This document shows, in pieces, positions 1 through 64,000 of a stretch of DNA of 64,000 nt. The stretch is from an uncultured Nitrospina sp. Its GTDB lineage: Bacteria; Nitrospinota; Nitrospinia; Nitrospinales; VA-1. The translations under genes and the position numbers were made by a program. Numbering within the stretch: position 1 is the stretch's first letter; the number at the start of each line of letters is the position of its first letter. Location: the NCBI GenBank assembly GCA_964510965.1, contig CAZECX010000003.1, forward strand, positions 9,670-73,669, in the 5' to 3' direction. The notes beneath the pieces were generated by a model. The model was not told the DNA's origin, searched no databases, and saw nothing but the letters and a program-made list of their open reading frames with translations.

Positions 1-1
1 A

Positions 2-565
2 AAAGCTCAAGAGATTATTCGCAATGATGGGGGAGTAAAGTCATTCAATTTTGAGTTTACCGAATGGCCGCATACTATCTTGGAAGGAGGATTTAGTGAA
101 AGCGCGAAAAGAAATTGGTTTTTGGTAAATTCTACCCATGTGTTAGACACAGCCTTTTTGCTGGGTGGCTATCCAGAAAAACTAGAATCCTTTGCCCTTG
201 AGGGATGTGATTGGCACCCAGAGTCCGCTATTTTTTCCGGTTCGGGTATATCTGAAATTGGCGCCCTGTTCTCATATCAAGCAAATTGGCTGGCACCGGG
301 GCGTTGGTCTGTAGAAGTTCTTACACCCAACAATCGATTGATCTTCAGACCACTTGAAAAACTCCAAGTGCAAAAACCCAAATCTGTAACCACTGAGTTT
401 ATAGAAATTGATGACCATTTGGATAGAGAGTATAAACCTGGTTTTTTCAAACAAACGGAGTTGTTTTTAAAAGGGGGAGAGCACAACAATTTTTTATCTG
501 TGGATAAGCACTATGAGAATGTAACTAAGTATTTCCTGAAGATTGGTTACCCTAACCGAAAATAA
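2..565 (+). CDS. Gfo/Idh/MocA-family oxidoreductase-like protein, C-terminal part (5' end off-window)
   Basis: The frame is open from nt 2 to the stop at 563-565, so the ORF-track TTG at 80 is probably internal. The sequence (NSTHVLDTAFLLGG, WLAPGRWSVEV) resembles the C-terminal domain of Gfo/Idh/MocA enzymes, which often occur in nonulosonate loci. The family call is from recall only. Confidence 0.4.
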   Translation, partial: KAQEIIRNDGGVKSFNFEFTEWPHTILEGGFSESAKRNWFLVNSTHVLDTAFLLGGYPEKLESFALEGCDWHPESAIFSGSGISEIGALFSYQANWLAPGRWSVEVLTPNNRLIFRPLEKLQVQKPKSVTTEFIEIDDHLDREYKPGFFKQTELFLKGGEHNNFLSVDKHYENVTKYFLKIGYPNRK

Positions 566-580
566 AAAACCGACCGGTTA

Positions 581-2602
581 TTACTGCTGGCATAAACGCG
601 TCGGTTTTATTTCTCTTAGAAGCTCTTTCATCCATAATCTTGTCAAAACCTTACCAAATGCTTGAGCCGATCTGCCGTAACGATTAAAATAAGACTCTAC
701 ATAGTCATAACTTTTGGGGGATGTGAAAAAAGTGAATTCCGTTTCCGAAGGGTGTTCAAACTCGGAAAGACCTCTTCCCGCCTTCAACCATGACGAGATG
801 TCATACCTTAAAAGCACATTTTCACTTAGGTTGAGCCGGTTGGTGTCCAGATAATTCTTATATCCCGATTTATAGTATTGATATAAATCACTTAGCATTC
901 GTTCTGGAATAATATTTGTTGCCACCTCTTCCAGCGTACCTTTAAGAAGATCCACCAAATCACTAGTATGGGAGATATAGGCCTTGCAAGAATATGTTTG
1001 CAATAGATTGCTTCCCGCATCTCCATTAACAAGGCGATCATAATTTTTCTTGTCTAGATAGAACTCGGAAGCTTCCTCGAAACTTTCAAATAACTCCTCA
1101 TGAGTTTCCCGGACAAATTCTGTATAAAGTTTCGATAGTTTAGGATGTGAAGAGAAATTCTCAAGAAGCTTGAAGGAAAAATCTTTTAAACTTAATTTAT
1201 ATTCACGAGCAATTTTAAAAAATCCGACAAAAGGCGCTCCGTTATAAACAACAGCTAAAATTAAGTGAAAAACCCTGGCCTTGATATATTCTTCAAAGGA
1301 AAATGTATTGGTTGCCACTACGATTTCTTCTAATTCAATAGATTTACCAGCATATACCAGATCGGAGAAACTACGTGGAAGCGCCCGATACTTTTTGACA
1401 AAACCATGCTTATTAAGCTTGGTTTCATCCAGTTTCATTTCAGTGCCATCTAAAAGCATTAGCTGATATGGGACAATCTTATCCAGTCCTGCATCCATTA
1501 ATTTAGAAATGGATGAAACATGCGTTTCAAAAGTTTCCCCGGGGAGACAAGTTATTACTTCGCTTTGCGTACCCTGTGTTGCGGTGCGCAAACTTTCTTG
1601 AACTGACAACATTGCGTCAACTGATATATTTTTCCTTTTAATATTCTCCAGAACATCATCAGTCATGGACTGCACAGACATCCACATAGGCATGGAAGTA
1701 TTCTTAAGTGTCTTGCTTATGTTGATCAAATTATCCTGGTTATTTTTTGCGGATGATGCAAACATGGTCGAGGGATAGTTATGCTTATCGTAAATTTCAT
1801 TGATATACTCCGCAAAGTCTATATCACTTTTAAACTGTCCAAAATTTGGATCAGCGATCATTAAATTATTCACTTTGCTGCCTACCCGATTGGCTATGTA
1901 TTTCAAATCATCTTTTATCCGTTGCCCATCAAACCTACTGACCTTCCTATAGAAGTCATGCCCCTCATGACAGAAGGTACAGCTATATGGGCATCCCCTA
2001 TGAGTTTCAAGCATGGGAGATAGCTTTCCATCAAAAAATTCATCCAGCAGACCTGTGGTGTAAGGCGACGGGTAATCATCAATCGAACGGCTTCGAGTAA
2101 TAGAATTAAAAGGAGCAAGTTTCCCATCATCTGACAAAAACAGGCTCCCCTCTAAAGCGGTTTTTTTCATTTTCTCGATATCAAATGATGATTGATGGGC
2201 ATTATCCAGCAGGCTTTTGAAGCTCGTTTCACCCTCAAACATACAATAGAAATCAACCAACCCTTTGTAACGAGTCATGAAAATTTCCTGCTCTTCGGTA
2301 TCATAAGAAATGTAGGGACCCCCAAATACGACTACTACATTTTTGTTTATGGATTTCACGTACCTGGCGATGGAAATATTCAAATTATGGTTCCATGGAT
2401 AATTTGAAAGCCCCAATATATCTGGGATTTTCTGGTTTATTTCCGAAATCAGTTTTTCGGGGTACTTGAAAAGCTTAAAATTCAAGTCTGGATAAAATTG
2501 CTTGCAATATGCCCCAACCATGCCAACATTCAGCGGAAAACTATCATTCGAAATGGTAATAGTAGTGTGAGTCAGGTCTGCTAAATATATTGATCTATTC
2601 AT
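581..2602 (-). CDS. Cobalamin-binding-domain radical SAM protein (class B, long form)
   Basis: 673-aa ORF. It has an N-terminal B12-binding-type domain (DILGLSNYPWN, VVVFGGPY, MFEGETSF) and then the cluster motif ETHRGCPYSCTFCHEG (CX3CX2C). It is clearly paralogous by eye to 23646-25715 (YLADLTH vs YLADLAH; PSPYTTGLLDEF vs PSPYLTGVLDSF). Confidence 0.85.
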   Translation of the reverse strand: MNRSIYLADLTHTTITISNDSFPLNVGMVGAYCKQFYPDLNFKLFKYPEKLISEINQKIPDILGLSNYPWNHNLNISIARYVKSINKNVVVVFGGPYISYDTEEQEIFMTRYKGLVDFYCMFEGETSFKSLLDNAHQSSFDIEKMKKTALEGSLFLSDDGKLAPFNSITRSRSIDDYPSPYTTGLLDEFFDGKLSPMLETHRGCPYSCTFCHEGHDFYRKVSRFDGQRIKDDLKYIANRVGSKVNNLMIADPNFGQFKSDIDFAEYINEIYDKHNYPSTMFASSAKNNQDNLINISKTLKNTSMPMWMSVQSMTDDVLENIKRKNISVDAMLSVQESLRTATQGTQSEVITCLPGETFETHVSSISKLMDAGLDKIVPYQLMLLDGTEMKLDETKLNKHGFVKKYRALPRSFSDLVYAGKSIELEEIVVATNTFSFEEYIKARVFHLILAVVYNGAPFVGFFKIAREYKLSLKDFSFKLLENFSSHPKLSKLYTEFVRETHEELFESFEEASEFYLDKKNYDRLVNGDAGSNLLQTYSCKAYISHTSDLVDLLKGTLEEVATNIIPERMLSDLYQYYKSGYKNYLDTNRLNLSENVLLRYDISSWLKAGRGLSEFEHPSETEFTFFTSPKSYDYVESYFNRYGRSAQAFGKVLTRLWMKELLREIKPTRLCQQ

Positions 2603-3165
2603 ATCAAATGCCCGAAGGGACTGACGAAAAAACGGAATTTAGAAAATTGAGCCATTTGAAGCGAATCTGTGAATAAACAAAGAGTAACTAACAAATTGAA
2701 AACCGTAAAAAAGCTTGGGATTTAATTTACCCTAAAAATCCCATGAATTTAGCCGAAGTCAAGTTGCTCAATTTTACGCTTAAACTGAAAAAATCTCAAC
2801 CAGGGAAGTGTTTTTAGGCAATTAGAAGTTTCTATGGGTAATAAGGAACCGGCTCCCGAATACACGAACCGTTTGGCAAAGGTGTCTCGGCATATTTCTT
2901 AGGTAAGCTTTTTACCCACCTAGCTCTGAATTCACCTAGCTTTAGTTGATAAAATTTTCTGGTTATTTTTATGGTATCCTTCTTCCAATTTGGAAAGGGT
3001 GGCATCATTTATTGAGCGCAAATTTATTTTAATTGATCATTTTCGATATTTTTAAACCTCAAAATAGCCCTCTACCCCCACTACCAACTATGCTAAATTA
3101 AAATCTTGGTGGCATCACGGTCTCACTAAATTTCTTTTCCAGGCACTAAAAGGAGAGCTTCGCAA

Positions 3166-4437
3166 ATGAAGTCCTTTGCTAAAATTGTTTTTATAAATAG
3201 TATTATTTTAATTATTGGAGTGATTTTTCTTGAGCTTCTCTTCGGTAATTGGACCTTATATATTTCAAATAATTTTTTAAAAAAGGATTCTACCGCGCGT
3301 TTTACCGACCGCTACTATGAAACGGTTTTCACAATGTGTCCCGATGAGCGTTTGCACCATATTTATTGTCCCGAAATTTCCCATAAAAACAAGATGCTAC
3401 CTACCGATGGGGGAGAAGTAATAGTGAGTTTTATTAATAAATCGTCCATCAGGGTTGCGGGACCTAGTGACATGTCAGCAGTTACGGATGTGACTAGTTA
3501 CGATGTAATCAATATAGGTGACTCGTTTTTACAAGCAGATGAAATACCTTATGAATATACCTTGAGCAGCGTAATGGAAGAAGCCAGCGGGAAAACGGTC
3601 CTGCAGGTAGGAATGGGAAGTTGGGCACCGCTAAACTTTTATGCTTGGTTGAAAAAAAATGAGTTGCGTAAAAATGTAGAGGTAAATATGTTTGTAATGA
3701 CCAACGATTTTCTGCCTAACTATGGGCTTTCAAACTTGAACTATTATCGTTTGGGAGAAATGGGGGAATCGGGTGAACTGCAATTTGGAGATTTCAGCTT
3801 TATGTGGAAAATATTTGGGGAATCTGAGTTCCCGTCGCTGCTAAAACATGCACTGGTAATGAATTCTGCAATCTATAGGCTTTTACTAAGAATAAAAACC
3901 AAGTGGAAAGAAAAAAAATCACCCTTAAGCATATCTTCACCTGACATGTTTTCAGATATATTGACAGACCCTGTTAAAGACTGTGATCGCATAAAGAAAT
4001 ATGAAAATATTACCGTTTTGACTCGTGATTATGTACGTTTGGCTTTTAATAAGAGTTGTTGGAATGAGGAACTACATAAATATGTTGATAGCGCTATAAA
4101 GGATATACGAAAATCTATTAACGAAGTAAACAAGGTAGGTGGAAAGATGCGAATCTTGATGATACCTGCTGCCTGGGCATTTGAGGATGAAGGTGTTGAT
4201 GGCAAAACCCATGATGCATATAATATGGATGCTAATGCTGCAATTACCGCAGAACCGCTTGTAGAATATCTCAAGTTGAAATTGTCTGACACTAATATTG
4301 AAGTAGTATCTTTAGAAAAATTGATTAAAAGTGCTAAAAAACAGACAAATAAAAATTATTATTTCCCTACAGATGGACATTGGAATAAAAAAGCACATAA
4401 AATGCTGGGCACATGGTTGGCTGAACCATTTCATTGA
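3166..4437 (+). CDS. Membrane-anchored SGNH/GDSL-like hydrolase or O-acyltransferase (AlgX/AlgJ-like)
   Basis: AAGGAG lies 8-9 nt upstream of the ATG. There is an N-terminal TM helix (FAKIVFINSIILIIGVIFLELLF). A GDS block (INIGDSFLQ) and a C-terminal DxxH block (FPTDGHWNKKAH) fit the SGNH catalytic motifs. Confidence 0.55.
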   Translation: MKSFAKIVFINSIILIIGVIFLELLFGNWTLYISNNFLKKDSTARFTDRYYETVFTMCPDERLHHIYCPEISHKNKMLPTDGGEVIVSFINKSSIRVAGPSDMSAVTDVTSYDVINIGDSFLQADEIPYEYTLSSVMEEASGKTVLQVGMGSWAPLNFYAWLKKNELRKNVEVNMFVMTNDFLPNYGLSNLNYYRLGEMGESGELQFGDFSFMWKIFGESEFPSLLKHALVMNSAIYRLLLRIKTKWKEKKSPLSISSPDMFSDILTDPVKDCDRIKKYENITVLTRDYVRLAFNKSCWNEELHKYVDSAIKDIRKSINEVNKVGGKMRILMIPAAWAFEDEGVDGKTHDAYNMDANAAITAEPLVEYLKLKLSDTNIEVVSLEKLIKSAKKQTNKNYYFPTDGHWNKKAHKMLGTWLAEPFH

Positions 4438-4474
4438 TAATCTCACACCCAATTCAGTTTTTGCTTCCTCAATT

Positions 4475-4522
4475 AGGTAAAGGAAGGCGGCACGCCTTAC
4501 CTCTATTAATATAAATTTTTTT
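4475..4522 (+). terminator. Candidate weak rho-independent terminator after the SGNH gene
   Basis: A GC-rich hairpin AAGGCG-gca-CGCCTT (4484-4498) has extra lower pairing. A T7 run at 4516-4522 lies about 14 nt downstream, so the spacing is non-canonical. Confidence 0.3.
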
Positions 4523-4616
4523 ATCTTTTAGGCGCTAAATCCTGCCGTCCTTATTAATTATTTTATGAATCTAAAGTTTTCCGTCCTTTTTAATTCCTTG
4601 TGATTGCACCTGAGAA

Positions 4617-6707
4617 ATGAACCAGCCAAATGATAATAATGGGTTTTCAGTTTCCGAAAAAACTGATGGACCAAGAGATTACCATCGTAATCCCAGGCCT
4701 GGAGGCAACAACCATAAGGCTTTAGTTGTGATTCAGGATCTTTCCTGTGGATCCCTCTTTCCCTTGTTGGGGGTCTATTTTAAGCAGGGTCCCTTTTTGA
4801 TTTATTATCAAAGAGCCACTCGCGGAGGCTTGAGATTAGCTTTTCTGCTTCACCTATTTGGAATTGCAACATCCGATCCATTAAAAATCAAAGATTTATT
4901 TTATTTCGGCACCCCAAATACGAATTTTTGGGAAATCCAATACCAGGTCACTAAGACCTGCAAAGATCAACTGGATCGGATTGAAAGCATTATCGAAACA
5001 TATATTCCCAAGTGCACTCTTTATAGAAAAAAAATTTTTGCAACGAATGTAAGTCGTGCATGGCAAGTCTGGATTAATGAAGCCCTCCTTTTGCACTCTG
5101 TAGCCAGGAGGTTAGGAAAACAGGAGAATATTCCTACGGACCATGTGATTCTTATTTCTCGATATGCTTCCTTGTTGAAAATTTTAAATTTGAACCCATC
5201 AACAAAGAATGACGTTTTTGTCATGTCCCACCCCAATCAGAACAAGGCTGTTTTATATCCTCTGGCCACAGTACTTTTTAGCATCTTGGAAGTACTGCAG
5301 GTATTTTTTAAATTTTTTATACCCAAAACAACTCAGGCTTCAAAATCTTTTTATTCTTTTAAGCTTGGTGCAGCAGCCGCCTGGGGAACTGAAGGAATGG
5401 ACAAAAACCAAAAAGACGATTTGTATTGGTGGCGCAATAGCTCAATAGCTGCAGATCGTTTGTTTTATATGTTTGAGCGAGAAAATATCCAACCCACTAG
5501 GGATCGAGTAGGGCAAGTCAAAAATCTTGGTATTGAATCGGTGGCGTTGAATTCCAAGTTTCCAGGAGATTATCCAAATTTAATAATTCCAAATATACAA
5601 AATCAATCATTATTTATATCAGTACGAAGATTTTGTTTAATATCCAAGCTTGCCTGGACATCCTTTATCAAAGACGAGTTTTCTCAGGCAGTATTGGCGT
5701 TAGTGTGTTGGCAATATTTTAAAGGTAAAAAGCTTTCCGATATTTACAAGAAATTAAATCTAAAAGGAATATTTCATTTTGAAGAAGCAGGTTTGGATTT
5801 AATCTCGCTTGCCTCTGATATGAGCGATTCCATTCGCATTGGAACACATTGGGCTTCTCACGCCGGTATTAATCAAATTTGCAGCCGAAACCATCAGGTA
5901 TATTTTCTTTGGGGGCATCATGATGCCCAACTCGCTCTGGATGCGGGGTCAATATCCAAAAATTTACTACTTTCAGGATGTTTTTTGTCCGACCACTCAA
6001 ACAATGAAGAGCATCAAAATGCTCAGAAAAAGGTACAAGAAATGCGAAAGCAGGGTGTTCGTTACATCCTTACTTTGTTCGATGGCTCTTCCCCAAGTCC
6101 CGATTTCTACGGATTTTTCCTGAATTGGTTAATTGAAGATCCTCATCTAGGATTACTAATAAAAGGAAAAGGGGAGCTAAGGATAGATAAAAATGATGAC
6201 AATTTAAATGATTTGTTTATACGTGCAGAAAAAACCAATCGACTGTACGTAATGGATCATACATCTTCACCCGGAGACGCTGCTACCTTGTCCGATTTTT
6301 CAGTGGGCATTAGCACAATATCTGCTCTGGTCGTAGCGGCTATTCAAGGAGCCAAAATAATTTTCCTGGATTATGAAAAGGTTGATCAAGGGCCTCAAAA
6401 ACAATATTGTATTTTGCACTCATTGGGTCACAATCGTTGTGTTTTTTATGAAACTAAATTATTACGTCAGGCAATTACTGATTTCTTTACCAACCCCGCT
6501 GCTAACCCAAATTTGGGAAACGCCACTCCCATTTTGGATAAGATTGACCCTTTCAGAGATGGAAAAGCCAGTCAGAGAATTGGTGAATTCGTCGCCTCGT
6601 ACCTTGAGGAACTGGATAATGGATCAAGCTCGGATGATGCTGTTCGTGTCGCAACAGATCGATATGCCCAAAAATGGGGACAAGATAAAGTAATTCGAAG
6701 AATATAG
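4617..6707 (+). CDS. Large uncharacterised protein, possible GT-B-fold (TagF/capsule-type) glycosyl- or phosphotransferase
   Basis: 696-aa ORF. The C-terminal part (FSVGISTISALVVAAIQGAKIIFLDY ... DPFRDGKASQRIGEFV) resembles C-termini of TagF/KpsS-like GT-B enzymes and resembles 17085-18260. The start codon is uncertain because the N-terminus is unusual and low in complexity. Confidence 0.35.
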   Translation: MNQPNDNNGFSVSEKTDGPRDYHRNPRPGGNNHKALVVIQDLSCGSLFPLLGVYFKQGPFLIYYQRATRGGLRLAFLLHLFGIATSDPLKIKDLFYFGTPNTNFWEIQYQVTKTCKDQLDRIESIIETYIPKCTLYRKKIFATNVSRAWQVWINEALLLHSVARRLGKQENIPTDHVILISRYASLLKILNLNPSTKNDVFVMSHPNQNKAVLYPLATVLFSILEVLQVFFKFFIPKTTQASKSFYSFKLGAAAAWGTEGMDKNQKDDLYWWRNSSIAADRLFYMFERENIQPTRDRVGQVKNLGIESVALNSKFPGDYPNLIIPNIQNQSLFISVRRFCLISKLAWTSFIKDEFSQAVLALVCWQYFKGKKLSDIYKKLNLKGIFHFEEAGLDLISLASDMSDSIRIGTHWASHAGINQICSRNHQVYFLWGHHDAQLALDAGSISKNLLLSGCFLSDHSNNEEHQNAQKKVQEMRKQGVRYILTLFDGSSPSPDFYGFFLNWLIEDPHLGLLIKGKGELRIDKNDDNLNDLFIRAEKTNRLYVMDHTSSPGDAATLSDFSVGISTISALVVAAIQGAKIIFLDYEKVDQGPQKQYCILHSLGHNRCVFYETKLLRQAITDFFTNPAANPNLGNATPILDKIDPFRDGKASQRIGEFVASYLEELDNGSSSDDAVRVATDRYAQKWGQDKVIRRI

Positions 6708-6760
6708 TTTAAACCTTGAATCACCTTGAAAGAGTACCAACAAATGAGGGAGGTTAGATT

Positions 6761-7684
6761 GTGGCTTTAAAAAAAACTAAAGAGCAGGAAGAGATAGTAA
6801 ATACATATAATAAAAGTATTGCTGAGGGAATTATTGACATAGAAATTACTTCTTGTCTGTGCAACTCTGAAGAATTTGTGAAAATAGCCGATTTCGATCG
6901 TTATGGATTTTGGCATCCTGTCAGTGTTTGTAAAAATTGTGGATTGATGATGTATAACCCGCATCCAACCGCAAAATCCTACAAAGAATTTTATGAATCT
7001 GACACCTACCGCAAGGTTTATGATGAAGGAAACTTTATTGAGCAAGCACCTGATCGCTTTAAAAATGGGCAGGGGGAACAAATTGCCGATGCTCTTTTAC
7101 CTTTTATTCGGGAACGATCTCTTTCAAGCGTTTTGGAAATTGGTTGTGCAGGAGGATGGAATCTTGCTCATTTTTCTCGCGAGGGCTATCAGGTAGTTGG
7201 TTACGATTTTGGCCCTGGACTGGTTGAGTTTGGAAAAACTCAAGGATTGGATTTACGATTGGGGTCTCTTCAAAATGTGAAAGGAACGTATGATGTCATT
7301 TTATTAAATCATGTAGCGGAGCATTTTACGGACTTTCTGGGTAATATGCAGGATCTTGCAAAGCACTTGAGCCCTCAGGGATTAATATATGTAGGGGTCC
7401 CTAATATAGATAATTATGGTTGGGGCCAATTGCAAAATGCACATGTATTTTACTTTTCCCCAAGAACCTTTAAGCATTATATGCAAGCTTGTGGTTTCAA
7501 AATAATTGAGTTTGGTCCGGATCGAAAAATCCACATGTATGGAATATTTGAGAAAAACGATGAAATAGAAAATTCTAACGCCCTTCAAGAAGAATGCGAT
7601 TTGATTCTACGAAAGGTAAGAAAAGGTAAAATTAAGGATGGGATTTTAAGGGTAATGAAAATGCTAGGGCTTAAAAAAGGTTAA
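6761..7684 (+). CDS. Class I SAM-dependent methyltransferase with N-terminal Cys4 zinc-ribbon-like motif
   Basis: GTG start preceded by GGGAGG. Motif I is VLEIGCAGGWNL and the post-I acidic residue is in VVGYD. The N-terminal CLCN...CKNCG pattern matches the zinc-binding domains of sugar C-methyltransferases. Confidence 0.75.
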   Translation: MALKKTKEQEEIVNTYNKSIAEGIIDIEITSCLCNSEEFVKIADFDRYGFWHPVSVCKNCGLMMYNPHPTAKSYKEFYESDTYRKVYDEGNFIEQAPDRFKNGQGEQIADALLPFIRERSLSSVLEIGCAGGWNLAHFSREGYQVVGYDFGPGLVEFGKTQGLDLRLGSLQNVKGTYDVILLNHVAEHFTDFLGNMQDLAKHLSPQGLIYVGVPNIDNYGWGQLQNAHVFYFSPRTFKHYMQACGFKIIEFGPDRKIHMYGIFEKNDEIENSNALQEECDLILRKVRKGKIKDGILRVMKMLGLKKG

Positions 7685-8343
7685 AGGTAGGGTTCCCCAT
7701 CTTTTCTGGTTTTTTTTCGACTTGCCGGTGAACCATGGACCACTGAATGGTCGCTGACATTCTTCAATACAACTGACCCTGCCCCTATTACGCTGTGCGC
7801 TCCAATTTGGACTTGGTGCAAAATATTGGCCCCCATACCCAAGGCAGAAAACTCCCCTACCCGCACGTTTCCACCTGTCGCGGCATTAGGCATGATGCTG
7901 GAAAAATCCCCAAAAAAATTATCATGGTCAATAGATGAATTAGTATTTACAACACAAAACTCTCCAATTTCTGAACCGCTGTTGATTACAGCTCCAGCCA
8001 TTACGACGGTCCCTTGCTTCAGGCTCACTTTCCGTGCAATTTGAGCTGCAGGATGAACCGCTTTAACAAAATTAAAACCCGGAATTAATTTCAAAACTTT
8101 TTGTGCGATTAAATGCCTTATCCAGTTGTCCCCAACAGCAATGATTCCACCTTCTACCTCATGCTTTTCTATCAACTGGGGCAATTCATCATCCGAACCG
8201 AGCACTTCATATCCGAAACATTTAGCACCTGAAGGTTGGTTCATGTCAATTAATCCGAGGATTTTATAAAGACCCTCTTGTTCTATAATGTCAGCAATGA
8301 CTTTGGCGTGGCCTGAACCGCCAAAAAGGACAATGTTTTTCAT
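7681..8343 (-). CDS. NeuD/PglD-family sugar N-acetyltransferase (left-handed beta-helix)
   Basis: The N-terminus MKNIVLFGGSGHAKVIADIIEQEG is typical of NeuD/PglD. The C-terminal half has hexapeptide-repeat character (GAVINSGSEIGEFCVVNTNSSI...). Confidence 0.8.
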   Translation of the reverse strand: MKNIVLFGGSGHAKVIADIIEQEGLYKILGLIDMNQPSGAKCFGYEVLGSDDELPQLIEKHEVEGGIIAVGDNWIRHLIAQKVLKLIPGFNFVKAVHPAAQIARKVSLKQGTVVMAGAVINSGSEIGEFCVVNTNSSIDHDNFFGDFSSIMPNAATGGNVRVGEFSALGMGANILHQVQIGAHSVIGAGSVVLKNVSDHSVVHGSPASRKKTRKDGEPYL

Positions 8344-8767
8344 TGAGATATTTCTTTCGGTCGGTTTTTAATTATAAACCTCTTTTAAGGTGCTTGTTGA
8401 ATGGGGGAAAGTATCATTCAGCTTTTAAAATGTTTAATATTACTTTCGAAGCCGACTGAGTAATTTTATTTTTTATTAACGGTGTCGGGAATATAATTTC
8501 CCAGCTAGAATTATAAAGTTTCATTTCAATCTAAAATTATTGAGCTGCATACTTTAAATAGTATATCTACCCACCATTTATTTACCATGGGCACAAACTC
8601 TTATTTCGATGCCATTAGCCAAGTCTTGAAACTCAAATTGTCTAATTCATATCGCACTAACAACGATTATTTATAATACACCTTTTTTGGGTCCTCCCCA
8701 AACATGCCTTCTAGTAAATTGAGGGTTGTAATTTAAAAAACTGATTTCATGTGAAATTTGGCAGAGC

Positions 8768-8796
8768 TTGACTGGATAAAAGAATGCTTTTATGAT
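8768..8796 (+). promoter_or_regulatory. Candidate sigma70-type promoter for the 8843-12359 operon
   Basis: TTGACT (8768-8773), a 17-nt spacer, then TATGAT (8791-8796), 47 nt upstream of the ATG at 8843. Confidence 0.4.
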
Positions 8797-8842
8797 GATA
8801 ATATTTATTCAATAATCAGGTTTTTAATTTAAGGGGGTTACG

Positions 8843-9463
8843 ATGAAAGTTGTCATCGTAGGAGTTGGAACAATGGCGATGATCGTTGCCGATATTATTA
8901 TAGAAAGTCACAATTTTAAATTGGCGGGATTTGTCGGAACTACTGAGGAAGAAAAAGTTCTACGTTCTTCAAATGTGTATCATGAATTCCCATTTTTAGG
9001 GGATCGCGGAATCATTCATAAACTCAAGGAGGAAGATATTCCAGGGTTTGTTTGCGCAATTGGAGATGTGTATATTCGCGAGAAAGCATATTATGAATGT
9101 TGTGAAGCGGGGTTGACCCCTGTAAACGCTATATCAAGCAAAGCAATTATAAACCCGGATGTTTCTCTGGGGAGGGGGGTAATTATTGCACCAGGAGTAA
9201 TTCTTTCACATGGAGTAAAGATCGGTGACAATACAATTTTAGACCCCGGGGTGGTGATGGATGTTAACGCCAGCGTGGGTTTGCATTGTCATTTATCTCC
9301 GGGGGTTGTAATCGCCGGAGGATGCGCGATTCAGAAAAATGTAATGCTGGGAGCAGGTGTAATCATCGAAAAAAGCCTTAAGATAGGGAAAAATCAAGTG
9401 GTTGCTGCCGGAACTGTAGTTAATGAAAGCCTCGAAGGATTATACCGGAAGGAGTCTGAATGA
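8843..9463 (+). CDS. NeuD/PglD-family sugar N-acetyltransferase (second copy)
   Basis: GGGGG SD before the ATG. The N-terminus is KVVIVGVGTMAMIVADIIIES and hexapeptide repeats follow (GVIIAPGVILSHGVKIGDNTILDPG...). Its stop overlaps the next start (ATGA). Confidence 0.8.
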   Translation: MKVVIVGVGTMAMIVADIIIESHNFKLAGFVGTTEEEKVLRSSNVYHEFPFLGDRGIIHKLKEEDIPGFVCAIGDVYIREKAYYECCEAGLTPVNAISSKAIINPDVSLGRGVIIAPGVILSHGVKIGDNTILDPGVVMDVNASVGLHCHLSPGVVIAGGCAIQKNVMLGAGVIIEKSLKIGKNQVVAAGTVVNESLEGLYRKESE

Positions 9464-10488
9464 TGAGGCAGAAAGAACTCCTTATTCTGGTAACGGGTGG
9501 GGCAGGCTACGTGGGAGCTACGTTTATTCGAGATGCTCTTGCTAGAGGCTATCGAGTGCGCTGCCTTGACATATTAATCTATGGGGGCAAAGCCCTGGTG
9601 GGGTTTTTAAGCAACCCAAATTTCGAATTAATCAAAGGGGATGTGCGTGTTAAAAAGGATGTAGAAAAGGCTTTAGAGAATGTTGATATTGTTATCCATC
9701 TTGCCGCTGTTGTAGGCGATCTACCTTGCCAGGTCGCGCCCAAATCATCATTCCAGATAAACTTTCAAGGCACTCAATTGGTGGCTGAATCGGCAAAACA
9801 AAAAAAAATCCGCCGGTTTATATTTGCATCCACATGCTCCAATTACGGCGTGGTAGATCCAGAGATCCCAGCAGACGAAAACCGAAAATTGAATCCTGTC
9901 TCCCTTTACGCTGAAACAAAAATTGACTGTGAAAATTTTTTAACCTCTTTGCAAGATGATTCTTTTTATCCTACTTGTCTCAGATATGGTACTGCCTATG
10001 GTGTTTCCTTTCGCACCCGATTTGATTTGCTGCTCAACTCTTTTATTTATGAGGCGCTATTTGAAAAAGAACTGATGGTATTCGGAGCCAATACCTGGAG
10101 ACCCTATATCCATGTTGCCGATATGTCACAGATTCTGTTAAATATTTTAGCGGCAGATGAAAACACGGTAGGCGGTCAAATTTTTAATGCAGGAGCAACT
10201 AGCGAAAACTATAAGAAAGAAGATGTTGTGCATATGATTGAAGATACTCTTCCGAACATTAAGGCCCACTATTCTGATAGCATTGATGACATCAGAAATT
10301 ACAAAGTAGATTTCACAAAAATTGAACAGACCATAGGGTTTAAACCTACCCTGACCATTAAAGATGGAATTCAGGAGTTAATTTTCTGTTTTCGTACGGG
10401 TGTCCTCTGCAAAATAGATTTTGAAAACAATAATCTGGAAAACTTAAAATTATTTTTTAAACAACAAGAATCCACTCTAGCCAGATAA
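9460..10488 (+). CDS. NAD-dependent sugar epimerase/dehydratase (extended SDR)
   Basis: Glycine-rich loop VTGGAGYVGATF and catalytic YAETK (YxxxK). GGAG SD, and the start overlaps the upstream stop. Confidence 0.8.
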   Translation: MMRQKELLILVTGGAGYVGATFIRDALARGYRVRCLDILIYGGKALVGFLSNPNFELIKGDVRVKKDVEKALENVDIVIHLAAVVGDLPCQVAPKSSFQINFQGTQLVAESAKQKKIRRFIFASTCSNYGVVDPEIPADENRKLNPVSLYAETKIDCENFLTSLQDDSFYPTCLRYGTAYGVSFRTRFDLLLNSFIYEALFEKELMVFGANTWRPYIHVADMSQILLNILAADENTVGGQIFNAGATSENYKKEDVVHMIEDTLPNIKAHYSDSIDDIRNYKVDFTKIEQTIGFKPTLTIKDGIQELIFCFRTGVLCKIDFENNNLENLKLFFKQQESTLAR

Positions 10489-10560
10489 GTATATATCTGT
10501 TAAATTTCAATCCATTATTCTTAGGAATGTGGTATTAAAAAAATACTTTTGACTACGAAC

Positions 10561-11664
10561 ATGACACAAAAAATTCCCTGGGCTCAACCCGAAATTGATG
10601 AATCCGAACTAAAGCAGGTATTAGATTCCTTTGATGTCAATTGGCTAACCATGGGCCCGAAAGTTAAAAAGTTTGAACAAACAATGGCGGACTACTTAGG
10701 GGTTACTGAGGCCATTGCCGTTACAAATGGTACGGTTGCCTTGGATTTAGCTTTAAAGTGCTTGGGCATTGGTCCTGGGGATGAAGTTATCGTTCCAGCA
10801 ATGACCTATTTTGCCACGGCTTCGGCAGTTTCCTACCAACATGCTACACCGGTTTTTGTCGATATCGATTCAACCTCCTTCAACCTTGATCCAGATAAAA
10901 TTGAAAAGGCCCTCAGCCCTAAGTCCAAAGCTATAATGTTTATTGATTATGGAGGAAATCCGGCGAATATTGAAGGTATTAAGGAAGTTGCAAAAAAACA
11001 CAATTTAATACTTTTACACGATGCCGCTCAATCTCTAGGAGGCATTTATCAGGGTAAACTTTTGGGGGCACATACTCCTGTTTCAACAATGAGTTTTCAT
11101 ATGGCAAAAGTTATGACCACCGTTGAGGGGGGAATGATTTTTACAAATATAAAAGAATTAGCCGAAGAATTACGAATTCGCAGAAACCAGGGAGAATCTG
11201 CCAAATACTTACACTCTCATCTTGGAACAAATGCTAGGATGACGGACTTAAACGCTGCTATTGGTTTGGCTCAATTTAAAAAACTTCCATGGATGTTAAA
11301 AGAACGGCAACGTGTTTCCAAACGCTATGATGATCATTTTAAAAACCACCAAAGAATTCAAGTCGCATCTTGTCAACGTTCGAACTCTCAAAATTCATAT
11401 TTTTTTTATCCAGTACTTGTGAATGGGCGGGATTCGGTTGTCGATCATTTAAAGAAGAACGGAATTGACACACGAATTGCCTACTCCCTTCCACCCTATA
11501 AACAGGAACTATACAGTAAGGAAAGAGTAACTTTTCGAAAAATGAATTGCCCAGTCGCGGAAGAATTCACGTCCAAAGTAATTAATTTACCAATATTCCC
11601 ATCTCTGGATAACGAGAAGATCGATACCATCGCTTCTGAAGTTTTGAAGGTCCTAGAATTGTGA
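10561..11664 (+). CDS. DegT/DnrJ/EryC1/StrS-family PLP-dependent sugar aminotransferase
   Basis: The N-terminus IPWAQPEIDESELKQVLDSFDVNWLTMGPKVKKFE and the lysine region SFHMAKVMTTVEGG are typical of the family. The ATG at 10561 is preferred over the ORF-track TTG at 10549; neither has a clear SD. Confidence 0.85.
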   Translation: MTQKIPWAQPEIDESELKQVLDSFDVNWLTMGPKVKKFEQTMADYLGVTEAIAVTNGTVALDLALKCLGIGPGDEVIVPAMTYFATASAVSYQHATPVFVDIDSTSFNLDPDKIEKALSPKSKAIMFIDYGGNPANIEGIKEVAKKHNLILLHDAAQSLGGIYQGKLLGAHTPVSTMSFHMAKVMTTVEGGMIFTNIKELAEELRIRRNQGESAKYLHSHLGTNARMTDLNAAIGLAQFKKLPWMLKERQRVSKRYDDHFKNHQRIQVASCQRSNSQNSYFFYPVLVNGRDSVVDHLKKNGIDTRIAYSLPPYKQELYSKERVTFRKMNCPVAEEFTSKVINLPIFPSLDNEKIDTIASEVLKVLEL

Positions 11665-12359
11665 AGATATTAGGTTTTATTCCGGCTCGGGCAAATTCAA
11701 AAGGACTTCCTGGGAAAAATATAAAACTATTAAATGGAAAACCCTTGATCAGTTATACGATTGAAGAAGCAAAAAAAAGCAGGATAAATCGTATTATTGT
11801 TTCGACAGACTCTCTGGAAATTTCGGAAATCTCCCAGTCTCTTGGTGCTGAAGTTCCTTTCCTGCGGTCGGCAGAATTATCACAGGATGATTCTGTTATT
11901 GAAGATGCCATTCTGGATGTTCTTGAGAAATTAAATAAAAATGAAGGATATCAGCCCAATATGATCGTACTGCTTCAACCCACTAGCCCACTTCGCAAGG
12001 CAACTCATATCGATGACTGCATCAAATTGTTAGATGAAAAAAAAGCCGATTCTGTTGTATCCGTTTCCGAACCGATGGAGCATCCTGCAGTGATGGTAAA
12101 TTGGGATGCACAAGGAAAAATGAACTTTTTATCAGATTTGTTTTTTCAGGAACAAAAAACTCAGCGTCAGGGATACCCAACATTCTTTTTTGTGAATGGT
12201 GCAGTTTACGTATTTAAAATTCAAAACCTGATCAAAAATAAGAGCCGGTATGGGGAAAAAACTTTGCCCTATATTATGCGCCAAATTGATTCTATCGATA
12301 TAAATACTATCGATGAACTTTTGATTGCCGAAGCTCTCCTCCAAGCCAGAAATATCTAG
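11661..12359 (+). CDS. Acylneuraminate cytidylyltransferase family (CMP-nonulosonate synthetase)
   Basis: The N-terminus ILGFIPARANSKGLPGKNIKLLNGKPLISYTIEEA is the CTP_transf_3 signature. Its GTG start overlaps the upstream stop (GTGA). Confidence 0.8.
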   Translation: MKILGFIPARANSKGLPGKNIKLLNGKPLISYTIEEAKKSRINRIIVSTDSLEISEISQSLGAEVPFLRSAELSQDDSVIEDAILDVLEKLNKNEGYQPNMIVLLQPTSPLRKATHIDDCIKLLDEKKADSVVSVSEPMEHPAVMVNWDAQGKMNFLSDLFFQEQKTQRQGYPTFFFVNGAVYVFKIQNLIKNKSRYGEKTLPYIMRQIDSIDINTIDELLIAEALLQARNI

Positions 12360-12368
12360 CCGCTTCAT

Positions 12369-13247
12369 CTAACTAAATTCAGCGATCTTAGCCTCAGTAA
12401 GCTTTAATTGGTTTAAAAGTGTTTCTGTAGATTGACCAGAAACTTCAAGAGACACATACCCCAATTGTTTCCATGGAATATATTTCCAGAACCAAGAGTC
12501 TTCCCGCACAGGCAGATTCTGGTCACTCAATCCATCATTGTCACTAATTTGAGCAACCTTGATGTAAGGAGAAAAACATTCTATAAATTGTACCGGATCA
12601 AAGTCCAGTGTTTTGGAGCTGACTTTTAAATGACCTGTGTCAAGTAAGGCACCCATATGTGGTTTACTAAAGAGACTGCAAAGACGGGTCGATTCATTTA
12701 AATCTGAAAAATGATAGCGGTCATTAACTTTCTCAGGGCAATTGAAGTTTGCTACCACGTTATTTTCTAACAATAACTGAATATTTTTCGTCTTGGCATA
12801 TTCGGCTACTTGGAGGCACGCCTGCTCTAAAACTTCCCATGAATCCTCCAAGCTCATTGACGTCAGATGTGTTTGACCTTTACCAAGATCTGAAGGTTTG
12901 GGAGCAAAAGATAGACCTGCATGCAGAGAGTAAAATTTTGAACCCAGAAACGCACAAAGGTCAATAGACCTTTTACAATGCTTTATGGTTTCGGAAACTG
13001 TGTTTGGATGAGCAAGATTTAGAACAATAGGTATTTCAGGAGCGGGGAAGTAATTGTGTATATAAAATTTTATCTGGCTTTTAAATTTATTAAGAATTTC
13101 TTCAATTTCAGGAAGTGGAAGATGCTGAATATTCCCACTAAGTTCTATCTTATCTATACCATTGCCGACCAGAAGTTCACACAATTCAGGCAAGTTACGT
13201 TCTTTGAAACAGATCGAAGATAAAACCACATTTGCCTGGGTTATCAT
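12369..13247 (-). CDS. Xylose-isomerase-like TIM-barrel protein (sugar phosphate isomerase/epimerase family)
   Basis: 292-aa ORF with a family-typical metal-ligand pattern (FYSLHAG, LLLENN, LLDTGHL). Confidence 0.6.
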   Translation of the reverse strand: MITQANVVLSSICFKERNLPELCELLVGNGIDKIELSGNIQHLPLPEIEEILNKFKSQIKFYIHNYFPAPEIPIVLNLAHPNTVSETIKHCKRSIDLCAFLGSKFYSLHAGLSFAPKPSDLGKGQTHLTSMSLEDSWEVLEQACLQVAEYAKTKNIQLLLENNVVANFNCPEKVNDRYHFSDLNESTRLCSLFSKPHMGALLDTGHLKVSSKTLDFDPVQFIECFSPYIKVAQISDNDGLSDQNLPVREDSWFWKYIPWKQLGYVSLEVSGQSTETLLNQLKLTEAKIAEFS

Positions 13248-13307
13248 TAAAGTTATTTAGCAGATTGAGTGAAAAGTAGACAGAGATGTTCCATGATTTT
13301 TTTAACC

Positions 13308-14252
13308 TCAAACTTCCTCTGGAGAAGACAGTTTACTAAATTGTCCTTTTAGCTCACAACCCAATATTGTTTTTACCTCAAGGATTCCCTCGCTCATTCC
13401 AATTGATAAGATTAAACGTGTATCGTCAAAAACTATCTGACCAAGACTAATATTCTCGGTATCTCCCTTTACATAATTATAATCCAGAAGATGATATGTC
13501 TTGTTTGCAATTTTTATCTTAGGAGGTTCTAGCAAATTGTCAAAGGGGTAAAAGGAAAAAGCTCTTTTAAAGCGGGTAAATTGCTCATACCCCCAGGAGC
13601 AATCTACATATCCGGAGTTAGGGATATCATTACTCGAGTAATATGTCCTTTTACTAAAATCTTGCCTGTAAGATTTAAGGTTATCTTTGCATATTTCAAT
13701 TAGCAATTCTCGGAATAATTTTACGCCCTCAATAATTGACTTCATAATCAAAGTAATCGCTGTTTCAGATTCACTGATACTAAAGTTTGATTGGGCAATA
13801 ATATTGCCCCCGTCAATTTTTTCACTCATAAAATGCCAAGTAACACCATGCATATTTTCATTATTATAAATCGCCCAAGTACATGCATTTAACCCGCCAT
13901 ACTTTGGCAACGGCCCATTATGAAAATTAAGGACAGCCTTAGCTGGTGCCGCAATAATTTCTTGTTTTAATATTTGATGATTGTTTACACTGATTAAATA
14001 ATCAACCTTCAACTCTTTAATTATTTGTATAGCCTTAGCAGAATTTAACTTAACTACAACCTCCGAAGAAATACCACCTTCAGCCAGCTGTTCAGGAAGT
14101 TTTTTATCGAAAAACCCCTTCGACAGGTCAACAAAAACATATTTTATATTTATAAAATATCCAGCAGAGCCTTGATTAAAATTAACTATCTCACTTATGC
14201 AATCTCTGAGAATTTTACCGCTACCAATAAAAGCAAAATTTACCTGTCTCAT
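13308..14252 (-). CDS. Formyltransferase-domain protein (Fmt/ArnA/sugar N-formyltransferase-like)
   Basis: The core LNFHNGPLPKYGGLNACTWAIYNNENMHGVTWHFMSEKIDGGNII matches the formyl_trans_N catalytic region (His...Asp). The start overlaps the upstream gene's stop (ATGA). Confidence 0.75.
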   Translation of the reverse strand: MRQVNFAFIGSGKILRDCISEIVNFNQGSAGYFINIKYVFVDLSKGFFDKKLPEQLAEGGISSEVVVKLNSAKAIQIIKELKVDYLISVNNHQILKQEIIAAPAKAVLNFHNGPLPKYGGLNACTWAIYNNENMHGVTWHFMSEKIDGGNIIAQSNFSISESETAITLIMKSIIEGVKLFRELLIEICKDNLKSYRQDFSKRTYYSSNDIPNSGYVDCSWGYEQFTRFKRAFSFYPFDNLLEPPKIKIANKTYHLLDYNYVKGDTENISLGQIVFDDTRLILSIGMSEGILEVKTILGCELKGQFSKLSSPEEV

Positions 14253-15262
14253 GATGAAACAAACATATACGGGTTTTCTTTAAGTTTAGTCATAAAATAA
14301 TTATACATATAGTCCAAATCAATTACGTACCCCTTAATGTATTTGCTTTTTTTAAGCATATCTCCAGACTCTAAGAACTCATCACAAACCTTGTCATAAT
14401 GCCGTTCTAGTCCCATCTCAGATGCATATAGTTTGACAGTAAAATCCATTTTCACATCTTTATGGATAATATTATTTTTAAAATCCATCCATTTTCTGTA
14501 CGGAACTTTTGAATCTAATTCGGCAACATGAACTACCGAAGCATAATAAAAATCCACACCGATCATCACAAGCTTAAAATTTTGATTAAGTGCTTTTCTC
14601 CATGGTGATTCCTCCCCATAGCAGCGATCATTGTATCCACCACATATCATTTCAGCTACTGGGCCAATTCCACACACCGAATCAAACGGATTTATACTTC
14701 TAATTGCCCCCGGAGTTTTTCTTACCTGTTCACTAATTGCACCATATTTCCCCTCGATTGGGGAATTCTCTGTATCAAACTTTCCTCTCTTAAATTCTTC
14801 AATATTAACGGCTGGCACCAAAAGAGTCCCCTGTTCACCAATCACATCAAATATATTATTCACTGCATCTTTTGGAGTTTCAACAAATGAACTAATAGCA
14901 ACAAAGGACGAATGCAACAGCAAATTATCCCCAGACTGGATGCCAAGGTCAGTCAATATATGTTTAATGCCATCACCTTCAACTCTTTCCTCAACTTCAT
15001 CATCGTCGAACTTCAACATAGAAAAAAGCCCTAAAATAGAAGTGTCAATCTCACCTTCAGACAATGAAATATCCAGATAAACGCTATTTTCCTGTAAAGC
15101 AACAGCTAAATTTAGTAGATCCAAAGAATCAATTAACCCATCCCCTAGTAAAGATTTATTTAGTTCCAATTTTTTCGAATCAGAAAAACCATTATCTAAA
15201 AATTTAATTCTAAAAAATTCCCAGACAAAATTTTTGAACTCACCAATATTTTTAATTTCCAT
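14249..15262 (-). CDS. Fusion protein: acyl/peptidyl carrier domain + aminoglycoside-3-N-acetyltransferase (AAC(3))-fold acyltransferase
   Basis: The N-terminal carrier motif LGDGLIDSLDLLNLAVAL has a DSL serine. The remainder matches the AAC(3) pattern (DLGIQSGDNLLLHSS, GTLLVPA, PGAIRSINPFDS, GPVAE, SVVHVAELDSKVPYR). The start is uncertain: ATG 15262 is used here, with ATG 15280 and TTG 15310 as alternatives. All three overlap the upstream stop at 15252. Confidence 0.75.
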   Translation of the reverse strand: MEIKNIGEFKNFVWEFFRIKFLDNGFSDSKKLELNKSLLGDGLIDSLDLLNLAVALQENSVYLDISLSEGEIDTSILGLFSMLKFDDDEVEERVEGDGIKHILTDLGIQSGDNLLLHSSFVAISSFVETPKDAVNNIFDVIGEQGTLLVPAVNIEEFKRGKFDTENSPIEGKYGAISEQVRKTPGAIRSINPFDSVCGIGPVAEMICGGYNDRCYGEESPWRKALNQNFKLVMIGVDFYYASVVHVAELDSKVPYRKWMDFKNNIIHKDVKMDFTVKLYASEMGLERHYDKVCDEFLESGDMLKKSKYIKGYVIDLDYMYNYFMTKLKENPYMFVSS

Positions 15263-16871
15263 TTTCTGATTTACTCTCATGTTTTTTATAAACTTGTCTT
15301 CTCCAATCAATTAATTTACTTTTATCAATTTTCCCATTATTGTTTACTGGCAGAGAATCCATGAAGTGAAATTCTCTTGGCACCATATAACTTGGAAGAT
15401 TTTTTTCACATGCGCTTATTAAATTTTTCTTATCCAGTAGTTTGCCATCATAAAAAACAATAATATACTCTTGAGCATTAAAATCGGAATACGCTAAAGC
15501 TACCACTCGGCCTGCCTCGTGAAAAGTTCTCACTACATATTCGATTTCCCCAAGCTCAACCCTATATCCTGAAATCTGGACTTGATCATCTGTTCTGCCA
15601 ACAAAAATTAGGTCACCATTTTGGCCCCGCCTTACTAAATCGCCTGTTTTGTACCATACTACTTTTTGTTTAGCAGACCCTTTTTTCTCTATAAATCGTT
15701 CGCGCGTTAACTTTTGATTAGCCCAATACGAAGAAACTACTTGAGGCCCTGACAAACAAAGTTCGCCTGCTTCCCCATTCCTAACAGGCTCATTATTTTC
15801 CCCAACCACTTCAACATTCAGAGAATCAAATGGCTTGCCGATGGGAACTACCCCATTTGGACACTTCGACTCATTAGATATAAATTCATATTCAGTAAAA
15901 AATACGGAAGCTTCCGTTGGGCCATAAAGGTTTACAACTTTTGCTTCCGGTGCCGCACGTGAAAACTCTTCCGCCAATTCTTCTATCAGTGGTTCTCCAC
16001 AAAAGAAGGCATATCTCAAACTGGAAAAATAATCTTGTTTTAAAAATTTGAATTTTGAGAGAAAGTTTGCCACGGAAGGGACTGAAGTCCATATCGAAAT
16101 TTTATGCTTAGAAACAAAATGGGCAGGCATTACGCATTGAGATTTTGGTGTGCAATACAAACAACCTCCCGATGCAAAGCTTAAAAAAATTTCTGCCACA
16201 GAAAAGTCAAACGAAAAGTCAGCATTTTGAATAAACCTATCTCCAGGACCAAATCCATACTTGGTCATCATCACTTGAATCAGGTGAAGAATATTTTTAT
16301 GCTTAACCGCTATTCCCTTTGGTTCACCAGTACTTCCAGATGTAAATAGCAGATAAGCAATATCACAATTTGGATTTATTCCTATCCCCTTACCTAAACA
16401 CTCTCCCTTAGGAGCTGGATCATTTTTTTCAACACATAAAATTCTATGTTTCTTGGAAAGCAACCCTAAGTCGGCATCATTAGCATCCAATACTATGATT
16501 GTAAACGCAGGACTATCTTCAGGCAAAAAATCTAAAAGCTTTTTTATTTGTTTGCCTTCTGTTAATATTGTATTTATATTAGAGTTTAATAAAATTATTT
16601 TGTTTTTATTCGAAGGCAAACTTGGATTTAAAGGAACATACCCTTTTCCTTGGTATAATATTGATAGTATAGCGGTATACATCGCGAGACTTCTATATGC
16701 GAATATACCAATTAGGCAATCTTCTGAGTCAACTTTTTTCAATAGGCTTGATGTTCTTATCACATAGCCAGCTAGCTTTCGATAGCTATAATATTCGCCA
16801 TCAACAAATAATGCGTTATTACCTGGATATTTTTCAGCACTAGAAATAAACCCATCTACCAAATTACCCAT
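15252..16871 (-). CDS. Stand-alone adenylation enzyme (DltA / NRPS A-domain-like, ANL superfamily)
   Basis: Core motifs are present: LLFTSGSTGEPKGI, YGPTE, YKTGDL, GRTDDQVQISGYRVELGEIE and NGKIDK. The ATG at 16871 has AAGGAG 7 nt upstream, whereas the ORF-track TTG at 16889 has none. Confidence 0.85.
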   Translation of the reverse strand: MGNLVDGFISSAEKYPGNNALFVDGEYYSYRKLAGYVIRTSSLLKKVDSEDCLIGIFAYRSLAMYTAILSILYQGKGYVPLNPSLPSNKNKIILLNSNINTILTEGKQIKKLLDFLPEDSPAFTIIVLDANDADLGLLSKKHRILCVEKNDPAPKGECLGKGIGINPNCDIAYLLFTSGSTGEPKGIAVKHKNILHLIQVMMTKYGFGPGDRFIQNADFSFDFSVAEIFLSFASGGCLYCTPKSQCVMPAHFVSKHKISIWTSVPSVANFLSKFKFLKQDYFSSLRYAFFCGEPLIEELAEEFSRAAPEAKVVNLYGPTEASVFFTEYEFISNESKCPNGVVPIGKPFDSLNVEVVGENNEPVRNGEAGELCLSGPQVVSSYWANQKLTRERFIEKKGSAKQKVVWYKTGDLVRRGQNGDLIFVGRTDDQVQISGYRVELGEIEYVVRTFHEAGRVVALAYSDFNAQEYIIVFYDGKLLDKKNLISACEKNLPSYMVPREFHFMDSLPVNNNGKIDKSKLIDWRRQVYKKHESKSENGN

Positions 16872-17084
16872 CACAAACTCCTTGCACAAGAAGGGCTTAG
16901 TAGAAAGTCTCTCTTGCTATTAACATCAAATGACATGCAAATGTTTAACAGGAAATACCCGCCTAGCACATTAAAACCAAACGGGCTAAACTGATACTAT
17001 AAATTTATTCTTTTGAAAACTAATTATTGGCTGAAGACTTATACAGCGATGAAAAAAAATAGAACTTGGTTTAAGTTTTGCGTA

Positions 17085-18260
17085 TCAACCATCCTTCGAC
17101 ATTAGATAATCTGCTAAAATTTCCCAGCATGAATTTTCCGGTGACCCCTGTTTTTTAATATAAGACTCCATATACTGGTCATAACAGTCATGATTAATTT
17201 TCAACTCTCTATCCCAGTCAACTTCCCCTTTACCGGCCCAATAAAAAGATGACTTGCCAAGTTTATTTGCTATGCTTTTACCTAGAGGATCAAAGACATT
17301 TCTTTTTTTGGGGTTGATCTCTAAAAACACAATTGGCTTTTTATAAATTACAGCAAAAGAAACTGTCGTACTACAGAAATTTATTACAAAATGCGCAGTC
17401 TTGACCCACCTGTGAGTCTCTCCTTGCACAATCTCCCTACCTTCAAAAGGATTACCCTTCTCCTTATAATCAACTCGTGGGTGACCCGCCACTACCACTG
17501 ACCATCCAAATTTCTTCTCAATGAGCCTAAAAAAACTGTTTAGATTTGAAAAATATTCTTCAGTTGAACATGGAAATGGGACATTGAAGAAAAATTGATC
17601 GCGGTGAAAAGGACCGCCATGGTCCAAAAAAACTACTTTCTTAGGGCAATCGGCTTTTCCTTTTTCCCTTGTCTCAAGAAGACATCTATCATAATCAGAG
17701 GAATGGGCATCAATAAATTTTGTATTTTCATTTATCATTCGACCAGGGCCCCCTAAAACTGGAGATGCGCCTCCAAGGAGAATGAAATCTAAAGCACGCA
17801 ATCCGAGTTTTTCAGGAGGCACTTTTCGGAGGAGAAAATTTACACCCACGGAAGGCTTTCGGATGAGCTTTTCAATTCGCGATAGAAAACTGCTTTCACT
17901 TTGCGGTATTGGCAAATCACCTAGTCTTACCATTCCCCAAAATGCTTTTATTCCAGCAATATAGCGCAGCAACTTCAAAGTTTTAATAGTGGGGGTCAAT
18001 TCTGTTATTAATACATCTTTAGGGGTCAAGCTGGCTATTCTGCCCAAAAGAAAATCTCTTTTGTCGAAATATCGCAACCCTGAAAACCCATCTTTTTTTT
18101 CAACTCGATGGGTTCCCTGGAATTGCGCTCTGAATATTCTTGAACAATCCCAATATTCTACAGCAAGCCCTCGTTCTTCTAAAATGTCGATACCGAACCT
18201 GTCGTGATTGAATTTAGAATACTTGTCTTCACGTAAAATAATAATTCGTTCAACAGGCAT
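17085..18260 (-). CDS. Uncharacterised protein, possible GT-B-like glycosyl/phosphotransferase
   Basis: 391-aa ORF. Its C-terminal half (VVVAGHPRVDY, VINFCSTTVSFAVIYKKPIVFL, terminal GSPENSCWEILADYL) parallels the C-terminus of 4617-6707. No named family is recognised with confidence. Confidence 0.3.
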   Translation of the reverse strand: MPVERIIILREDKYSKFNHDRFGIDILEERGLAVEYWDCSRIFRAQFQGTHRVEKKDGFSGLRYFDKRDFLLGRIASLTPKDVLITELTPTIKTLKLLRYIAGIKAFWGMVRLGDLPIPQSESSFLSRIEKLIRKPSVGVNFLLRKVPPEKLGLRALDFILLGGASPVLGGPGRMINENTKFIDAHSSDYDRCLLETREKGKADCPKKVVFLDHGGPFHRDQFFFNVPFPCSTEEYFSNLNSFFRLIEKKFGWSVVVAGHPRVDYKEKGNPFEGREIVQGETHRWVKTAHFVINFCSTTVSFAVIYKKPIVFLEINPKKRNVFDPLGKSIANKLGKSSFYWAGKGEVDWDRELKINHDCYDQYMESYIKKQGSPENSCWEILADYLMSKDG

Positions 18261-18521
18261 GGGGAAATATTATTTTTGCAATCATTAATGATAAGCTTAG
18301 AGAATTTTATGCCTGCGGCCGTATAAAAAAAGCTGACCACTCATATTTTCGAGATCATTGCAAGCTGAGCTAAATGCAGACGGTAGATTTGTATTTATTT
18401 CACAAACAGAAATTTGAATTAATCTAAGCATTTTAGAAAAAATAAATCAAGAAAATTGCAAATGGCTTAAATTGGGTATCGTTATGGGAAGGTCGCTTGA
18501 TTTCCGCCTATTACCTCTTCG

Positions 18522-19865
18522 CTAAATGTGGCAACTCGATGAAGAACCTTTTAAAAAATCATAATTCACAATAGTGACGTTTCCAGTATCATCACCTGCA
18601 GCGATTCCTATTTTTCCTAAAGAACCTAATTCAAAGGTCGCCTGATCAAAGGTGTAGGTCCAGGAGCGAAAGGGTTCCTGAAAATCGAGGTTGTCGTGAA
18701 AATATTCTCCCGACTGGGTCTTTATGGCAAAAAAGGGTTGCGGACCAAATGTTTTCTTATCACTTTCAATCTTTAAAACATTCTCCGCAAAGGACAGGCT
18801 AATCTGACAAGGAGGAGATTCTTTCATTTGTAGTGCCTGTCGAAAAGCTTCCCTTGCCTCACAATATTTAAATTTTATATTTGGAAAACGTTTTTGAGCC
18901 TTTGACAACATTTCACGCATAATTTTAATATCGGGTTTCATGTCTCTAAAATCATGATTGGTAAAAGCTAGAATTACCGAAGCCCCCGACTCAGCTTCTG
19001 AAAAAGCCTGGTCCACTTCTTTTTGACCGATTGTTCTATACCGTGCCCCAACATTCAAGCACCGTGCAATCCAGCGTCGACAATCACCTGATACCTGGTA
19101 ATCATCATGAGAAGGGTGATAGGGTTTCCAACTTTTAGGGGCCCGACGCCAATCTCCATAACGCCCATTGGCAAGATCTTTTTGTCTCAAGTCATCTTCT
19201 TCCATTCTTTGATTACTATAATCAAACGGAACAAACTGCTCCAGAAACCAATGACTATCGGGACGGGTCACATGAAATCCAGGTCGATTCACTGCTGGAA
19301 ACCAATGACGATCTATGATGTCCCGAGCTAAAATTTCATATAATCTGTTTCCCGTAGCAAAATAATGGGTAGCGCAATAATGGGCCTTTTTTGAAAAAGC
19401 CATGGGATGATAATGAAAATGCAGGCCATCTTTTTTATTTGTTACATTATTATCAATTAAAAATTTATAGTGATCAAAAATTTGATGAAATCCCATGTCT
19501 CTACGACGTGGATTTTCTGAGTACCCTATAAAATCCACACAATGCCAGTTATATATCCAACCTCCACCAAATGAGTCGGGGAGATTGTTTCGAAAATCGC
19601 TAGACATAATATCCCGAAGCATGTCATCGATTTTATCCCAGGTATCATTGTAGTTTATTAGCTTTGGACTGAAGACACGAGCCACCTCCTCCTCAAGTCC
19701 ACCTAAATCTAAAAGGCCCCTTTGGATTTTTTCTAGATTCTCTCTGGAAGGTAAGAGCTCAATATCAAAAAGCTCTTTCAAACGTTTGAAGGTTTCAGGA
19801 AGCGCTTCATAAAGCGGACCTTCGGTGTCTATACAATGAACCACATGAACGATTTTCTGGGTCAA
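18522..19865 (-). CDS. Conserved-looking hypothetical protein (possible metal-dependent carbohydrate deacetylase/hydrolase fold)
   Basis: TTG start with GGAGGG 5 nt upstream. His/Asp-rich patches (VHVVHCIDTEGP, HFHYHP, FTNHDF) suggest a metalloenzyme. No secure family assignment. Confidence 0.25.
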   Translation of the reverse strand: MTQKIVHVVHCIDTEGPLYEALPETFKRLKELFDIELLPSRENLEKIQRGLLDLGGLEEEVARVFSPKLINYNDTWDKIDDMLRDIMSSDFRNNLPDSFGGGWIYNWHCVDFIGYSENPRRRDMGFHQIFDHYKFLIDNNVTNKKDGLHFHYHPMAFSKKAHYCATHYFATGNRLYEILARDIIDRHWFPAVNRPGFHVTRPDSHWFLEQFVPFDYSNQRMEEDDLRQKDLANGRYGDWRRAPKSWKPYHPSHDDYQVSGDCRRWIARCLNVGARYRTIGQKEVDQAFSEAESGASVILAFTNHDFRDMKPDIKIMREMLSKAQKRFPNIKFKYCEAREAFRQALQMKESPPCQISLSFAENVLKIESDKKTFGPQPFFAIKTQSGEYFHDNLDFQEPFRSWTYTFDQATFELGSLGKIGIAAGDDTGNVTIVNYDFLKGSSSSCHI

Positions 19866-19978
19866 TTCACCCTCCGATTCTACGAATTAAATTTTTATAC
19901 CTACCCAAGTCCATGACACTGAGGTATCATTATTAACAGGAGTTTTTAAATCTCTACATGGCCTAATAAAAAGCCCAT

Positions 19979-21061
19979 CTAAAAATTAATTTTCTCATCC
20001 GAGGCGTAGTCTTTATTAGCTGATTTGCCAAGGAAATCCCAATACTGCATTGGAGAAACCCCATCGCCAGGCCGTTTAACCATTAAATTCTTTTGAGTCA
20101 ATGGTTCGCCTTTTTTAATCTCTTCGTTGGCGATCAGGCTCTTTCTCATGATGGGTTTATTTTTTTGTTCGCAAGGTCGGCAGGTTTTCTCTGGAGTACC
20201 CATAGCTTTTTCCACCATTCTGATATCCCGAATCATATCCGCCAATTCATCCGGCTCTAAAGAAGCCCGATGGTCAGGCCCTGGGAGATCTCGATCTAAT
20301 GTATAGTGTTTCTCAATTATGGATGCACCAAGTGCTGCAGCTGCAAGAGAAATGGAGCAACCCACCGTATGATCAGAATACCCTACTGACAAGCCAAATA
20401 ATTGACGCAGGGTTTCCATTGCACGCAAGTGAACTTCTTCATAGGGTGCCGGATATTCGGTGGTACATTGAAGCAAACTAACTTTACGCATTAAAACAGA
20501 TTTTCCTTCCGAAGACAAATAGGCCTTTTTAAATCCCTCAAGTGAAGGCACATCATTCGGTTTAGTATAGCCAAATGCCAGAACTCCTAGTGCGGTTTCA
20601 ATTTCATTGGGTTCGCACATTCCGGTAGATAAAATGATCGACTTTTGTGATTGAGCTGCCTTTAATAAAAGTGGACCATTAGTAATTTCTGCGGAAGCGA
20701 TTTTTAAAGTGGGAAGCTTTAACTTGGAAGCCAGAAAATCAACACTTGCCAAATCATAAGGTGTTGATAAAAATTCAATACCTTTCTTCTGGCAATAATG
20801 GAAAAGCTCCTTTTGGCTTTGCTCTGGCAATTCCAGTGCTTTTATCATTTCAAATTGAGAACCATCAGTACCGGTGGTTTCTTTTTGGTAATTGGCTTTT
20901 CCGGCAAATCGGCTAACAATAGACTCGGCCTTAAAGGTCTGGAATTTGACCGCGTCAGCTTTTGCTGCAATGGCAGCATCTACCAATTGTTTTGCCATTT
21001 CTAACGAACCGTTGTGGTTTACACCTGCTTCCGCTATCACATACGTCTTTGGGGGAATCAT
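19979..21061 (-). CDS. neuB: N-acetylneuraminate synthase family (NeuB/LegI/PseI-type nonulosonate synthase)
   Basis: The N-terminus TYVIAEAGVNHNGSLEMAKQLVDAAIAAKADAVKFQTF is the NeuB signature. The C-terminal part is SAF-domain-like (IKKGEPLTQKNLMVKRPGDGVSP). Which nonulosonate it makes cannot be decided. Confidence 0.85.
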   Translation of the reverse strand: MIPPKTYVIAEAGVNHNGSLEMAKQLVDAAIAAKADAVKFQTFKAESIVSRFAGKANYQKETTGTDGSQFEMIKALELPEQSQKELFHYCQKKGIEFLSTPYDLASVDFLASKLKLPTLKIASAEITNGPLLLKAAQSQKSIILSTGMCEPNEIETALGVLAFGYTKPNDVPSLEGFKKAYLSSEGKSVLMRKVSLLQCTTEYPAPYEEVHLRAMETLRQLFGLSVGYSDHTVGCSISLAAAALGASIIEKHYTLDRDLPGPDHRASLEPDELADMIRDIRMVEKAMGTPEKTCRPCEQKNKPIMRKSLIANEEIKKGEPLTQKNLMVKRPGDGVSPMQYWDFLGKSANKDYASDEKINF

Positions 21062-21258
21062 TCTGATTTTCCTAATAATTATTTAACTTTATAAAAATAC
21101 AATAAGGTGGCTAATTTTTTTTAAACCACAAATTAATTTGGCAGCCTTTAGCCTGCATCGAATTTTATATGGCCTAAGCTAAAAGTCTGAGACCCATATG
21201 GCTCAAGATAATACTCAGATTCCCAACAGGCAAAACAGTTGAGTTTACGGCCATCATT

Positions 21259-23229
21259 TCAACGCCCTTTGCGCAGTACAGACATTGCCGGGTTATCGCT
21301 AGCTATTTCAGGATAAATTAATTTCTTTAAAAGCTTTCTCAGGGAGGTTTTTTCTAAAATTAAATTCTGATTTTTAAACTTCAATAAATTAGTAAATCTC
21401 CAACTGCAGTATTCGACTAAAATTCTAAGGGAATATTTCAAACCATACTTTCGGATACAATTTCCAAAAATAAAAACGAGAATAAACGATCTGATTCTCC
21501 AAAAAAAATTAGGATAAAACAAAGCCATTTTCCCAATGGACCTAAGCGTGAGTAAAGACCAAAGGGAAGGTGATTGCCCTCCTTCGGAAAAAATCTCCTC
21601 TTCTTTTTCGTGGAGCGAATCAGTCGCGTCGCTGCTAGCTTGTGGCCTTGCAGGCGTGCCATTCAATACAAGACTTTCGTTTTGGCGTGCAGGGTCTGCA
21701 AAATAACCTGTGTCGATCGAGGGCGTTTCCTCCTGAATTATCTGGCGATGGTTTTGTCTTTGCGAATTATTAACAATCTTATTATAATTAGTTATCCCCC
21801 ATTTTTTAATATAGGAATGCCGCGTTGTATTTTGTATTTCAAAATGCCATTTTTCCAATATAAGCTTGGGGAAATTTGTGTAGTTAATAAATGTCTCTCC
21901 ATCACGAGCGTCACGATCCGAAATATGAATCAAATATTGCTCCTCTTTTTCCAAGGATTGGCCAATGTCTCCTTTTCGTCGTCCCACCTCATACAAAGGA
22001 GTTCCTGGGAGCGCCTGAGCAAAATTAATGCTTAGCGCATTAGGATCATTTTTCGGTGATTGCTCAACATAGTATGAGGTGAAGCGGATTGTTTCTTCAA
22101 TGGTCTTTAGATTTTCTCCAGGCATTCCTATAATGAGTTGTATTATGGTAAACAAATCATTTTCAGCCATCCATTTAACAGCATTGTAGTTTTGCTCTAC
22201 TTTAGTAACTTTCTCCATTACGTCCAGCATTGTCTGGCTACCGCTCTCCATACCATAATAAATGCTGACGCAACCACTTTCTTTCATTTTCCTGATCAGG
22301 TCAAAAGTAATGGTGTTTACCCGCATACCCCCAACTCTCCAAAGCAAATCCCTCTTTTTTATTTCTTCGATAAAATGGCTTAGCCATTTCCTGTCCGTGC
22401 CAAAGTTTTCATCAGCAAAATTAATGAAACCCACATTATATTTTTGGATGTAGAGATCAATTCGTTCCATCAAAATAGGAACTGGAATATAACGAATTCC
22501 CTTATCCCAGCGATGACAGAAAGTACAACGTGCCACACACCCTTTACTTCCAGGGAGAGTGGCAGTTCGCTTACCGGCTCTATGAGATTCGAAAGTCCTA
22601 GTGTCCTTAGAGAAACTGGAAGCAATTATTGGAGCCTCTTCTTTAATGGGGAAAAAAAAATCTATCTGCTCCCATTTTTCTAATATCCCGCAATCAATAT
22701 CGTAAACTTCATCTTTTGAAATTGATTCCACGAAAGGAGTTATTATTAGTTCTCCCTTTTCATCAAGGTAGGAGATTCCCTTTACTTGAGCGTAATCGCT
22801 TTTGGTTTTGGCGGTTTTCCAACAATTGGAAAAATCAACAATTGTTTTTTCCCCTTCCCCAGTGCAAATATAATCCACTCCTGTTTTATTGAGGATGATT
22901 TCAGCTGAGGCTCCCAGATTGCCACCCATCAATATCGTGGTTTGGGGTGACCATTTCTTGATATCAACTGAAAGCTTTTTTACAAACGAGTACGCTGTGG
23001 AAACCACAGCACTGATTCCCAATATGTCGGGTTTTCTCTCTTTTATATGGGAAATTGCATCCTCATATTCAGGGCGTAGATAATCTATATTGTAAAACTC
23101 TACATTCTGATAACCAGCCTTGTTCAATGCGGTGATTATCGACAAACTGCCTAGGGGTGGGAAATCTGTCGGCACAGGACGAATGGGAGTCGTAATGATT
23201 AGTATTCTGGGGTGCTTTTGACCGCTCAT
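21259..23229 (-). CDS. Cobalamin-binding-domain radical SAM protein (class B)
   Basis: N-terminal B12-type domain (RILIITTPIRP, DILGISAVVSTAY, ILMGGNLGA, TGEGEKTIVDF) and cluster motif GSKGCVARCTFCHRW. The C-terminal ~200 aa are low in complexity or hydrophobic. Confidence 0.85.
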   Translation of the reverse strand: MSGQKHPRILIITTPIRPVPTDFPPLGSLSIITALNKAGYQNVEFYNIDYLRPEYEDAISHIKERKPDILGISAVVSTAYSFVKKLSVDIKKWSPQTTILMGGNLGASAEIILNKTGVDYICTGEGEKTIVDFSNCWKTAKTKSDYAQVKGISYLDEKGELIITPFVESISKDEVYDIDCGILEKWEQIDFFFPIKEEAPIIASSFSKDTRTFESHRAGKRTATLPGSKGCVARCTFCHRWDKGIRYIPVPILMERIDLYIQKYNVGFINFADENFGTDRKWLSHFIEEIKKRDLLWRVGGMRVNTITFDLIRKMKESGCVSIYYGMESGSQTMLDVMEKVTKVEQNYNAVKWMAENDLFTIIQLIIGMPGENLKTIEETIRFTSYYVEQSPKNDPNALSINFAQALPGTPLYEVGRRKGDIGQSLEKEEQYLIHISDRDARDGETFINYTNFPKLILEKWHFEIQNTTRHSYIKKWGITNYNKIVNNSQRQNHRQIIQEETPSIDTGYFADPARQNESLVLNGTPARPQASSDATDSLHEKEEEIFSEGGQSPSLWSLLTLRSIGKMALFYPNFFWRIRSFILVFIFGNCIRKYGLKYSLRILVEYCSWRFTNLLKFKNQNLILEKTSLRKLLKKLIYPEIASDNPAMSVLRKGR

Positions 23230-23645
23230 TAAGTGTTGCCTATAAAATCGAAACTTGATATTTAGGGAATATTTTTAGTCTTTAATTATAACAATTTTTT
23301 ATAAATGTGGTCTAGAAACATACTAAATTCAGGCTTTATGCCTATATAATTAAATTTTTTGGAATTAGTCTAAGGGAAGGGTGCGAACCACTAAATTTCA
23401 TGAAAAAAAAATCAAAAAAGATTTACTGAACCTAATTTTTCTTAATTTTTATTTTATCAGATATTCAAAAATCGTGTTAAATGTTTTAAAACTTGCCTCG
23501 CCACAAACTAGTCTCTTTAATATTAATAGCTAGTTTGGGAAATCAAGATAACATCAAATAGTTTTAAAGCTTGAGATTAACTTGGAAGACACATCAAAGG
23601 TCACTGCATCATATTTTCCTCTTGGAGAATCTGGGCAAAAAATCA

Positions 23646-25715
23646 CTAATTTATTAAGGAAGAATTAAAATGATTTGCTTCGGAGAAATGGTCTGTCTCA
23701 TCCATGGAACAATGAGCAGTAGTCGGTGTCAATTGATATCTACCGCGGTACATCTGCATGATTTGGGTTAGATTGAAAACCGAAGGTTTTCCATTTATTA
23801 ACTCGAGATTGCCGACTATTCCATCGGCAGTTAAACCATCTAAACTCATACCAACATCCTTCGAGTCACCGATCTGAAAATCTTTTGGAAAATAACCACT
23901 ATCGACAAGAGCCCTTAAGGCAGGAGGTGACAGCTCAATCGAAGTAGCGTATTCTATGTCTCCGTGCAGGCACCTGAAAATAAAATTTCTTTCCGAACAT
24001 AACCTGATTATCTCATGAATAACCTGTTCAGGCTCATCTGGAAGTAAATGATTTACCTCAAATTCTAACTGACGATAATAAGCTTCATATTCTTTTGGGT
24101 TAACCATAAGGTAAGCAGTAAAAGCATAATTCAACTTTACAAATGCATCATCCCCGAAAAAATTTTCAATGTTATCGGAATCATTTAGAAATTCCTCGAC
24201 CTTTTCTACCGTTTCAAACCATTCACTGGATATCTGACTGTCCAACCATTTAAAAGTTCTGTTTAAAATCGGATGATCAGAACCATTCAATACAAGATTT
24301 GTATACAATTCTGTTATACGCACTCCCTTACTAATTAAGTAGGATACTAAAGGACGGTGATCGCCAAGAGTCAAACCACCAAAAAATAAAGCGCGAATGG
24401 CACGCAATCGAATCATCTCCTTTTCGGTCATTGTGTTTGTGGACCGAACGACCTCCTGCAACTCATAAACGAGTTCCCCTCTATAGATTCCAGAACAACC
24501 TTCAAAAAATCGATATTTAGTTTCCAGATTAAATTTCTCTCTAGATTCCTGGGTCTCCATTTCACTTCCCGGGAGTAATTGAATTTCTCCTCCAAGAATA
24601 TCATTAATGCCATAGCTCATTGCCTGATCAATAGAGTTCAAATGGCTGTCAAAAGATTCCCCTGGAAGGCCCACAAGAATGTCTGTTCTAGTAGTGTGTG
24701 TAAATTGTTTTAGTCTTGAAATTAACGAAACCAGACGCGAAGTACTGATGTTTTTTCTTTTAATGGATTCCAAAACGTTGTCATCAAGGCTTTGAAAGGC
24801 AATATAGGTATTGGTGAGATGACCAAGCACCCGCCCTATTTCGACCATATAATCCTGAGCGGATTTGGACCAATAAACCTCAATCGAAGTAAAGGTTCCT
24901 GTTTCTTCCCATACTTTTCGAATGTAACCTGCTATATCAACATCCCTCTTTAATATTCCAAAATTCGCATCTGCAAAAACCAGTTGAGGGTATTTATTTC
25001 CGAATTGAGTGACATAATCTAAATCGGCTTCGACCCGATCCATGCTGAATATTTGAATTTTACTTAAAGCAGAAATACCCCATACGCAGAAGGTGCAAGC
25101 AAATGGGCATCCGCGATTTGTTTCCATAATGGGAATGAATCCATTTTCCAGGAAAGAGTCCAAAACACCTGTTAGATAGGGGGATGGAATAAAATTGAGA
25201 TCTTTTTCCACAACATAATTTGCTGAGCCAATAATTTTTCCTTGGTAAAGTGAATACCCACAAAAATCTGGATCGGCGCATAAGATTTTTTGCCAATCTT
25301 TTTTAGAAGTGTCCCTCCATAGGATTTCGATTATTTTTGAAAAAGCCAGTTCACCCCCATACATGCAATAAACATCAACAAAGGAATATTTATTTAGAAA
25401 ACCCTCAACTCCTTTCTCATCCGTTGCAATATTAGGCCCTCCCATAACAATAGGAAGATCTGGGAAAGATTCTCTCAGTTTAAAACCCGCAAAAGCATTC
25501 AGTCTTTCATTCCAGGTATAATTGGCAAGTCCAACCAAATCCGGCGGATTATCATCGCAAGCATCCAATAACTCATCGACTGATTTGAATAATCGGTACT
25601 CAACCTGGTCTCCAAAAATTGACTTGGAGTAAGAAGCGAGGTATCCGATACCTAAAGGCACAAACTGCCTTGCAGGCAAATAGTCGTGAGCCAGATCAGC
25701 AAGATATACAATCAC
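23646..25715 (-). CDS. Cobalamin-binding-domain radical SAM protein (class B, long form)
   Basis: GTG start with AAGGA 8 nt upstream. Cluster motif ETNRGCPFACTFCVWG. Paralog of 581-2602. Confidence 0.85.
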   Translation of the reverse strand: MIVYLADLAHDYLPARQFVPLGIGYLASYSKSIFGDQVEYRLFKSVDELLDACDDNPPDLVGLANYTWNERLNAFAGFKLRESFPDLPIVMGGPNIATDEKGVEGFLNKYSFVDVYCMYGGELAFSKIIEILWRDTSKKDWQKILCADPDFCGYSLYQGKIIGSANYVVEKDLNFIPSPYLTGVLDSFLENGFIPIMETNRGCPFACTFCVWGISALSKIQIFSMDRVEADLDYVTQFGNKYPQLVFADANFGILKRDVDIAGYIRKVWEETGTFTSIEVYWSKSAQDYMVEIGRVLGHLTNTYIAFQSLDDNVLESIKRKNISTSRLVSLISRLKQFTHTTRTDILVGLPGESFDSHLNSIDQAMSYGINDILGGEIQLLPGSEMETQESREKFNLETKYRFFEGCSGIYRGELVYELQEVVRSTNTMTEKEMIRLRAIRALFFGGLTLGDHRPLVSYLISKGVRITELYTNLVLNGSDHPILNRTFKWLDSQISSEWFETVEKVEEFLNDSDNIENFFGDDAFVKLNYAFTAYLMVNPKEYEAYYRQLEFEVNHLLPDEPEQVIHEIIRLCSERNFIFRCLHGDIEYATSIELSPPALRALVDSGYFPKDFQIGDSKDVGMSLDGLTADGIVGNLELINGKPSVFNLTQIMQMYRGRYQLTPTTAHCSMDETDHFSEANHFNSSLIN

Positions 25716-25768
25716 AGATTCATCCTTATTAAATTATTAAGCATCCTGAAAAATAGAGTAAGAATCTC

Positions 25769-27418
25769 TCATACAGTTAAGCGTTCTATTTCCGAAGCTG
25801 AAAACTGTGTTTGTTGCAACGGATATGAATCCTTTGGGTTTGATCGGCACCCGCCTGCACCATCTACTAGATAAGGCATTTGACTGCCTTGAGTTTCACC
25901 CAAAAATTCTTTTTTATATATGTCTGAGTATTTTTTTAAAATTGCATTGCCTTCCTCATCATTTTTCTCTGCCAGTTCAATTTGCGGCCATTCACTTTTC
26001 GGGAAATAGCAATACATAGGCAAAGTACGAATCAACCCGTTAATTTCCTCACAACTCAAATACGGAGTCGGCATACGCAGGAGGGATTCTGAAAGAAAAT
26101 GTTTTGTGAGGATATCGGATTCAAGCCAATCATTTTTTAAAGCAACATCCCGCAACTCTGTTCCATGGTAGGGAGTAAAAATACTCACGGTCAAAGTATC
26201 ATAACCCGGTATACGACGAACCAGTTCTATGGTTTCCATCACCATTTCTCTGGTTTCTCCCGGGAATCCAACGATCAAGTTAATCGTGTATGGGATCTCA
26301 CTCTCGGAAATTACTCTGAACCAATTAATGATTTGATCATTGGACCCTCTTCTCTTTAAAATCTTGGTGCGATAAGTTTCATTTCCACATTCAATGGCAT
26401 AGGAGATACGATAGCAACCCACCTCTTTAAGCCGCTTTAGTTTTTGAGCATCACAGGTTTCAGGTCGGGTATTGAACCAAAAGGGCAATTTAAATTCTTC
26501 GTACATATCACAAAAATCATAGACCTCTTTATCTGGACGAGCCAAAAAACTATCATCAACAATGAAAAAGAATTCGGGGTCATAAAGATCAACCAATTCC
26601 CTTATCTCATCGGCAAGACCTACCATTGTTTTTCTCCTTAGAAAACTATCCAACCCTTGTTCCCTGGAAAAAACGACTTGCCCCGGAGAATTGCAATATG
26701 TGCAAGCAAAGGGACACCCGCGGTAAGTCTCTAAGGGAATGGTTTTAAAAATATTCCCTCCCATGGGACGGATAAAACGCTTCTCATCAAACAGGCTGAA
26801 ATCAGGCTGATATTGATTGATATTTACCAGAGGAGATTGAGGGTTTTTATGAATTTCACCCGCCGAGTCTCGATACCAGGTTCCTGGAATATTATGTAAA
26901 GGCTGATTTTTGCGGATTGCTTCTGCGGCCAAAACTATTGTGGTTTCTCCTTCTCCCAAACCCACAAAGTTTATCAAAGGAGATTTAAAACACTCATCCG
27001 GTGCAGCGGTGGGGAAAACTCCTCCGAGAAGAGTGGGAACATTCAAATCTTTTATACATTCCAACATGTTTAGTGACTTACAATAAACATCTTCTACTAC
27101 TGAAAATAGAATCAAGTCAGGCTGAAAACTCATAACCTTCTTTCGAAAGTCACCTAGCATATCGTCTCTAGCACTGATACCAAGGTCGTTTTCCTCGCTG
27201 AACTCTCTCACCTGTAAAAATCTTACCCGCTCTTGGGTACTTGCACCTTCATCATCTGAGTAATGAGTAGTATCAAACAAGTCAACCTTGTAGTCATTAG
27301 ATCTCAATACGCGAGTGAAAATGCCCACAGCAAGGGAAGGAACCAACATCATAGGTAAATTGGGATATACAATAAGAACCTTAATATCTGATTTGGCTCT
27401 TTCTGAATCTCTATTCAA
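25769..27418 (-). CDS. Cobalamin-binding-domain radical SAM protein (class B)
   Basis: N-terminal B12-type domain (IKVLIVYPNLP, DLILFSVVED, TLLGGVFPT, LGEGETTIV) and cluster motif ETYRGCPFACTYCNSP. It lies 53 bp upstream of 23646-25715 on the same strand. Confidence 0.85.
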   Translation of the reverse strand: MNRDSERAKSDIKVLIVYPNLPMMLVPSLAVGIFTRVLRSNDYKVDLFDTTHYSDDEGASTQERVRFLQVREFSEENDLGISARDDMLGDFRKKVMSFQPDLILFSVVEDVYCKSLNMLECIKDLNVPTLLGGVFPTAAPDECFKSPLINFVGLGEGETTIVLAAEAIRKNQPLHNIPGTWYRDSAGEIHKNPQSPLVNINQYQPDFSLFDEKRFIRPMGGNIFKTIPLETYRGCPFACTYCNSPGQVVFSREQGLDSFLRRKTMVGLADEIRELVDLYDPEFFFIVDDSFLARPDKEVYDFCDMYEEFKLPFWFNTRPETCDAQKLKRLKEVGCYRISYAIECGNETYRTKILKRRGSNDQIINWFRVISESEIPYTINLIVGFPGETREMVMETIELVRRIPGYDTLTVSIFTPYHGTELRDVALKNDWLESDILTKHFLSESLLRMPTPYLSCEEINGLIRTLPMYCYFPKSEWPQIELAEKNDEEGNAILKKYSDIYKKEFLGETQGSQMPYLVDGAGGCRSNPKDSYPLQQTQFSASEIERLTV

Positions 27419-27835
27419 TGATTTTCTCCTAACAAGCGTCCATTTTGTGCAGATCTGTATTGGAGACTTCCAAACCTATTTTTCATAATATTTACACCCC
27501 GCTAAAAACCCGGGAAAGCTTCTGCAAAGAATAATTAAAGGAGATTGCCCTTCTAAAAATGTTTGGCCGGACCGCGTCCATTTATTTACCGAAGAGTATA
27601 TAATTAAACCATCTTTTTCAAACGGATACGAGCTTTTGTTGTAATTTCAACAGGCATCTTTATGCATCGACGCACTCTTAATTTTTGCGATTATTATAAG
27701 ACACATTATATCCATGCTATATCAAAGATTTAAAACAGTTCTTGGTATTGATAAATCCATATGTATAGAACCTGAAACCACATCAATTATTGGTTTATAG
27801 GTAAATGGAGGTAAGAAGTAAGAGAAAAATGCCCA

Positions 27836-28843
27836 TTAATTATCATTTTTGAGGGGGGAATCTGGTTTTTGGCAAATCACCATCATATGAGAGCTCCATC
27901 CCGATGAGGCAACCAACTGCTGCCATTGGTCTTTCATTTTATCATCAGCCAGCTCACTAAAAACACGCCAGAAACGGTCCTTTATTTTATCTTGGCTGTT
28001 GGCAAGAATATCCATATCTAGTTTGCCGGGTGTCGTTACTTCCATAACCTCCAGGCCTATCCTACCAAGTAATATTTCTATAGATTTTGGGTTTAGAAAA
28101 TTGAGATGGTGTGGAGGAACAACAGATTTCGATTCCTCCCAAAGCACCTGAATATCTACCCCCGTACCCGAAAGAGTGGTCATTATGAACAGATCGCCAG
28201 GCATCATGATTTTTTCCAGCTGGTTCAAAAAAGCTGAAGGACTGTGAAGATGTTCAAACAATTCGAAACTAACGAATGCTTTGGCACCTGAAGGGAGACT
28301 TTCCTTATCGATATCCTCAAGAAATTTTTCCACTACTTGAAAAGATTTTTCCCGACAGACTGATGCAAAATACGGGTTTGGCTCAATCACCAAAACCGGT
28401 TGCCCCGAAAGACTTTCCATTTCACCAGCAAATAGGCCATACCCTCCACCCACATCGATGACTTTATTATGGGTCGCCTCATATTTTTGCATAGCTTCCA
28501 AAATCATTTTTGCCTTAGGTTTCCACAGTTTCTCTTTTCTTACCTCAGCTGTTTCTTTGTAAAAAGTAGTCGCCCAATACTTTGAAGACGATGATTCAAT
28601 GTAGTACTTCACAAAGTATTCAGCTTTGGGGCGCGGACTCACAAATAACGTTTGGCAATTGGGACAATGCTCATATTCAAAGCTTTGCTTATTAAATGCA
28701 AACTCTCCGTCAGAGTCACAGGCTGGGCACTTAATTCTTTCTCGCTCCACATTCGTAAAATATGTCTGCACATCTTGTTTGCAAAGGCGAAGATGCTCAG
28801 AAAATATTTTCTCAGGGCGAATATCTTCTTCTTTCATTTGCAT
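27836..28843 (-). CDS. Class I SAM-dependent methyltransferase with N-terminal Cys4 zinc-ribbon motif
   Basis: CPACDSDG...CPNCQTLF followed by motif I VIDVGGGYGLFAGEM. Same architecture as 6761-7684. Confidence 0.75.
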   Translation of the reverse strand: MQMKEEDIRPEKIFSEHLRLCKQDVQTYFTNVERERIKCPACDSDGEFAFNKQSFEYEHCPNCQTLFVSPRPKAEYFVKYYIESSSSKYWATTFYKETAEVRKEKLWKPKAKMILEAMQKYEATHNKVIDVGGGYGLFAGEMESLSGQPVLVIEPNPYFASVCREKSFQVVEKFLEDIDKESLPSGAKAFVSFELFEHLHSPSAFLNQLEKIMMPGDLFIMTTLSGTGVDIQVLWEESKSVVPPHHLNFLNPKSIEILLGRIGLEVMEVTTPGKLDMDILANSQDKIKDRFWRVFSELADDKMKDQWQQLVASSGWSSHMMVICQKPDSPLKNDN

Positions 28844-29041
28844 TCTCGTATTTAGAAATTCTTTATGCCAAACAACAATCGGGCAAATTAATTCTGGTTT
28901 TATTTTGAAAATATTTTTTTAAGGGCGACTGATCTAAATCGAGGCGCTAATATTTTTTCTTTTTATTTATGTCGCCTCGGGGAATTCAATATTTCATAAA
29001 AGGTAATTCTTCGTTGAATCCGTATTCATAAGTGCAACCGA

Positions 29042-29755
29042 CTATTCTCCCCCCGCGACAGAAATGACCTGCCCCGTAGTAAAGGAATTTTGATCGGACC
29101 CAAACCAGTAAACTGCATCAGCTATTTCATCAGGCCTAGCCATGCGCTTTGCGGGAATCAATTCCACTCGACTTTTCATATTTTTTTCTGGATCCTTTAT
29201 ATGAGCTTTTGTATCAGTAACTCCCACCCTTAGTGTATTAACAAATACATTTTTCGCGGCCCATTTTTTATGATCGGCCGGCATGAACTCAAGGGAGTGC
29301 TTACTCAGCGAATAGCAAAAACTATTTACTCCTCCTCCAAATTTAACCCCTATACTACCCGCATTAACGATTCGCCCCCAATTTCGCTTAATCATTCCTG
29401 GAGTAACGACTCGTATGAATAATAATGCGGCAATGAGATTTACGTTCAACGTTTCAATTATGTCCGTAGCGGTAATTTCAGAAAATGGTTTTGGCTGAGA
29501 AATAGCAGCCATATTTATCAGAACATCTGTTTTCTGAATGAGGTCTTCATATTGAATTAAAGCTTGTTCAATATCGTTGGAACCAGACAAATTAATCTGA
29601 ACAGCCTGCATACTGGGCGATGCATCAACCAGCTCAAAAAACCCATCCTGCCCGCGATTGTAATGCCCTACAACGTGGAATCCGTTCGCCAGATATTTTT
29701 TGCACGTTGCGATCCCAATATCAGAGCTCGCTCCTGTAATTAAAACCTGTTGCAT
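29042..29755 (-). CDS. Classical short-chain dehydrogenase/reductase (PtmA-like flagellin-modification-type SDR)
   Basis: Cofactor loop VLITGASSDIGIATCKKY and catalytic YSLSK. It sits in an operon with a cytidylyltransferase, as in ptmA/ptmB-type loci. Confidence 0.7.
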   Translation of the reverse strand: MQQVLITGASSDIGIATCKKYLANGFHVVGHYNRGQDGFFELVDASPSMQAVQINLSGSNDIEQALIQYEDLIQKTDVLINMAAISQPKPFSEITATDIIETLNVNLIAALLFIRVVTPGMIKRNWGRIVNAGSIGVKFGGGVNSFCYSLSKHSLEFMPADHKKWAAKNVFVNTLRVGVTDTKAHIKDPEKNMKSRVELIPAKRMARPDEIADAVYWFGSDQNSFTTGQVISVAGGE

Positions 29756-29805
29756 ATCGATACCGTCTTATTAAACTATTTAATCTTACGGGTGTCCCAA
29801 AAATC

Positions 29806-30969
29806 TCAAACCACCGTGCAAGCCGAGCAGGGGTTTCTGTTTTTTCGTTTGCTCTCGATATGATCCGATCTAAGGGTCTCATAATTTGAAGATCGCCAAA
29901 GCTTACTCAAGTCAAACTCTTTTATAGAACCTTGCGACAGGGTTGATTTATAGTCCACATCACAGGGGTTCGCTTTTCCATCCCACCACACAAACATCCT
30001 GCGCCAAAGATCTGAACAGGCTTTGTCCAAACCATTAGCAGGTTGATTATAAACATTTTCCCAAGGATTGTATTTCACAAAAGCGACCTGATCTACAAGA
30101 CCGCCCCAGACTTTCTGCATGGAATCCAGATCCTGCTCATCTGAAAATTTCACCCCGGAAACACGTGTGATGACGGGCAAATCTGGATAACTGGTTTGCC
30201 TTATTTTTTGAAATCGCTCAATGTTGTCTAATATTACCGATAGCTTTCCATTGACCCGGAACTTGCTGTACAAAGGTTCTTCAGCAGCATCTGCAGAAAA
30301 AACTATGGTTTTTACTCCACCAGAAAGAATGGCATGACATTTTTCTTCGTCGAGTAAAGAAGCATTGGTATTTAACTTAAGATTTAAAAATTTGCCTCGA
30401 GTATATTCCAGCATTGGAACGATATCTTTACAGATCATAGGCTCACCACGTGATGCAAGAGATAGAAACTCTATATTCCCCGCAGCCTGATCAATTATTT
30501 TCTTAAACAACTCAAGCGTCATCTGCCCCATAAAACCACTGGCTTTATCTGTAAAAGTTGGATCTGTCTCAAAACAAAAAATGCAACGGAAATTGCATAT
30601 TGAAGAAGGTTCAATTTGCAGATAGGGGGGATATTCGTCCAGAGTTTTTAGCTGCGGAAAAATTTCATAACGATAACGATGAACTAAATACCGTGGCAGA
30701 TCGGAATCAGAGCATGTGGCAATCTCTTCAACAACACTGGGGTTAAGGCTGAATTGGTTGAATTGGTCTTTCGAATCCGAATCAAATAAATCATTGCAGA
30801 CTTGATTAAAAATCTGCTTATGCGCTTGCGACATTTTTTCAGAAAAATCATCTCTTTTCCGAACACTTTTGATACGTTCCAGAGTTTCAGCCAGTGAATT
30901 ATTATCTTTATGCCTGATCTCAAAAAAACTGTTTTGCTTTTGATAAACAGGCCGAGAGTCTTTTTTCAT
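29806..30969 (-). CDS. Radical SAM protein with Cys-rich C-terminal (SPASM/twitch-like) region, no B12 domain
   Basis: Cluster motif IEPSSICNFRCIFCFE lies after a ~115-aa N-terminal extension. C-terminal cysteines are CSDLW...NPCDVDY...NPCSACTVV. Confidence 0.75.
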   Translation of the reverse strand: MKKDSRPVYQKQNSFFEIRHKDNNSLAETLERIKSVRKRDDFSEKMSQAHKQIFNQVCNDLFDSDSKDQFNQFSLNPSVVEEIATCSDSDLPRYLVHRYRYEIFPQLKTLDEYPPYLQIEPSSICNFRCIFCFETDPTFTDKASGFMGQMTLELFKKIIDQAAGNIEFLSLASRGEPMICKDIVPMLEYTRGKFLNLKLNTNASLLDEEKCHAILSGGVKTIVFSADAAEEPLYSKFRVNGKLSVILDNIERFQKIRQTSYPDLPVITRVSGVKFSDEQDLDSMQKVWGGLVDQVAFVKYNPWENVYNQPANGLDKACSDLWRRMFVWWDGKANPCDVDYKSTLSQGSIKEFDLSKLWRSSNYETLRSDHIESKRKNRNPCSACTVV

Positions 30970-30972
30970 TTA

Positions 30973-31734
30973 TTACCTCTGCGCTTCTTTAAAACCATGT
31001 TTACGAAGCCAGAACTCTACCATGGGAACTTGCCATTCGTAATCCACATCGCAGCCTCCCCAATTGGGAATAGGTGCTATGCGCTGGCCCATCCACTTTT
31101 GCGGTAGAAGCCCTTCATTCAATTTTTCCAGACACTCTGGCCGCACTACTGAAATTGCCATATCTGCGAAATGCACATCACCCTGGGAATCGCGATCGCA
31201 ATTCATGGTGAGCGGGTCTCCAAATGTTTCAAATGGAACCATCGGATGCAAACTTCCATCCGCCTGAAGCTTACGCGCCCGGAGTGGACTCCACATATTG
31301 TAAACCGATGTTGTCACCGCAGAGTCATAGCTCTTATCGTTCCTCAAAGCCTCTATACCCTGATCTATTAAGTCAGCATTTAGGGTAGCGCCATTTGCAA
31401 ACAATAAGACAACCAATTCGATTTCCAAATCATTTTGCTTAAGGCGTCTTTTTATTTCTTGATAACCATGAACAAAAACATCTTCACCCAAAGCTTCTTT
31501 AGTCGCCAGCTCGGGCGGGCGATCGATCAACTCTGCATCATGTTCCTTTGAAATCCTTACAATCTCGGGACAATCTGTCGAAACAAAAATTCTTTCAATA
31601 TTTGAAGAAGCCTTAGCTGCTAACAGCGGGTATGCCGCAAGAGGTCTACCCAAAACTGGATAAAAGTTTTTCCCTGGAAAACCCACGCTTCCCTTTCGCC
31701 CAATCATCAATGCACAAATAATAGATCTACTCAA
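30973..31734 (-). CDS. Cytidylyltransferase-family protein (second, divergent CMP-sugar-acid synthetase-like; PtmB/KdsB/NeuA superfamily)
   Basis: The N-terminus ALMIGRKGSVGFPGKNFYPVLGRPLAAYPLLAA fits the CTP_transf_3 pattern (G-x-KG-x-x-x-KN) but is divergent from 11661-12359. Confidence 0.6.
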   Translation of the reverse strand: MSRSIICALMIGRKGSVGFPGKNFYPVLGRPLAAYPLLAAKASSNIERIFVSTDCPEIVRISKEHDAELIDRPPELATKEALGEDVFVHGYQEIKRRLKQNDLEIELVVLLFANGATLNADLIDQGIEALRNDKSYDSAVTTSVYNMWSPLRARKLQADGSLHPMVPFETFGDPLTMNCDRDSQGDVHFADMAISVVRPECLEKLNEGLLPQKWMGQRIAPIPNWGGCDVDYEWQVPMVEFWLRKHGFKEAQR

Positions 31735-31747
31735 CGCTTATAAACCC

Positions 31748-32401
31748 TTAAAAATTTAGATTCTCAAATGAAGGCCCTTTAAACTTTTTTTGAAGCTCGT
31801 GGTTTAAGGGTGTGCGGCGCAACAAAAAAGCAACATTATTTTCTCGAGCTGCCTCAAAGTCTGTCCCTGAATCTCCAACTACCAGAGCCTGGTCTGACTG
31901 GAAATCAAAACGCTTTAATGCATCTTTTATCATCACGGATTTTTCTTTGGGTGCCCCATGCACCTCCTTGAAATAAGGGAATAACTCCAACGCCTGAAGT
32001 ATTTGCTCAATTTCCTCCTGAGGGGTGCCCGTTATAAGGATAAAACATTGTCTCTTGTGATGGGTCTTTAAAAATTCATGGACACCTGGGACCCACGGAG
32101 AATCAATCACAGCCTGTTGCACCAATCTGGAAAACTGAACACAATACTCTTGAACTTTAGCCAAATCAGGAGACAGACCTGCCCAGCTTAAATAAAGGGG
32201 TATTTTTTCGAAACGCGAAACCCCACCATGCACCTCATGATGTTGATTGACCCGCTCAACCACTTCTTTTCCAAATGGAGCAAATAGTTTTGCGTATCCG
32301 AGGGATTTAACGCTCACAGAATCTTTTATGACTCCATCAAAATCCCAAAAAACAATTTTAAATTTTTCTACCAATTTTCCTGGCCAGTGTTCCGGTGACA
32401 T
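31748..32401 (-). CDS. HAD-superfamily hydrolase (phosphatase)
   Basis: Motif I FWDFDGVIKDS and motif IV VVGDSGTDFEAA. Confidence 0.75.
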   Translation of the reverse strand: MSPEHWPGKLVEKFKIVFWDFDGVIKDSVSVKSLGYAKLFAPFGKEVVERVNQHHEVHGGVSRFEKIPLYLSWAGLSPDLAKVQEYCVQFSRLVQQAVIDSPWVPGVHEFLKTHHKRQCFILITGTPQEEIEQILQALELFPYFKEVHGAPKEKSVMIKDALKRFDFQSDQALVVGDSGTDFEAARENNVAFLLRRTPLNHELQKKFKGPSFENLNF

Positions 32402-32430
32402 TGAGCGTCATCAGCTGGAAGTTTCTGTCG

Positions 32431-33324
32431 TCATTTATTTCGACGCACTTCATCTATTAACTGGATTAGCCCCTGCCCCATGTCTACATGGAATGGAGCT
32501 ACATATTTGCGTCCGAGTTTGGGTAGATAGGCATAGGGAGTATGTATATAATGGCCGGGATAATCCCCTTCAATAAATTCCACTGAACCAGGAAAATCAA
32601 GAATTTCAGCTAACATTTTCAACAAGTCAACCACCCTCATAGGCTCTTGGCCGGTCAAAACAACACTCTGATTTTGAAAATCATCCCCCAAAACCTTCAC
32701 GCTTGCTTTTGCTGCATCTTCGACATGAATGTATTCGCGAAGAGCTTCAGGGCTTCCCTCATAACGCACCACGCCAGATTCCAAGGCATTATTTATAATT
32801 CGGAACAGACCATTACTCTTGTCAGCCCTAGGCCCATAAAGCGAACCATAGCGCAATATAGTGTAATCCAGATTGTAAACTCTTTGGTATTCTTCTATAT
32901 AGTTTTCCGCTGCTTGCTTACTGCAACGGTAAAAACTTCCTTCACGGCTGTATACATAAACCGTACTGGCAAAAATGAAACGCTTGACCCCATTCAAGCG
33001 GCAAGCCTCCAAGGCATTGATATTCCCCAGAATATTGATTTCAGCAGTTTCGATTGGCTTATTTCTAGCTAAATCTAAATCTGCTAAAGCTGCAAAATTA
33101 TAAACCACCTCCGACCCGGATATTGATTTAATGAGGAGGTCTTTATCGGCTAAATCTCCGATAATCATATCCTGATCTTCCCCTTTCCAGCGGGAGTCAG
33201 TACGATCAAAAATTCGTACTTGGTATCCCTCTTGCGTCAATTGGTCGGCCACATGGGAGCCTATAAATCCGCTACCTCCTATTACCGTTACATTGCGTTT
33301 TTCATTGCCTTTAATTTGGCTCAT
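32431..33324 (-). CDS. NAD-dependent epimerase/dehydratase (extended SDR)
   Basis: VTVIGGSGFIGSHVADQL and catalytic YRCSK. Confidence 0.75.
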   Translation of the reverse strand: MSQIKGNEKRNVTVIGGSGFIGSHVADQLTQEGYQVRIFDRTDSRWKGEDQDMIIGDLADKDLLIKSISGSEVVYNFAALADLDLARNKPIETAEINILGNINALEACRLNGVKRFIFASTVYVYSREGSFYRCSKQAAENYIEEYQRVYNLDYTILRYGSLYGPRADKSNGLFRIINNALESGVVRYEGSPEALREYIHVEDAAKASVKVLGDDFQNQSVVLTGQEPMRVVDLLKMLAEILDFPGSVEFIEGDYPGHYIHTPYAYLPKLGRKYVAPFHVDMGQGLIQLIDEVRRNK

Positions 33325-33333
33325 AATAACCCT

Positions 33334-34308
33334 TCAACTTTGAATCTCGTATTCTGATTGTGGTACCTCGTTTTGCAAGGGTTTCCCGGCAAGAAAACGA
33401 ACAGCTTCCTCAGTTGCCTCAATTTCCATCTGAGATCGACAGTCAACTGACATGGATCCCATATGAGCTGTCAGCAAACAACGATCTATTTCAAAAAGCT
33501 CCCCTTTGTAGGGTTCATTTTCGAAAACATCAATAGCTGCCCCTCCAAGGCAATCTTCTTTCATCACATTATATAGATCCTTTTCATTGATGATGCCCCC
33601 TCTAGAGGTATTTATAATTAAGGCATCTTTTTTCATTTGGAGCAACTGTTCCCTGCAAATCATGCCCCGGGTAAGAGGAGTTAGGGGAAGGTGTAAACTG
33701 ATAACGTCTGCCTCTCTATAAATTTTTTCTTTAGTAACCCATTCAATTTCGAATTCTCGATCCAATTCACGGTTTGGCAAAATATCATTGACTAAAACAC
33801 GAATTTTACCAAACCCTCTCATAAGGCGCAACAGATGGGTTCCTATCCTCCCAACTCCAATTATACCAACAGTAGTACCAGCAAGTCTTCGGCCAAAAAT
33901 TCGCTTCCAATTTCCCTGGCGCATTTGCTGATTGGAAACATGAACTGAGCGTAAGAGACTTAACATCATGCATAGGGCAAGCTCAGCTACAGCTGGGGCA
34001 GGCGCATCTGGAGTATAGGAAACCTTAATCCCCCTTTCCCTGGCGGCGATTAAATCAATACTATCCAATCCAATACCTACCCTAGAGATGAATTTAAGTT
34101 TTTGAGCTTGAGCCATTACTTTATCCGTAATCGGTTCCGTGCCCGCAACAAGGACATCAATATCACGAATTAATTCGGATAATTGGTCTTCGGTAAGCTT
34201 CTTTCCATAAGGGTTTATTTGGTATTGGATCTTCGCTTTTTCAAGTAAATCCAACGGAAGCCGATTATTTTCTCCAAAGGGAACAGTGGTGATAAGTACT
34301 TTTGCCAT
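33334..34308 (-). CDS. D-isomer-specific 2-hydroxyacid dehydrogenase (phosphoglycerate dehydrogenase-like)
   Basis: NAD loop GIIGVGRIGTHLLRL plus LHLPLTPLTRGMI, INTSRGGII, AAIDVFENEP and LLTAHMGS. It is the first gene of the minus-strand run 34308->27836. Confidence 0.8.
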   Translation of the reverse strand: MAKVLITTVPFGENNRLPLDLLEKAKIQYQINPYGKKLTEDQLSELIRDIDVLVAGTEPITDKVMAQAQKLKFISRVGIGLDSIDLIAARERGIKVSYTPDAPAPAVAELALCMMLSLLRSVHVSNQQMRQGNWKRIFGRRLAGTTVGIIGVGRIGTHLLRLMRGFGKIRVLVNDILPNRELDREFEIEWVTKEKIYREADVISLHLPLTPLTRGMICREQLLQMKKDALIINTSRGGIINEKDLYNVMKEDCLGGAAIDVFENEPYKGELFEIDRCLLTAHMGSMSVDCRSQMEIEATEEAVRFLAGKPLQNEVPQSEYEIQS

Positions 34309-34565
34309 TCTAATACAAGCCTCTTAGGGATAACGGGACGGCTTTAACTTAAATAAACTTTTCTTTCACGTTGAACCACATTATTTTTGGTTCTCGATCT
34401 TCAATATACTCAATAGTCATTTAAAAACCAAGTACCCGCTTCCAGCAAATTTTTTCTTGAACGTGTTGAGCACTTGAGTTTGTAAACCCTATAGCGAATT
34501 GCTAAAATAATTTGAAACGTTGACCTATACTCTATTTGAATAGCTCTACATATAATTAAACCTCC

Positions 34566-35288
34566 ATGAAATCCATCCGCGTATTTTCTGATTCTGAAGA
34601 GATGGCTGAAGAGATAGCCCGTTGCTGGCATGAAAAAGCTAGGCAGACAGCAAAAGAACAACTTATATTTTCTGTCGTATTGTCTGGCGGAAAAACCGCC
34701 TCACTGCTTTATGGTAAATTGTCTCAACCTGAATGGAGAGATAGAATTCCCTGGGAAACGGTCCATATTTTTTTTGCAGATGAACGGTGCGTATCTCCGA
34801 AGAATGAAGAAAGTAATTATAAAATTGCAAGCGATCATCTATTGAAACATATTTCTATTCCCGCCAAAAACATTCATAGAATTCGTGGAGAAGAAAACCC
34901 CGAAAAAGAAGCCATTCACTACGCAAAAGAAATTCAAAGCCACTTGGCTCTTAGAAAAGGAGATATTAATTTCTTTGATTGGGTTTTACTTGGTGTTGGG
35001 ACTGATGGTCATACAGCCTCTCTTTTCCCTCAACAAGATATTATTAATTCCAAAAAACTTTGCGAAGTATCTCAGCATCCTGACACTGGGCAAAAAAGAA
35101 TAACCATGACCCCGGCGACGATAAATAGATCACATCGTATAACCTATCATGTTATTGGGGAAGAAAAATCTGAAATAGTTTTCAAACTGGCATCCAACCC
35201 ATCGGTAATCAATATATATCCCACCTTGAGGATCCAAGGAGAATGGTTTCTTGATAGAGAGGCTTCCGCAAAATTTGATTTTCCCTGA
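34566..35288 (+). CDS. pgl: 6-phosphogluconolactonase
   Basis: FSVVLSGGKTAS, FFADERCV and LLGVGTDGHTASLFP are the Pgl/NagB-family signatures, of the lactonase type. Confidence 0.75.
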   Translation: MKSIRVFSDSEEMAEEIARCWHEKARQTAKEQLIFSVVLSGGKTASLLYGKLSQPEWRDRIPWETVHIFFADERCVSPKNEESNYKIASDHLLKHISIPAKNIHRIRGEENPEKEAIHYAKEIQSHLALRKGDINFFDWVLLGVGTDGHTASLFPQQDIINSKKLCEVSQHPDTGQKRITMTPATINRSHRITYHVIGEEKSEIVFKLASNPSVINIYPTLRIQGEWFLDREASAKFDFP

Positions 35289-35449
35289 CGAGAGGGTTTA
35301 TATTAAGGCTTTTAGCTGGTTGTCATAAGCGAGGAAAGGGAATTTTCCTATAGAACTTAGCAACATAACCCATGCCTGCGAAAATATATTAATCAGGTCA
35401 GATTTCAGATATAAAATATAGTTAATTCAATTTCATTAAGAGTTTTCAA

Positions 35450-36451
35450 TTGAAAAAAGCACCTTTAAGTATCGTGATCCCTACCTATGGTCGAAGTAAG
35501 GATTTAGAAGGTTTATTAAGGTCGGTAAAGCCTAACGAAAATACTCACGAAGTCATCGTGATAGATGACTGTTCGAAAAACCCAAGCGAATTTGACAGTT
35601 TAAAACGGGACTACCCGGATGTCCGCTTTGTCCACCTTGAAAAAAACGTAGGCCCAGGTCAGGCCAGAAATAAAGGTGCCCAATTTGCACAGGGGGATAT
35701 CATACTGTATCTTGACTCTGATACTGAATTGGTTTCAGGAGGCATCCAACTACTAATAGATTTTTCTCACATTCATCCTGATATCAAAATATTTTCGGGA
35801 TGGGATTCACCCATTCCTCTAAATCCAGGATTTTTCCCTCGGTTCAAGGCGTTGTTCATGATAGTTGGCGCCCCAAAAACTGACGCCGACGTCTCTTTTA
35901 TTGCTGGCAGGTGTTTTGCAATCAAGAGGGATGTTATGTTGGAGAGTGGGGGCTTCGATGACAAATATAAAGGAGCGGATGTCGAAGATTTCGAACTAGG
36001 GTACAGGCTTCGACGCAAATATGGGAAAATACAATATTTAAGTGGGCTACGTGTCCACCATAGGTATCCAAGTTTTTGGAAGCAGTTCAAACTTTATTTC
36101 CAGCGTATTAGAATGTGGATGGAATTAAAGGCTTCAATGGGGGGGTTCGATGACAGCTTTGGAACCAGCCAGAAGGATGCCGTTATTCAGGTGTTCAGCG
36201 CGGTGTGGCCGTTCGCTTTCATAGGTACACCAATATGGGGCTCCTTCCTTCCAGGGTTGGCGTTATTAAGTGCCGCCATTGTGGCAAATTGGAAATTTGT
36301 GACATTATGTTTTAGGGAAGAGGGTTTGAATTTTACGATCATGTCCGTTTTGTGCCATAGTTTTCTTGCCCTGGCTATATTGACTGGCGCATTTATTGAA
36401 TTAGCCCGAAAACCAAATTTAATCTTTGGAATTATTAGTAAAAGGAGTTAA
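35450..36451 (+). CDS. Family 2 glycosyltransferase with C-terminal membrane segments
   Basis: LSIVIPTYGRSKDL, VIVIDDCS and YLDSDTE (DxD), with a hydrophobic C-terminus (VWPFAFIGTPIWGSFLPGLALLSAAIV...). TTG start. Confidence 0.75.
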   Translation: MKKAPLSIVIPTYGRSKDLEGLLRSVKPNENTHEVIVIDDCSKNPSEFDSLKRDYPDVRFVHLEKNVGPGQARNKGAQFAQGDIILYLDSDTELVSGGIQLLIDFSHIHPDIKIFSGWDSPIPLNPGFFPRFKALFMIVGAPKTDADVSFIAGRCFAIKRDVMLESGGFDDKYKGADVEDFELGYRLRRKYGKIQYLSGLRVHHRYPSFWKQFKLYFQRIRMWMELKASMGGFDDSFGTSQKDAVIQVFSAVWPFAFIGTPIWGSFLPGLALLSAAIVANWKFVTLCFREEGLNFTIMSVLCHSFLALAILTGAFIELARKPNLIFGIISKRS

Positions 36452-36453
36452 CT

Positions 36454-37620
36454 GTGGTCAATCGAATTATCAGGTTGATAAATCATGCGGTTGCCTATAC
36501 CAGAACATTGGCCTCAGACGGCCCCAACTATTTGATTTTCTTTATTACCGGGCGGTGCAATCTCCGATGTTCCTTTTGTTTTTACTTAGAAGAAATAGAA
36601 AATGCGGACAAGGAAAGGGAGTTAACGCTTGAGGAAATAACAAAAATTGCCAAACATAGTCCTGTCCTATACCACATCACATTTACAGGAGGCGAAACTT
36701 TCCTTCGTGAAGATATTGATGAAATAGTCAAAATTTTCTATCGTTTTTCCAATACCCGTTCCGTCACCATAACCACCAATGGAACTTACCCCGAACGTGT
36801 CGGGAAAATGGTCGAGGAAATGGCAAAATCCTGCCCCAATCTTATAGTCAGGATTCCCTTATCAATGGATGGTTTTGAAGAAGTTCATGACCGGATACGA
36901 GGAATGCCAGGGATCTGGAAAAAAGTTTTACACACCTATGAATTGCTCAGAGTGATTGCAGATAAATATTCTAACGTCAAAATTGATGTAACAAGTGTTT
37001 TGCAAAAATCCAACCTTGATAGCATTGAAACCTTGGTGGATTTTGTGAACAACCAGATGCGTGTTGAAAACCACGCAATAAACTACCCAAGAGGAGCGAT
37101 TCAAGAAAAAGAAAATATCCTACCCGAAGAAATAAAGTACAAAGAAATCATCAATCGATCCAGCGAAACTAGAAAACAAGAGAAATATCAATTCCCCTTC
37201 TTTTCACGTCTTCTGATTCTTATGCGGGGTTTGACTGAAATGGTAATCATGGAGATTCAGCGAAAGAAAAAAATGCCTTTTGTTTGCCAAGCCGGTACAA
37301 GTTTGATTGAAATGAATGAATATGGAGAATTGTTTCCCTGTGAGACATTAGACACTCTTATTAAAGATAAAGAAACGCTACGACAACCGGATTTCAAAGA
37401 ATCCTGGATGGGAAATGTTAGAGACCACAACTATGATATCAAACAAGTTTTGAAAACAGCCCCAGCACGTCGAGTGAATTCCTTTATTCAAAATGAAGGG
37501 TGTGCCTGCACCTTTGAATGCGCTATTGGGGCCAGCTTGGTTTTTAAACCCACCAACATTTTTAAAATGCAACTTCAAAAAATCAAATTAACTCTATTCA
37601 AGCCTCCTATAAACAAATAA
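36454..37620 (+). CDS. Radical SAM protein (MoaA/PqqE/SPASM-like, no B12 domain)
   Basis: GTG start with AAGGAG 7 nt upstream, 2 nt after the GT2 stop. Cluster motif FFITGRCNLRCSFCFY and C-terminal cysteines (FVCQAG...FPCETL...GCACTFECAIG). Confidence 0.8.
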   Translation: MVNRIIRLINHAVAYTRTLASDGPNYLIFFITGRCNLRCSFCFYLEEIENADKERELTLEEITKIAKHSPVLYHITFTGGETFLREDIDEIVKIFYRFSNTRSVTITTNGTYPERVGKMVEEMAKSCPNLIVRIPLSMDGFEEVHDRIRGMPGIWKKVLHTYELLRVIADKYSNVKIDVTSVLQKSNLDSIETLVDFVNNQMRVENHAINYPRGAIQEKENILPEEIKYKEIINRSSETRKQEKYQFPFFSRLLILMRGLTEMVIMEIQRKKKMPFVCQAGTSLIEMNEYGELFPCETLDTLIKDKETLRQPDFKESWMGNVRDHNYDIKQVLKTAPARRVNSFIQNEGCACTFECAIGASLVFKPTNIFKMQLQKIKLTLFKPPINK

Positions 37621-37725
37621 ATTTAGCTATTGATGGGCTATTGGCATGATGGTAAATTTGCCAATCATATTGAATTCAAATATCCAGCCAAATCATATTG
37701 AAACAAGTTAAAAAAGGTTAAATGT

Positions 37726-38565
37726 ATGCCCAAAGAGCAACTTACTATCGTTATTCCAGCATACAATGAGGAAAATCGTTTACCACCAACCATAAAAAAA
37801 GTTATGGAATGGGCAGATGAAACACCTGCGTTTGAGATTGAATTAATCATTGTAGATGATGGAAGTGAAGACCGGACCTGCGAATTAGTTCGTGAGTTTA
37901 CCAAAGAGGATTCGCGGATCCGCTTGATCGAAGAAACACATGTTGGGGCCGTGCACGCTATTCTTGCAGGGTTTCTTGCCGCAAAGTATCCTCTCGTCGG
38001 AAATATGGATGCCGATATTGCGGTCCACCCAAGAGAATTTGAAAATTTACTTCCTTTTATAAACGAAACCGGTATTGCCCAAGGCTCCAGGTCTTTGACG
38101 AAGGAAGGCCAGTGGACGATTAAAAGTAAGTCTTCTTTACGCCGAACTATTTCTTTTGGAATGTTTTACTTATTCAAAATGCTGTTTAAAGATCAGGTTA
38201 ATGATCCTCAAATTGGCTTTCGATTATTCCAGAAGGAATCGGTTCTTAAAATTTATCCTACCCTACGACTGTGGCATGACGGCATGAAACATGGAGAAAT
38301 CGTCATTCGTGCTTATGGGCTTGGATTTACGGTTTCAGAAATTCATGTACCCTATATACACGATGAAGATTCGCGTTGTGTTCCAAAAGGGTTATTCAAA
38401 GCAGCATTCATCTCGCTTGAAGCCATGGCCGCCCTTGTTTCCATGTGGGCGCAATGTTCCATAGATTATCAAACAGGAATACTTAAACGCCCGACGACCC
38501 GAGGAGCCTTTCTTTTTTGGCCCTTTTCCTTAATTTCACAGCAAACCAAAAATAGTACAATTTAG
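37726..38565 (+). CDS. Family 2 glycosyltransferase, polyprenyl-phosphate sugar synthase-like (DPM1/ArnC type)
   Basis: LTIVIPAYNEENRLPPTI, LIIVDDGSEDRT and NMDADI match the Dpm1/ArnC-type GT2 pattern. Confidence 0.7.
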   Translation: MPKEQLTIVIPAYNEENRLPPTIKKVMEWADETPAFEIELIIVDDGSEDRTCELVREFTKEDSRIRLIEETHVGAVHAILAGFLAAKYPLVGNMDADIAVHPREFENLLPFINETGIAQGSRSLTKEGQWTIKSKSSLRRTISFGMFYLFKMLFKDQVNDPQIGFRLFQKESVLKIYPTLRLWHDGMKHGEIVIRAYGLGFTVSEIHVPYIHDEDSRCVPKGLFKAAFISLEAMAALVSMWAQCSIDYQTGILKRPTTRGAFLFWPFSLISQQTKNSTI

Positions 38566-38727
38566 CTTCGAAAAGATTTTTGATCACAAGTAAAATTGAA
38601 TTTAAATTGATTGGTCTTGAGTCATTTTTTTCTTGTCAAATCCTTGCCATTCTAGCTATTATTGACCAGCAAAACTTTCGTTTGGATTTCCTACCCATTA
38701 ATTAAAAAAACTACAATCACCTGAATT

Positions 38728-39717
38728 ATGCGAATGGTTCGTGCACCACTGAGAATCACACTAGGAGGAGGAGGCACCGACCTTCCTGGTTGGTATCAAA
38801 AACACGGGGGATTCCTGATTTGCGCAGCAATTAATAAATATATCTATGCTATAGGGTCCAGGCGTATCTACGATGACAAAATCTGGTTGAGCTACTCCAA
38901 GGTGGAAGTCTGTAATTCCATTGATGAAATAAAAAATGAACTGTTTAAAAAATGTCTGGAAAAATTCAATATCCCTAAAGGATTCGAACTGCATTCCATC
39001 TCTGAACTTCCTGGAAATACAGGTTGTGGCTCTTCGGGGGCTTTTCTTGTTGCAACGCTAAAATTATTAAGTCTGATGGAAAGGCGTATTCTGGTTACAA
39101 AGGAATTGGCTGAATTGGCCTGTCATATAGAGATGGTTGACCTAGGCCATTCTTCTGGCAAGCAAGATCAATATGCTTCTGCCTTTGGCGGGATCAATTC
39201 ATTGGAAATAAACAAAGAGGGGGAAGTGACCGTCACTCCGCTTGAATTAGACCACATCACAAAAAAACATTTGAACCACAACTTGATGTTTTATTTCAGC
39301 GGTGTTTCCCGTGAAGCAAATGAAATATTAAAAGAACAGAGCAAAGATATTGGCGGACGTAAAAAATCTGCTGTGGAAGCAATGCAAAGAATTCAGGAGA
39401 TCGGCTATGAGTCAAAAAAGAATCTGGAATCAGGTGATATAGATAGTTTCGGGAATTCACTCCATGAACATTGGGAGTTAAAAAAATCCATGTCAAATAT
39501 GATGTCCTCACCTTATATTGATGAAGTTTATCAATTTGCCAGAGATCATGGGGCTTTAGGAGGAAAGGTGATGGGGGCAGGTGGAGGTGGTTTCTTTATG
39601 TTCTACGTTCCTTCAGAAAAACATGACCATTTTCGCAGAAGTATGCAAAACCGCAATTTAACTGAAATGGATTGGCAGTTTGATTACTCCGGTGTAACCC
39701 AGGTTTATACGATCTAA
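38728..39717 (+). CDS. hddA: GHMP-family sugar kinase, D-glycero-D-manno-heptose 7-phosphate kinase-like
   Basis: The N-terminus VRAPLRITLGGGGTDLPGWYQKHGGFLICAAINKYIY and the GHMP motif PGNTGCGSSGAF match HddA-type kinases. The genomic context contains gmhA, gmhB and a nucleotidyltransferase. Confidence 0.65.
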   Translation: MRMVRAPLRITLGGGGTDLPGWYQKHGGFLICAAINKYIYAIGSRRIYDDKIWLSYSKVEVCNSIDEIKNELFKKCLEKFNIPKGFELHSISELPGNTGCGSSGAFLVATLKLLSLMERRILVTKELAELACHIEMVDLGHSSGKQDQYASAFGGINSLEINKEGEVTVTPLELDHITKKHLNHNLMFYFSGVSREANEILKEQSKDIGGRKKSAVEAMQRIQEIGYESKKNLESGDIDSFGNSLHEHWELKKSMSNMMSSPYIDEVYQFARDHGALGGKVMGAGGGGFFMFYVPSEKHDHFRRSMQNRNLTEMDWQFDYSGVTQVYTI

Positions 39718-39733
39718 TCCTCCCGGTAAAAAC

Positions 39734-40831
39734 ATGAAGAAAAAAGTAGGCATCATCGGAGGCGGTATCTTTGGTCTTTCCTGCGCCATGAACCTGGATA
39801 AGACTCATGATGTAACCGTATTCGATCAGGCATCGGACATTATGACCGGTGCTACCTACGCCAATCACAATCGCCATCATTTAGGCTACCATTATCCCCG
39901 AAGCCCTGAAACCGCCCAACAATGCATGGAAAGCCGTGAAGATTTTGAACGAATCTATAAGGCCTGTTGCTCAAACGATTATGCAAGCTATTACTGTGTC
40001 TCTAAGGAGGACACTAAAACTTCAGCTGAGGAATACGTCCGCTTTTGTGATGAGGTTGGGCTTAATTACAAGGAAGAATGGCCTCAGGAAGGAGTTCTTA
40101 ATAAATCCAGAATAGACCTATCGTTAAGAACAGAAGAAGGTGTCTACGATTTCGTAACATTAAAAAAGCTGGTTAAAGAAAGGATTGCAAAGACATCTAC
40201 CGTACAAATAAAACTTGATCATTGCGTTATAGATGGTTCCATAGAACCTGGAGGAGAAAAAAAACTCATCGTACAAAATGGTGAAAAACGCCATACCCAT
40301 AACTTCGACTTTGTCATCAATGCCATGTACGCCAATCACAATCGCTTTTGTGGCTGGTTTGGATTTAAAAAACGTCTGTTCCAATTTAATCTTCAAGAAT
40401 TATGCATCATTGATCTTCCGGTGGACAAACCCATCGGGATAACAATTCAAGATGGCCCCTTCCCCTCTTTCCTTCCATTGGGGTTTTCGAATAATCGTTG
40501 CCTCTTTGCACACGTGGAGGCATCGCAATTGATTCGAAATGTTTCCAAGGCAAATGAACGCCTGTTAAGCAGGGTTTTATATGTAGAATCAAACTGGCAC
40601 AATATTCGCAAGGTGAGCGAAAAATATGTGCCCTTGTTGAACAAATCTAATTATGTGAAATCCATTTTTGTGGACCGAATTGTTGACGCCAATCGGATGG
40701 AAACCGATGCACGCCTAACTGAATTAACATCGCATGGACAGGGATGCTGGTCCATGTTTGCCGCAAAAATAATTACTTGTGAATCGATGGCGAAAAAAAT
40801 CTCCGCTGAAATTCGAGGACACTCAGCATGA
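39734..40831 (+). CDS. FAD-dependent oxidoreductase (DAO-like)
   Basis: Dinucleotide-binding motif KVGIIGGGIFGLSCAMNL at the N-terminus. Confidence 0.65.
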   Translation: MKKKVGIIGGGIFGLSCAMNLDKTHDVTVFDQASDIMTGATYANHNRHHLGYHYPRSPETAQQCMESREDFERIYKACCSNDYASYYCVSKEDTKTSAEEYVRFCDEVGLNYKEEWPQEGVLNKSRIDLSLRTEEGVYDFVTLKKLVKERIAKTSTVQIKLDHCVIDGSIEPGGEKKLIVQNGEKRHTHNFDFVINAMYANHNRFCGWFGFKKRLFQFNLQELCIIDLPVDKPIGITIQDGPFPSFLPLGFSNNRCLFAHVEASQLIRNVSKANERLLSRVLYVESNWHNIRKVSEKYVPLLNKSNYVKSIFVDRIVDANRMETDARLTELTSHGQGCWSMFAAKIITCESMAKKISAEIRGHSA

Positions 40832-41712
40832 AAATCCTGCTAACGGGTGATGAAGGTTATGTTGGTTCTGGACTCAGTCGCTATCTAAAGCAAACCTATG
40901 AAGTTGTTGGTTGGAACAGCCAAAAGGATGTTCGCACATTAAAACCATCTATCCTCAAAGAATTAAATATTGAGGCCGTTGTAAACTGCGCCGCAATTAC
41001 AGATCGAGTCACTCCTCATTTCAAGATAGATTCTCCAACAGACTTGGTTAATGTCGGCGGCGCTAGAGCATTAGCTAGAGCTCTCAAAGATTCTAAAATC
41101 CCTCTGATTCACATCTCAACCAAAGATGTATTTGGAAAACTTTATACTTTGGACAACTTAATTGAAGAAGAAAAAGCCTATCGACCCAAATTCAGGGTAG
41201 ACGATGATCAGCCGTTTCAACCCGAATCCATTTACGCCAAATCAAAGCTAATGGCAGAGTTTATTCTTGAAGACCACCCTGAAACGGTGATAGTTCGACT
41301 AGGTTCTTGCTATACAGATTTCGACCACGAAAAAGGAAGCTGGATTGTTAAGGTGGCAAAAAGGATTCAGGCTGGCGAAACGGTAACAGTATCCCATAAT
41401 GGCAAACAATTTCGCGATTTGTTACACTCCGATGACCTGGGAAATCTGATTGAAATTATTTTAAAGTCCAATTGCTTTGGGGTAAAGCTCAATGCAGGTG
41501 GAGGGGAAGAAAATACGCTCTCCGTTCGCGAAGTAATCCATATGTATAATCCTGTAGCAAGGATCCTTGAATCTGATGACGATGGAGATTATGGTTTCGT
41601 ATTTAGCAACAAGCGAGTCGAAGAAATCTTTCAATGGCAACCGCAAATTCTCTTCACTGACCGGGCTGCAACCATTCTAGATAATATTAAAAAGGGTATA
41701 AGGGCAAACTGA
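40828..41712 (+). CDS. NAD-dependent epimerase/dehydratase-family protein
   Basis: KILLTGDEGYVGSGL and catalytic YAKSK. The start overlaps the upstream stop (ATGA). Confidence 0.7.
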   Translation: MKILLTGDEGYVGSGLSRYLKQTYEVVGWNSQKDVRTLKPSILKELNIEAVVNCAAITDRVTPHFKIDSPTDLVNVGGARALARALKDSKIPLIHISTKDVFGKLYTLDNLIEEEKAYRPKFRVDDDQPFQPESIYAKSKLMAEFILEDHPETVIVRLGSCYTDFDHEKGSWIVKVAKRIQAGETVTVSHNGKQFRDLLHSDDLGNLIEIILKSNCFGVKLNAGGGEENTLSVREVIHMYNPVARILESDDDGDYGFVFSNKRVEEIFQWQPQILFTDRAATILDNIKKGIRAN

Positions 41713-42410
41713 TGAAAGCCGTTTTACTGGCCGCTGGAAAAGGTGAGCGACTGGGAGAAGTAACTCTCGAGTTGCCAAAACCAATGGTGCCCATTAATGG
41801 AAAACCAGTGATCGAATGGAACGTCAACTTGTGCAAGCAGCACGGAATCAACGACCTTTTCATCAATCTGTACCACCTTCCAAAAATTATCACAGATTAT
41901 TTAGGAAATGGGGACAGGTTGGGCGTCACCATAACCTACGCTAATGAGGACCATCTATTAGGCACTGGCGGAGGGGTCAAGCAATTCTCCCGATCTCTGG
42001 AAGGCAAACCTTTTTTTGTCATCTATGCGGACAACTGGTCCGACTATGACCTTAGCGCCATGTATAAACATCACCAAGAAACAAAAGCAGAAATGACCAT
42101 CGCTCTTTTTCATCTCGACGAGGTAAATAACAGCGGAGTGGCAATTCTTGATCAGGAAGACCGGATTCTAAAATTCGTTGAAAAACCAGCAACTAGACCT
42201 CCTCCCAGCCATTGGGTCAATGCAGGAATTTACGTAATCGATTCACATCTACTATCTCGAATTCCTGATAGCCCTTGCGATTTTGGTCGAGAGGTAATCC
42301 CTGATTGGATAAAAGCGAACACCCGTATCATGGGTATTAAAATGAAAGAAAAAGTAATCCCAATCGACACACCAGACATGCTTAAGGCAGCAAAAATTAG
42401 AAAAAAATAA
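41712..42410 (+). CDS. hddC: Sugar-phosphate nucleotidyltransferase (heptose-1-phosphate guanylyltransferase-like)
   Basis: MKAVLLAAGKGERLGEVTLELPKPMVPINGKPVIEW is the NTP_transferase signature. The heptose specificity is inferred from neighbours only. The start overlaps the upstream stop by 1 nt. Confidence 0.55.
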   Translation: MKAVLLAAGKGERLGEVTLELPKPMVPINGKPVIEWNVNLCKQHGINDLFINLYHLPKIITDYLGNGDRLGVTITYANEDHLLGTGGGVKQFSRSLEGKPFFVIYADNWSDYDLSAMYKHHQETKAEMTIALFHLDEVNNSGVAILDQEDRILKFVEKPATRPPPSHWVNAGIYVIDSHLLSRIPDSPCDFGREVIPDWIKANTRIMGIKMKEKVIPIDTPDMLKAAKIRKK

Positions 42411-42525
42411 ACGTCTGGACACCAAAACCTCTCTAGGGCATACTCACCTTTCGAAAACTTTAAAGGCCAAGAAATTTTAATAGCTGATGTTCTTGAATCC
42501 TTTTATTTTCAAGAATTGAACCGAA

Positions 42526-43125
42526 ATGAATAAAGCAATCTTTTTGGACCGAGACGGCGTCGTTAATGAAATTGTGTTCCACGAAGATGTTGAAGTTTTA
42601 GATTCGCCGTTTAATATTCGTCAAGTGCGTATTATAAAAGGTGCTTTTGAAGCCATAGCTATTTTCAATCAGCTAGGATTCAAAGTACTTTTAGCAACAA
42701 ATCAACCGGGAGCCGCAAAAGGCAAGATGAACCTGGCCCGTATTGAAGAAATTAATCAGCATATAGTAAGTTTGGCATCTAATAATGGAGCGTCTATTGA
42801 TCAGGTTTATTGCTGCCCACATCACCCCATTGGTACTCCAGAAGGAGATCAAGGCCTGATTAAATCCTGCAATTGCCGCAAACCCGCCACAGGTCTTTTG
42901 TTGCAAGGGATTGAGGAACACCGGATAGATATAAACCACTCTTTCATGGTGGGAGACAGCATCTCCGACATTCAGGCAGGGAAAGCAGTTGGCTTGAAAA
43001 CGATTTTAGTTGGCGGCATGAAGTGCGATGCCCGAAGATTATATGAAGAAAAGGATTGCCTTCCTGATTCGGTTTTCCAGAGTTTGGCTCCCTTCGCGCA
43101 CTCTTTAAAATCTCAATGCAATTAA
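42526..43125 (+). CDS. gmhB: D-glycero-D-manno-heptose 1,7-bisphosphate phosphatase
   Basis: AIFLDRDGVVNE, LATNQPGAAKG, the zinc-site cysteines CCPHHP...CNCRKP, and MVGDSISDIQAG match GmhB. Confidence 0.8.
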   Translation: MNKAIFLDRDGVVNEIVFHEDVEVLDSPFNIRQVRIIKGAFEAIAIFNQLGFKVLLATNQPGAAKGKMNLARIEEINQHIVSLASNNGASIDQVYCCPHHPIGTPEGDQGLIKSCNCRKPATGLLLQGIEEHRIDINHSFMVGDSISDIQAGKAVGLKTILVGGMKCDARRLYEEKDCLPDSVFQSLAPFAHSLKSQCN

Positions 43126-43160
43126 CTCAATTTTTAATTTAAAGGAAGAAAAAAATATCG

Positions 43161-43889
43161 ATGAACGATGCAATTTTTAAACCTGACCGCCTCAAGATAA
43201 AATTATTTGCCGATGGAGCAAATATTGAAGATATGCAACGGTTGGCCATGAACCCCAGTATTCAAGGTTTGACCACCAACCCAACCCTTATGGCTCAGGC
43301 GGGAGTAAAAAATTATGAAAATTTTGCAAAGGAAGTGCTCTCATTTGTAAAGGATAAACCAATTTCATTCGAGGTTTTTTCAGATGATTTTGATGATATG
43401 GCGCGACAGGCCAATAAGATAGCGGGGTGGGGAGAAAATATATATGTCAAGATCCCTGTTACTAATACTAAAGGCGAATCTTCCGCATCTCTGGTAAAAC
43501 GTCTTGCATCTAATGGAGTCAAACTGAATGTTACGGCCCTCCTCACATTGGAACAGGTTAAGACAATACACAATGTTCTGTCGGCAGAAACTCCCGCCAT
43601 CGTTTCCGTTTTTGCCGGAAGAATTGCGGATACAGGCCGCGATCCAATTCCGATGATGATGGAAGCAAAGGAAATTCTCGCAGACCAGCCAAGTACAGAA
43701 TTACTTTGGGCAAGCCCCAGAGAAGTATTGAACGTAATTCAAGCCGACCAGTCGGGGTGCGACATCATAACGGCAACTCCAGGAATTCTTAATAAGCTCT
43801 CTAAATTTGATTATGACCTTGAAAAATTTTCTTTAGATACAGTGCGAATGTTTTTTAACGATGCCCAAAAAGCAAAATACACCTTATGA
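43161..43889 (+). CDS. Transaldolase / fructose-6-phosphate aldolase-family enzyme (short form)
   Basis: KLFADGANIEDM, GLTTNPTLM, Schiff-base lysine context YVKIPVT, NVTALLTLEQ and VFAGRIADTG. Confidence 0.75.
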   Translation: MNDAIFKPDRLKIKLFADGANIEDMQRLAMNPSIQGLTTNPTLMAQAGVKNYENFAKEVLSFVKDKPISFEVFSDDFDDMARQANKIAGWGENIYVKIPVTNTKGESSASLVKRLASNGVKLNVTALLTLEQVKTIHNVLSAETPAIVSVFAGRIADTGRDPIPMMMEAKEILADQPSTELLWASPREVLNVIQADQSGCDIITATPGILNKLSKFDYDLEKFSLDTVRMFFNDAQKAKYTL

Positions 43890-43902
43890 TATCGAAAAAA
43901 TT

Positions 43903-44481
43903 ATGAGCTTGGATTACGTAAATCAATACTTGAAAGAAACCGAGGAGATCATCCAAAACATTGATCGGGAGGCTATTGCAGGCGTTATCGACCTGCTTTC
44001 TGATTTAAAGCGATCGAAAGGGAGACTTTTTATTCTGGGTATTGGGGGAAGTGCGGGAAATGCTTCGCACGCAGTCAACGATTTTAGAAAAATCTGCCAA
44101 ATTGAAGCCTATGCCCCTACAGATAATGTTTCAGAGTTGACAGCCTGGACCAACGACGACAGCTTCGATGTGGTTTTCAAAAACTGGTTGCTCACCTCAA
44201 AACTTTCCGACAAAGACGCTCTGCTTATTTTTTCTGTTGGAGGAGGAAGTAAAAAAGCTTCTTACAATCTTGTACTGGCAATGGAAACTGCCAAGGAAGT
44301 TGGCGCTCGTGTCGTCTCTATTGTGAGTCGGGATGGAGGTGCGGCTAAAAAACTTTCAGATATTTGTATTCTGGTGCCAGTAATTGTTGATGAACGCATA
44401 ACCCCGCATGCTGAGGGGTGGCAGGGAGTTCTCTGGCATCTTATCGTAGGCGGAATTCGAGATCGTTTCCCCGACCGTTAA
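43903..44481 (+). CDS. gmhA: Phosphoheptose (sedoheptulose-7-phosphate) isomerase, SIS domain
   Basis: RLFILGIGGSAGNASHAVNDFRK and LLIFSVGGGS match GmhA. The ATG at 43903 gives the usual ~192 aa and avoids a 29-nt overlap. The ORF-track start is 43861. Confidence 0.75.
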   Translation: MSLDYVNQYLKETEEIIQNIDREAIAGVIDLLSDLKRSKGRLFILGIGGSAGNASHAVNDFRKICQIEAYAPTDNVSELTAWTNDDSFDVVFKNWLLTSKLSDKDALLIFSVGGGSKKASYNLVLAMETAKEVGARVVSIVSRDGGAAKKLSDICILVPVIVDERITPHAEGWQGVLWHLIVGGIRDRFPDR

Positions 44482-44508
44482 AAATATTTGTCTACATGCC
44501 TTTCTCTA

Positions 44509-46626
44509 TCAGGGTTTTGAAATATCATACAAAGTCAGCGAGGGATTGGAGTAGACCACCGGATAACCCTGTAAATTTTTATTTTCTGTTAAAAAATAAT
44601 TATATTTTGGATAATCCCGACGAATATTAACAATTTGTTCTTTTGTCAGATCCAGAAAATACCACCTTCCCGCAGGCCCCAACCCCTTATTTTGTACTCC
44701 TGATTCTATTTCCCAAGCATAAGGCCCGGCAACCGACCTAAGTCTGTGGAGACCGATTCCGTAATATCCTTTTATCGTATACATCATATGCTGATCATGT
44801 TTCCTATCCCAAAAACCTAAATTTTTAAAAAACAAAGCAAACGCCAACTTTAAATAAGGTGGTTGAATAACCCCCTTGTCAAAAGGAATATTCGTTTTAA
44901 CCCAGTCAGCGGCATCTAAAAAATGTTTTATTGGAATGTCGAATGACCGGTTATGAATCCCAGGTTTTGAATGAAAGCAACTAAACCAATAGGCATCATC
45001 CCCTCTGACTTTTTTCAATTTGCGGCTTTCTTTGATACTCATCGCAAAACGATTTTTAATAAGATGATTTAACAGGTTTAAATGGAGGGAATCGATATTT
45101 TGCAAAGGTGGGTTTTCTAAATTTCCTTTAAACTCATCATAAATTCCATTCAGTCTGGATAAAGCCTCCTGAAACCCCTTTTCATCCTTTACTTGAGTTG
45201 CCCTTGCAGCCATCCAAAAAAATTTATTGTACTCTGGAGTTACATCATCACAAATTTGCACATAATCCATTATTTTGAGAACAGGAATCGCCCCACTCCT
45301 CACATCAGAAACCTTTATCAATTTGCCATCTTTTTTTATTATAAAGATTGTTAAATTTATGCATAGAAAAAGAGCCATCGCAAAATGAAAAAAAACATTG
45401 GAGGAGATTCGCCTGGGCTTTTCAAGTCTTATCATTGTTCTATCTAAAAAAGTGGTCACGGCCAAAATGAGAGTAATCCAGAAACCAATCACAACCACCC
45501 ATATTAGATCCCAAAAACGGGTTAAGGTAATAGAGTGAGCTAAATCCAAAGGAAGCCAATCAATCAAGAAAGACTCGAATAAAAAACCAAATCCAAAAAA
45601 ACCTACCGCCACCATGGTGGCAATCTGCCATACGACCGCAAACTTCTTCCATGAACTAACATTAGACAATCTAATGATGATTTCACAAAAAACTCCCGTA
45701 GCAACTGCCAGGAATAAAAAACCAAAAAAAGGAAGGTTTTCCCCAAAATGGTAATAAATCAGCCAGTCGTCCGGTTCGTTTTTAATCAACCATGCCAATT
45801 GACTTAAAATAGGCTGGCTTCGTGGAAGGTCCAGAGTATCGAAAAAGTGCATACTTGAATGGATATGCCTGAAAGTCATTACAAATAAAATTCCCCAACC
45901 AATCACAAAAGAAGCAATATTTCTCCAGGTAATATCGTTCTGCGATAAACACAATCTACGAGAACCCCAAAATTTCCACAGCATTAAAGACAATAATAGT
46001 AGCCAAAAAAATCGGAATCCAAATTTAATATGAAAAAATGTTACCAATCCAATCAATACTCCAGAAATCAGGAAACGTCTTTTGACCATAAAAAATATAC
46101 CCAGGCTAGATAAAGGAATGATGGGAGCCCAAAAAATATAGTATTGAAAACCAAAATAGGGGGACGGACTTAACAAGGGAATATCCAGAAGTTTTCCGGT
46201 GAGAAGATTCCCTGCAAATAAGGGAAAAAGGGTCATTGTCATGGATTGGTATTCTGTAAAGCTACCCAACCTGATTAAGGCAAATACTCCGCCTATTGTC
46301 AGGGCCCAAAAGGCTATGGCAGAAAATACGTGAAACCAGGCACTGAATAATAACGGAGCGGGGACTACACTGTGCCCTGGTGGCACATATTTTTTTTGGG
46401 AAAAAAGAGGATGGATTTGCCCAAACAGGTTCTCAGAAGCGGTAACGACATCAGAGAATGGAAGAGCAAGGTTAATGACACTTTCATAGGGGTCGAGAAC
46501 GAATTGTTTTCGACCCGCCATTGCGGCTCCCAATAATAAAATTAATATAAAAGTTGCCAGTTTTTGTACAGTCTTGCTACTGAGAAAGCTGGAAGGTTTA
46601 TTGATTTGATTTTTAGCATTCATCAA
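44509..46626 (-). CDS. Large polytopic membrane protein with C-terminal soluble domain (possible GT-C-type glycosyltransferase/polymerase)
   Basis: 705-aa ORF with about 11 hydrophobic helices by eye in the first ~430 aa, then a ~270-aa hydrophilic domain. No named family is recognised. Confidence 0.35.
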   Translation of the reverse strand: MMNAKNQINKPSSFLSSKTVQKLATFILILLLGAAMAGRKQFVLDPYESVINLALPFSDVVTASENLFGQIHPLFSQKKYVPPGHSVVPAPLLFSAWFHVFSAIAFWALTIGGVFALIRLGSFTEYQSMTMTLFPLFAGNLLTGKLLDIPLLSPSPYFGFQYYIFWAPIIPLSSLGIFFMVKRRFLISGVLIGLVTFFHIKFGFRFFWLLLLSLMLWKFWGSRRLCLSQNDITWRNIASFVIGWGILFVMTFRHIHSSMHFFDTLDLPRSQPILSQLAWLIKNEPDDWLIYYHFGENLPFFGFLFLAVATGVFCEIIIRLSNVSSWKKFAVVWQIATMVAVGFFGFGFLFESFLIDWLPLDLAHSITLTRFWDLIWVVVIGFWITLILAVTTFLDRTMIRLEKPRRISSNVFFHFAMALFLCINLTIFIIKKDGKLIKVSDVRSGAIPVLKIMDYVQICDDVTPEYNKFFWMAARATQVKDEKGFQEALSRLNGIYDEFKGNLENPPLQNIDSLHLNLLNHLIKNRFAMSIKESRKLKKVRGDDAYWFSCFHSKPGIHNRSFDIPIKHFLDAADWVKTNIPFDKGVIQPPYLKLAFALFFKNLGFWDRKHDQHMMYTIKGYYGIGLHRLRSVAGPYAWEIESGVQNKGLGPAGRWYFLDLTKEQIVNIRRDYPKYNYFLTENKNLQGYPVVYSNPSLTLYDISKP

Positions 46627-46710
46627 TATGTTTCTCTATTATCTGAAAAATGGCGTGGTTGAGAAAAGCGTTCACAGAGGGAGAGCCATGGTTTCTCGGT
46701 TAAGATAAGT

Positions 46711-47170
46711 TTGCTTAAGAACTTATTTAGCTTAAAGAAGAATCTTATGACTCAAGATCAATACATTATCAAAAGAAAACAGAATATTCTAGAATTCGGT
46801 GAAACGCAAAGTGATATCTCGGAAGCTTGCCGCAAATTAGACGTATCCCGGCAGCATCATTATGATATTAATTGGACTTTGCAAAAAGAGGGCCTGGAGG
46901 GAGGATTCCTTGAATAGTTCCGTATGTAGTGGCTTGAGAAATAGTCCGCCGAGATCGAAACACAGCATCCAGGTTTCCTTAAAGAGGTCTACGCCTCAAT
47001 GGAAAATCTAAAAGGATCTGGAGGATTACATGCGATACTTCAACAAGGTAAAGATAAATCAGTGAAAGCCCTTTCAGCGAAGAATACCTGTGCAGATCTT
47101 TCTGGATAAAAAGTCACTTAATCAACAATATTTTTTTGAAAACTCAAGTGACGAAAAAGAAGCCGCTTAA
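46711..47170 (+). pseudogene. Degraded DDE transposase (IS481/IS3-superfamily-like) remnant
   Basis: Three pieces lie in different frames, interrupted by stops. The first is an N-terminal HTH (ISEACRKLDVSRQHHYDINWTLQKEGLEG). The second is a short EIETQHPGFL segment. The third is a C-terminal end (LEDYMRYFN ... RIPVQIFLD) like the YN-x-ERPH ... KTPMQTFLD tails of such transposases. Most of the catalytic core is missing. Confidence 0.6.
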
Positions 47171-47475
47171 AATCGTGTAAAATATCTTGGTCGGGAAACA
47201 AACTGTAAAGGCGAACCGCTTCGACCGTAAGTTAGGATTTCCACCAAGCGTGCCCTACAAGCAACTTAGATGCTTCAACTTTTAACCAGACACGAGTGTT
47301 TATTTAGTTTAGATAATTAAAAATATTGATTTTCCCTATTTACTCTCGTAAAGTCCCTTATTAGAGTATTACGAAAAAAATTTAAATCCTGACTTTACAA
47401 GCACATTACAGGTGTAGCGAAACTGCCAGCAAATGATTTAGGATATCCCTTTTTTAAACTACAAGATGTGATGTA

Positions 47476-48996
47476 ATGAAAATCTGTCTAGTACGGCCCC
47501 CTATTTTAGTTCCAGCCGCAAATCTCGTTACAACCTATACTCCGCCAGTTGGTCTGGCTTATGTGGCTGGTGCGCTTCGTGAAGGTCAATTTGAAGTATG
47601 CTTTATTGATGGTCTTGGAGAATCTTTAGATACCCGCCATGATTGGGTTAAAGATTGTTATATTTGTGGTTTAACCCTCGAACAAATAGTCGAAAAAATT
47701 CCAGATGATGTAGACATGATCGGAGTTCACGCCGGATTCTCTTTTGACTGGCCGATGTGCCAAGTGCTGATCAAGCTTATCCGTGAACGCTTTCCTAATA
47801 TCACAATAATTGGGGGGGGTGAACATGTTACTGCGGTGCCAGAGGAAAGCCTTTTAGAAAGTTCGCTTGATATAATCGTCTGCGGCGAAGGAGAGGAGAC
47901 AGCTGTTGAGATAGCCAAAGCAGTTGAAAATGGGAATACAAACTTAGAATCTATTACTGGCATTGCATTCCATTCCAAGGAGGGCAAATTTATTAAGACG
48001 GACCCTCGCCCAAGACTTACAAATGTAAATGACATACCCTCACCGGCTTGGGATATTACTCCACTTCACGAATACCTTGATCGTGGCTTTGGCTACGGTG
48101 TTAACCGCGGTCGGTCAATGCCCATTGTTGCGAGTCGTGGTTGCCCTTATCAGTGTACATTCTGCTCAAGCCCAAATATGTGGACCACTCGTTGGGTTAT
48201 TCGTGACCCAGAGTTGTTGTTGGATGAAATGGAAAAATCGATGGCGACTTATGGCGCTACAAACTTTGACTTTTATGACCTAACATTTGTTTTGAATAAG
48301 CGCTGGTTGATTGATTTTTGCAGTAAAATAGTAGATAGAGGTCTCAATATCACCTGGCAATTACCAGCCGGTACTCGTTCTGAAGCGATTGACAGTGAAG
48401 TAGGATATTGGATGCACCGCTCGGGATGCAAAAACATGACTTATACCCCTGAAAGTGGGTCGCCTTCCGTGCTTAAACGGATCAAGAAAAAAGTAAATCC
48501 GGAATCAATGGTCAGTTCGATTCGCGGTACTGTTAAAGAAGGCATTAACGTCAAAGTTAATCTGATTTTTGGCTTTCCTGACGATACAATTGGGGAATAT
48601 TTTGAAACTTATAGTTTTATTATAAAAATGGCATTAGCTGGGGCCCACGATCTATCTATTTGGGGCTTTTCTCCTTATCCTGGCACAGAGCTTTTTGACA
48701 GACTTAGTCTTCAGAACCGGGTAAAACTAGACGATGAATTCTATGATAGTTTAAGAACCTATAGTGATCAGACTAAAATAACCTCGTACAGTGAAAATTT
48801 TTCTAACAACGGCATTCAAGTTTTACGGGTCTTTGGTCTTAGTCTCTTTTACAGCATGTCTTTTCTACGACGTCCAATCAGACCGTTTTTGGTTATAAAA
48901 AATTTAATCAAAGGAACTCAAGAGTCGAGAATGGACAGGGGAATATCAGATGCTTTACGTAGACTGATGTTCTTTCGAGCAAACACAAAGCAGTAA
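47476..48996 (+). CDS. Cobalamin-binding-domain radical SAM protein (class B)
   Basis: B12-type N-terminal domain (KICLVRPP, VDMIGVHAGFS, TIIGGGEHVT, CGEGEETAVE) and cluster motif ASRGCPYQCTFCSSPNMWTTRW. Paralog of 56470-58047. It contains a G8 tract at 47812-47819. Confidence 0.85.
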   Translation: MKICLVRPPILVPAANLVTTYTPPVGLAYVAGALREGQFEVCFIDGLGESLDTRHDWVKDCYICGLTLEQIVEKIPDDVDMIGVHAGFSFDWPMCQVLIKLIRERFPNITIIGGGEHVTAVPEESLLESSLDIIVCGEGEETAVEIAKAVENGNTNLESITGIAFHSKEGKFIKTDPRPRLTNVNDIPSPAWDITPLHEYLDRGFGYGVNRGRSMPIVASRGCPYQCTFCSSPNMWTTRWVIRDPELLLDEMEKSMATYGATNFDFYDLTFVLNKRWLIDFCSKIVDRGLNITWQLPAGTRSEAIDSEVGYWMHRSGCKNMTYTPESGSPSVLKRIKKKVNPESMVSSIRGTVKEGINVKVNLIFGFPDDTIGEYFETYSFIIKMALAGAHDLSIWGFSPYPGTELFDRLSLQNRVKLDDEFYDSLRTYSDQTKITSYSENFSNNGIQVLRVFGLSLFYSMSFLRRPIRPFLVIKNLIKGTQESRMDRGISDALRRLMFFRANTKQ

Positions 48997-49509
48997 TTTA
49001 AAAAGATAGTCGCAAATTTAACACCATTAGAATTTCTTATCCTCCAGTTAGTCCAACTTTTAAACTACTTGGACTAGATCTATTAGTTTTCCATTAAACG
49101 GCTCGTTGTATTAATTTTCCAAAAACTTCCTGATGCTGCAAACCCCGTCCCGTTGAAAATTCGAGTTCACTTGCATGATGAGCATCAAAAGAAAATTGGA
49201 ATAAAGGCGACATGTTATAAACCTTAAGACTACTGAGCCCAGGAAGCTGCGCGCAACAGAAATTATAGGTTGAGCCTGACCTGACTCACTGAACAGAGGT
49301 ACTGGATATCTATGTTTTTAGACGGTTATCCGAGGCCAGAGAAATAACGAATAGCTGGTCAGGGAGTGCAATGAAGAACGTCCTCACGACTAACTCAAAA
49401 CGAAAAAACTCTAAAAGTCAGCGGCTCTGATTTTGGGAGGATTACAGAATCCAGAGATGTAATTAAAGTTAAAATGAACAAAAGTCGCATGCTAAAAAGT
49501 TGGTGCAAC

Positions 49510-51048
49510 TTACTTTCGCGCCCAGTTTATTGCCGTCGCTTTTCCCGGAATTAACTTTATTAATCCAAAGGTATTTAATACACGCAAAATAATAAAGTTC
49601 CATCCAAAGTGGCGAAAAAGTTTTAACGCTTGCAGCATATGTTTAGTATAAAATTTGAAATATGTAACAACTATATACTTGCGATAGGATAGGCCAATCA
49701 AATTGGGGTTTTTATAGTGTTCCGTCAGGGGCGTTTTTGGTTCATTACTATTTACGGACGCCTCAACTTTATCGGGAAATTCGTATGAAGGTTGAGGTTT
49801 GGTCGCCAATGCGAAATTATGATATTCCGATGGTAGGTAGGCTGACGAAATCTCCCCTTCTTTGACCAGTTTATCATAGATCGGTGTTCCCGGAATTGCC
49901 TGAAACACATGAAACTTAAAAAAATCAAAGCGACATTCCACCACGAATTCTCTTGTCCTTATTAGGTCTTCATAGGTCTCGCCAGGATATCCAAGAATAA
50001 AAAACCCGATCACATACAGGCCCGCGTCCTGCATTTCACGGACAATGGGTGGCACAACATCTAAATCAAGATCCTTTTTCATCAAGTTTAGTGTATTCGA
50101 CGACCCGCTCTCTGGTGCCACAAACATTGTACGCCAACCCGCTTTCCTCATTAACTCCCATAATTCTCCAGAGCCACGCTCCATTCGAATTCCATTTGGC
50201 GTTGAAATGGTAACATTCAGGTCCGCATCAGCAATATCACGGCAGACATTTTTTGCATATCGGACATCAAACGTAAAATTGTCATCGATAATGTTGATAT
50301 GTTTGATGCCGTAACGCTCTTTTAGATCATTGACCCAATCGATCAAGTACTGAGAGGAATGCTTTCGCACCGCTTTCCCGCTAATCATCGGTGATGCACA
50401 ATACTCACACCGATATGGGCATCCTCTTGTAACCCAAATTGGCGCATTATTTTTTTCACGAGTAAGATAGCGATAACCTCTGTCAATATATTGTTTTAGC
50501 TGTATGGCATCGTAATCCGGAAGCTTTAAAGCATCCAAATCATCTACCAGGGTCACAGCACCTTCCAATACAGAAGAGTTTTCTCTCTTTAAAACGATTC
50601 CTTCAATGTCTTGATAATCATGCGATCCTTCATAAACCCTGTCTAGAAAAAGACTAAAGTCATTCTCGGACTCACCTCTAAAAACAAAATCAACTTCGTC
50701 GTTCTCAATAACGCTTTCCCAATAACCGGTGGCATGAGGCCCTCCCATAACTGTACATGCTTGAGGATAAACAGCTTTCACGGCTTTTGCACAATCCAGC
50801 GCCTCCATAAACATAGGGGACCACGTGGTAATCCCGACTATTGCAGGGGTAAACCGTTGTATACACTCTTTAAACTCGTAGGAACTAGCTTTGATATCTA
50901 ATAGGGAACAATCAAGGATTTCTATCTCAAAATTTTGGGGATGTTTGATATTTGCCTTAAGATATGCAAGGCTCATAGGTATTACCGAGCTGGTATCAAA
51001 GCCATGAGGGTTAACCAATAAAACCTTTAGTTTTTCTGAATTTTCCAT
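49510..51048 (-). CDS. Cobalamin-binding-domain radical SAM protein (class B)
   Basis: B12-type N-terminal domain (LKVLLVNPHG, AIVGITTWSP, TVMGGPHATG, RGESENDF) and cluster motif VTRGCPYRCEYCASP. Confidence 0.85.
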   Translation of the reverse strand: MENSEKLKVLLVNPHGFDTSSVIPMSLAYLKANIKHPQNFEIEILDCSLLDIKASSYEFKECIQRFTPAIVGITTWSPMFMEALDCAKAVKAVYPQACTVMGGPHATGYWESVIENDEVDFVFRGESENDFSLFLDRVYEGSHDYQDIEGIVLKRENSSVLEGAVTLVDDLDALKLPDYDAIQLKQYIDRGYRYLTREKNNAPIWVTRGCPYRCEYCASPMISGKAVRKHSSQYLIDWVNDLKERYGIKHINIIDDNFTFDVRYAKNVCRDIADADLNVTISTPNGIRMERGSGELWELMRKAGWRTMFVAPESGSSNTLNLMKKDLDLDVVPPIVREMQDAGLYVIGFFILGYPGETYEDLIRTREFVVECRFDFFKFHVFQAIPGTPIYDKLVKEGEISSAYLPSEYHNFALATKPQPSYEFPDKVEASVNSNEPKTPLTEHYKNPNLIGLSYRKYIVVTYFKFYTKHMLQALKLFRHFGWNFIILRVLNTFGLIKLIPGKATAINWARK

Positions 51049-51599
51049 CGAAAAATACGCCTCGTAATTTAACCTAAATGCCTCACTTATATAACTCTTC
51101 TACATATATTACACAACATTAAACCAAAACAAAATACGGAAAAAGCTGGGAACAAAAATTAAAACTTAAATATACTCTTTCCTATGCCATCCCTATAACA
51201 TTTATTTTCTATTATCCAGGACAGAACCTAACCCAAAAATTCGATTATTAATTTCTATATCTGTTTTTGGACCAAATTTAGAAGGCAGACTTATTTGGGG
51301 CATCGTTTCAGATTGTGCTCCGAAGGAGTTATGTGAATTCCACACGGGGGTTATAGCTTTAACAGTACAGTTAGGCTATTCCAATGTCCTTTAAGAAAGG
51401 GCTGGGAGACAATTGTTTATTATAGCCGATCTCGACGTTATCATCCATGATCCAGTATAGTTTAGGAACCCGGTTGAAATTGTTTTATTTTCTATGGGAA
51501 TATTAACATCTTTGATAACATCTTTAATGGTAGTCAATCTAACAGGATTGATGAACCTGGTTTTCAAAAACAGGTTAAAGAGTCTCTGCAGAGGGTAAA

Positions 51600-52514
51600 A
51601 TGGTTGAAATCACAGAAAAAGATGTTGAGGATTTTGAAAAAGATGGTGTCATAAGGGTTAAGGGCGCTATAAATGTAAACCAGTTAGAAAAACTGGACCG
51701 CGCATTAACCCCCTATCTGGCTCGTAAAAAACTACTCAACAAACTAATGTTTGGAGATTCACTTTTTTTTTCACAACCAAACGTTTGGAAGTCTGATCCG
51801 TTTTTTCTAAAATTCGTACAACAACCAATAATTATTGATTTGGCGGCTAAGTTACTCAGGTCAAGTCGGGTTAGCCTTCTGCAAGACGTAATCTTCTTGA
51901 AGTCTTCAGGTTCTATAAAAGAATTCCCCTGGCATCACGATATTAGTTACGCTCCCATTCAGGGAGAAAAGATAATGTCTTTTTGGATGGCAACAGAAAA
52001 CGTTTCTTTACATAATGGAGGCCTCCAGTTTATTAAAGGTTCTCACCGATGGACTGAGAATTTTGGTCCTCCCCCAAATCTACTTCCTATATCAAAATTT
52101 CTTCCGCAATATTGGATGAAAAGTAAAACATCGAATTTCAAAGCCAGGACACCTGAAGACTCTGATAAATATTCTAAAAATGATATTGTGTCTTTCGACT
52201 TGGAGCGGGGGGATCTTCTAGCATTTCATGGCAGGACCCAACATCGATCAGGCCCCAATTATGCTGAAGAGATCGACCGAAAAGGATACGTGGTACGCTG
52301 TACCGGAGATGATATTATATACGATCCTCACTCTGACACTGGGGCGGCATTCCAGCTCTGGAATGCAAAACTGAATTCGGGAGATAAAATGAGAGGTCCA
52401 TTATTTCCTCTACTCTATGAGAACGGCAAATACCTGGAGTTAAAATCAGATGGCCCAGAAAAAGGTCGAATGTGGAGAGTGCTTCTTAATAAAACTTTAC
52501 CTCTTCGTAAGTAA
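51600..52514 (+). CDS. Phytanoyl-CoA dioxygenase (PhyH)-family Fe(II)/2-oxoglutarate oxygenase
   Basis: GAGGG SD. The facial-triad context is FPWHHDISY (HxD) with a distal His in FHGRTQHRSGPN. Confidence 0.7.
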   Translation: MVEITEKDVEDFEKDGVIRVKGAINVNQLEKLDRALTPYLARKKLLNKLMFGDSLFFSQPNVWKSDPFFLKFVQQPIIIDLAAKLLRSSRVSLLQDVIFLKSSGSIKEFPWHHDISYAPIQGEKIMSFWMATENVSLHNGGLQFIKGSHRWTENFGPPPNLLPISKFLPQYWMKSKTSNFKARTPEDSDKYSKNDIVSFDLERGDLLAFHGRTQHRSGPNYAEEIDRKGYVVRCTGDDIIYDPHSDTGAAFQLWNAKLNSGDKMRGPLFPLLYENGKYLELKSDGPEKGRMWRVLLNKTLPLRK

Positions 52515-52716
52515 GCCCGTTTATGATTCATCTCTGAACCAAAAAAAAACGATAAGACCGCCAGGGAGAATCTTCTGTTTTGGAAAGTGCTGTTGCCTTG
52601 AAAAGTGATTTGGATGTTTTAAATCTTCCAGATTACCATGCAATACAACACGCACTATGGTCGTTATAAGGGTGAATATTTTAGCCCGTAAACAATGCTA
52701 GGGAAGGAATACAAAC

Positions 52717-53559
52717 ATGGCAGTAGGGCATCGCGCTGGGAACTGGAAAGCGAAGGCTTTTGTTTTATTTAAAAAATTTCATATTAGCAACTCTGTATCT
52801 GGTGAGATATATAGACTATATAACCGAGTTAATAATTTTATTAAGTATAGAGATCCTTATTTTTTTCGTAGTGTTTCTATAGAGATATCAACTAATTGTA
52901 ATCGGACATGCAGTTATTGCCCCAATGTACTAGAAGGAACTCCAACTGAATTCATGTCGGAAGATACCTTTAATAAGGTCATAAAAGACCTTCAATCTAT
53001 TAATTTTTCCGGCATTATTAATTACCATTTTTATAATGAGCCACTATTAGATAAAAGGCTCCCGGAATTTGTTCGCTATGTAAGAAAACATCTTCCATCT
53101 TGTGTTAGTCGAGTTTTTTCTAATGGAGATTTTCTCACCTTAGACTTGGCTGATAGATTAATTGATGCTGGTGTGGCAGATTTTAACATTACTATTCATG
53201 ATAAAAGTGATGCGAAGTTGTTAAAGAAATTGAACCCAGTTCTTGAAAAATATCCCGAGTATTTAAGTATATCGACGCTTCGTGATAAGCCCTTATTTAA
53301 TCGGGGGGGAGCTGTTGAAGTTGATTTGCTTGACAAGAAAGATGTCTGCACTGATCCTTTGGAAGTTCTTCAAGTGGATTACAAGGGTAATGTGCTTTTA
53401 TGCTGTAATGATTATTACCGAAAACATTCGTTTGGTAATATAGCTGATGAAGAAATTTACCAGATTTGGCAAGGAGATGATTTTTTTAGCTTGAGGCGAG
53501 AGCTGAGGAGGGGCATCGCTAAATTGGAAATTTGTCGAGTCTGTATGGGAAAAGAATGA
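52717..53559 (+). CDS. Radical SAM protein with Cys-rich C-terminal (SPASM-like) region
   Basis: AAGGAA SD. Cluster motif IEISTNCNRTCSYCPN and C-terminal cysteines (VCTDP, LLCCNDY, ICRVCMG). It contains a G7 tract at 53303-53309. Confidence 0.8.
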   Translation: MAVGHRAGNWKAKAFVLFKKFHISNSVSGEIYRLYNRVNNFIKYRDPYFFRSVSIEISTNCNRTCSYCPNVLEGTPTEFMSEDTFNKVIKDLQSINFSGIINYHFYNEPLLDKRLPEFVRYVRKHLPSCVSRVFSNGDFLTLDLADRLIDAGVADFNITIHDKSDAKLLKKLNPVLEKYPEYLSISTLRDKPLFNRGGAVEVDLLDKKDVCTDPLEVLQVDYKGNVLLCCNDYYRKHSFGNIADEEIYQIWQGDDFFSLRRELRRGIAKLEICRVCMGKE

Positions 53560-53727
53560 AACTAACTTTTAAACCTACCTCTGAGTTTCTTTTACATTAG
53601 AGATAAAGTAAGACCATCTAGAGTTAATTTCCAAACCCTCTAAAATCGCCGTAGAGAACAGGAGCAACAGACATAGAAAAAAGCGCTCTGTTCCAAAACA
53701 TCCACTTCATTAATTTGATCAGGTTCT

Positions 53728-54492
53728 TTAAGAGTTACCTCGGCGAGTGAATTCGAGCAATAAGCGGAAAGACAGGAAACGCCCAACAAATGGCAAAAGT
53801 AATCGCTCTAAAGATAAAATGAATTTTACCGTCCATTGTGGGATGAGGCTCCATGGTTTAAAACCACCGGCAAGTGGAAACGCAAGAAGGGTATGATAGC
53901 GAAAGTCGAACTGTTCAAATTCTGGTAGTTCTGCCTTTAGCTTAGAGTTGTATTTACCTTTTAATAATGTGGCTATCGCCAGGTTGGCTAATCTTGCATC
54001 GCGTAAAGGATCAATAATTCCCTTTTCAAGAGGATCAACACTCATGTTCATCTCTTCCACGTGATATAATTTGTACAAGAGCCAACTGCAAGGCGTGATT
54101 GCGGAGTCCAGTAGAATGAGCTTTCCTCCAGACTTAAGCAAACGTGAAGCTTCTTTTAAAAAGTAGATAGGCCATTCAATATGATGGAGAACGTCAATTG
54201 CGATTATGTTGGCAAATGCGGCGTCACGAAATGGTAATTTCTGTGCGTCGGCCACAATATTAATCCAAGGCGATGGCACGATATCCGTGTAAATAATATC
54301 ACCGAAAATACGACCTAAATTACCGCTGGCACTTCCAACTTCCAGCGTCTTGCCTTCAACTGATAATTTTCGGAGCTCCTGGTAACAGTCCTCATAGATT
54401 TCTTTTAGAACGGGCTTTCTTTCGAAGACATTTCCAATACTTTCTATCCATTCACCTGGAGATACATTCTGGTCTTGGGGACGGTAGTTCAT
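53728..54492 (-). CDS. Class I SAM-dependent methyltransferase
   Basis: Motif I GKTLEVGSASGNLG, acidic loop IIYTDI, and GGKLILLD. Confidence 0.7.
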   Translation of the reverse strand: MNYRPQDQNVSPGEWIESIGNVFERKPVLKEIYEDCYQELRKLSVEGKTLEVGSASGNLGRIFGDIIYTDIVPSPWINIVADAQKLPFRDAAFANIIAIDVLHHIEWPIYFLKEASRLLKSGGKLILLDSAITPCSWLLYKLYHVEEMNMSVDPLEKGIIDPLRDARLANLAIATLLKGKYNSKLKAELPEFEQFDFRYHTLLAFPLAGGFKPWSLIPQWTVKFILSLERLLLPFVGRFLSFRLLLEFTRRGNS

Positions 54493-54753
54493 GTCTATCC
54501 TTGATTTTTAAATATATCAGTTACCATTTTTGCGCCATCATAAATAACCTACCCCTAGCTTGACTTTAAGTCCATCATATGGAAGGCCTGAGATCTTATC
54601 ATAGGTGAGGGATGTCAGGTACCCCTGATTGTAGAATTACCTTTCGATTGTAGAGCTAAATTCACACAAGAAGGAAATAATAAAAAACAATTATAATTTA
54701 AAAACGCCTTTTCACCTTGTTGACTGAACGTATCACCCTTTTCCATGGTTAAT

Positions 54754-54924
54754 GGTTGACTAATAGCCAAGCCCCTTATAAAATTTTAATTAAATTGAAA
54801 AATAGGAAACTTGCTTTCTACAAAACCAATCCAAGAACTTCTAAATGAAACAAGAAAGACTCCCCATTTTTATCGCTAAAAGACCCATAGTCTCAAAAAC
54901 AGGTGCCATTTACGACGAACCAAC
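54754..54924 (+). repeat. Copy A of a ~170-bp imperfect direct repeat (promoter + 5' end of a class-B radical SAM gene)
   Basis: It aligns by eye at roughly three quarters identity with 56378-56549. Both copies share GGTTGACTA, AAGCCCCTTATAA, CTTGCTTTCTACAA, AAATGAAACAAGAAAGACTCCC and AGGTGCCATT. It includes TTGACT (54756-54761), N17, TAAAAT (54779-54784). Confidence 0.8.
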
Positions 54925-54979
54925 ATGGGTCCGAAAGGCATTATTGGTCGTTCAAAATCTAACCAAAAGATACTCATGA
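54845..54979 (+). pseudogene. 5' remnant of a class-B radical SAM gene (44 codons, then stop)
   Basis: It translates as MKQERLPIFIAKRPIVSKTGAIYDEPTW..., matching the N-terminus MKQERLPITFVRGPIVSKIGAINNESTP of 56470-58047. Similarity decays after about 27 codons and the frame stops at 54977-54979. Confidence 0.7.
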
Positions 54980-55218
54980 ATCCAGAAGGATAATGAGACT
55001 GGCTGATAGATTTCGCAAAACCAAGGCCTTTTCTTCAATTAACATGTAGTTGTTTGAGATATACAATTTCCAGATATTAGAAAAAATTAGTCTGAATTCC
55101 TGAAGCAGGTTGGCTATACAGGCAAGATACTACTAAAGGTATTATAATAAAATGCCGAAGTAATAATACAGAAGATTTATTTAATTAGAAGCTATTTTAT
55201 TCCTCTTCGTACCCCAAA

Positions 55219-56376
55219 ATGAATATTGACCTTCCCTATCACCAACCCTTCATCGAGGACGATGAGATCAATGAAGTGGTTGAAACGCTTAAATCCGGCT
55301 GGCTGACCACGGGTCCCCGTACTTTCCAATTTGAGAAGGATTTCAAAGAATACATTGGTTGTGGTCATGCTATCGGACTGAACTCTTGTACCGCTGGCCT
55401 CCATTTGGCTTTGAGCACACAGGATTTTGATCCCGGTGATGAAGTTATCACTACCACGATGACATTTCCTGCGACCGCGAGCGCCATGGTTCATGAGCAG
55501 CTAACTCCAGTTCTCGTTGATGTGGAACCGGGAACAATGACAATAGACATAAATCGAATCGAAGAAAAAATAACCCCTCGCACCCGGGCTATAGTGCCTG
55601 TCCATTATGCAGGGCATCCTTGCGATATGGACCCCATTATGGATTTAGCACGAAAAAATAAACTTGTGGTGATTGAGGATGGCGCTCATGCAATAGAAAC
55701 CAAATACAAAGGACGCAAGATAGGCAATTTGGGAAACCCAACTGCATTCAGCTTTTACGCTAACAAAAATATCACCACTGGGGAAGGGGGAATGCTGACA
55801 TTGAATGATGAATCCATGGCTGACCAGGTCCGCATTCTTCGTTTGCATGGGATAAGCCGAGATGCCTGGAAACGTTTTGGCAAGAGCGGGTTTGTGCACT
55901 GGGATTTTGAAATGCCAGGGTACAAATTCAATATGACGGATATCAATGCCGCTATGGGTATCCATCAGTTGAAAAAAGCAGGACGCTTTCTTGAAGTGCG
56001 CAAGCAGTATGCTTCCTTATATGATCAGGCCTTCAATCAGGTACCTGAAATTGAAGTACTTGAAACTCGCGATTATGCTGAACCCTCGCACCATTTGTAT
56101 GTCATCGCCTTAAGGCTCGAACAGCTCACCGTGACAAGAGACGAATTCATTGACACGATTCAATCTACGGGAATTGGAGTCGCAGTACATTATCGAGCAC
56201 TTCATCTTCAACCGTATTTCCAAAAAGAATTCAGAGCCAGAATGGATACATTTCCCATTGCCACTCGCTATTCTGAAAGTGTTATCTCCCTCCCACTTTA
56301 TCCTCGCATGTCTGTCAAAGATGTAGAGCGCGTTATTGGAGTGATAACAGATTTAGTCGCTCGTTTTCGCCGTTAA
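55219..56376 (+). CDS. DegT/DnrJ/EryC1/StrS-family PLP-dependent sugar aminotransferase (second copy)
   Basis: LPYHQPFIEDDEINEVVETLKSGWLTTGPRTFQFEKDF and the lysine region SFYANKNITTGEGG. Confidence 0.85.
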   Translation: MNIDLPYHQPFIEDDEINEVVETLKSGWLTTGPRTFQFEKDFKEYIGCGHAIGLNSCTAGLHLALSTQDFDPGDEVITTTMTFPATASAMVHEQLTPVLVDVEPGTMTIDINRIEEKITPRTRAIVPVHYAGHPCDMDPIMDLARKNKLVVIEDGAHAIETKYKGRKIGNLGNPTAFSFYANKNITTGEGGMLTLNDESMADQVRILRLHGISRDAWKRFGKSGFVHWDFEMPGYKFNMTDINAAMGIHQLKKAGRFLEVRKQYASLYDQAFNQVPEIEVLETRDYAEPSHHLYVIALRLEQLTVTRDEFIDTIQSTGIGVAVHYRALHLQPYFQKEFRARMDTFPIATRYSESVISLPLYPRMSVKDVERVIGVITDLVARFRR

Positions 56377-56377
56377 A

Positions 56378-56549
56378 GGTTGACTATAACGCAAGCCCCT
56401 TATAAGATTTTAAATTAAGTTGAAATATCAGGAAGCTTGCTTTCTACAACCAATTTCCAGTACTACCAAATGAAACAAGAAAGACTCCCGATCACTTTTG
56501 TTAGAGGACCCATTGTCTCCAAAATAGGTGCCATTAACAACGAGTCAAC
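56378..56549 (+). repeat. Copy B of the ~170-bp direct repeat (functional promoter/5' end of 56470-58047)
   Basis: See copy A at 54754-54924. Confidence 0.8.
56380..56408 (+). promoter_or_regulatory. Candidate sigma70-type promoter of the radical SAM gene at 56470
   Basis: TTGACT (56380-56385), 17-nt spacer, TAAGAT (56403-56408). The same architecture is conserved in the duplicated copy at 54756-54784. Confidence 0.4.
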
Positions 56550-58047
56550 CCCTGCCATTGGGTTCGCTTATCTATCAGGGTACTTGAGGAAATTTGGTTA
56601 CGAACCGGAAATGGTAGATGCCATAGGAGAAGGGATTAATCGGCTGTGGCCATTAGAAAAGTATCCCGGATTTCAAGCTCAAGGACTGAAATTTGATGAA
56701 ATAATTGCTCGCATTCCCAAGGATTCAAAAGTGATTGGATTCTCCCTAATGTTTTCTAGTGAATGGCCAGTGGCTCGCGATTTGATAACCGAAATTCGCA
56801 AATTTTTTCCTAATGCATTAATTGTTGGTGGTGGTGAGCATATAACGAGTCTAGTTGAGTACAGTCTAAAGGATTGCCCCGCGCTTGATGTCTGTGTAAG
56901 AGGAGAGGGAGAACAAACTCTCTTGGAATTAATTATGGCCTATGAAAAAACGGGAAGTTTTAAAGGAGTAGGCGGCACAGCTTATCTGGATGAAAATAAT
57001 ATCCTTCATTTGGATGAATCTCCTCCTCCGCGAATCCGCAAAATTGATGAAATCGGTTGGCCTTTTTGGCCAGATGAGTATTTAGAAAAATTCTGGGACT
57101 CCGGGAAATCATTTGGAGTGGCCACAGAAAAAGATATGCCATTCATGGTTTCAAGAGGATGTCCGTACCAGTGCACCTTCTGCTCAAGCCCAAATATGTG
57201 GACGACTCGTTACCTATTAAGGGATGTAAATGATGTCATCGATGAAGCTAAAAATTATATTAAACGTTTTGGGATCAGCAGCCTGCAATTTTATGATTTG
57301 ACCGCCATTACCAAAAAGGGTTGGATAGTTGAATTTTGCAATAAGCTCATTCAGGAAGGAATTCAATTAAACTGGTCCCTGCCTAGTGGAACCCGCAGTG
57401 AAGCTCTGGATGGAGAATCATTAAAATTGTTGAAAGAAACGGGTTGCAATTATCTCGTTTATGCCCCCGAAAGTGCTTCTTTGAGAACCTTGAAAAAAAT
57501 CAAAAAGAAAATAAAGTTAGACCAACTCACAGAATCAGTATTAGAAGCCAAGCGCCAGAAATTGACCGTCCGGATTAATCTAATTATTGGATTCCCGGAG
57601 GAAACATGGACCGACATTTTTAAAACCATGTTCTATGGACTTAGAATGTCCGCAAATGGAATAGACGAAGCTCCTCTTTACATTTTTTCACCTTATCCCG
57701 GCACAGAAATCTTTAAGCAATTGGAAGATGAAAACAAAATTACTCTTGATGATGATTACTTTTTAGCTTTGGGTGCTCTTAACAGCTCATACCTTTCTTC
57801 GAGAATTGTATGTTTTAATCCAAATATTAACGCACGATTATTAGGGCTATTAAGAACTATTTTTATGATCTCCAATTATTCTGTAAGCTACCTTTTCTTC
57901 CCAAAGAGAATTTTTCGAACTTTGAAAAATATTTTTTCAGCCCATGAAAATGAAGCAGTGACAGTTCTGGAACACCGACTAAGGGATTTAATTCAAAGAA
58001 AAAAAATGGTTGAGCCTGAATTGAAACAAACAAATTCTTTGGGATAA
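56470..58047 (+). CDS. Cobalamin-binding-domain radical SAM protein (class B)
   Basis: B12-type N-terminal domain (KVIGFSLMFSS, LIVGGGEHIT, RGEGEQTLLE) and cluster motif VSRGCPYQCTFCSSPNMWTTRY. The ATG at 56470 is preferred to the ORF-track TTG at 56437 because the duplicated remnant starts at the equivalent ATG. Confidence 0.85.
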   Translation: MKQERLPITFVRGPIVSKIGAINNESTPAIGFAYLSGYLRKFGYEPEMVDAIGEGINRLWPLEKYPGFQAQGLKFDEIIARIPKDSKVIGFSLMFSSEWPVARDLITEIRKFFPNALIVGGGEHITSLVEYSLKDCPALDVCVRGEGEQTLLELIMAYEKTGSFKGVGGTAYLDENNILHLDESPPPRIRKIDEIGWPFWPDEYLEKFWDSGKSFGVATEKDMPFMVSRGCPYQCTFCSSPNMWTTRYLLRDVNDVIDEAKNYIKRFGISSLQFYDLTAITKKGWIVEFCNKLIQEGIQLNWSLPSGTRSEALDGESLKLLKETGCNYLVYAPESASLRTLKKIKKKIKLDQLTESVLEAKRQKLTVRINLIIGFPEETWTDIFKTMFYGLRMSANGIDEAPLYIFSPYPGTEIFKQLEDENKITLDDDYFLALGALNSSYLSSRIVCFNPNINARLLGLLRTIFMISNYSVSYLFFPKRIFRTLKNIFSAHENEAVTVLEHRLRDLIQRKKMVEPELKQTNSLG

Positions 58048-58094
58048 TCCTGAAATTAGGCGGGGGAAAAATTAGGTTTTGGAAGAAAGATCAG

Positions 58095-58499
58095 TCAATT
58101 CTGCATATGTTTTCGGATGGAAAACCTCATGTTTTCCAAGACCAGACTCTCCTCTTTGCCCGCATCATCAAGTGTAACTCGATTTTTGAATATCCTTGTC
58201 AAACGTTTTCCCGCAACGAAATCCCCTTCAATAAAATTTTGACCACTGATAGTCGCAATCTTTTGCCCCTTGAGAGTGAATATTGCCTGAAGACGAAGTG
58301 TTTGCGGGACTTCTTGGGGAGCATTTTCTTTGGAGTAAACCCCTCGAGGCAATTCAAAAGGGTTAACCCGCATTAGAGGTTTCTCCGCAGCAAGCACAGA
58401 TCCTCCCGCAAGAAAAACAACTATTATTGCAAATAGTGTTTTTTTTAAAATTTTGGCTTTCAAAATAGAGCCACCTTTATCTAGCCAAGGAAATGGCAT
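58095..58499 (-). CDS. PilP / GspC-like pilus (or T2SS) assembly protein
   Basis: A signal/anchor segment (LFAIIVVFLAGGSVLAA) is followed by the typical small beta domain (LRLQAIFTLKGQKIATISGQNFIEGDFVAGKRLTRIFKNRVTL). The start overlaps the upstream stop (TAATG). Confidence 0.55.
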   Translation of the reverse strand: MPFPWLDKGGSILKAKILKKTLFAIIVVFLAGGSVLAAEKPLMRVNPFELPRGVYSKENAPQEVPQTLRLQAIFTLKGQKIATISGQNFIEGDFVAGKRLTRIFKNRVTLDDAGKEESLVLENMRFSIRKHMQN

Positions 58500-59086
58500 T
58501 ACAAAACCATAACTTTTAGATGAAGTCGGGATTCGACTTTTGGAAGAATTTTTTCGACTCTTTTAGTCTCTAAACTTTCAATATCAATGACAGCAGAAGA
58601 GTTGCCAAGTGAGCCAATAAAATTTTTAAGTGCACCGTATTCGCTTTCCATTTCCATAATGAGAGAGACCTCCTTTAACTTCATTCCACCACGCTTTACA
58701 ATTTTCTCACTGGTCCGCAGAGACCTCAGAAACACACCGTAGAAATCTGCTTCGTTTTGTAGATCGTCAATAATCTCCCCGTCCTGACCTTTAAGCCGGG
58801 CCTTAGCCTCATCAATTTCCTTTTTTAATTTAGAGATATCTTCTTCAACTCTAACGATTTGTGCTTTTGTCTTCTTTATATTCCCGGGGCTTTTCATCAT
58901 TTGCTGGAAAGCACCCAAAGTAGCTTGAACCTGAACCGTTTCCGCTTTTAGATTTTTGAGCTTTTTATTTTGCGATACGTATTCAAACTCGTAATAACCA
59001 TAACTCACCCCAAAAATCACAGTGGCTCCTATGATCATCATCTCTCTCATGCTCAAGTTTTTTAAATTGGATTTATCCAAAGCCAT
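58499..59086 (-). CDS. PilO / GspM-like assembly protein
   Basis: 195 aa: a short cytoplasmic N-terminus, one TM (MMIIGATVIFGVSYGYY), a coiled-coil and a C-terminal ferredoxin-like region. Its position is directly after the PilMN/GspL-like gene. Confidence 0.55.
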   Translation of the reverse strand: MALDKSNLKNLSMREMMIIGATVIFGVSYGYYEFEYVSQNKKLKNLKAETVQVQATLGAFQQMMKSPGNIKKTKAQIVRVEEDISKLKKEIDEAKARLKGQDGEIIDDLQNEADFYGVFLRSLRTSEKIVKRGGMKLKEVSLIMEMESEYGALKNFIGSLGNSSAVIDIESLETKRVEKILPKVESRLHLKVMVL

Positions 59087-59104
59087 TTTTTTCGTCCGTT
59101 GAAA

Positions 59105-60880
59105 TCAACTCAGAGTTTTAGGAAAAACATATAGCTCAAATTGCAACCCGGGACTATTGTATTTGCCGTCAGCTAAAGCCTTTGAGCGAATTAATTGTAT
59201 ATCTTCAAATATGGGTGAGCTTTTCAAATCCTGCAACAAAAACCTCAAGGTATTTTGTGACTTCAGATCGCTGCCGAAAATATGTCCGACGACTTTAATA
59301 CGTTCGCCTTTGATAAAATCACTGCTTTTCTTGTTTTTGCTTTTAGATTTTTTTTTCTTTTCACTTCCTCGTTTTAAAAAAGTTACTTCAGACAGCGAAA
59401 TATTGTCCTGCACCACCAGCGCAATCTCATCATAAACAACTGGAAACTTGAATGGAAAAGGAGTTGCACCAGGAAGGGATTTTTTTTCTTTTCGCAATTT
59501 CTTTCTCTTTTTTTTGAGCGCTTTCAACTCCTTTGCAGGCTTTTCAAGTTCCGGAGCCTGAATCTGTAATTTGGCCAGGGAAACTTTTTGATCTTGAAGA
59601 GCGGCCTTTTTTGTAATAACTTCCTGCCGCAAGTTTGAGCTATAACCGTAAAGCAACCCTCCAATCAACAATACCGCAGCTATTGGAGCCAGCTTGGCCA
59701 GCGTTTTTTTAAATGACGGCCGGTACTTTTCGGGCAGAATATTGATCTTGTCACATTGCCCCAATGCCAGGCCTGCTGCCGCAGTCAGGCTGGGACCATA
59801 AAGCTTCATATTCTCTTTAGAGATAGATTCGTCTTCGGTATCGGTTTGGAAAAATGGATTACAGCGGTCAATTTCCAGATCGAGGTTTTCCTTTAAATAC
59901 TGGTAAAGTCCGCTCAGCCCTACCCCGCCGCCCGAAAGAATCAAGCGATGGACCGAGTCTTTGCGATACTGGTTTTTGAAATATTCAATCGAGCGATCCA
60001 TTTCAGTAATTTGTTTTTCCAGGATGGGTTCCAGTTTTTCCCGGATGAGACTGAGAGGAATATCTTCTTCGGTTTTTCCGTCTGCGTCTTCTGCAGGAAA
60101 ACCAAAGGTTTTTTTGATTTGTTCCGCCCTCACGGCATCGATGATCGCTGTTTTACCGTCTTCCAACTCATATTCACCCACCAGAGAGGCTGTTAGATTT
60201 TTTCCTCCGTTCGGAATTTCACGGGAAAAAAGAATCTGCCCATCACAAACAAAATAGATACGAGTTCGCTCCGATCCCATATCGACATAGCTGGTGACCG
60301 TATCCGAATCTATTTTATTGAGAGCAGAATCGTAGTCCCATAACGCAATGGGAACTACGGTAACACCTTTGGGTTGCAGCCCCGCTGCCTTGGCTATAGA
60401 GACCAGAAACTCAACCACATCTCCACGGACAATGACGCTTAGCATTTCGTAGAATGTTGCGCCGTCCTCTTCCGACTCCGCCATGATGTAGTTGTCTACA
60501 ACGGCTTTTTCCAAGTCAAAAAGCACTTCTTCTTTGGCGTTCCATTTGGCAGCATCTAACAATTCTTCTGCTGGCATTTTTGGTAGAGTTGCATTGCGAA
60601 TAATGACATTGTGCCCGGTGATGGAAAGGTAAACCTGCTGGCCCTTGATTTTTGCATCAGCAAACATTTTCTTGATGAAATCACCGAGCAAAGGCGCCCT
60701 GTCTTTTTGCTGGAGAATGGAAGCAGGAATTTCCTTGATCGCGAATTTGGTGATCTGAAATCCCTTTTGAGTGCGCATCAACTCAACTATCTTGATATCG
60801 TGAAACCCGATATCGAGACCGATGCTTTTTTGTCCCAGTTTGGATTTTCCGCCGCTTGATGAAGGTAGTTTAAGTTTCAT
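59105..60880 (-). CDS. Fused PilM-PilN (GspL-like) assembly protein
   Basis: The N-terminal ~380 aa are PilM-type and actin-like (SIGLDIGFHDIKIVEL, LPKMPAEELLDAAKWNAKE, LILSGGGVGLSGL). Next comes a TM segment (LAPIAAVLLIGGLLYGY), then a coiled-coil and a PilN-like C-terminus. Confidence 0.7.
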   Translation of the reverse strand: MKLKLPSSSGGKSKLGQKSIGLDIGFHDIKIVELMRTQKGFQITKFAIKEIPASILQQKDRAPLLGDFIKKMFADAKIKGQQVYLSITGHNVIIRNATLPKMPAEELLDAAKWNAKEEVLFDLEKAVVDNYIMAESEEDGATFYEMLSVIVRGDVVEFLVSIAKAAGLQPKGVTVVPIALWDYDSALNKIDSDTVTSYVDMGSERTRIYFVCDGQILFSREIPNGGKNLTASLVGEYELEDGKTAIIDAVRAEQIKKTFGFPAEDADGKTEEDIPLSLIREKLEPILEKQITEMDRSIEYFKNQYRKDSVHRLILSGGGVGLSGLYQYLKENLDLEIDRCNPFFQTDTEDESISKENMKLYGPSLTAAAGLALGQCDKINILPEKYRPSFKKTLAKLAPIAAVLLIGGLLYGYSSNLRQEVITKKAALQDQKVSLAKLQIQAPELEKPAKELKALKKKRKKLRKEKKSLPGATPFPFKFPVVYDEIALVVQDNISLSEVTFLKRGSEKKKKSKSKNKKSSDFIKGERIKVVGHIFGSDLKSQNTLRFLLQDLKSSPIFEDIQLIRSKALADGKYNSPGLQFELYVFPKTLS

Positions 60881-61075
60881 AGGTCGTAAATTCAGAATAT
60901 GATCTAATTTATCGTAACCCTAAAATTATCGCATAAAACAACAACCACCCACAAGGGTTTTTGTTGCAAAAGCCATTGAATTATATGGAGAAATTTGACC
61001 GCGGAAGGTGGCTAGATAAATTTTGCAAGGGGTATGCAACCACTTCATAAAGGCAAAAAATACCTTTGAGTTTTT

Positions 61076-62332
61076 TTATTCTGCCCAGGCTAACGACACG
61101 TTATTAGATCCGCATTGTTCATAGCCCTCTGTGTTTTCACCCGCGTCTTCATCAAAAACGAGAGAAGCATTATTTTGGAGAGCAACCGTTTGGGCCTGGA
61201 TGGAACCTTTTATTACGGCATTGTTTGAAACCGAAATCGTCCCATCGGATGAAAGGGCCCCTATAAAATCTGCGTTGTTATCCAGGGTAGCATTCCCTTC
61301 CACCCAGGCACTCGTGTCTGTTGCCTCATTTTGGATGAGATTTATTGCCGTAGAACCTGCCATATCAAAGGTACCCCCCACTTTAAGGGTCAAGGCACCG
61401 TTCACGCGAATTTCTCCCGAATCAGATATTGTGGTGTTGCCATATACAGTGATGGTGGTTTCATCGGTGCTATTTGGGTCAGCGGCGTCATCTGTGAGTT
61501 TCACGGTGCTGGTACCTTTAATTTCCAAATTTTTTGCAATAGCGATATGATCATCGGTTGCGTCATCATCTGAGGTCAGTACCGTCAGGTCGTCAATGGT
61601 CATTTCACAAAATTTGAAATGTTTCAAAAGGTTGGTCGATGTTTCGTGATGCGCCTCAAGGGTGGAGTCAAAATTCGGGCATTCGCTATCCGAGCCATCA
61701 CAGCTTGTATCACAGTCAGGGTCCGTGAAGTCGTCTGTTAGGTCGAGGGCTTCCACCACTTCACCACAGATACTCGATGCACTGGCCTCAGGCTCTGGGT
61801 CAATTAAAGAGTTATTGGCCGTGGTTGTACCGAGGCAGGAGGTAGCCGCATTTTCGGATAAATAGCATGCGCGTTGGATAAACCGCTGGATGGATCGTTC
61901 GGCTCCTTTATAGGTCCCGACAGAAATAACCCTGATATTATCCTTATCATTAGGGGAGCCTGTTGCATTGGCCGGGGTGGTAGTACCTGGAAAATAGATA
62001 GCGAAGGTACCATCTCCAAAAGTGACAGATGAAATATTATCGGTGTTGTCGATATCAGTCCAGTCATCCACATCCTGTAAAGCTGAGGGGCAGGTCGCTT
62101 CCGTTTCCAAAAGGCATCTTTCTGTGTACCGGAGTCCAGCTTCAGCAATCATGAAGGCGTTGGCAGAGGTGTAGGTTAAAATAGCTCCGGTCTGTTTCTG
62201 CCGGGATTCCGCAAGAAAATTAAAAGCAATGGCAGCCATAATGACGATCCCCATTACAATACCCATCAAAGCGGCAATGCCCCTTTCATTTTTTAGCGGA
62301 TGAACGATAAGTTTAAAAAAACGTTGTTTCAT
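61076..62332 (-). CDS. PilX-N / GspK-like minor pseudopilin-type protein with Cys-rich acidic and beta-helix-like regions
   Basis: The N-terminal ERGIAALMGIVMGIVIMAAIAF matches the (E/Q)RG-x-AL hydrophobic start of PilX_N/GspK proteins. The C-terminus has repetitive N/T/G-rich strands ending in IKGSIQAQTVALQNNASLVFDED. The start overlaps the upstream stop (ATGA). Confidence 0.5.
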   Translation of the reverse strand: MKQRFFKLIVHPLKNERGIAALMGIVMGIVIMAAIAFNFLAESRQKQTGAILTYTSANAFMIAEAGLRYTERCLLETEATCPSALQDVDDWTDIDNTDNISSVTFGDGTFAIYFPGTTTPANATGSPNDKDNIRVISVGTYKGAERSIQRFIQRACYLSENAATSCLGTTTANNSLIDPEPEASASSICGEVVEALDLTDDFTDPDCDTSCDGSDSECPNFDSTLEAHHETSTNLLKHFKFCEMTIDDLTVLTSDDDATDDHIAIAKNLEIKGTSTVKLTDDAADPNSTDETTITVYGNTTISDSGEIRVNGALTLKVGGTFDMAGSTAINLIQNEATDTSAWVEGNATLDNNADFIGALSSDGTISVSNNAVIKGSIQAQTVALQNNASLVFDEDAGENTEGYEQCGSNNVSLAWAE

Positions 62333-62859
62333 GAGATGAGGCTTCTTGGACGGATGCCGGAATCAAGTGTGAAACTTTCGCCGTTGCTACCCTCCAGGGT
62401 CAGAGAGAAAGTATAATACTCACTTCCTGCAGAAGTTGTTTTAGTAATGGAAAAATCCGTTACCTGATCCGACAATGTCGTGACCACGGAATTGCTAGTC
62501 CGTATCAGCGTGGTTCCAGACCAACTGTATACAATTTGCGAAGCGTTGGTATCGACATCCAGACCGCTGAATTTGTCGAAAGTGATTGAAGCGGTCGAGC
62601 CTGCATCAGTAAATGCAATGACATTAGTTGCGGAGTTGGAAACACGGATTTCTCGGAGCATGAACTCCATCGCCAACTTGGCATCGTCGACCAGACCTTT
62701 TTGCCCGGCTACCAGACGGTTACTTTCGGCCGCCCCAGTGATGAACTGAATAGAGAACAAACCCATGATGCCCATTAGAACAATGGCCGAAATCATTTCA
62801 ACCAGAGAAAACCCTGCCTGATTCCTAAAAAGCAATTTTTTGTATAGTGGCTCATTCAT
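62329..62859 (-). CDS. Prepilin-type N-terminal cleavage/methylation-domain protein (GspJ/PilW-like minor pseudopilin)
   Basis: Leader and cleavage motif ...RNQAG/FSLVEMISAIVLMGIMGL. Confidence 0.7.
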   Translation of the reverse strand: MNEPLYKKLLFRNQAGFSLVEMISAIVLMGIMGLFSIQFITGAAESNRLVAGQKGLVDDAKLAMEFMLREIRVSNSATNVIAFTDAGSTASITFDKFSGLDVDTNASQIVYSWSGTTLIRTSNSVVTTLSDQVTDFSITKTTSAGSEYYTFSLTLEGSNGESFTLDSGIRPRSLIS

Positions 62860-62865
62860 AATGGG

Positions 62866-63360
62866 TCAATCCGTCGCAAAAAGTTGATTGAAGGTCATCG
62901 CATCCATGGCACCATCCGTCCGGGTAACGGTTAAAGTAATTTTTTGCGCAAAAGTGGAAGTGTTCGAAGTATCAGGCGTTGTTGCATTCACTGAAACAGA
63001 TGTACAAGCCAAGGAATAATCACCATCTGTCGTGCTGGCACTGGAGCCTACGGGACAGTCCGTATCATCGATGGATGTCCTGGTTTCATTTGCCAACTCT
63101 TCCATTCTCTTCTGTGCCAGGAACGATCCCTGGACGATGTATTCCGGATTTTTCGTGTCACTCAGACCGGAAAACGGGATCATGATCGACGGCACCGCAA
63201 CACCAATAATCACGATAGCCATGATAATTTCGATCAGGGTGAAGCCGAATTCATTATGTGTCATTGCGAGAAGCCAACGACGACGAAGCAATCCAGAAAG
63301 TCTGGATCGCCGCTCTCCTTTTAGTCGCTCGCGATAATTATCAAAACAACCTTTCATCAT
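62866..63360 (-). CDS. Prepilin-type N-terminal cleavage/methylation-domain protein (GspI/PilV-like minor pseudopilin)
   Basis: Cleavage motif NEFG/FTLIEIIMAIVIIGVAV. The start is ambiguous. The ATG at 63360 overlaps the upstream stop and has GGGAGGG upstream, but it gives a 39-aa Arg-rich leader encoded by a GC-rich palindromic segment. The ATG at 63264 gives a 7-aa leader. Confidence 0.65.
   Translation of the reverse strand: MMKGCFDNYRERLKGERRSRLSGLLRRRWLLAMTHNEFGFTLIEIIMAIVIIGVAVPSIMIPFSGLSDTKNPEYIVQGSFLAQKRMEELANETRTSIDDTDCPVGSSASTTDGDYSLACTSVSVNATTPDTSNTSTFAQKITLTVTRTDGAMDAMTFNQLFATD
63262..63336. repeat. GC-rich nested inverted-repeat element between (or at the 5' end of) pseudopilin genes
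   Basis: There is a perfect inner hairpin ATCCAGA-aag-TCTGGAT (63291-63307). The outer imperfect arms are TCATTGCGAG (63261-63270) and CTCGCGATAA (about 63328-63337). Local GC is clearly above that of the surroundings. Confidence 0.5.
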
Positions 63361-63791
63361 GATACCGTCACCCTCCCGGTATACTGCTCAATGGTTATAG
63401 TCGCGGTGTTACTTCCTGAAATGAGAACAATCGACGAAGCAGAACTGGCTAATCGTTCGCCGGCACTGTTGAAGGTGACGGTGCCTCCTGTTTGTATGGA
63501 TGTTCCTTGGGGCAAGTCCCTGGTTTCAGCTCCGAAAACCGAATTCGGGTCTGCTGTAAGTGTATAGCTGGTTGCGGATGAGGTAAATGTAATGCTCACC
63601 TCTTCGTTCCGCGTCATCGCCAATTCCTGAACATATTGAATATCGGTTTGAACGGTGTTGGCAGTCAGGCTAACGTTGATACCGCCTCGATCAAATGAAG
63701 GGATGGCCACGGCAGAAATAATACCTAGCACCAGAATGATGCTGATCATTTCTATCAGGGTGAAGCCTTTATTATTTTTAAAAAACTTCAT
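63357..63791 (-). CDS. Prepilin-type protein, GspH/FimT-like pseudopilin
   Basis: MKFFKNNKG/FTLIEMISIILVLGIISAVAIPSF, and a C-terminal pattern (VTFNSAGERL...ITIEQYTGRVTV) typical of GspH/FimT-type proteins. Confidence 0.7.
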   Translation of the reverse strand: MKFFKNNKGFTLIEMISIILVLGIISAVAIPSFDRGGINVSLTANTVQTDIQYVQELAMTRNEEVSITFTSSATSYTLTADPNSVFGAETRDLPQGTSIQTGGTVTFNSAGERLASSASSIVLISGSNTATITIEQYTGRVTVS

Positions 63792-63887
63792 ATTCTTTAC
63801 CGAATTGGTAACCGGACCAAGCTGCTAACCACCCCAGCCTCTCCTTAGAAAGGGGGATTGGGAAGATTCTTCTTCTATGCATCTATA

Positions 63888-63916
63888 ATTATAAGACCCT
63901 AAAATTCCACTGTCAA
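63888..63916 (-). promoter_or_regulatory. Consensus sigma70-type promoter upstream of the pseudopilin operon
   Basis: On the minus strand: TTGACA (63916-63911), an exactly 17-nt spacer, TATAAT (63893-63888), about 97 nt upstream of the ATG at 63791. Confidence 0.55.
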
Positions 63917-64000
63917 AGCTGAAGAAAAAACGAAAAATAATCGTATCTTAAAACCGCTGAAAAACCGCATGTTTTTTTAATTCAATAATTTGCCTGATTT

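What the first reader, a model, noticed from the sequence alone, without database searches (positions are those of the whole stretch)
581..58047. Ten radical-SAM genes, seven with cobalamin-binding domains, packed into one sugar-biosynthesis island
Seen in sequence: seven ORFs combine an N-terminal B12-binding-type domain with a CX3CX2C cluster motif.
- 581-2602: CPYSCTFC
- 21259-23229: CVARCTFC
- 23646-25715: CPFACTFC
- 25769-27418: CPFACTYC
- 47476-48996: CPYQCTFC
- 49510-51048: CPYRCEYC
- 56470-58047: CPYQCTFC

Three further radical-SAM ORFs lack the B12 domain but have Cys-rich C-termini: 29806-30969 (CNFRCIFC), 36454-37620 (CNLRCSFC) and 52717-53559 (CNRTCSYC). An eighth class-B gene survives as a 5' remnant at 54845-54979.

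Established knowledge: characterised class-B radical SAM enzymes (Fom3, GenK, PhpK, TsrM, BchQ/R, HpnP and others) mostly methylate or alkylate unactivated C or P atoms. They act in antibiotic, pigment or hopanoid pathways.

Inference: these genes are interleaved with nonulosonate, heptose, glycosyltransferase, methyltransferase and dioxygenase genes. That suggests an unusually heavily radical-tailored (for example C-methylated or alkylated) surface glycan or glycolipid. I know of no described precedent for this gene density.
Basis: partly seen in the sequence, partly recalled or inferred. Interest (0 to 1): 0.8.

Follow-up and report, generated by a model that had tools for sequence, protein, structure and literature searches.

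The report
Radical-SAM-rich sialic-acid-like glycan island
A marine nitrite-oxidising bacterium (Nitrospinota) carries a sugar-biosynthesis island of more than 60 kb with ten radical-SAM genes, and at least one vitamin-B12-dependent family among them sits next to sialic-acid-type synthase genes in several phyla, which points to undescribed radical tailoring of cell-surface sugars.

Summary
All ten ORFs are radical-SAM proteins with the stated CX3CX2C motifs, and seven carry an N-terminal B12-binding domain. The 5' remnant is real, and there is a second one.

The window comes from a Nitrospinota bacterium close to Ca. Nitromaritima. None of the ten reaches the curated cut-off of any named family (BchE, HpnR, PhpK, KedN5 and others).

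- **B1 (581-2602) and B3 (23646-25715)** are relatives of the iterative C-methylases TokK and CysS. B1 matches TokK by sequence (E 3e-38) and by full-length predicted fold (TM 0.77-0.79). Both keep the clade-specific Trp under the cobalamin.
- **B1-family homologues** (31-51% identity) lie beside NeuB and a CMP-sugar cytidylyltransferase in 6 of 6 contexts examined, including Sulfuricella and Terriglobales.
- **S1 (29806-30969)** belongs to a conserved cassette: 2-hydroxyacid dehydrogenase, epimerase, HAD, cytidylyltransferase, radical SAM.
- **B2 (21259-23229)** is conserved across Nitrospinota. Its link to sugar genes is mixed.

Nitrospina gracilis and Ca. Nitromaritima carry similar clusters, so the pattern is typical of the lineage rather than unique. 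No paper in the held library links radical SAM enzymes to nonulosonic acids.

Radical tailoring of a surface glycan is the best reading. C-methylation is well grounded only for B1 and B3. No chemistry has been tested.

The parts
581..2602 (-). B1: class-B (B12-binding) radical SAM, TokK/CysS-like putative C-methyltransferase, motif CPYSCTFC
   Evidence: Pfam B12-binding + Radical_SAM. PDB phmmer: TokK 3.3e-38, CysS 5.3e-36. AF2 model pLDDT 89.8. Foldseek: TokK TM 0.77-0.79 over the full length, CysS 0.70-0.74, next best OxsB 0.50. The equivalent of TokK Trp76 (W70) is invariant in the family. NCBIfam KedN5 score 181, below the cut-off of 700. Homologues sit beside NeuB in 6 of 6 contexts.
3166..6707 (+). 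Two ORFs of unknown function: 3166-4437 (423 aa, N-terminal TM segment, faint SGNH/AlgX-like hits) and 4617-6707 (696 aa)
   Evidence: No significant Pfam, NCBIfam or PDB match. Both are kept next to B1 in two other contigs of the same population.
6761..12359 (.). Diamino-nonulosonate-type module: SAM methyltransferase (6761-7684 +), NeuD/PglD acetyltransferases (7681-8343 -, 8843-9463 +), NAD dehydratase/epimerase (9460-10488 +), DegT aminotransferase (10549-11664 +), CMP-sugar cytidylyltransferase (11661-12359 +)
   Evidence: Pfam. NCBIfam: NeuD_NnaD passes (206 > 161). PseC/LegC and PseF are the best matches for the aminotransferase and cytidylyltransferase but fall below cut-off.
12369..19865 (-). 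Tail of the long minus-strand gene string: xylose-isomerase-like TIM barrel, formyltransferase, PF02522 N-acetyltransferase, AMP-binding adenylating enzyme, and two unknown ORFs (17085-18260, 18522-19865)
   Evidence: Pfam. No matches for the two unknown ORFs. In N. gracilis the TIM-barrel domain (AP_endonuc_2) is fused to NeuB.
19979..21061 (-). NeuB-family nonulosonate synthase
   Evidence: PF03102, 4e-93. TIGR03569 NeuB_NnaB scores 469, above the cut-off of 400.
21259..23229 (-). B2: class-B radical SAM, motif CVARCTFC, conserved across Nitrospinota
   Evidence: Pfam. Homologues are 52-75% identical, including N. gracilis, Ca. Nitrohelix and Nitrospinae CG11. It lies in the NeuB cluster in N. 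gracilis but next to an MsbA-like ABC transporter in Nitrohelix and CG11. Best family match is BchE at 150, below the cut-off of 481.
23646..25715 (-). B3: class-B radical SAM, TokK/CysS-like, motif CPFACTFC
   Evidence: 31% identical to B1 over 549 aa. KedN5 family score 156, below 700. It keeps the equivalents of both TokK signature tryptophans: ANYTWN (W68) and CTFCVWG.
25769..27418 (-). B4: class-B radical SAM, motif CPFACTYC
   Evidence: Pfam. Best family match is HpnJ at 96, below 578. Homologues of 32-36% identity occur in the N. gracilis NeuB cluster (two copies) and next to the S1 cassette in L090.
27836..28843 (-). SAM-dependent methyltransferase (Methyltransf_23)
   Evidence: Pfam.
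29042..34308 (-). Conserved S1 cassette: 2-hydroxyacid dehydrogenase (33334-34308), NAD epimerase (32431-33324), HAD phosphatase (31748-32401), CTP_transf_3 cytidylyltransferase (30973-31734), radical SAM/SPASM S1 (29806-30969, CNFRCIFC), SDR (29042-29755)
   Evidence: Pfam. The five core genes, in the same order, are 60-79% identical in L090, and the same domain order is found on a third contig. More than 120 S1 clusters share 62-86% identity. For S1 the best match by sequence and by fold is BtrN, but it is weak.
34566..38565 (+). Glucosamine-6-P isomerase/6-phosphogluconolactonase-family gene (34566-35288), GT2 (35450-36451), radical SAM S2 (36454-37620, CNLRCSFC), GT2 (37726-38565)
   Evidence: Pfam. 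The S2 start lies 2 nt after the end of the upstream GT2 gene. S2 gives weak matches to SkfB, MoaA, EpeE and viperin. It has C-terminal cysteines at 278, 296, 350, 352 and 356. A Glucosamine_iso gene also precedes the S1 cassette in L090.
38728..44481 (+). Nucleotide-sugar module with a heptose-like domain set: GHMP kinase, FAD oxidoreductase, epimerase, nucleotidyltransferase, HAD, transaldolase/FSA, SIS isomerase
   Evidence: Pfam. HddA (174 vs 600) and GmhA (56 vs 209) are the best matches but lie far below cut-off, so the sugar's identity is tentative.
44509..46626 (-). 705-aa polytopic membrane protein with a C-terminal soluble domain; rare family related to DUF6798
   Evidence: Hydropathy analysis. 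Only 64 representatives with E<=1e-3 among 1.84 billion. 15 of 28 aligned sequences (the window protein and 27 relatives) hit PF20604 DUF6798; the window protein itself does not. A 50%-identical fragment occurs in Ca. Nitromaritima.
47476..48996 (+). B5: class-B radical SAM, motif CPYQCTFC
   Evidence: Pfam. 70% identical to a Ca. Nitromaritima gene. Best solved relatives are MgmA/QCMT (9ccb, 2.9e-14) and AprD4 (7.9e-13). BchE scores 168, below 481.
49510..51048 (-). B6: class-B radical SAM, motif CPYRCEYC
   Evidence: Pfam. Best family match is the Sden_1168 P-methyltransferase family at 155, below 575.
51600..54492 (.). PhyH-family Fe(II)/2-oxoglutarate dioxygenase (51600-52514 +), short radical SAM/SPASM S3 (52717-53559 +, CNRTCSYC), SAM methyltransferase (53728-54492 -)
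   Evidence: Pfam. The PhyH and methyltransferase genes have 67-68% identical orthologues next to the B5 and B7 orthologues in Ca. Nitromaritima.
52571..52647 (+). Inverted 77-nt remnant of B6 (copy of 50501-50577)
   Evidence: Inverted repeat, 82% complementary. tblastn with B6 residues 154-183: 63% identity, E 3e-5.
54733..54924 (+).
   Evidence: Direct repeats D1 and D2, 74-76% identical, spacing about 1625 nt. tblastn 67% over 27 aa. A promoter-like site occurs in both copies, at 54756-54784 and 56380-56408.
55219..56376 (+). Second DegT aminotransferase, lying between the two copies of the B7 5' region
   Evidence: Pfam 2.5e-124. PseC scores 356, below 424. It is absent between the B5 and B7 orthologues in Ca. 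Nitromaritima.
56470..58047 (+). B7: class-B radical SAM, motif CPYQCTFC
   Evidence: Pfam. 35% identical to B5. 79% identical to a Ca. Nitromaritima gene. The ATG at 56470 is supported by the 525-aa gene call in other contigs and by the remnant.

Best explanation
**What it is.** The window is most of a cell-surface glycan biosynthesis island of at least 70 kb, from a marine Nitrospinota bacterium close to Ca. Nitromaritima.

**What it encodes.**
- At least two NeuB-type nonulosonic (sialic-acid-like) acid pathways.
- Three CMP-sugar cytidylyltransferases.
- A further nucleotide-sugar module with a heptose-like domain set.
- Glycosyltransferases.

The ten radical-SAM enzymes are tailoring enzymes of these sugar pathways.

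**Shown here.**
- B1 and B3 belong to the TokK/ThnK/CysS type of cobalamin-dependent radical SAM enzyme.
- The B1 family is an embedded component of NeuB/NeuC/CMP-transferase operons across phyla.
- S1 is a fixed member of a cassette with a cytidylyltransferase.
- Related Nitrospinota carry the same kind of cluster.

**Inferred.**
- B1 and B3 use methylcobalamin and a 5'-deoxyadenosyl radical to add one or more methyl groups to an unactivated sp3 carbon. The substrate would be a nonulosonate, its hexosamine precursor or a substituent. Candidates are the N-acetyl methyl group, the C9 methyl group, or an O-methyl group installed by the neighbouring SAM methyltransferases, by analogy with CysS. 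The products would be C-alkylated nonulosonic acids.
- S1, S2 and S3 perform radical oxidation, epimerisation or dehydration on (CMP-)sugar intermediates.
- B2 and B4-B7 perform further methylations or rearrangements that cannot be specified.
- The finished sugars are built into an LPS O-antigen, a capsule or a protein glycan. The acceptor is unknown.
- Nitrospinae are reported to be B12 auxotrophs, so this surface decoration would depend on scavenged cobalamin.
For: **Domains and motifs.**

**B1 classification.**
- TokK 3.3e-38 and CysS 5.3e-36 by sequence.
- High-confidence model (pLDDT 89.8) superposing on TokK over all three domains at TM 0.77-0.79, against OxsB 0.50 and TsrM 0.43.
- The Trp under the cobalamin, which the TokK paper says is shared only by TokK, ThnK and CysS, is invariant in 39 family members.

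**B1-family neighbourhoods, 6 of 6 with NeuB and CTP_transf_3.**
- The window's own left flank.
- L093.
- L094.
- Sulfuricella, L095, with GT9, GT4 and an ABC transporter.
- L096, fused to a SPASM radical SAM and lying between two NeuB genes.
- Terriglobales, L097, between NeuB and NeuC and downstream of Wzm/Wzt.

**S1 cassette.** Conserved in gene order, with 60-79% identity in L090. S1 itself is 62-86% identical in more than 120 clusters.

**Related Nitrospinota.**
- N. gracilis: Wzx, B2 orthologue, CTP_transf_3, DegT, Fe-ADH, NeuB, two B4-like genes, S1-like gene.
- Ca. Nitromaritima: three class-B and one SPASM radical SAM among GHMP kinase, nucleotidyltransferase, GT2, GT4, PhyH and methyltransferase genes.

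**Sugar genes.** NeuB and NeuD pass curated cut-offs.

**Not a named family.** No radical-SAM protein here reaches the cut-off of a named family with an unrelated role.

**B12 auxotrophy of Nitrospinae.** PMC8026999 and PMC5029188.
Against: - No chemistry was tested, and no glycan structure is known for any Nitrospinota.
- B1 and B3 score far below the curated KedN5-family cut-off (181 and 156 vs 700).
- B1 has Glu where TokK has the active-site Trp215, and Phe where TokK has the substrate-binding Arg280. The substrate, and possibly the outcome, therefore differ.
- TokK and CysS act on pantetheine-linked substrates, not on sugars.
- In Nitrohelix and CG11 the B2 orthologue sits beside an MsbA-like ABC transporter among housekeeping or LPS-ligase genes, with no NeuB nearby. 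B2 may therefore act on something other than a nonulosonate.
- The ~39%-identical relatives of B5 in Planctomycetota are mostly solitary. In 69 of 79 loci no neighbour resembled any window sugar gene.
- The neighbourhood sample for B1 is small (six loci) and was chosen from long contigs, not drawn at random.
- The window contains no flippase, polymerase, ligase or acceptor gene, so 'surface glycan' rests on gene content and on relatives (Wzx, Wzm/Wzt, Wzy_C).
Confidence: 0.6

Rival explanations
1. Some or all of the class-B enzymes, B2 above all, modify a lipid or the lipid A/core part of the envelope. Examples would be methyl-branching of acyl chains or hopanoid-type lipids exported by an MsbA-like transporter. 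On this view their presence in the sugar island reflects a shared envelope function, not sugar tailoring.
For: - B2 orthologues lie directly downstream of an ABC_membrane+ABC_tran gene in Ca. Nitrohelix, where a Wzy_C gene follows, and in Nitrospinae CG11, where no sugar island is present.
- B2 is conserved at 52-75% identity across the phylum like a core gene, whereas glycan islands are usually variable.
- Known class-B enzymes include lipid-modifying ones, namely the HpnP, HpnR and HpnJ families and the 'lipid biosynthesis B12-binding/radical SAM' family. These give partial matches.
Against: - No match reaches a lipid-family cut-off: HpnR at most 85 vs 650, HpnJ at most 135 vs 578, TIGR04072 at most 92 vs 360.
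- In N. gracilis and in this window B2 lies within a few hundred bases of the nonulosonate genes: NeuB in the window, CTP_transf_3 in N. gracilis.
- ABC transporters of this type also flip lipid-linked glycans, as PglK and Wzk do (established knowledge).
- B1 and S1 are clearly tied to NeuB or to a cytidylyltransferase.
Confidence: 0.15
2. The island, or part of it, makes a diffusible small molecule, such as an aminoglycoside-like, nucleoside-like or acylated sugar natural product, rather than a cell-surface polymer. This would resemble the antibiotic pathways in which characterised class-B enzymes such as GenK, Fom3, TokK and CysS work.
For: - The closest characterised relatives of B1 and B3 (TokK, CysS, KedN5 family) and one of the two best solved matches of B5 (AprD4) come from antibiotic pathways.
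- The island contains an AMP-binding adenylating enzyme, a PF02522 'aminoglycoside' N-acetyltransferase, a formyltransferase and a PhyH dioxygenase.
- The window contains no Wzx, Wzy or WaaL gene.
Against: - The island has three CMP-sugar cytidylyltransferases and at least two NeuB genes and two GT2 genes.
- Relatives carry Wzx, Wzm/Wzt, Wzy_C, GT9 and GT4 genes typical of LPS or capsule loci.
- No NRPS, PKS, carrier-protein, resistance or regulator gene was found.
- The cluster type is conserved across a phylum of chemolithoautotrophs.
Confidence: 0.1
3. The co-location is largely incidental. A recombination-prone, low-GC variable island has accumulated horizontally acquired radical-SAM genes, several of which may be decaying or serve unrelated substrates such as peptides (SPASM maturases).
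For: - Two gene remnants and a duplicated promoter region show recent rearrangement.
- Island genes have 34-45% GC, against 43-47% for the pilus-like flank.
- SPASM domains are typical of peptide maturases, and partial matches to such families exist.
Against: - All ten ORFs are intact with complete cluster motifs.
- Close homologues of 60-90% identity exist in many independent metagenomes, which implies purifying selection.
- Gene pairs recur across phyla: B1 with NeuB, and S1 with a cytidylyltransferase.
- No candidate precursor peptide, peptidase or RiPP recognition gene was seen among the small ORFs.
Confidence: 0.07

Closest known systems
TokK / ThnK (carbapenem) and CysS (cystobactamid) iterative cobalamin-dependent radical SAM C-methyltransferases; NCBIfam KedN5 family NF033712
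   Same: - B1 and B3 share the three-domain architecture: Rossmann B12 domain, radical-SAM barrel and a large C-terminal domain.
- Both have the CX3CX2C motif.
- Both keep the clade-specific Trp beneath the cobalamin. B3 also keeps the active-site Trp.
- B1 matches TokK at E 3e-38 by sequence and TM 0.77-0.79 by fold.
- The expected mechanism is the same: SAM methylates cob(I)alamin, a second SAM gives the 5'-deoxyadenosyl radical, and a methyl group is transferred to a substrate carbon radical.
   Different: - Identity to TokK is only about 22%.
- Scores are far below the curated family cut-off.
- B1 has Glu in place of TokK Trp215 and Phe in place of Arg280.
- The genomic context is nonulosonate and CMP-sugar genes in Gram-negative envelope loci, not an antibiotic cluster with carrier-bound substrates.
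- The substrate and the number of methylations are unknown.
Sugar-modifying class-B radical SAM enzymes of antibiotic pathways: GenK and GenD1 (gentamicin C-methylation), Fom3 (methylation of cytidylylated hydroxyethylphosphonate), AprD4 (diol dehydratase on paromamine)
   Same: - These are precedents, from established knowledge, for class-B-type enzymes acting on amino sugars and on CMP-conjugated substrates.
- AprD4 is among the best solved matches of B5 (7.9e-13).
   Different: - No specific sequence relationship was found; the matches are generic.
- Those enzymes serve secondary metabolites in actinomycetes. Here the setting is a primary cell-envelope glycan locus.
Nonulosonic acid (legionaminic, pseudaminic or neuraminic acid) biosynthesis loci of LPS, capsule and flagellin glycosylation islands
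   Same: NeuB synthase, NeuC-type 2-epimerase (left flank), NeuD/PglD acetyltransferases, a dehydratase, a DegT aminotransferase and CMP-synthetases are all present.
   Different: - Described loci tailor the sugar by N-acylation, O-acetylation and O- or N-methylation.
- I found no paper in the held library that mentions both radical SAM and nonulosonic acids.
- This island interleaves ten radical-SAM genes with the sugar genes.
BtrN and DesII: radical SAM dehydrogenase and deaminase acting on aminocyclitol and TDP-sugar substrates
   Same: BtrN is the best match of S1 both by sequence (1e-6) and by fold (E 5e-8). DesII also appears among the fold matches. Both are precedents for radical oxidation of sugar-like secondary alcohols.
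   Different: - The similarity is weak: TM normalised to the query is about 0.4.
- S1 has an extra helical N-terminal region of about 110 aa and a full SPASM domain.
- Its function was not tested.

Membership tests
Class B (cobalamin-binding) radical SAM enzymes | CX3CX2C motif ligating the radical-SAM [4Fe-4S] cluster, within a PF04055 domain | tested here: met
   One motif in each of the seven proteins. PF04055 is above the gathering score in all seven.
Class B (cobalamin-binding) radical SAM enzymes | N-terminal Rossmann-type B12-binding domain (PF02310) | tested here: met
   Above the gathering score in six of seven. B3 scores 19.1 vs 32.1, but it aligns with B1 over the whole N-terminal domain and keeps the Trp under the cobalamin.
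Class B (cobalamin-binding) radical SAM enzymes | Actual binding and use of cobalamin | not testable with these tools
   This needs purified protein. AprD4 shows that the domain can be present without use of B12 (established knowledge).
TokK/ThnK/CysS-type iterative methylases (NCBIfam NF033712, KedN5 family) | Score at or above the curated family cut-off (700 bits) | tested here: not met
   B1 scores 180.9 and B3 scores 156.1.
TokK/ThnK/CysS-type iterative methylases (NCBIfam NF033712, KedN5 family) | Three-domain fold including the TokK-type C-terminal domain | tested here: met
   The B1 model (pLDDT 89.8) matches TokK at TM 0.77-0.79 over about 684 columns and CysS at 0.70-0.74. The next best match is OxsB at 0.50. 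B3 was not modelled.
TokK/ThnK/CysS-type iterative methylases (NCBIfam NF033712, KedN5 family) | Trp beneath the cobalamin (TokK Trp76), reported as shared only by TokK, ThnK and CysS | tested here: met
   B1 has W70 in SNYPWN and B3 has W68 in ANYTWN. The residue is invariant in the 39-sequence family alignment.
TokK/ThnK/CysS-type iterative methylases (NCBIfam NF033712, KedN5 family) | Active-site Trp after the cluster motif (TokK Trp215) | tested here: inconclusive
   B3 keeps it (CTFCVWG). B1 and at least 90% of its family have His-Glu there instead (FCHEG).
TokK/ThnK/CysS-type iterative methylases (NCBIfam NF033712, KedN5 family) | Sequential methyl transfers to one carbon centre of a pantetheine-linked substrate | not testable with these tools
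   This requires an enzyme assay. No carrier-protein gene was found in the window.
BchE (anaerobic Mg-protoporphyrin monomethyl ester cyclase, TIGR02026) | Score at or above the curated cut-off (481 bits) | tested here: not met
   The best score is B5 at 167.5. B2 scores 150 and B7 scores 142. The JGI 'BchE' names on B2 homologues are transferred annotation.
Hopanoid methylase/biosynthesis radical SAM enzymes (HpnR TIGR04367, HpnJ TIGR03471) | Score at or above the curated cut-offs (650 and 578 bits) | tested here: not met
   HpnR scores at most 85 and HpnJ at most 135.
P-methyltransferases (PhpK TIGR04479, Sden_1168 NF038361) | Score at or above the curated cut-offs (600 and 575 bits), with phosphonate genes (PEP mutase) nearby | tested here: not met
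   The best score is B6 at 155 for Sden_1168. No PEP mutase domain was found in any window ORF.
SPASM/twitch radical SAM enzymes | C-terminal PF13186 domain binding auxiliary Fe-S clusters | tested here: met
   S1 scores 43.0 and S3 scores 44.2, against a cut-off of 21.5. S2 has no PF13186 hit, only a C-terminal cysteine cluster. No named maturase family reaches its cut-off.
Nonulosonic acid biosynthesis pathway | NeuB-family condensing synthase | tested here: met
   TIGR03569 scores 468.7, above 399.65. A second NeuB+SAF gene lies left of the window.
Nonulosonic acid biosynthesis pathway | CMP-activating cytidylyltransferase and the precursor enzymes (dehydratase, aminotransferase, N-acetyltransferase, 2-epimerase) | tested here: inconclusive
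   All the Pfam domains are present and NeuD passes its cut-off. PseF, PseC/LegC, LegB and PseB are the best hits but fall below cut-off. Which nonulosonate is made is therefore undetermined.
GDP-D-glycero-alpha-D-manno-heptose pathway | GmhA isomerase, HddA kinase, GmhB phosphatase and HddC nucleotidyltransferase | tested here: inconclusive
   The domain set is present (SIS, GHMP, HAD, NTP_transferase). However, HddA scores 174 vs 600 and GmhA 56 vs 209.

The most novel reading that the evidence does not exclude
A cross-phylum clade of TokK/CysS-like, B12-dependent radical SAM enzymes is an integral step of nonulosonic (sialic-acid-like) acid biosynthesis and produces C-alkylated nonulosonic acids, a sugar class not yet described. 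In Nitrospinota, the main nitrite oxidisers of the ocean and B12 auxotrophs, up to seven such enzymes plus three other radical SAM enzymes remodel the surface glycan. Cell-surface identity, and so recognition by phages and grazers, would then depend on cobalamin obtained from other microbes such as ammonia-oxidising archaea.
Probability: 0.35. Interest if true: 0.8.

Novelty: new variant of a known kind. Interest (0 to 1): 0.62.

Why it matters
- **Enzymology.** It would extend cobalamin-dependent radical methylation from antibiotics, pigments and protein or RNA modification to primary cell-envelope sugars. A 2026 review of B12-dependent radical SAM enzymes does not use the words polysaccharide, glycan or sugar.
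- **A testable target.** It names a concrete enzyme family, the NeuB-linked B1 clade with signature CPxSCTFCHEG and an invariant YxWN. Its genomic context predicts the substrate.
- **Cultured organisms.** Nitrospina gracilis carries relatives of B2, B4 and S1 inside a NeuB cluster, and the enrichment culture Ca. Nitrohelix carries a B2 orthologue, so the glycan chemistry can be examined directly. No B1-family gene was seen in the Nitrospina gracilis or Ca. Nitrohelix stretches examined.
- **Ecology.** The cobalamin-requiring enzymes named in the Nitrospinae genome paper checked for this are methionine synthase, methylmalonyl-CoA mutase and ribonucleotide reductase. A set of B12-dependent surface-glycan enzymes would add a further cobalamin demand in a key group of the marine nitrogen cycle.
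- **Application.** C-alkylated sialic-acid analogues and the enzymes that make them would interest glycoengineers.

Tried and rejected
- **Named-family membership.** NCBIfam placed none of the ten proteins in any curated family. BchE, HpnJ/HpnR, PhpK, HemN-like, MoaA and RiPP-maturase identities are rejected as memberships.
- **Riboswitch control.** Rfam found nothing at gathering scores or at E<=1, so there is no cobalamin or SAM riboswitch. No tRNA marks an integration site.
- **Unknown ORFs.** The ORFs of 696, 705, 391, 447 and 423 aa have no Pfam or NCBIfam match at E<=0.001 and no PDB sequence match at E<0.1. The two large ones are unrelated to each other, as are the 391- and 447-aa ORFs. 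The 705-aa protein could only be tied loosely to DUF6798, through relatives.
- **Possible transposase fragment.** The 68-aa ORF at 46711-46917 looked by eye like a transposase helix-turn-helix. Pfam found nothing, so this is not claimed.
- **Metagenome scan with B1.** It returned a single locus.
- **B5 relatives in genomes.** Beyond Ca. Nitromaritima they are mostly Planctomycetota genes of about 39% identity, generally without recognisable sugar-gene neighbours. They say little about the function of B5.
- **Fold search for S1.** It gave only generic radical-SAM matches, with BtrN best at TM about 0.4-0.6. This is not enough to name a reaction.
- **Fusion check for S1.** I hoped to see S1 homologues fused to a cytidylyltransferase, a 'spiro-SPASM' lead recalled from memory. 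The 120 best hits were all stand-alone proteins of about 387 aa, so the lead remains untested.
- **Organism name.** The taxon is inferred from best hits.

Full report

Yes. The ORF list contains all ten ORFs at the stated coordinates. For the last one, the ATG at 56470 is preferable to the upstream TTG at 56437, because gene calls on other contigs give 525 aa.

Pfam finds Radical_SAM in all ten and B12-binding in the seven claimed. Six are above the gathering score. 23646-25715 is below it (19.1 vs 32.1), but it is 31% identical to 581-2602 over 549 residues. Each protein has exactly one CX3CX2C motif with the quoted sequence.

Among the three without a B12 domain, 29806-30969 and 52717-53559 have SPASM domains. 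36454-37620 has only a C-terminal cysteine cluster.

The seven class-B proteins are 21-35% identical to each other. They are ancient paralogues, not a recent amplification. I label them B1 (581), B2 (21259), B3 (23646), B4 (25769), B5 (47476), B6 (49510) and B7 (56470). The other three are S1 (29806), S2 (36454) and S3 (52717).

**2. Remnants and rearrangement.**

The 5' remnant is real. 54845-54925 encodes 27 residues that are 67% identical to the start of B7. It lies inside a duplication of about 190 nt: 54733-54924 and 56357-56549, 74-76% identical. The duplication also carries a promoter-like site in both copies.

The DegT gene at 55219-56376 lies between the copies. It is absent between the B5 and B7 orthologues of Ca. 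Nitromaritima, so it looks like an insertion.

A second scar is a 77-nt inverted copy of part of B6 at 52571-52647.

**3. Source and extent.**

B5, B7, the PhyH gene and a methyltransferase are 67-79% identical to genes on one contig of Ca. Nitromaritima sp. SCGC AAA288-L16. B2 has homologues of 52-75% identity labelled Nitrospina gracilis, Ca. Nitrohelix vancouverensis, Nitrospinaceae and Nitrospinota. The window is therefore from a marine Nitrospinota bacterium.

The island continues beyond the left edge of the window. There it encodes two GFO_IDH-type oxidoreductases, a third CTP_transf_3, a NeuC-type epimerase, a second NeuB+SAF, an ABC exporter, an epimerase and a nucleotidyltransferase.

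On the right, the island ends at pilus or type II secretion-like genes (PilM, a PilO-like gene, pseudopilins) of higher GC: 0.43-0.47, against 0.34-0.45 in the island.

**4. Gene content around the radical-SAM genes.**

- NeuB passes the curated NeuB_NnaB cut-off, and one acetyltransferase passes NeuD_NnaD.
- The dehydratase, the two aminotransferases and the cytidylyltransferases match PseB/LegB, PseC/LegC and PseF best, but below cut-off. Which nonulosonate is made stays open.
- The 'heptose' module has the right domain set (SIS, GHMP kinase, HAD, nucleotidyltransferase, transaldolase-like), but HddA and GmhA score far below cut-off.
- Also present are two GT2 glycosyltransferases, three SAM methyltransferases, a PhyH dioxygenase, an adenylating enzyme, a PF02522 N-acetyltransferase, a formyltransferase and a xylose-isomerase-like TIM barrel.
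- Five sizeable ORFs have no family match.

**5. What are the radical-SAM proteins?**

NCBIfam places none of them in a curated family. The best partial scores are:

| Protein | Best family | Score | Cut-off |
|---|---|---|---|
| B1 | KedN5 | 181 | 700 |
| B3 | KedN5 | 156 | 700 |
| B2 | BchE | 150 | 481 |
| B5 | BchE | 168 | 481 |
| B7 | BchE | 142 | 481 |
| B6 | Sden_1168 | 155 | 575 |
| B4 | HpnJ | 96 | 578 |

B1 can be placed more precisely.
- Against solved structures it matches only TokK (3.3e-38) and CysS (5.3e-36).
- An AlphaFold model built from 39 family members is confident (pLDDT 89.8, pTM 0.89).
- The model superposes on TokK over all three domains at TM 0.77-0.79 and on CysS at 0.70-0.74. 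The next best are OxsB at 0.50 and TsrM at 0.43.
- The Trp76 equivalent is present in B1 (SNYPWN) and B3 (ANYTWN) and is invariant in the family alignment.
- The Trp215 equivalent is kept in B3 (CTFCVWG). In B1 and at least 90% of its family it is replaced by His-Glu (FCHEG).
- TokK's substrate-binding Arg280 is Phe in B1.

TokK builds ethyl and isopropyl groups by sequential methylation. CysS converts a methoxy group into ethoxy, isopropoxy and butoxy groups. B1 and B3 therefore work like these enzymes, but on a different substrate.

B5's best solved relatives are the methyl-coenzyme M reductase glutamine methylase MgmA/QCMT (9ccb) and AprD4. Both matches are weak.

S1's best match by sequence and by fold is the radical dehydrogenase BtrN, with DesII also listed. 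TM scores are only about 0.4-0.6.

**6. Are the radical-SAM genes functionally linked to the sugar genes?**

(a) *B1 family.* Six of six neighbourhoods contain NeuB and a CTP_transf_3 gene.
- The window's own left flank.
- A 31%-identical homologue flanked by two cytidylyltransferases, methyltransferases and NeuB (L093).
- A 51% homologue among NeuC/acetyltransferase, DegT, WbqC, hexapeptide transferase, methyltransferase, NeuB and a cytidylyltransferase (L094).
- A 49% homologue in Sulfuricella sp., divergent from NeuB-NeuC-NeuA and surrounded by GT4, GT9 and an ABC exporter (L095).
- A 47% homologue fused to a SPASM radical SAM and sandwiched between two NeuB genes (L096).
- A 37% homologue in a Terriglobales genome, inserted between NeuB and NeuC and downstream of Wzm/Wzt (L097).

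(b) *S1.* It is the fifth gene of a cassette: 2-hydroxyacid dehydrogenase, epimerase, HAD, cytidylyltransferase, radical SAM. The cassette is 60-79% identical gene by gene in L090 and has the same domain order on a third contig. S1 itself is 62-86% identical in more than 120 clusters from marine metagenomes.

(c) *Nitrospina gracilis.* It carries Wzx, a B2 orthologue, CTP_transf_3, DegT, Fe-ADH, NeuB (fused to the TIM-barrel domain), two B4-like class-B genes and an S1-like gene.

(d) *Ca. Nitromaritima.* It has three class-B and one SPASM radical SAM within 12 kb of GHMP kinase, nucleotidyltransferase, GT2, GT4, PhyH and methyltransferase genes.

The dense mixture is thus typical of the lineage rather than peculiar to this window.

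**7. Counter-evidence.**

- In Ca. Nitrohelix and Nitrospinae CG11 the B2 orthologue follows an MsbA-like ABC transporter. In Nitrohelix a Wzy_C gene comes next; in CG11 the surroundings are housekeeping genes. Neither has NeuB nearby.
- B2 behaves like a phylum-wide core gene. It may act on another envelope component.
- B5's relatives of about 39% identity in Planctomycetota are mostly solitary, without recognisable sugar-gene neighbours.
- The B1 neighbourhood sample is small and was drawn from long contigs.
- The window encodes no flippase, polymerase or acceptor.

**8. Mechanism proposed.**

*Shown.* Domain content, the TokK/CysS-type fold and signature of B1 and B3, and conserved linkage to NeuB or cytidylyltransferase genes.

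*Inferred.*
- B1 and B3 transfer one or more methyl groups through methylcobalamin to a carbon radical generated on a nonulosonate, on its precursor or on a substituent.
- Candidate carbons are the N-acetyl methyl group (alpha to a carbonyl, as in TokK), the C9 methyl group of a 9-deoxy sugar, or an O-methyl group placed by the adjacent SAM methyltransferases (as in CysS).
- The minimal Sulfuricella context (NeuB, NeuC, NeuA and the B1-like gene) argues that the sugar itself, rather than a separately activated acyl group, is the substrate.
- Fom3 acting on a CMP-conjugate, and GenK acting on an amino sugar, are precedents from established knowledge.
- S1-S3 probably perform radical oxidation, epimerisation or dehydration.
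- For B2 and B4-B7 the reaction cannot be inferred.

**9. Comparison with the literature.**

The full-text library holds no paper with both 'nonulosonic' and 'radical SAM'. None combines cobalamin-dependent radical enzymes with sialic acid, and none combines radical SAM with flagellin glycosylation and pseudaminic acid. Two papers hold both 'radical SAM' and 'legionaminic acid'. Judged from their titles and abstracts (a gut-microbiome study and a pyrrolamide biosynthesis study), they are unrelated to this question.

A 2026 review of B12-dependent radical SAM enzymes does not mention glycans, sugars or polysaccharides. Papers on Nitrospinae genomes describe B12 auxotrophy, and one of them lists methionine synthase, methylmalonyl-CoA mutase and ribonucleotide reductase as cobalamin-requiring enzymes. 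The library excludes most subscription journals, so absence here is not proof of novelty.

**10. Negative results.**

There is no riboswitch or other Rfam family, no tRNA, and no carrier protein, NRPS/PKS gene or precursor-peptide candidate.

**11. Verdict.**

The radical-SAM genes belong to the sugar pathways, and two of them are credible C-methylases, but the chemistry, the glycan and the acceptor are unknown, and B2 may serve another envelope target.

This is a new variant of known kinds: class-B radical SAM enzymes and nonulosonate glycan islands. The result with the widest reach is the cross-phylum NeuB-linked TokK/CysS-like clade.

Noticed in passing
window 54733-54924 and 56357-56549: A duplication of about 190 nt (74-76% identical) carries a promoter-like site and the first 27 codons of B7. 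The DegT gene at 55219-56376 lies between the copies and is missing between the B5 and B7 orthologues of Ca. Nitromaritima. It looks like an insertion that copied the B7 promoter.
   Followed up: partly
window 52571-52647 (copy of 50501-50577): A 77-nt inverted, 82% complementary copy of an internal piece of B6 lies in the gap between the PhyH gene and S3.
   Followed up: partly
window 44509-46626 (-): A 705-aa polytopic membrane protein with a C-terminal soluble domain belongs to a very rare family: 64 representatives at E<=1e-3 among 1.84 billion. It is linked to DUF6798 only through relatives. It could be the glycan transferase or polymerase of the island, but nothing shows this.
   Followed up: partly
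window 58095-63791 (-): A pilus or type II secretion-like gene set abuts the island and has higher GC (0.43-0.47). It comprises a 591-aa PilM-domain protein that may include a PilN-like part, a PilO-like gene, a 418-aa DUF7305-like protein and three prepilin-type proteins including a GspH-like one. In Ca. Nitrohelix a pseudopilin gene next to a PMT_2 membrane glycosyltransferase lies 9 kb from the B2 orthologue. Pilin glycosylation is a possible target and was not tested.
   Followed up: no
L083 10001-11953 and L089 10001-11968 (B2 orthologues): In two Nitrospinota genomes the B2 orthologue directly follows an MsbA/PglK-type ABC transporter gene, with a gap of about 90 nt. Similar ABC genes recur in the window's left flank, in L095 and on the third S1-cassette contig.
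   Followed up: partly
L085 11086-13008 (Nitrospina gracilis): NeuB is fused to a xylose-isomerase-like TIM barrel (AP_endonuc_2) in N. gracilis. In the window that domain is a separate gene at 12369-13247. The fusion suggests that the TIM-barrel enzyme belongs to the nonulosonate pathway.
   Followed up: no
L096 10001-13390: A 1,129-aa protein fuses a B1-type class-B radical SAM to a second radical SAM/SPASM module, and it lies between two NeuB genes. A second such fusion (1,153 aa) is also on record. The fusion links the two radical-SAM types that are separate genes in the window.
   Followed up: no
window 29042-34308 and L090 5866-11164: The S1 cassette (dehydrogenase, epimerase, HAD, cytidylyltransferase, radical SAM) is highly conserved and abundant in marine metagenomes. 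In both loci read as DNA a glucosamine-6-P isomerase/lactonase-family gene lies just upstream, co-directional in L090 and divergent in the window. It probably makes an unknown CMP-activated sugar acid.
   Followed up: partly
window 46627-47475: This 849-nt gap between the membrane-protein gene and B5 is the largest in the window. It holds a 68-aa ORF (46711-46917) that by eye resembles a transposase helix-turn-helix. Pfam finds nothing.
   Followed up: partly
window 14249-15310 and 15252-16889 (-): The longest ORF of the PF02522 acetyltransferase starts at a TTG that overlaps the upstream adenylating-enzyme gene by 59 nt. Its Pfam match begins only at residue 131, so the true start is probably further downstream.
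   Followed up: no
window 17085-18260 and 18522-19865 (-): Two ORFs (391 and 447 aa) directly downstream of NeuB in the same gene string have no match in Pfam, NCBIfam or PDB and are unrelated to each other. They are candidates for new nonulosonate-modifying or nonulosonate-transferring enzymes.
   Followed up: partly

Follow-up and report, generated by a model that had tools for sequence, protein, structure and literature searches.

Epimerisation of a nonulosonic acid by a cytidylyltransferase-containing enzyme pair has been described in Acinetobacter. NMR work showed that EpaA, a fusion of a CTP_transf_3 domain and an aldo-keto reductase, and EpaB, a classical short-chain dehydrogenase/reductase (SDR), turn Pse5Ac7Ac into its 8-epimer; their locus lies far from the K locus (PMC12053666). 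A small ulosonic acid also has a precedent, as the E. coli K3 capsule is credited with 4-deoxy-2-hexulosonic acid in a citation within PMC10433991 (its reference 32).

The locus described here is from an uncultured Nitrospina sp. (contig CAZECX010000003.1). The window is the whole stretch of 64,000 nt that was analysed, and all positions refer to it. The seven minus-strand open reading frames of the original prediction were each recovered at exactly the predicted coordinates, Pfam and NCBIfam agreed with the domains proposed for all seven, and the gaps between consecutive genes, predicted as 3-50 bp with one of about 200 bp, measured 9, 29, 13, 3, 50 and 198 bp. The features of the locus are as follows.

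34566-35288, plus strand: 6-phosphogluconolactonase-family gene (Pfam Glucosamine_iso and TIGR01198)
34309-34565, no strand: divergent intergenic region of 257 bp between the dehydrogenase and lactonase genes
33334-34308, minus strand: D-isomer 2-hydroxyacid dehydrogenase (2-Hacid_dh and 2-Hacid_dh_C)
32431-33324, minus strand: GalE-like extended SDR, epimerase/dehydrogenase (Pfam Epimerase)
31748-32401, minus strand: HAD-IA phosphatase (Pfam Hydrolase, HAD_2)
30973-31734, minus strand: divergent cytidylyltransferase (CTP_transf_3)
29806-30969, minus strand: radical SAM enzyme (Radical_SAM and SPASM)
29042-29755, minus strand: classical SDR ketoreductase (adh_short / adh_short_C2)
27836-28843, minus strand: zinc-ribbon class I methyltransferase (Methyltransf_23 and a CxxC...CxxC N-terminus)

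No terminator-like sites were found inside the operon gaps, and promoter and terminator matches did not exceed shuffled expectation; co-transcription of the minus-strand genes is therefore regarded as plausible. The divergent intergenic region contained a single promoter-like match (34480-34508, plus strand), not above chance, and no Rfam match; it is probably a promoter region serving both the dehydrogenase and the lactonase genes. The window also contains genes for NeuB (19979-21061; NeuB_NnaB, 468.7 bits), for a canonical cytidylyltransferase (11661-12359) and for DegT and PglD-like proteins.

Conservation was assessed in a comparison set of 80 loci from more than 20 phyla, including methanogens, of which 41 had at least 8 kb on both sides and are referred to as well-flanked. 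Across the 80 loci the conserved core consists of the cytidylyltransferase, a 2-hydroxyacid dehydrogenase resembling phosphoglycerate dehydrogenase (PGDH), the GalE-like SDR and the HAD phosphatase, with the radical SAM enzyme plus ketoreductase and the 6-phosphogluconolactonase as frequent extras. Gene order varies from phylum to phylum. One explanation is that the genes are neighbours by chance of a dense glycan island and serve several unrelated pathways, and the window does hold more than 40 glycan-related and ten radical SAM genes, promoter and terminator signals define no operon, and the methyltransferase is not co-conserved. However, the same six families recur beside the cytidylyltransferase on a shared strand in more than 20 phyla and in archaea despite the shuffled order, the gaps are only 3-50 bp, and fusions tie two of the families together; we consider a chance grouping strongly disfavoured, to the point of being extremely improbable. 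By sequence comparison, the window cluster is instead one copy of a widespread cassette, present in more than 20 bacterial phyla and methanogenic archaea and without prior characterisation; no description of it was found in the literature searched, and complete E. coli genomes contained no match at the DNA level.

The co-conservation by which the original prediction was to be judged is thus strong across phyla, in varying order and reinforced by cytidylyltransferase-dehydrogenase fusions, but the proposed seven-gene unit has to be redrawn. Methyltransferase homologues were found in 3/41 well-flanked loci, and the gene is missing from the contig of an 88%-identical relative (P0002); a homologue with 48% identity occurs in a SAR11 locus (L034). 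The gene follows the 198-bp gap, with a promoter-like site at 28871-28842, and its product matches Methyltransf_23 with 49.5 bits and carries CPAC...CPNC at the N-terminus. It is only loosely attached and lies outside the conserved cassette, apparently as a lineage-specific tailoring gene. The divergent lactonase at 34566-35288, on the opposite strand, is in turn an eighth member beyond the seven.

The cytidylyltransferase is recognised by PF02348 (CTP_transf_3) with 46.5 bits over residues 12-144 only, and reaches 64.7 bits against the NCBIfam PseF model (cut-off 205.7). The TTG start given by the coordinates above yields 253 aa and is preferred to the ATG of the public gene call (244 aa), since homologues conserve residues 7-9. 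Relatives with 57-82% identity occur in more than 20 phyla and in methanogens, and 98 cluster representatives matched with E<1e-30. An AF2 model (pLDDT 82) gave CMP-Neu5Ac, CMP-Pse and CMP-Kdn synthetases and KdsB as top Foldseek matches (TM 0.65-0.72), and profile-profile alignment to canonical enzymes had 99.7% probability; on this model the fold is that of NeuA/PseF/KdsB. The original prediction had made retention of CTP-binding residues a test of its activation reading, and these are conserved: invariant R13, K22, N23 and the DxD pair D229/D231 align with canonical catalytic motifs, and conserved R181 takes the position of the 'TQRQ' Arg of canonical enzymes. Residues for binding CTP, Mg and the carboxylate are kept. 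The canonical sugar motif 'QPTSPLR' is replaced by 'FANGATL', and the C-terminal half could not be aligned by sequence alone to any solved enzyme. Two proteins of the family carry a fused GT29 sialyltransferase-like domain; GT29 enzymes use CMP-sialic acid donors. Transferases of the LIC12162 family (TIGR04331), proposed as possible sialic-acid transferases, also border the cassette in 16 loci. The protein looks like a putative active CMP-ulosonate synthetase for a new substrate.

The divergent C-terminal, substrate-binding half, unlike that of all solved CMP-ulosonate synthetases in sequence, could also mean that the enzyme acts on a phosphate rather than an anomeric hydroxyl, yielding a CDP-linked alcohol or acid (analogous to CDP-glycerol, CDP-ribitol or LPPG) that donates a phosphodiester-linked substituent. 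IspD and GlmU-type enzymes were also among the structural matches, the invariant arginines R152, R154, R181 and R198 could bind a second anionic group, and phosphorylated ketones are the usual substrates of the HisC-like aminotransferases of sister loci. Yet CMP-ulosonate synthetases account for all the top structural and profile matches, the 'TQRQ'-aligned Arg and DxD pair are kept, the GT29 fusions fit a CMP-ketoside, and a dedicated phosphatase beside the cytidylyltransferase argues for a dephosphorylated substrate. A CDP-linked product therefore appears remote.

Of the well-flanked loci, 27/41 contain the 2-hydroxyacid dehydrogenase, in each case encoded on the cytidylyltransferase strand. 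Independent fusions of the two enzymes are found in three 50%-identity clusters (P0287, P0314 and P0370). Their dehydrogenase parts share 52-54% identity with the window protein across its entire length, and one fusion is located in a typical cassette (L086). The window protein scores 175.8 bits to 2-Hacid_dh_C and 87.6 bits to 2-Hacid_dh; its best NCBIfam model is PGDH (228.7 bits, far under the cut-off of 454). The closest solved structure is P. horikoshii PGDH (1wwk, 199 bits), whereas a probable 2-ketogluconate reductase (9m0t) reached only 121 bits. Catalytic Arg, Glu and His align with PGDHs. The archaeal PGDHs 1wwk and 2ekl carry 'VRS(K/R)', of which 'VRS' binds phosphate in PGDHs, and the window protein has 'VAGT' there. 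Because of this substitution and a score about half the cut-off, we classify the protein from its sequence as PGDH-like and not a true PGDH. Three loci (L022, L024 and L043) have no D-2-hydroxyacid dehydrogenase; there, the slot between the SDR and HAD genes is filled by an unrelated Ldh_2 dehydrogenase (369 bits), so 2-hydroxyacid oxidoreduction is taken as the conserved function.

The partner most often co-conserved is the GalE-like SDR, with orthologues (at least 40% identity) in 32/41 well-flanked loci, usually directly after the dehydrogenase. It scores 156.5 bits to Pfam Epimerase, shows GxxGxxG and YxxxK motifs, and is nearest among solved structures to short UDP-glucose 4-epimerases (4zrm, 97.6 bits, residues 10-244). 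The HAD phosphatase, found in 26/41 well-flanked loci, has the nucleophile DxD motif 'DFDGV' at residues 20-24, is phosphoglycolate-phosphatase-like by NCBIfam, and had the sugar-phosphate phosphatase TM1254 as its sole PDB sequence match. Its gene adjoins that of the cytidylyltransferase, as in KdsC/KdsB. In actinobacterial variants the HAD is absent and a DHQ-synthase-like gene (168 bits to DHQS) is found instead; the substrate of DHQ synthase is an ulosonate phosphate. The lactonase scores 204 bits to Glucosamine_iso and 173.9 bits to the TIGR01198 pgl model, above its cut-off of 124.45. Homologues occur in 11/41 well-flanked loci. In L005-L007 the gene immediately precedes that of the dehydrogenase, and in L022, L024, L025 and L043 it is placed between the cytidylyltransferase and SDR genes.

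The original prediction had offered, as an alternative, the supply of a glycerate-like hydroxy-acid substituent. In a fuller form of this explanation, the early genes would provide glycerate, hydroxypyruvate or a serine-like unit from 3-phosphoglycerate, to be attached through an N-acyl or ether link to a nonulosonic acid or a different sugar. The dehydrogenase is indeed nearest to PGDHs and glyoxylate/hydroxypyruvate reductases, the HAD assignment agrees, and dehydrogenase, phosphatase and the HisC-like aminotransferase of sister loci together mimic SerA/SerC/SerB. N-glyceroyl nonulosonates exist without known genetics (PMC5378307), C. jejuni has di-O-methylglyceroyl forms, and methyltransferases are frequent in the cassette. 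This explanation nevertheless fared poorly. 'VRS', present in both archaeal PGDHs of the alignment, is missing from the dehydrogenase, and an acyl-activating enzyme (CoA ligase, ACP or ATP-grasp) is not part of the conserved set. The cytidylyltransferase, GalE-like SDR, radical SAM enzyme and lactonase would be left without a role; the NeuA-fold cytidylyltransferase, GalE-like SDR, lactonase, GFO/IDH/MocA and DHQS-like proteins and sugar-type radical SAM enzyme point to a sugar-sized substrate. Moreover, enzymes of the NeuA/KdsB fold cytidylylate a cyclic hemiketal, which a C3 keto acid cannot form. We regard hydroxy-acid supply as very unlikely.

The radical SAM enzyme matches Radical_SAM (49.2 bits) and SPASM (43 bits) and has an N-terminal extension of about 110 aa. 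The SPASM assignment of the original prediction held but the described cysteine richness did not: besides C125/C129/C132, only four C-terminal cysteines are conserved (C318, C336, C381 and C384), which suggests one auxiliary cluster and not the full SPASM pair. BtrN was the top PDB sequence match, a weak one (31 bits), and the fold search, on a low-confidence model, gave unspecific matches. The neighbour of the gene encodes an SDR in 14 loci and a HisC-like aminotransferase in 13; no locus has both, and three have neither. Because the two never co-occur, the radical SAM product is probably a ketone. When no aminotransferase is present, the ketoreductase gene is at most three genes away from the radical SAM gene and in most cases follows it immediately; the window ketoreductase (adh_short_C2 112.5 bits; FabG-like 136 bits) is the likely partner of the radical SAM enzyme. 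A keto-sugar-type AP_endonuc_2 isomerase sits between the two in cyanobacterial loci, and a GFO/IDH/MocA dehydrogenase substitutes for the radical SAM enzyme in actinobacterial variants. In agreement with the original prediction that such enzymes have no described role in these pathways, no paper combining nonulosonic acids with radical SAM was found in the literature searched.

EpaA/EpaB and 8-epi-pseudaminic acid are the model for a further explanation, in which the cassette tailors a nonulosonic acid of the neighbouring NeuB pathway (Leg, Pse or Neu), the oxidoreductases (radical SAM enzyme, SDRs and GalE-like enzyme) epimerising or deoxygenating it and the second cytidylyltransferase re-activating it. 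Epimerisation of a nonulosonic acid by that pair is established (PMC12053666), and NeuB, canonical cytidylyltransferase, DegT and PglD-like genes share the window. The LIC12162-family transferases bordering the cassette were proposed in one genome-comparison paper, from adjacency to neuABC, as possible sialic-acid transferases working with those genes. About 13 of the 80 loci have NeuB or a canonical cytidylyltransferase no more than 10 kb away. However, among well-flanked loci NeuB is present within the 8-10 kb flanks in 7/41 and absent nearby in 34/41, and a second, canonical cytidylyltransferase is present in 6/41. Tailoring also provides no role for the three tightest-linked partners, the 2-hydroxyacid dehydrogenase (fused in three clusters), phosphatase and lactonase; nonulosonic acids lack a 2-hydroxy acid group; and the sugar-recognition motif of Neu/Pse/Leg synthetases is not kept. 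We judge tailoring unlikely. The ptmA/ptmB analogy of the original prediction, drawn from Campylobacter flagellin glycosylation, fails similarly, as the conserved partners are the dehydrogenase and phosphatase and a NeuB-type synthase is infrequent.

The reading we favour, with somewhat better than even confidence, is that the cassette makes a 2-ulosonic (2-keto) sugar acid in CMP-activated form, with no aldol synthase of the NeuB or KdsA type involved, and then tailors it. A second, non-standard acidic sugar, built and CMP-activated, is thus what survives of the original prediction as the best-supported interpretation, on the CTP-binding residues, co-conservation and fusions; its unit composition and ptmA/ptmB frame do not. 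Sialic acids and Kdo arise by aldol condensation, whereas the proposed route is a sugar-acid oxidation. Coupling of dehydrogenase and cytidylyltransferase through co-occurrence, shuffled order and fusions speaks for it; the HAD beside the cytidylyltransferase, the recurring lactonase and the actinobacterial DHQS-like enzyme fit sugar-phosphate logic; and the few loci with NeuB or a canonical cytidylyltransferase suggest independence from nonulosonic acid synthesis. Against it, the nearest solved relatives of the dehydrogenase (PGDHs and glyoxylate reductases) act on C2-C3 acids and not sugar acids, the lactonase is limited to about a quarter of loci, the resemblance of sister loci to the phosphoserine pathway could mean a C3 substrate, the GalE-like SDR fits no particular step, the structural matches of the radical SAM enzyme are unspecific and come from a low-confidence model, and there are the Acinetobacter precedent and the NeuB and canonical cytidylyltransferase of the window. 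No description of a CMP-2-keto-aldonate was found in the literature searched, and to our knowledge none is known.

We infer the substrates, the step order and the carbon number of the sugar, for which C6 is preferred and C7-C8 would also be possible. A phosphorylated aldonic acid would be supplied, likeliest 6-phosphogluconate from the adjacent lactonase, and the PGDH-like enzyme would oxidise its C2 hydroxyl to give a 2-keto-aldonate phosphate; conversion of 6-phosphogluconate to 2-keto-6-phosphogluconate as the starting reaction is a tentative suggestion. The HAD phosphatase would remove the terminal phosphate in KdsC-like fashion, letting the keto acid ring-close, and the cytidylyltransferase would couple CMP to the anomeric C2 hydroxyl. 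A ring carbon would then be epimerised or oxidised by the GalE-like SDR. The radical SAM enzyme may act as a BtrN-type dehydrogenase or an AprD4-type diol dehydratase and turn a carbinol into a ketone. The adjacent ketoreductase would reduce this ketone, with epimerisation or deoxygenation as the net result; the aminotransferase of sister loci would instead give an amino sugar. In this lineage the methyltransferase may add a methyl group, and the product would be received by a glycosyltransferase of the large glycan island.

The original prediction described seven consecutive genes on the minus strand, and all seven ORFs were found exactly where it placed them, with every predicted domain borne out by Pfam and NCBIfam. 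The genes are listed here together with the neighboring features that bear on their function.

Genes of the operon and of its setting in the window
33334-34308, minus strand: 2-hydroxyacid dehydrogenase
32431-33324, minus strand: GalE-like SDR
31748-32401, minus strand: HAD phosphatase
30973-31734, minus strand: cytidylyltransferase
29806-30969, minus strand: radical SAM enzyme
29042-29755, minus strand: FabG-like (classical) SDR, second to last in the operon (Pfam/NCBIfam)
27836-28843, minus strand: Methyltransf_23 protein with a zinc-ribbon-like N-terminus, last in the operon (Pfam/NCBIfam)
34566-35288, plus strand: lactonase, immediately upstream of the operon on the opposite strand, scoring above the TIGR01198 cut-off
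7681-12359: nonulosonic acid set of two PglD-like acyltransferases, an SDR, a DegT protein and a canonical cytidylyltransferase
19979-21061: NeuB, which belongs with the nonulosonic acid set

Gaps between the seven ORFs measured 9, 29, 13, 3, 50 and 198 bp. Promoter- and terminator-like matches did not exceed shuffled expectation and none fell inside an intergenic gap; Rfam gave no match in the window, and no meaningful repeats were found in the operon region. The sequence comes from a metagenomic contig of an uncultured organism with a G+C content of about 0.39, and the operon is surrounded by a very large glycan island that also encodes several glycosyltransferases.

The cytidylyltransferase matched Pfam PF02348 at 46.5 bits (cut-off 22.6), with only residues 12-144 aligned to profile positions 6-128 of 217. 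None of the curated KdsB, PseF or NeuA cut-offs was reached; the protein scored 64.7 bits with the PseF model TIGR03584 (cut-off 205.7) and 19-28 bits with the KdsB models (cut-offs 193-255). When an AF2 model of the protein (pLDDT 82) was compared with the PDB by Foldseek, the top 38 matches were all CMP-Neu5Ac, CMP-Pse, CMP-Kdn or CMP-Kdo synthetases, each with a probability of 1.0 and TM values of 0.61-0.72. The CTP-binding residues on which the predicted CMP activation depends were conserved: R13, K22, N23, D229 and D231 were invariant across 28 homologues, and in an hhalign comparison with canonical enzymes from the window and related loci (99.7% probability, 231 columns) they paired with the canonical 'AR..SK..KN' and 'DID' motifs. 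R181, within 'CDRDSQG', was likewise invariant and paired with the arginine of the canonical 'TQRQ' motif, which we take to be the residue that binds the sugar carboxylate (R165 in the N. meningitidis enzyme). The sugar-contact motifs 'QPTSP(L)R' and 'NGA' were absent, with 'FANGATL' and 'ADMA' in their place, and a sequence HMM could not align the C-terminal half with any solved enzyme. With its catalytic residues kept and its sugar motifs replaced, this appears to be an active enzyme whose substrate is probably a carboxylated keto-sugar, one unlike the sugars of all characterized members.

The protein belongs to a large family of unusually high conservation. Its relatives numbered 5,766 at E<=1e-5 in a 90%-clustered database, the best being 70-91% identical, and 98 cluster representatives were recovered at E<1e-30 from a 50%-clustered library. 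Only canonical NeuA-like proteins with 30-39% identity were matched in the plasmid collection, and the phage collection yielded no match. NCBIfam has no curated model for this protein, nor for the radical SAM enzyme. The public gene call is a 244-aa product that starts at an internal ATG and so lacks residues 1-9, of which 7-9 are conserved and match the beginning of canonical enzymes; a TTG start at 31734 agrees better with the homologues. Because of the internal start in the public call, an exact look-up of the 253-aa product returned no entry.

We scanned one genome per species and recovered 119 relatives, from which 80 loci were kept (cytidylyltransferase 57-82% identical). Carriers among the 80 loci included Nitrospinae, Nitrosomonadaceae, Gallionella, cyanobacteria, Actinomycetota, Elusimicrobia, Pelagibacteraceae, Omnitrophota, Planctomycetes, Thermodesulfobacteriota, Acidobacteria, NC10, Leptospira and other spirochaetes, as well as the archaea Methanoregula, Methanolobus and Methanomicrobium. 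All window proteins were compared with these loci, and the ORFs of the window and the related loci, 1,236 in all, were clustered. Partners were counted in the 41 loci that had at least 8 kb on both sides of the cytidylyltransferase.

Partner families of the cytidylyltransferase in the 41 loci
GalE-like SDR: 32 loci
2-hydroxyacid dehydrogenase: 27 loci
HAD phosphatase: 26 loci
Radical SAM orthologue: 18 loci
Classical SDR: 18 loci
Lactonase: 11 loci
NeuB, within 8-10 kb: 7 loci
Canonical second cytidylyltransferase: 6 loci
Methyltransferase: 3 loci

Thus the check on neighborhood conservation proposed with the original prediction came out in its favor, with the same families recurring around the cytidylyltransferase across phyla. 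The first six families were encoded on the strand of the cytidylyltransferase in nearly every locus. Gene order differed among lineages: Nitrospinae carry lactonase, dehydrogenase, SDR, HAD, cytidylyltransferase and radical SAM, Elusimicrobia and Methanolobus carry radical SAM, cytidylyltransferase, SDR, dehydrogenase, SDR and HAD, and the Betaproteobacteria have the cassette in a split arrangement. Such shuffling among phyla marks the cassette as a functional module, as opposed to synteny retained by descent. The notion that the cassette genes are chance neighbors deserves hardly any credence and is ruled out by these comparative data.

Replacements within the cassette were also informative. 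In three thermodesulfobacterial/deltaproteobacterial loci (L022, L024 and L043), the D-2-hydroxyacid dehydrogenase was absent and an Ldh_2-family dehydrogenase (369 bits) lay between the SDR and HAD genes, a substitution which indicates that oxidoreduction of a 2-hydroxy acid is the conserved requirement of the cassette. DHQ synthase takes a ulosonic acid phosphate as its substrate and eliminates the phosphate. Actinobacterial loci have neither the HAD nor the radical SAM gene; in their place are genes for a GFO/IDH/MocA oxidoreductase and for a protein that resembles 3-dehydroquinate synthase (168 bits to DHQS), and by analogy this replacement is consistent with a ulosonate phosphate as the common intermediate.

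Several further features of the related loci were recorded. In L022, L024 and L043, the gene immediately upstream of the cytidylyltransferase encodes a Sulfotransfer_1 protein (e.g., 9060-9956 in L024), a hint that the sugar may also be made in a sulfated form. Among contigs filed as viral, just one has a family member (L085, IMGVR_UViG_3300009788_004654); it carries the whole cassette, with genes for an FkbM methyltransferase, the cytidylyltransferase, a short-type radical SAM protein, an SDR, a B12-radical SAM protein, the dehydrogenase and the GalE-like SDR. This contig could be cellular DNA wrongly classed as viral, or could derive from the flank of a provirus. In the SAR11 single-cell genome Pelagibacteraceae AG-414-E02 (locus L034), the region 3244-17129 shares more than the cassette with window positions 17085-33324, namely the zinc-ribbon methyltransferase (48% identity), the 689-aa radical SAM protein encoded at 23646-25715 (44%) and, at 26%, the orphan of 17085-18260. 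There may be a larger conserved block in marine lineages.

Clustering of the 1,236 ORFs placed no KdsA- or NeuB-type aldol synthase among the recurrent neighbor families. In the strongest competing explanation, the cassette tailors the neighboring nonulosonic acid and then re-activates the modified sugar. EpaA, a cytidylyltransferase with an aldo-keto reductase, and the SDR EpaB do exactly this in Acinetobacter baumannii prophages, where they convert Pse5Ac7Ac to 8-epi-Pse5Ac7Ac (PMC12053666), and the two systems are alike in that an extra CTP_transf_3 cytidylyltransferase and oxidoreductases, including a classical SDR, would yield a new CMP-activatable acidic sugar. A NeuB pathway is moreover present in the window. 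However, EpaA is fused to an aldo-keto reductase and not to a 2-hydroxyacid dehydrogenase, and EpaA/EpaB depend on the Pse pathway and have no radical SAM enzyme, phosphatase or lactonase. Tailoring of a nonulosonic acid would leave the dehydrogenase, phosphatase and lactonase without a role, and NeuB was found near the cassette in few of the related loci. We therefore regard this explanation as unlikely.

Both Pfam D-isomer 2-hydroxyacid dehydrogenase domains were detected in the dehydrogenase (175.8 and 87.6 bits), and its 'SRGG', 'FENEP' and 'AHMGS' motifs align with the catalytic Arg/Glu/His motifs of solved members. Among solved structures, those closest to it are archaeal phosphoglycerate dehydrogenases and glyoxylate reductases. 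The protein scored 228.7 bits with the PGDH model TIGR01327, half of the cut-off of 454, compared with 203 bits for glyoxylate reductase, 138.7 bits for GhrB and 121 bits for the probable 2-ketogluconate reductase 9m0t. In PGDH, the Arg-Ser of the 'VRS' motif contacts the phosphate of 3-phosphoglycerate. The window protein has 'VAGT' in place of the 'VRSK' of 1wwk and the 'VRSR' of 2ekl, and 'AGTE' is also present in all three cytidylyltransferase-dehydrogenase fusion proteins described below. Judged by the loss of this phosphate-contact motif, the protein is probably not a true PGDH.

The original prediction had offered as an alternative that the operon supplies a glycerate-like substituent, which would suit the PGDH-like and phosphoglycolate-phosphatase-like labels of the dehydrogenase and HAD proteins and could account for N-glyceroyl groups, whose genetics are unknown. 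This alternative fared poorly against a dehydrogenase without the 'VRS' motif, a conserved gene set without an acyl-activating enzyme and the sugar-type partners of the cassette, and we consider it improbable. The D-2-hydroxyacid dehydrogenase superfamily includes 2-ketogluconate(-6-phosphate) reductases. Among these, KguD (2-ketogluconate-6-phosphate reductase) and GhrB/TkrA (2-ketoaldonate reductase) act on sugar acids and interconvert 2-keto-(6-phospho)gluconate and (6-phospho)gluconate. The window enzyme shares their superfamily and catalytic Arg/Glu/His, although it scores higher with the PGDH and glyoxylate reductase models than with GhrB, and the reaction proposed here would run in the oxidative direction.

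Three representatives of the 50%-identity clusters of the cytidylyltransferase family (P0287, P0314 and P0370) are single polypeptides with the cytidylyltransferase at the N-terminus and a dehydrogenase orthologue at the C-terminus. Their dehydrogenase halves are 52-54% identical to the window dehydrogenase over its full length, and one of these fusions sits in a typical cassette (L086). These fusions argue that the dehydrogenase and the cytidylyltransferase act in one pathway. Two other representatives (P0300 and P0367) carry a domain of the GT29 sialyltransferase family behind the cytidylyltransferase, which points to a sialyltransferase-like enzyme as the consumer of the cytidylyltransferase product. 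A CDP-linked product is disfavored by the GT29 fusions, as well as by the phosphatase that adjoins the cytidylyltransferase, and is quite improbable. Many cassette loci are flanked by LIC12162-family (TIGR04331) and TIGR04326-family proteins; in one genome-comparison paper, the LIC12162 family was put forward as a possible sialic-acid transferase since it lies beside neuABC. No window homologue of a product-using transferase was found with HMMs of the LIC12162-family and TIGR04326-like transferases or with the GT29-like domains of the fusion proteins.

The lactonase scored 173.9 bits with TIGR01198 (cut-off 124.45) and at most 41 bits with NagB models. The HAD protein is a capped type IA enzyme and not of the KdsC type. 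The GalE-like SDR often adjoins the lactonase, and a role as an Azf- or Udh-like sugar-phosphate 1-dehydrogenase feeding the lactonase was considered; its best solved matches are short UDP-glucose 4-epimerases, and the Azf model gave only 29 bits.

On balance, we favor the reading that the cassette encodes a synthase-independent route to a CMP-activated 2-ulosonic acid, with every substrate assignment inferred. The route would begin with the supply of a phospho-aldonate; the lactonase makes 6-phosphogluconate the obvious candidate, although that it is specifically this metabolite is rather doubtful. C2 oxidation of the phospho-aldonate would be followed by dephosphorylation, and the dephosphorylated keto acid would then be cytidylylated. 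Tailoring would fall to the GalE-like SDR, the radical SAM/ketoreductase pair and, in the lineage of the window, the methyltransferase.

A close parallel to this route is found in the late steps of Kdo synthesis (KdsC then KdsB), where a phosphatase likewise adjoins a cytidylyltransferase of the CTP_transf_3 fold; the phosphatase and CMP-synthetase steps for Kdn-9-P and Neu5Ac-9-P are similar. The fold and catalytic residues of KdsB are common to the cassette cytidylyltransferase, and the shared logic would be to dephosphorylate and then CMP-activate an alpha-keto sugar acid. In contrast to the Kdo pathway, the cassette lacks a KdsA- or NeuB-type aldol synthase and has the 2-hydroxyacid dehydrogenase as a fixed and even fused partner; its HAD is type IA capped and its sugar-binding motif is replaced. 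The original prediction had compared the operon with ptmA/ptmB of Campylobacter. That comparison holds in so far as a CTP_transf_3 cytidylyltransferase is paired with an SDR in a glycan locus that makes nonulosonic acid. PtmB (LegF), however, is a canonical CMP-legionaminic acid synthetase, and its role in the window fits the other cytidylyltransferase, 11661-12359, which scored 138.6 bits with the PseF model versus 64.7 for the focal enzyme. The dehydrogenase, phosphatase, lactonase and radical SAM enzyme are, to our knowledge, foreign to the ptm set.

The CX3CX2C motif of the radical SAM enzyme (C125-x3-C129-x2-C132) was invariant in 33 sequences, and the family comprised 2,684 relatives at E<=1e-10. 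Pfam SPASM was matched at 43 bits; the only other conserved cysteines were C180 and, toward the C-terminus, C318, C336, C381 and C384, fewer than the at least seven of a full SPASM domain with two auxiliary clusters. The four C-terminal cysteines would be enough for one auxiliary cluster of a twitch-like type, and their spacing of 17, 44 and 2 residues presumably resembles that of the BtrN twitch domain. BtrN was also the best PDB sequence match, a weak one of 31 bits limited to the core. With a low-confidence model (pLDDT 66), BtrN ranked sixth behind SuiB and BlsE at a TM of 0.37, and the fold search did not discriminate among BtrN, BlsE, DesII, viperin, SuiB and EpeE, so it was given no weight in assigning a function.

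Gene context was more informative. Within three genes of the radical SAM orthologue in 30 loci, 14 had a classical SDR, 13 had a HisC-like aminotransferase, none had both and three had neither. At least one of these three lies on a truncated contig, and both of the others yielded an SDR homologue in a relaxed search. Cyanobacteria encode, between the radical SAM gene and the SDR, a xylose-isomerase-like TIM barrel protein. The HisC-like aminotransferase was considered as an equivalent of KdnA, with Kdo8N as precedent, and rejected; its top solved matches were histidinol-phosphate aminotransferases. Known radical SAM pairs of such a kind are BtrN then BtrS in butirosin, a dehydrogenase followed by an aminotransferase, and AprD4 then AprD3 in apramycin, a diol dehydratase followed by an SDR reductase. 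In each case, a radical SAM enzyme with a single auxiliary cluster is followed by an aminotransferase or ketoreductase, and the simplest reading is that the cassette enzyme makes a ketone that is then reduced or transaminated. Unlike BtrN, the cassette enzyme has an extra N-terminal domain of about 110 residues, and its substrate would be a sugar acid or CMP ester, in contrast to the aminocyclitol or pseudodisaccharide of BtrN and AprD4.

The 64-kb glycan island holds ten radical SAM genes: 581-2602, 21259-23229, 23646-25715, 25769-27418, 29806-30969, 36454-37620, 47476-48996, 49510-51048, 52717-53559 and 56437-58047. Six of the ten have B12-binding domains in Pfam; 23646-25715 has no B12 domain match, yet it is 31% identical to the B12-type protein of 581-2602. 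B12-radical SAM genes are embedded in the cassette in 24 related loci, and C-methylation of the sugars is a possible role for these enzymes. Behind a PhyH-family dioxygenase (51600-52514) lies a second, shorter radical SAM/SPASM protein (52717-53559, 280 aa), which did not group with the focal enzyme in the clustering.

Downstream of the 7681-12359 set, the interval 12369-21061 encodes formyltransferase-like and aminoglycoside-N-acetyltransferase-like proteins, an AMP-binding ligase, an AP_endonuc_2 protein and NeuB, so that the genes of 7681-21061 suggest a nonulosonic acid with unusual N-acyl groups. A plus-strand run at 38728-44481 encodes a GHMP kinase, a DAO-type flavoprotein, an RmlD-like SDR, an NTP_transferase, a HAD phosphatase (Hydrolase_like/HAD_2), a transaldolase/FSA and a SIS isomerase, and has the look of what we take to be a GDP-heptose pathway (HddA, HddC, GmhB and GmhA roles) with its own supply of sedoheptulose-7-phosphate and extra tailoring. 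Five ORFs of 391-705 aa had no Pfam or NCBIfam match (17085-18260, 18522-19865, 3166-4437, 4617-6707 and 44509-46626). Homologues of the first adjoin the cassette in three related loci (L021, L034 and L072); the last, with about seven hydrophobic stretches, could be a polymerase or transferase of the membrane. A 2026 preprint describes ulosonic acids from Magnetospirillum that are CMP-activated, have a C10 backbone and are of unexplained origin.

Full-text literature searches found no description of the cassette. The original prediction held that the radical SAM enzyme has no described role in such pathways, and a full-text search agreed, with no paper found that contains both "nonulosonic" and "radical SAM". 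The enzymes of the cassette all fall into known classes, and CMP-activated keto sugar acids are an established class of product; new would be the proposed way in which the keto acid is formed, and that a radical SAM enzyme takes part. In all CMP-activated sugars known to us (sialic, legionaminic and pseudaminic acids, Kdo and Kdn), the keto-acid head comes from an aldol condensation with PEP. A keto acid made by oxidation would thus open a new branch of nucleotide-sugar metabolism. We know of no genetics for small ulosonic acids such as that of the E. coli K3 capsule, for which the cassette offers candidate genes. The K3 sugar is 4-deoxy-2-hexulosonic acid, as cited in PMC10433991. A blastn search of complete E. 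coli genomes with a cassette of about 50% GC gave no match at the DNA level.

In its broadest form, we tentatively propose a third, unrecognized route to CMP-activated acidic keto-sugars in bacteria and archaea, a possibility that we hold at less than even confidence. A phospho-aldonate from central metabolism would be C2-oxidized by a dedicated dehydrogenase, dephosphorylated and cytidylylated, and radical SAM remodeling would then lead to epimeric, deoxy or amino hex(hept)-2-ulosonic acids. If true, a radical SAM enzyme would for the first time be reported to act in CMP-activated sugar biosynthesis, and two orphan families, the large radical SAM family and that of the cytidylyltransferase, would gain a biochemical function. 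Cultured carriers (Raphidiopsis/Cylindrospermopsis raciborskii, Methanolobus psychrotolerans, Desulfovibrio sp. 7SRBS1 and Leptospira sp.) make direct testing possible. The cassette would predict an undescribed family of acidic surface sugars, and its carriers include very abundant marine and freshwater microbes (Pelagibacteraceae, Nitrospinae and cyanobacteria) as well as Leptospira and methanogenic archaea. If the proposal is true, SAR11, Nitrospina, cyanobacteria, Leptospira and methanogens would share a new class of surface sugar.
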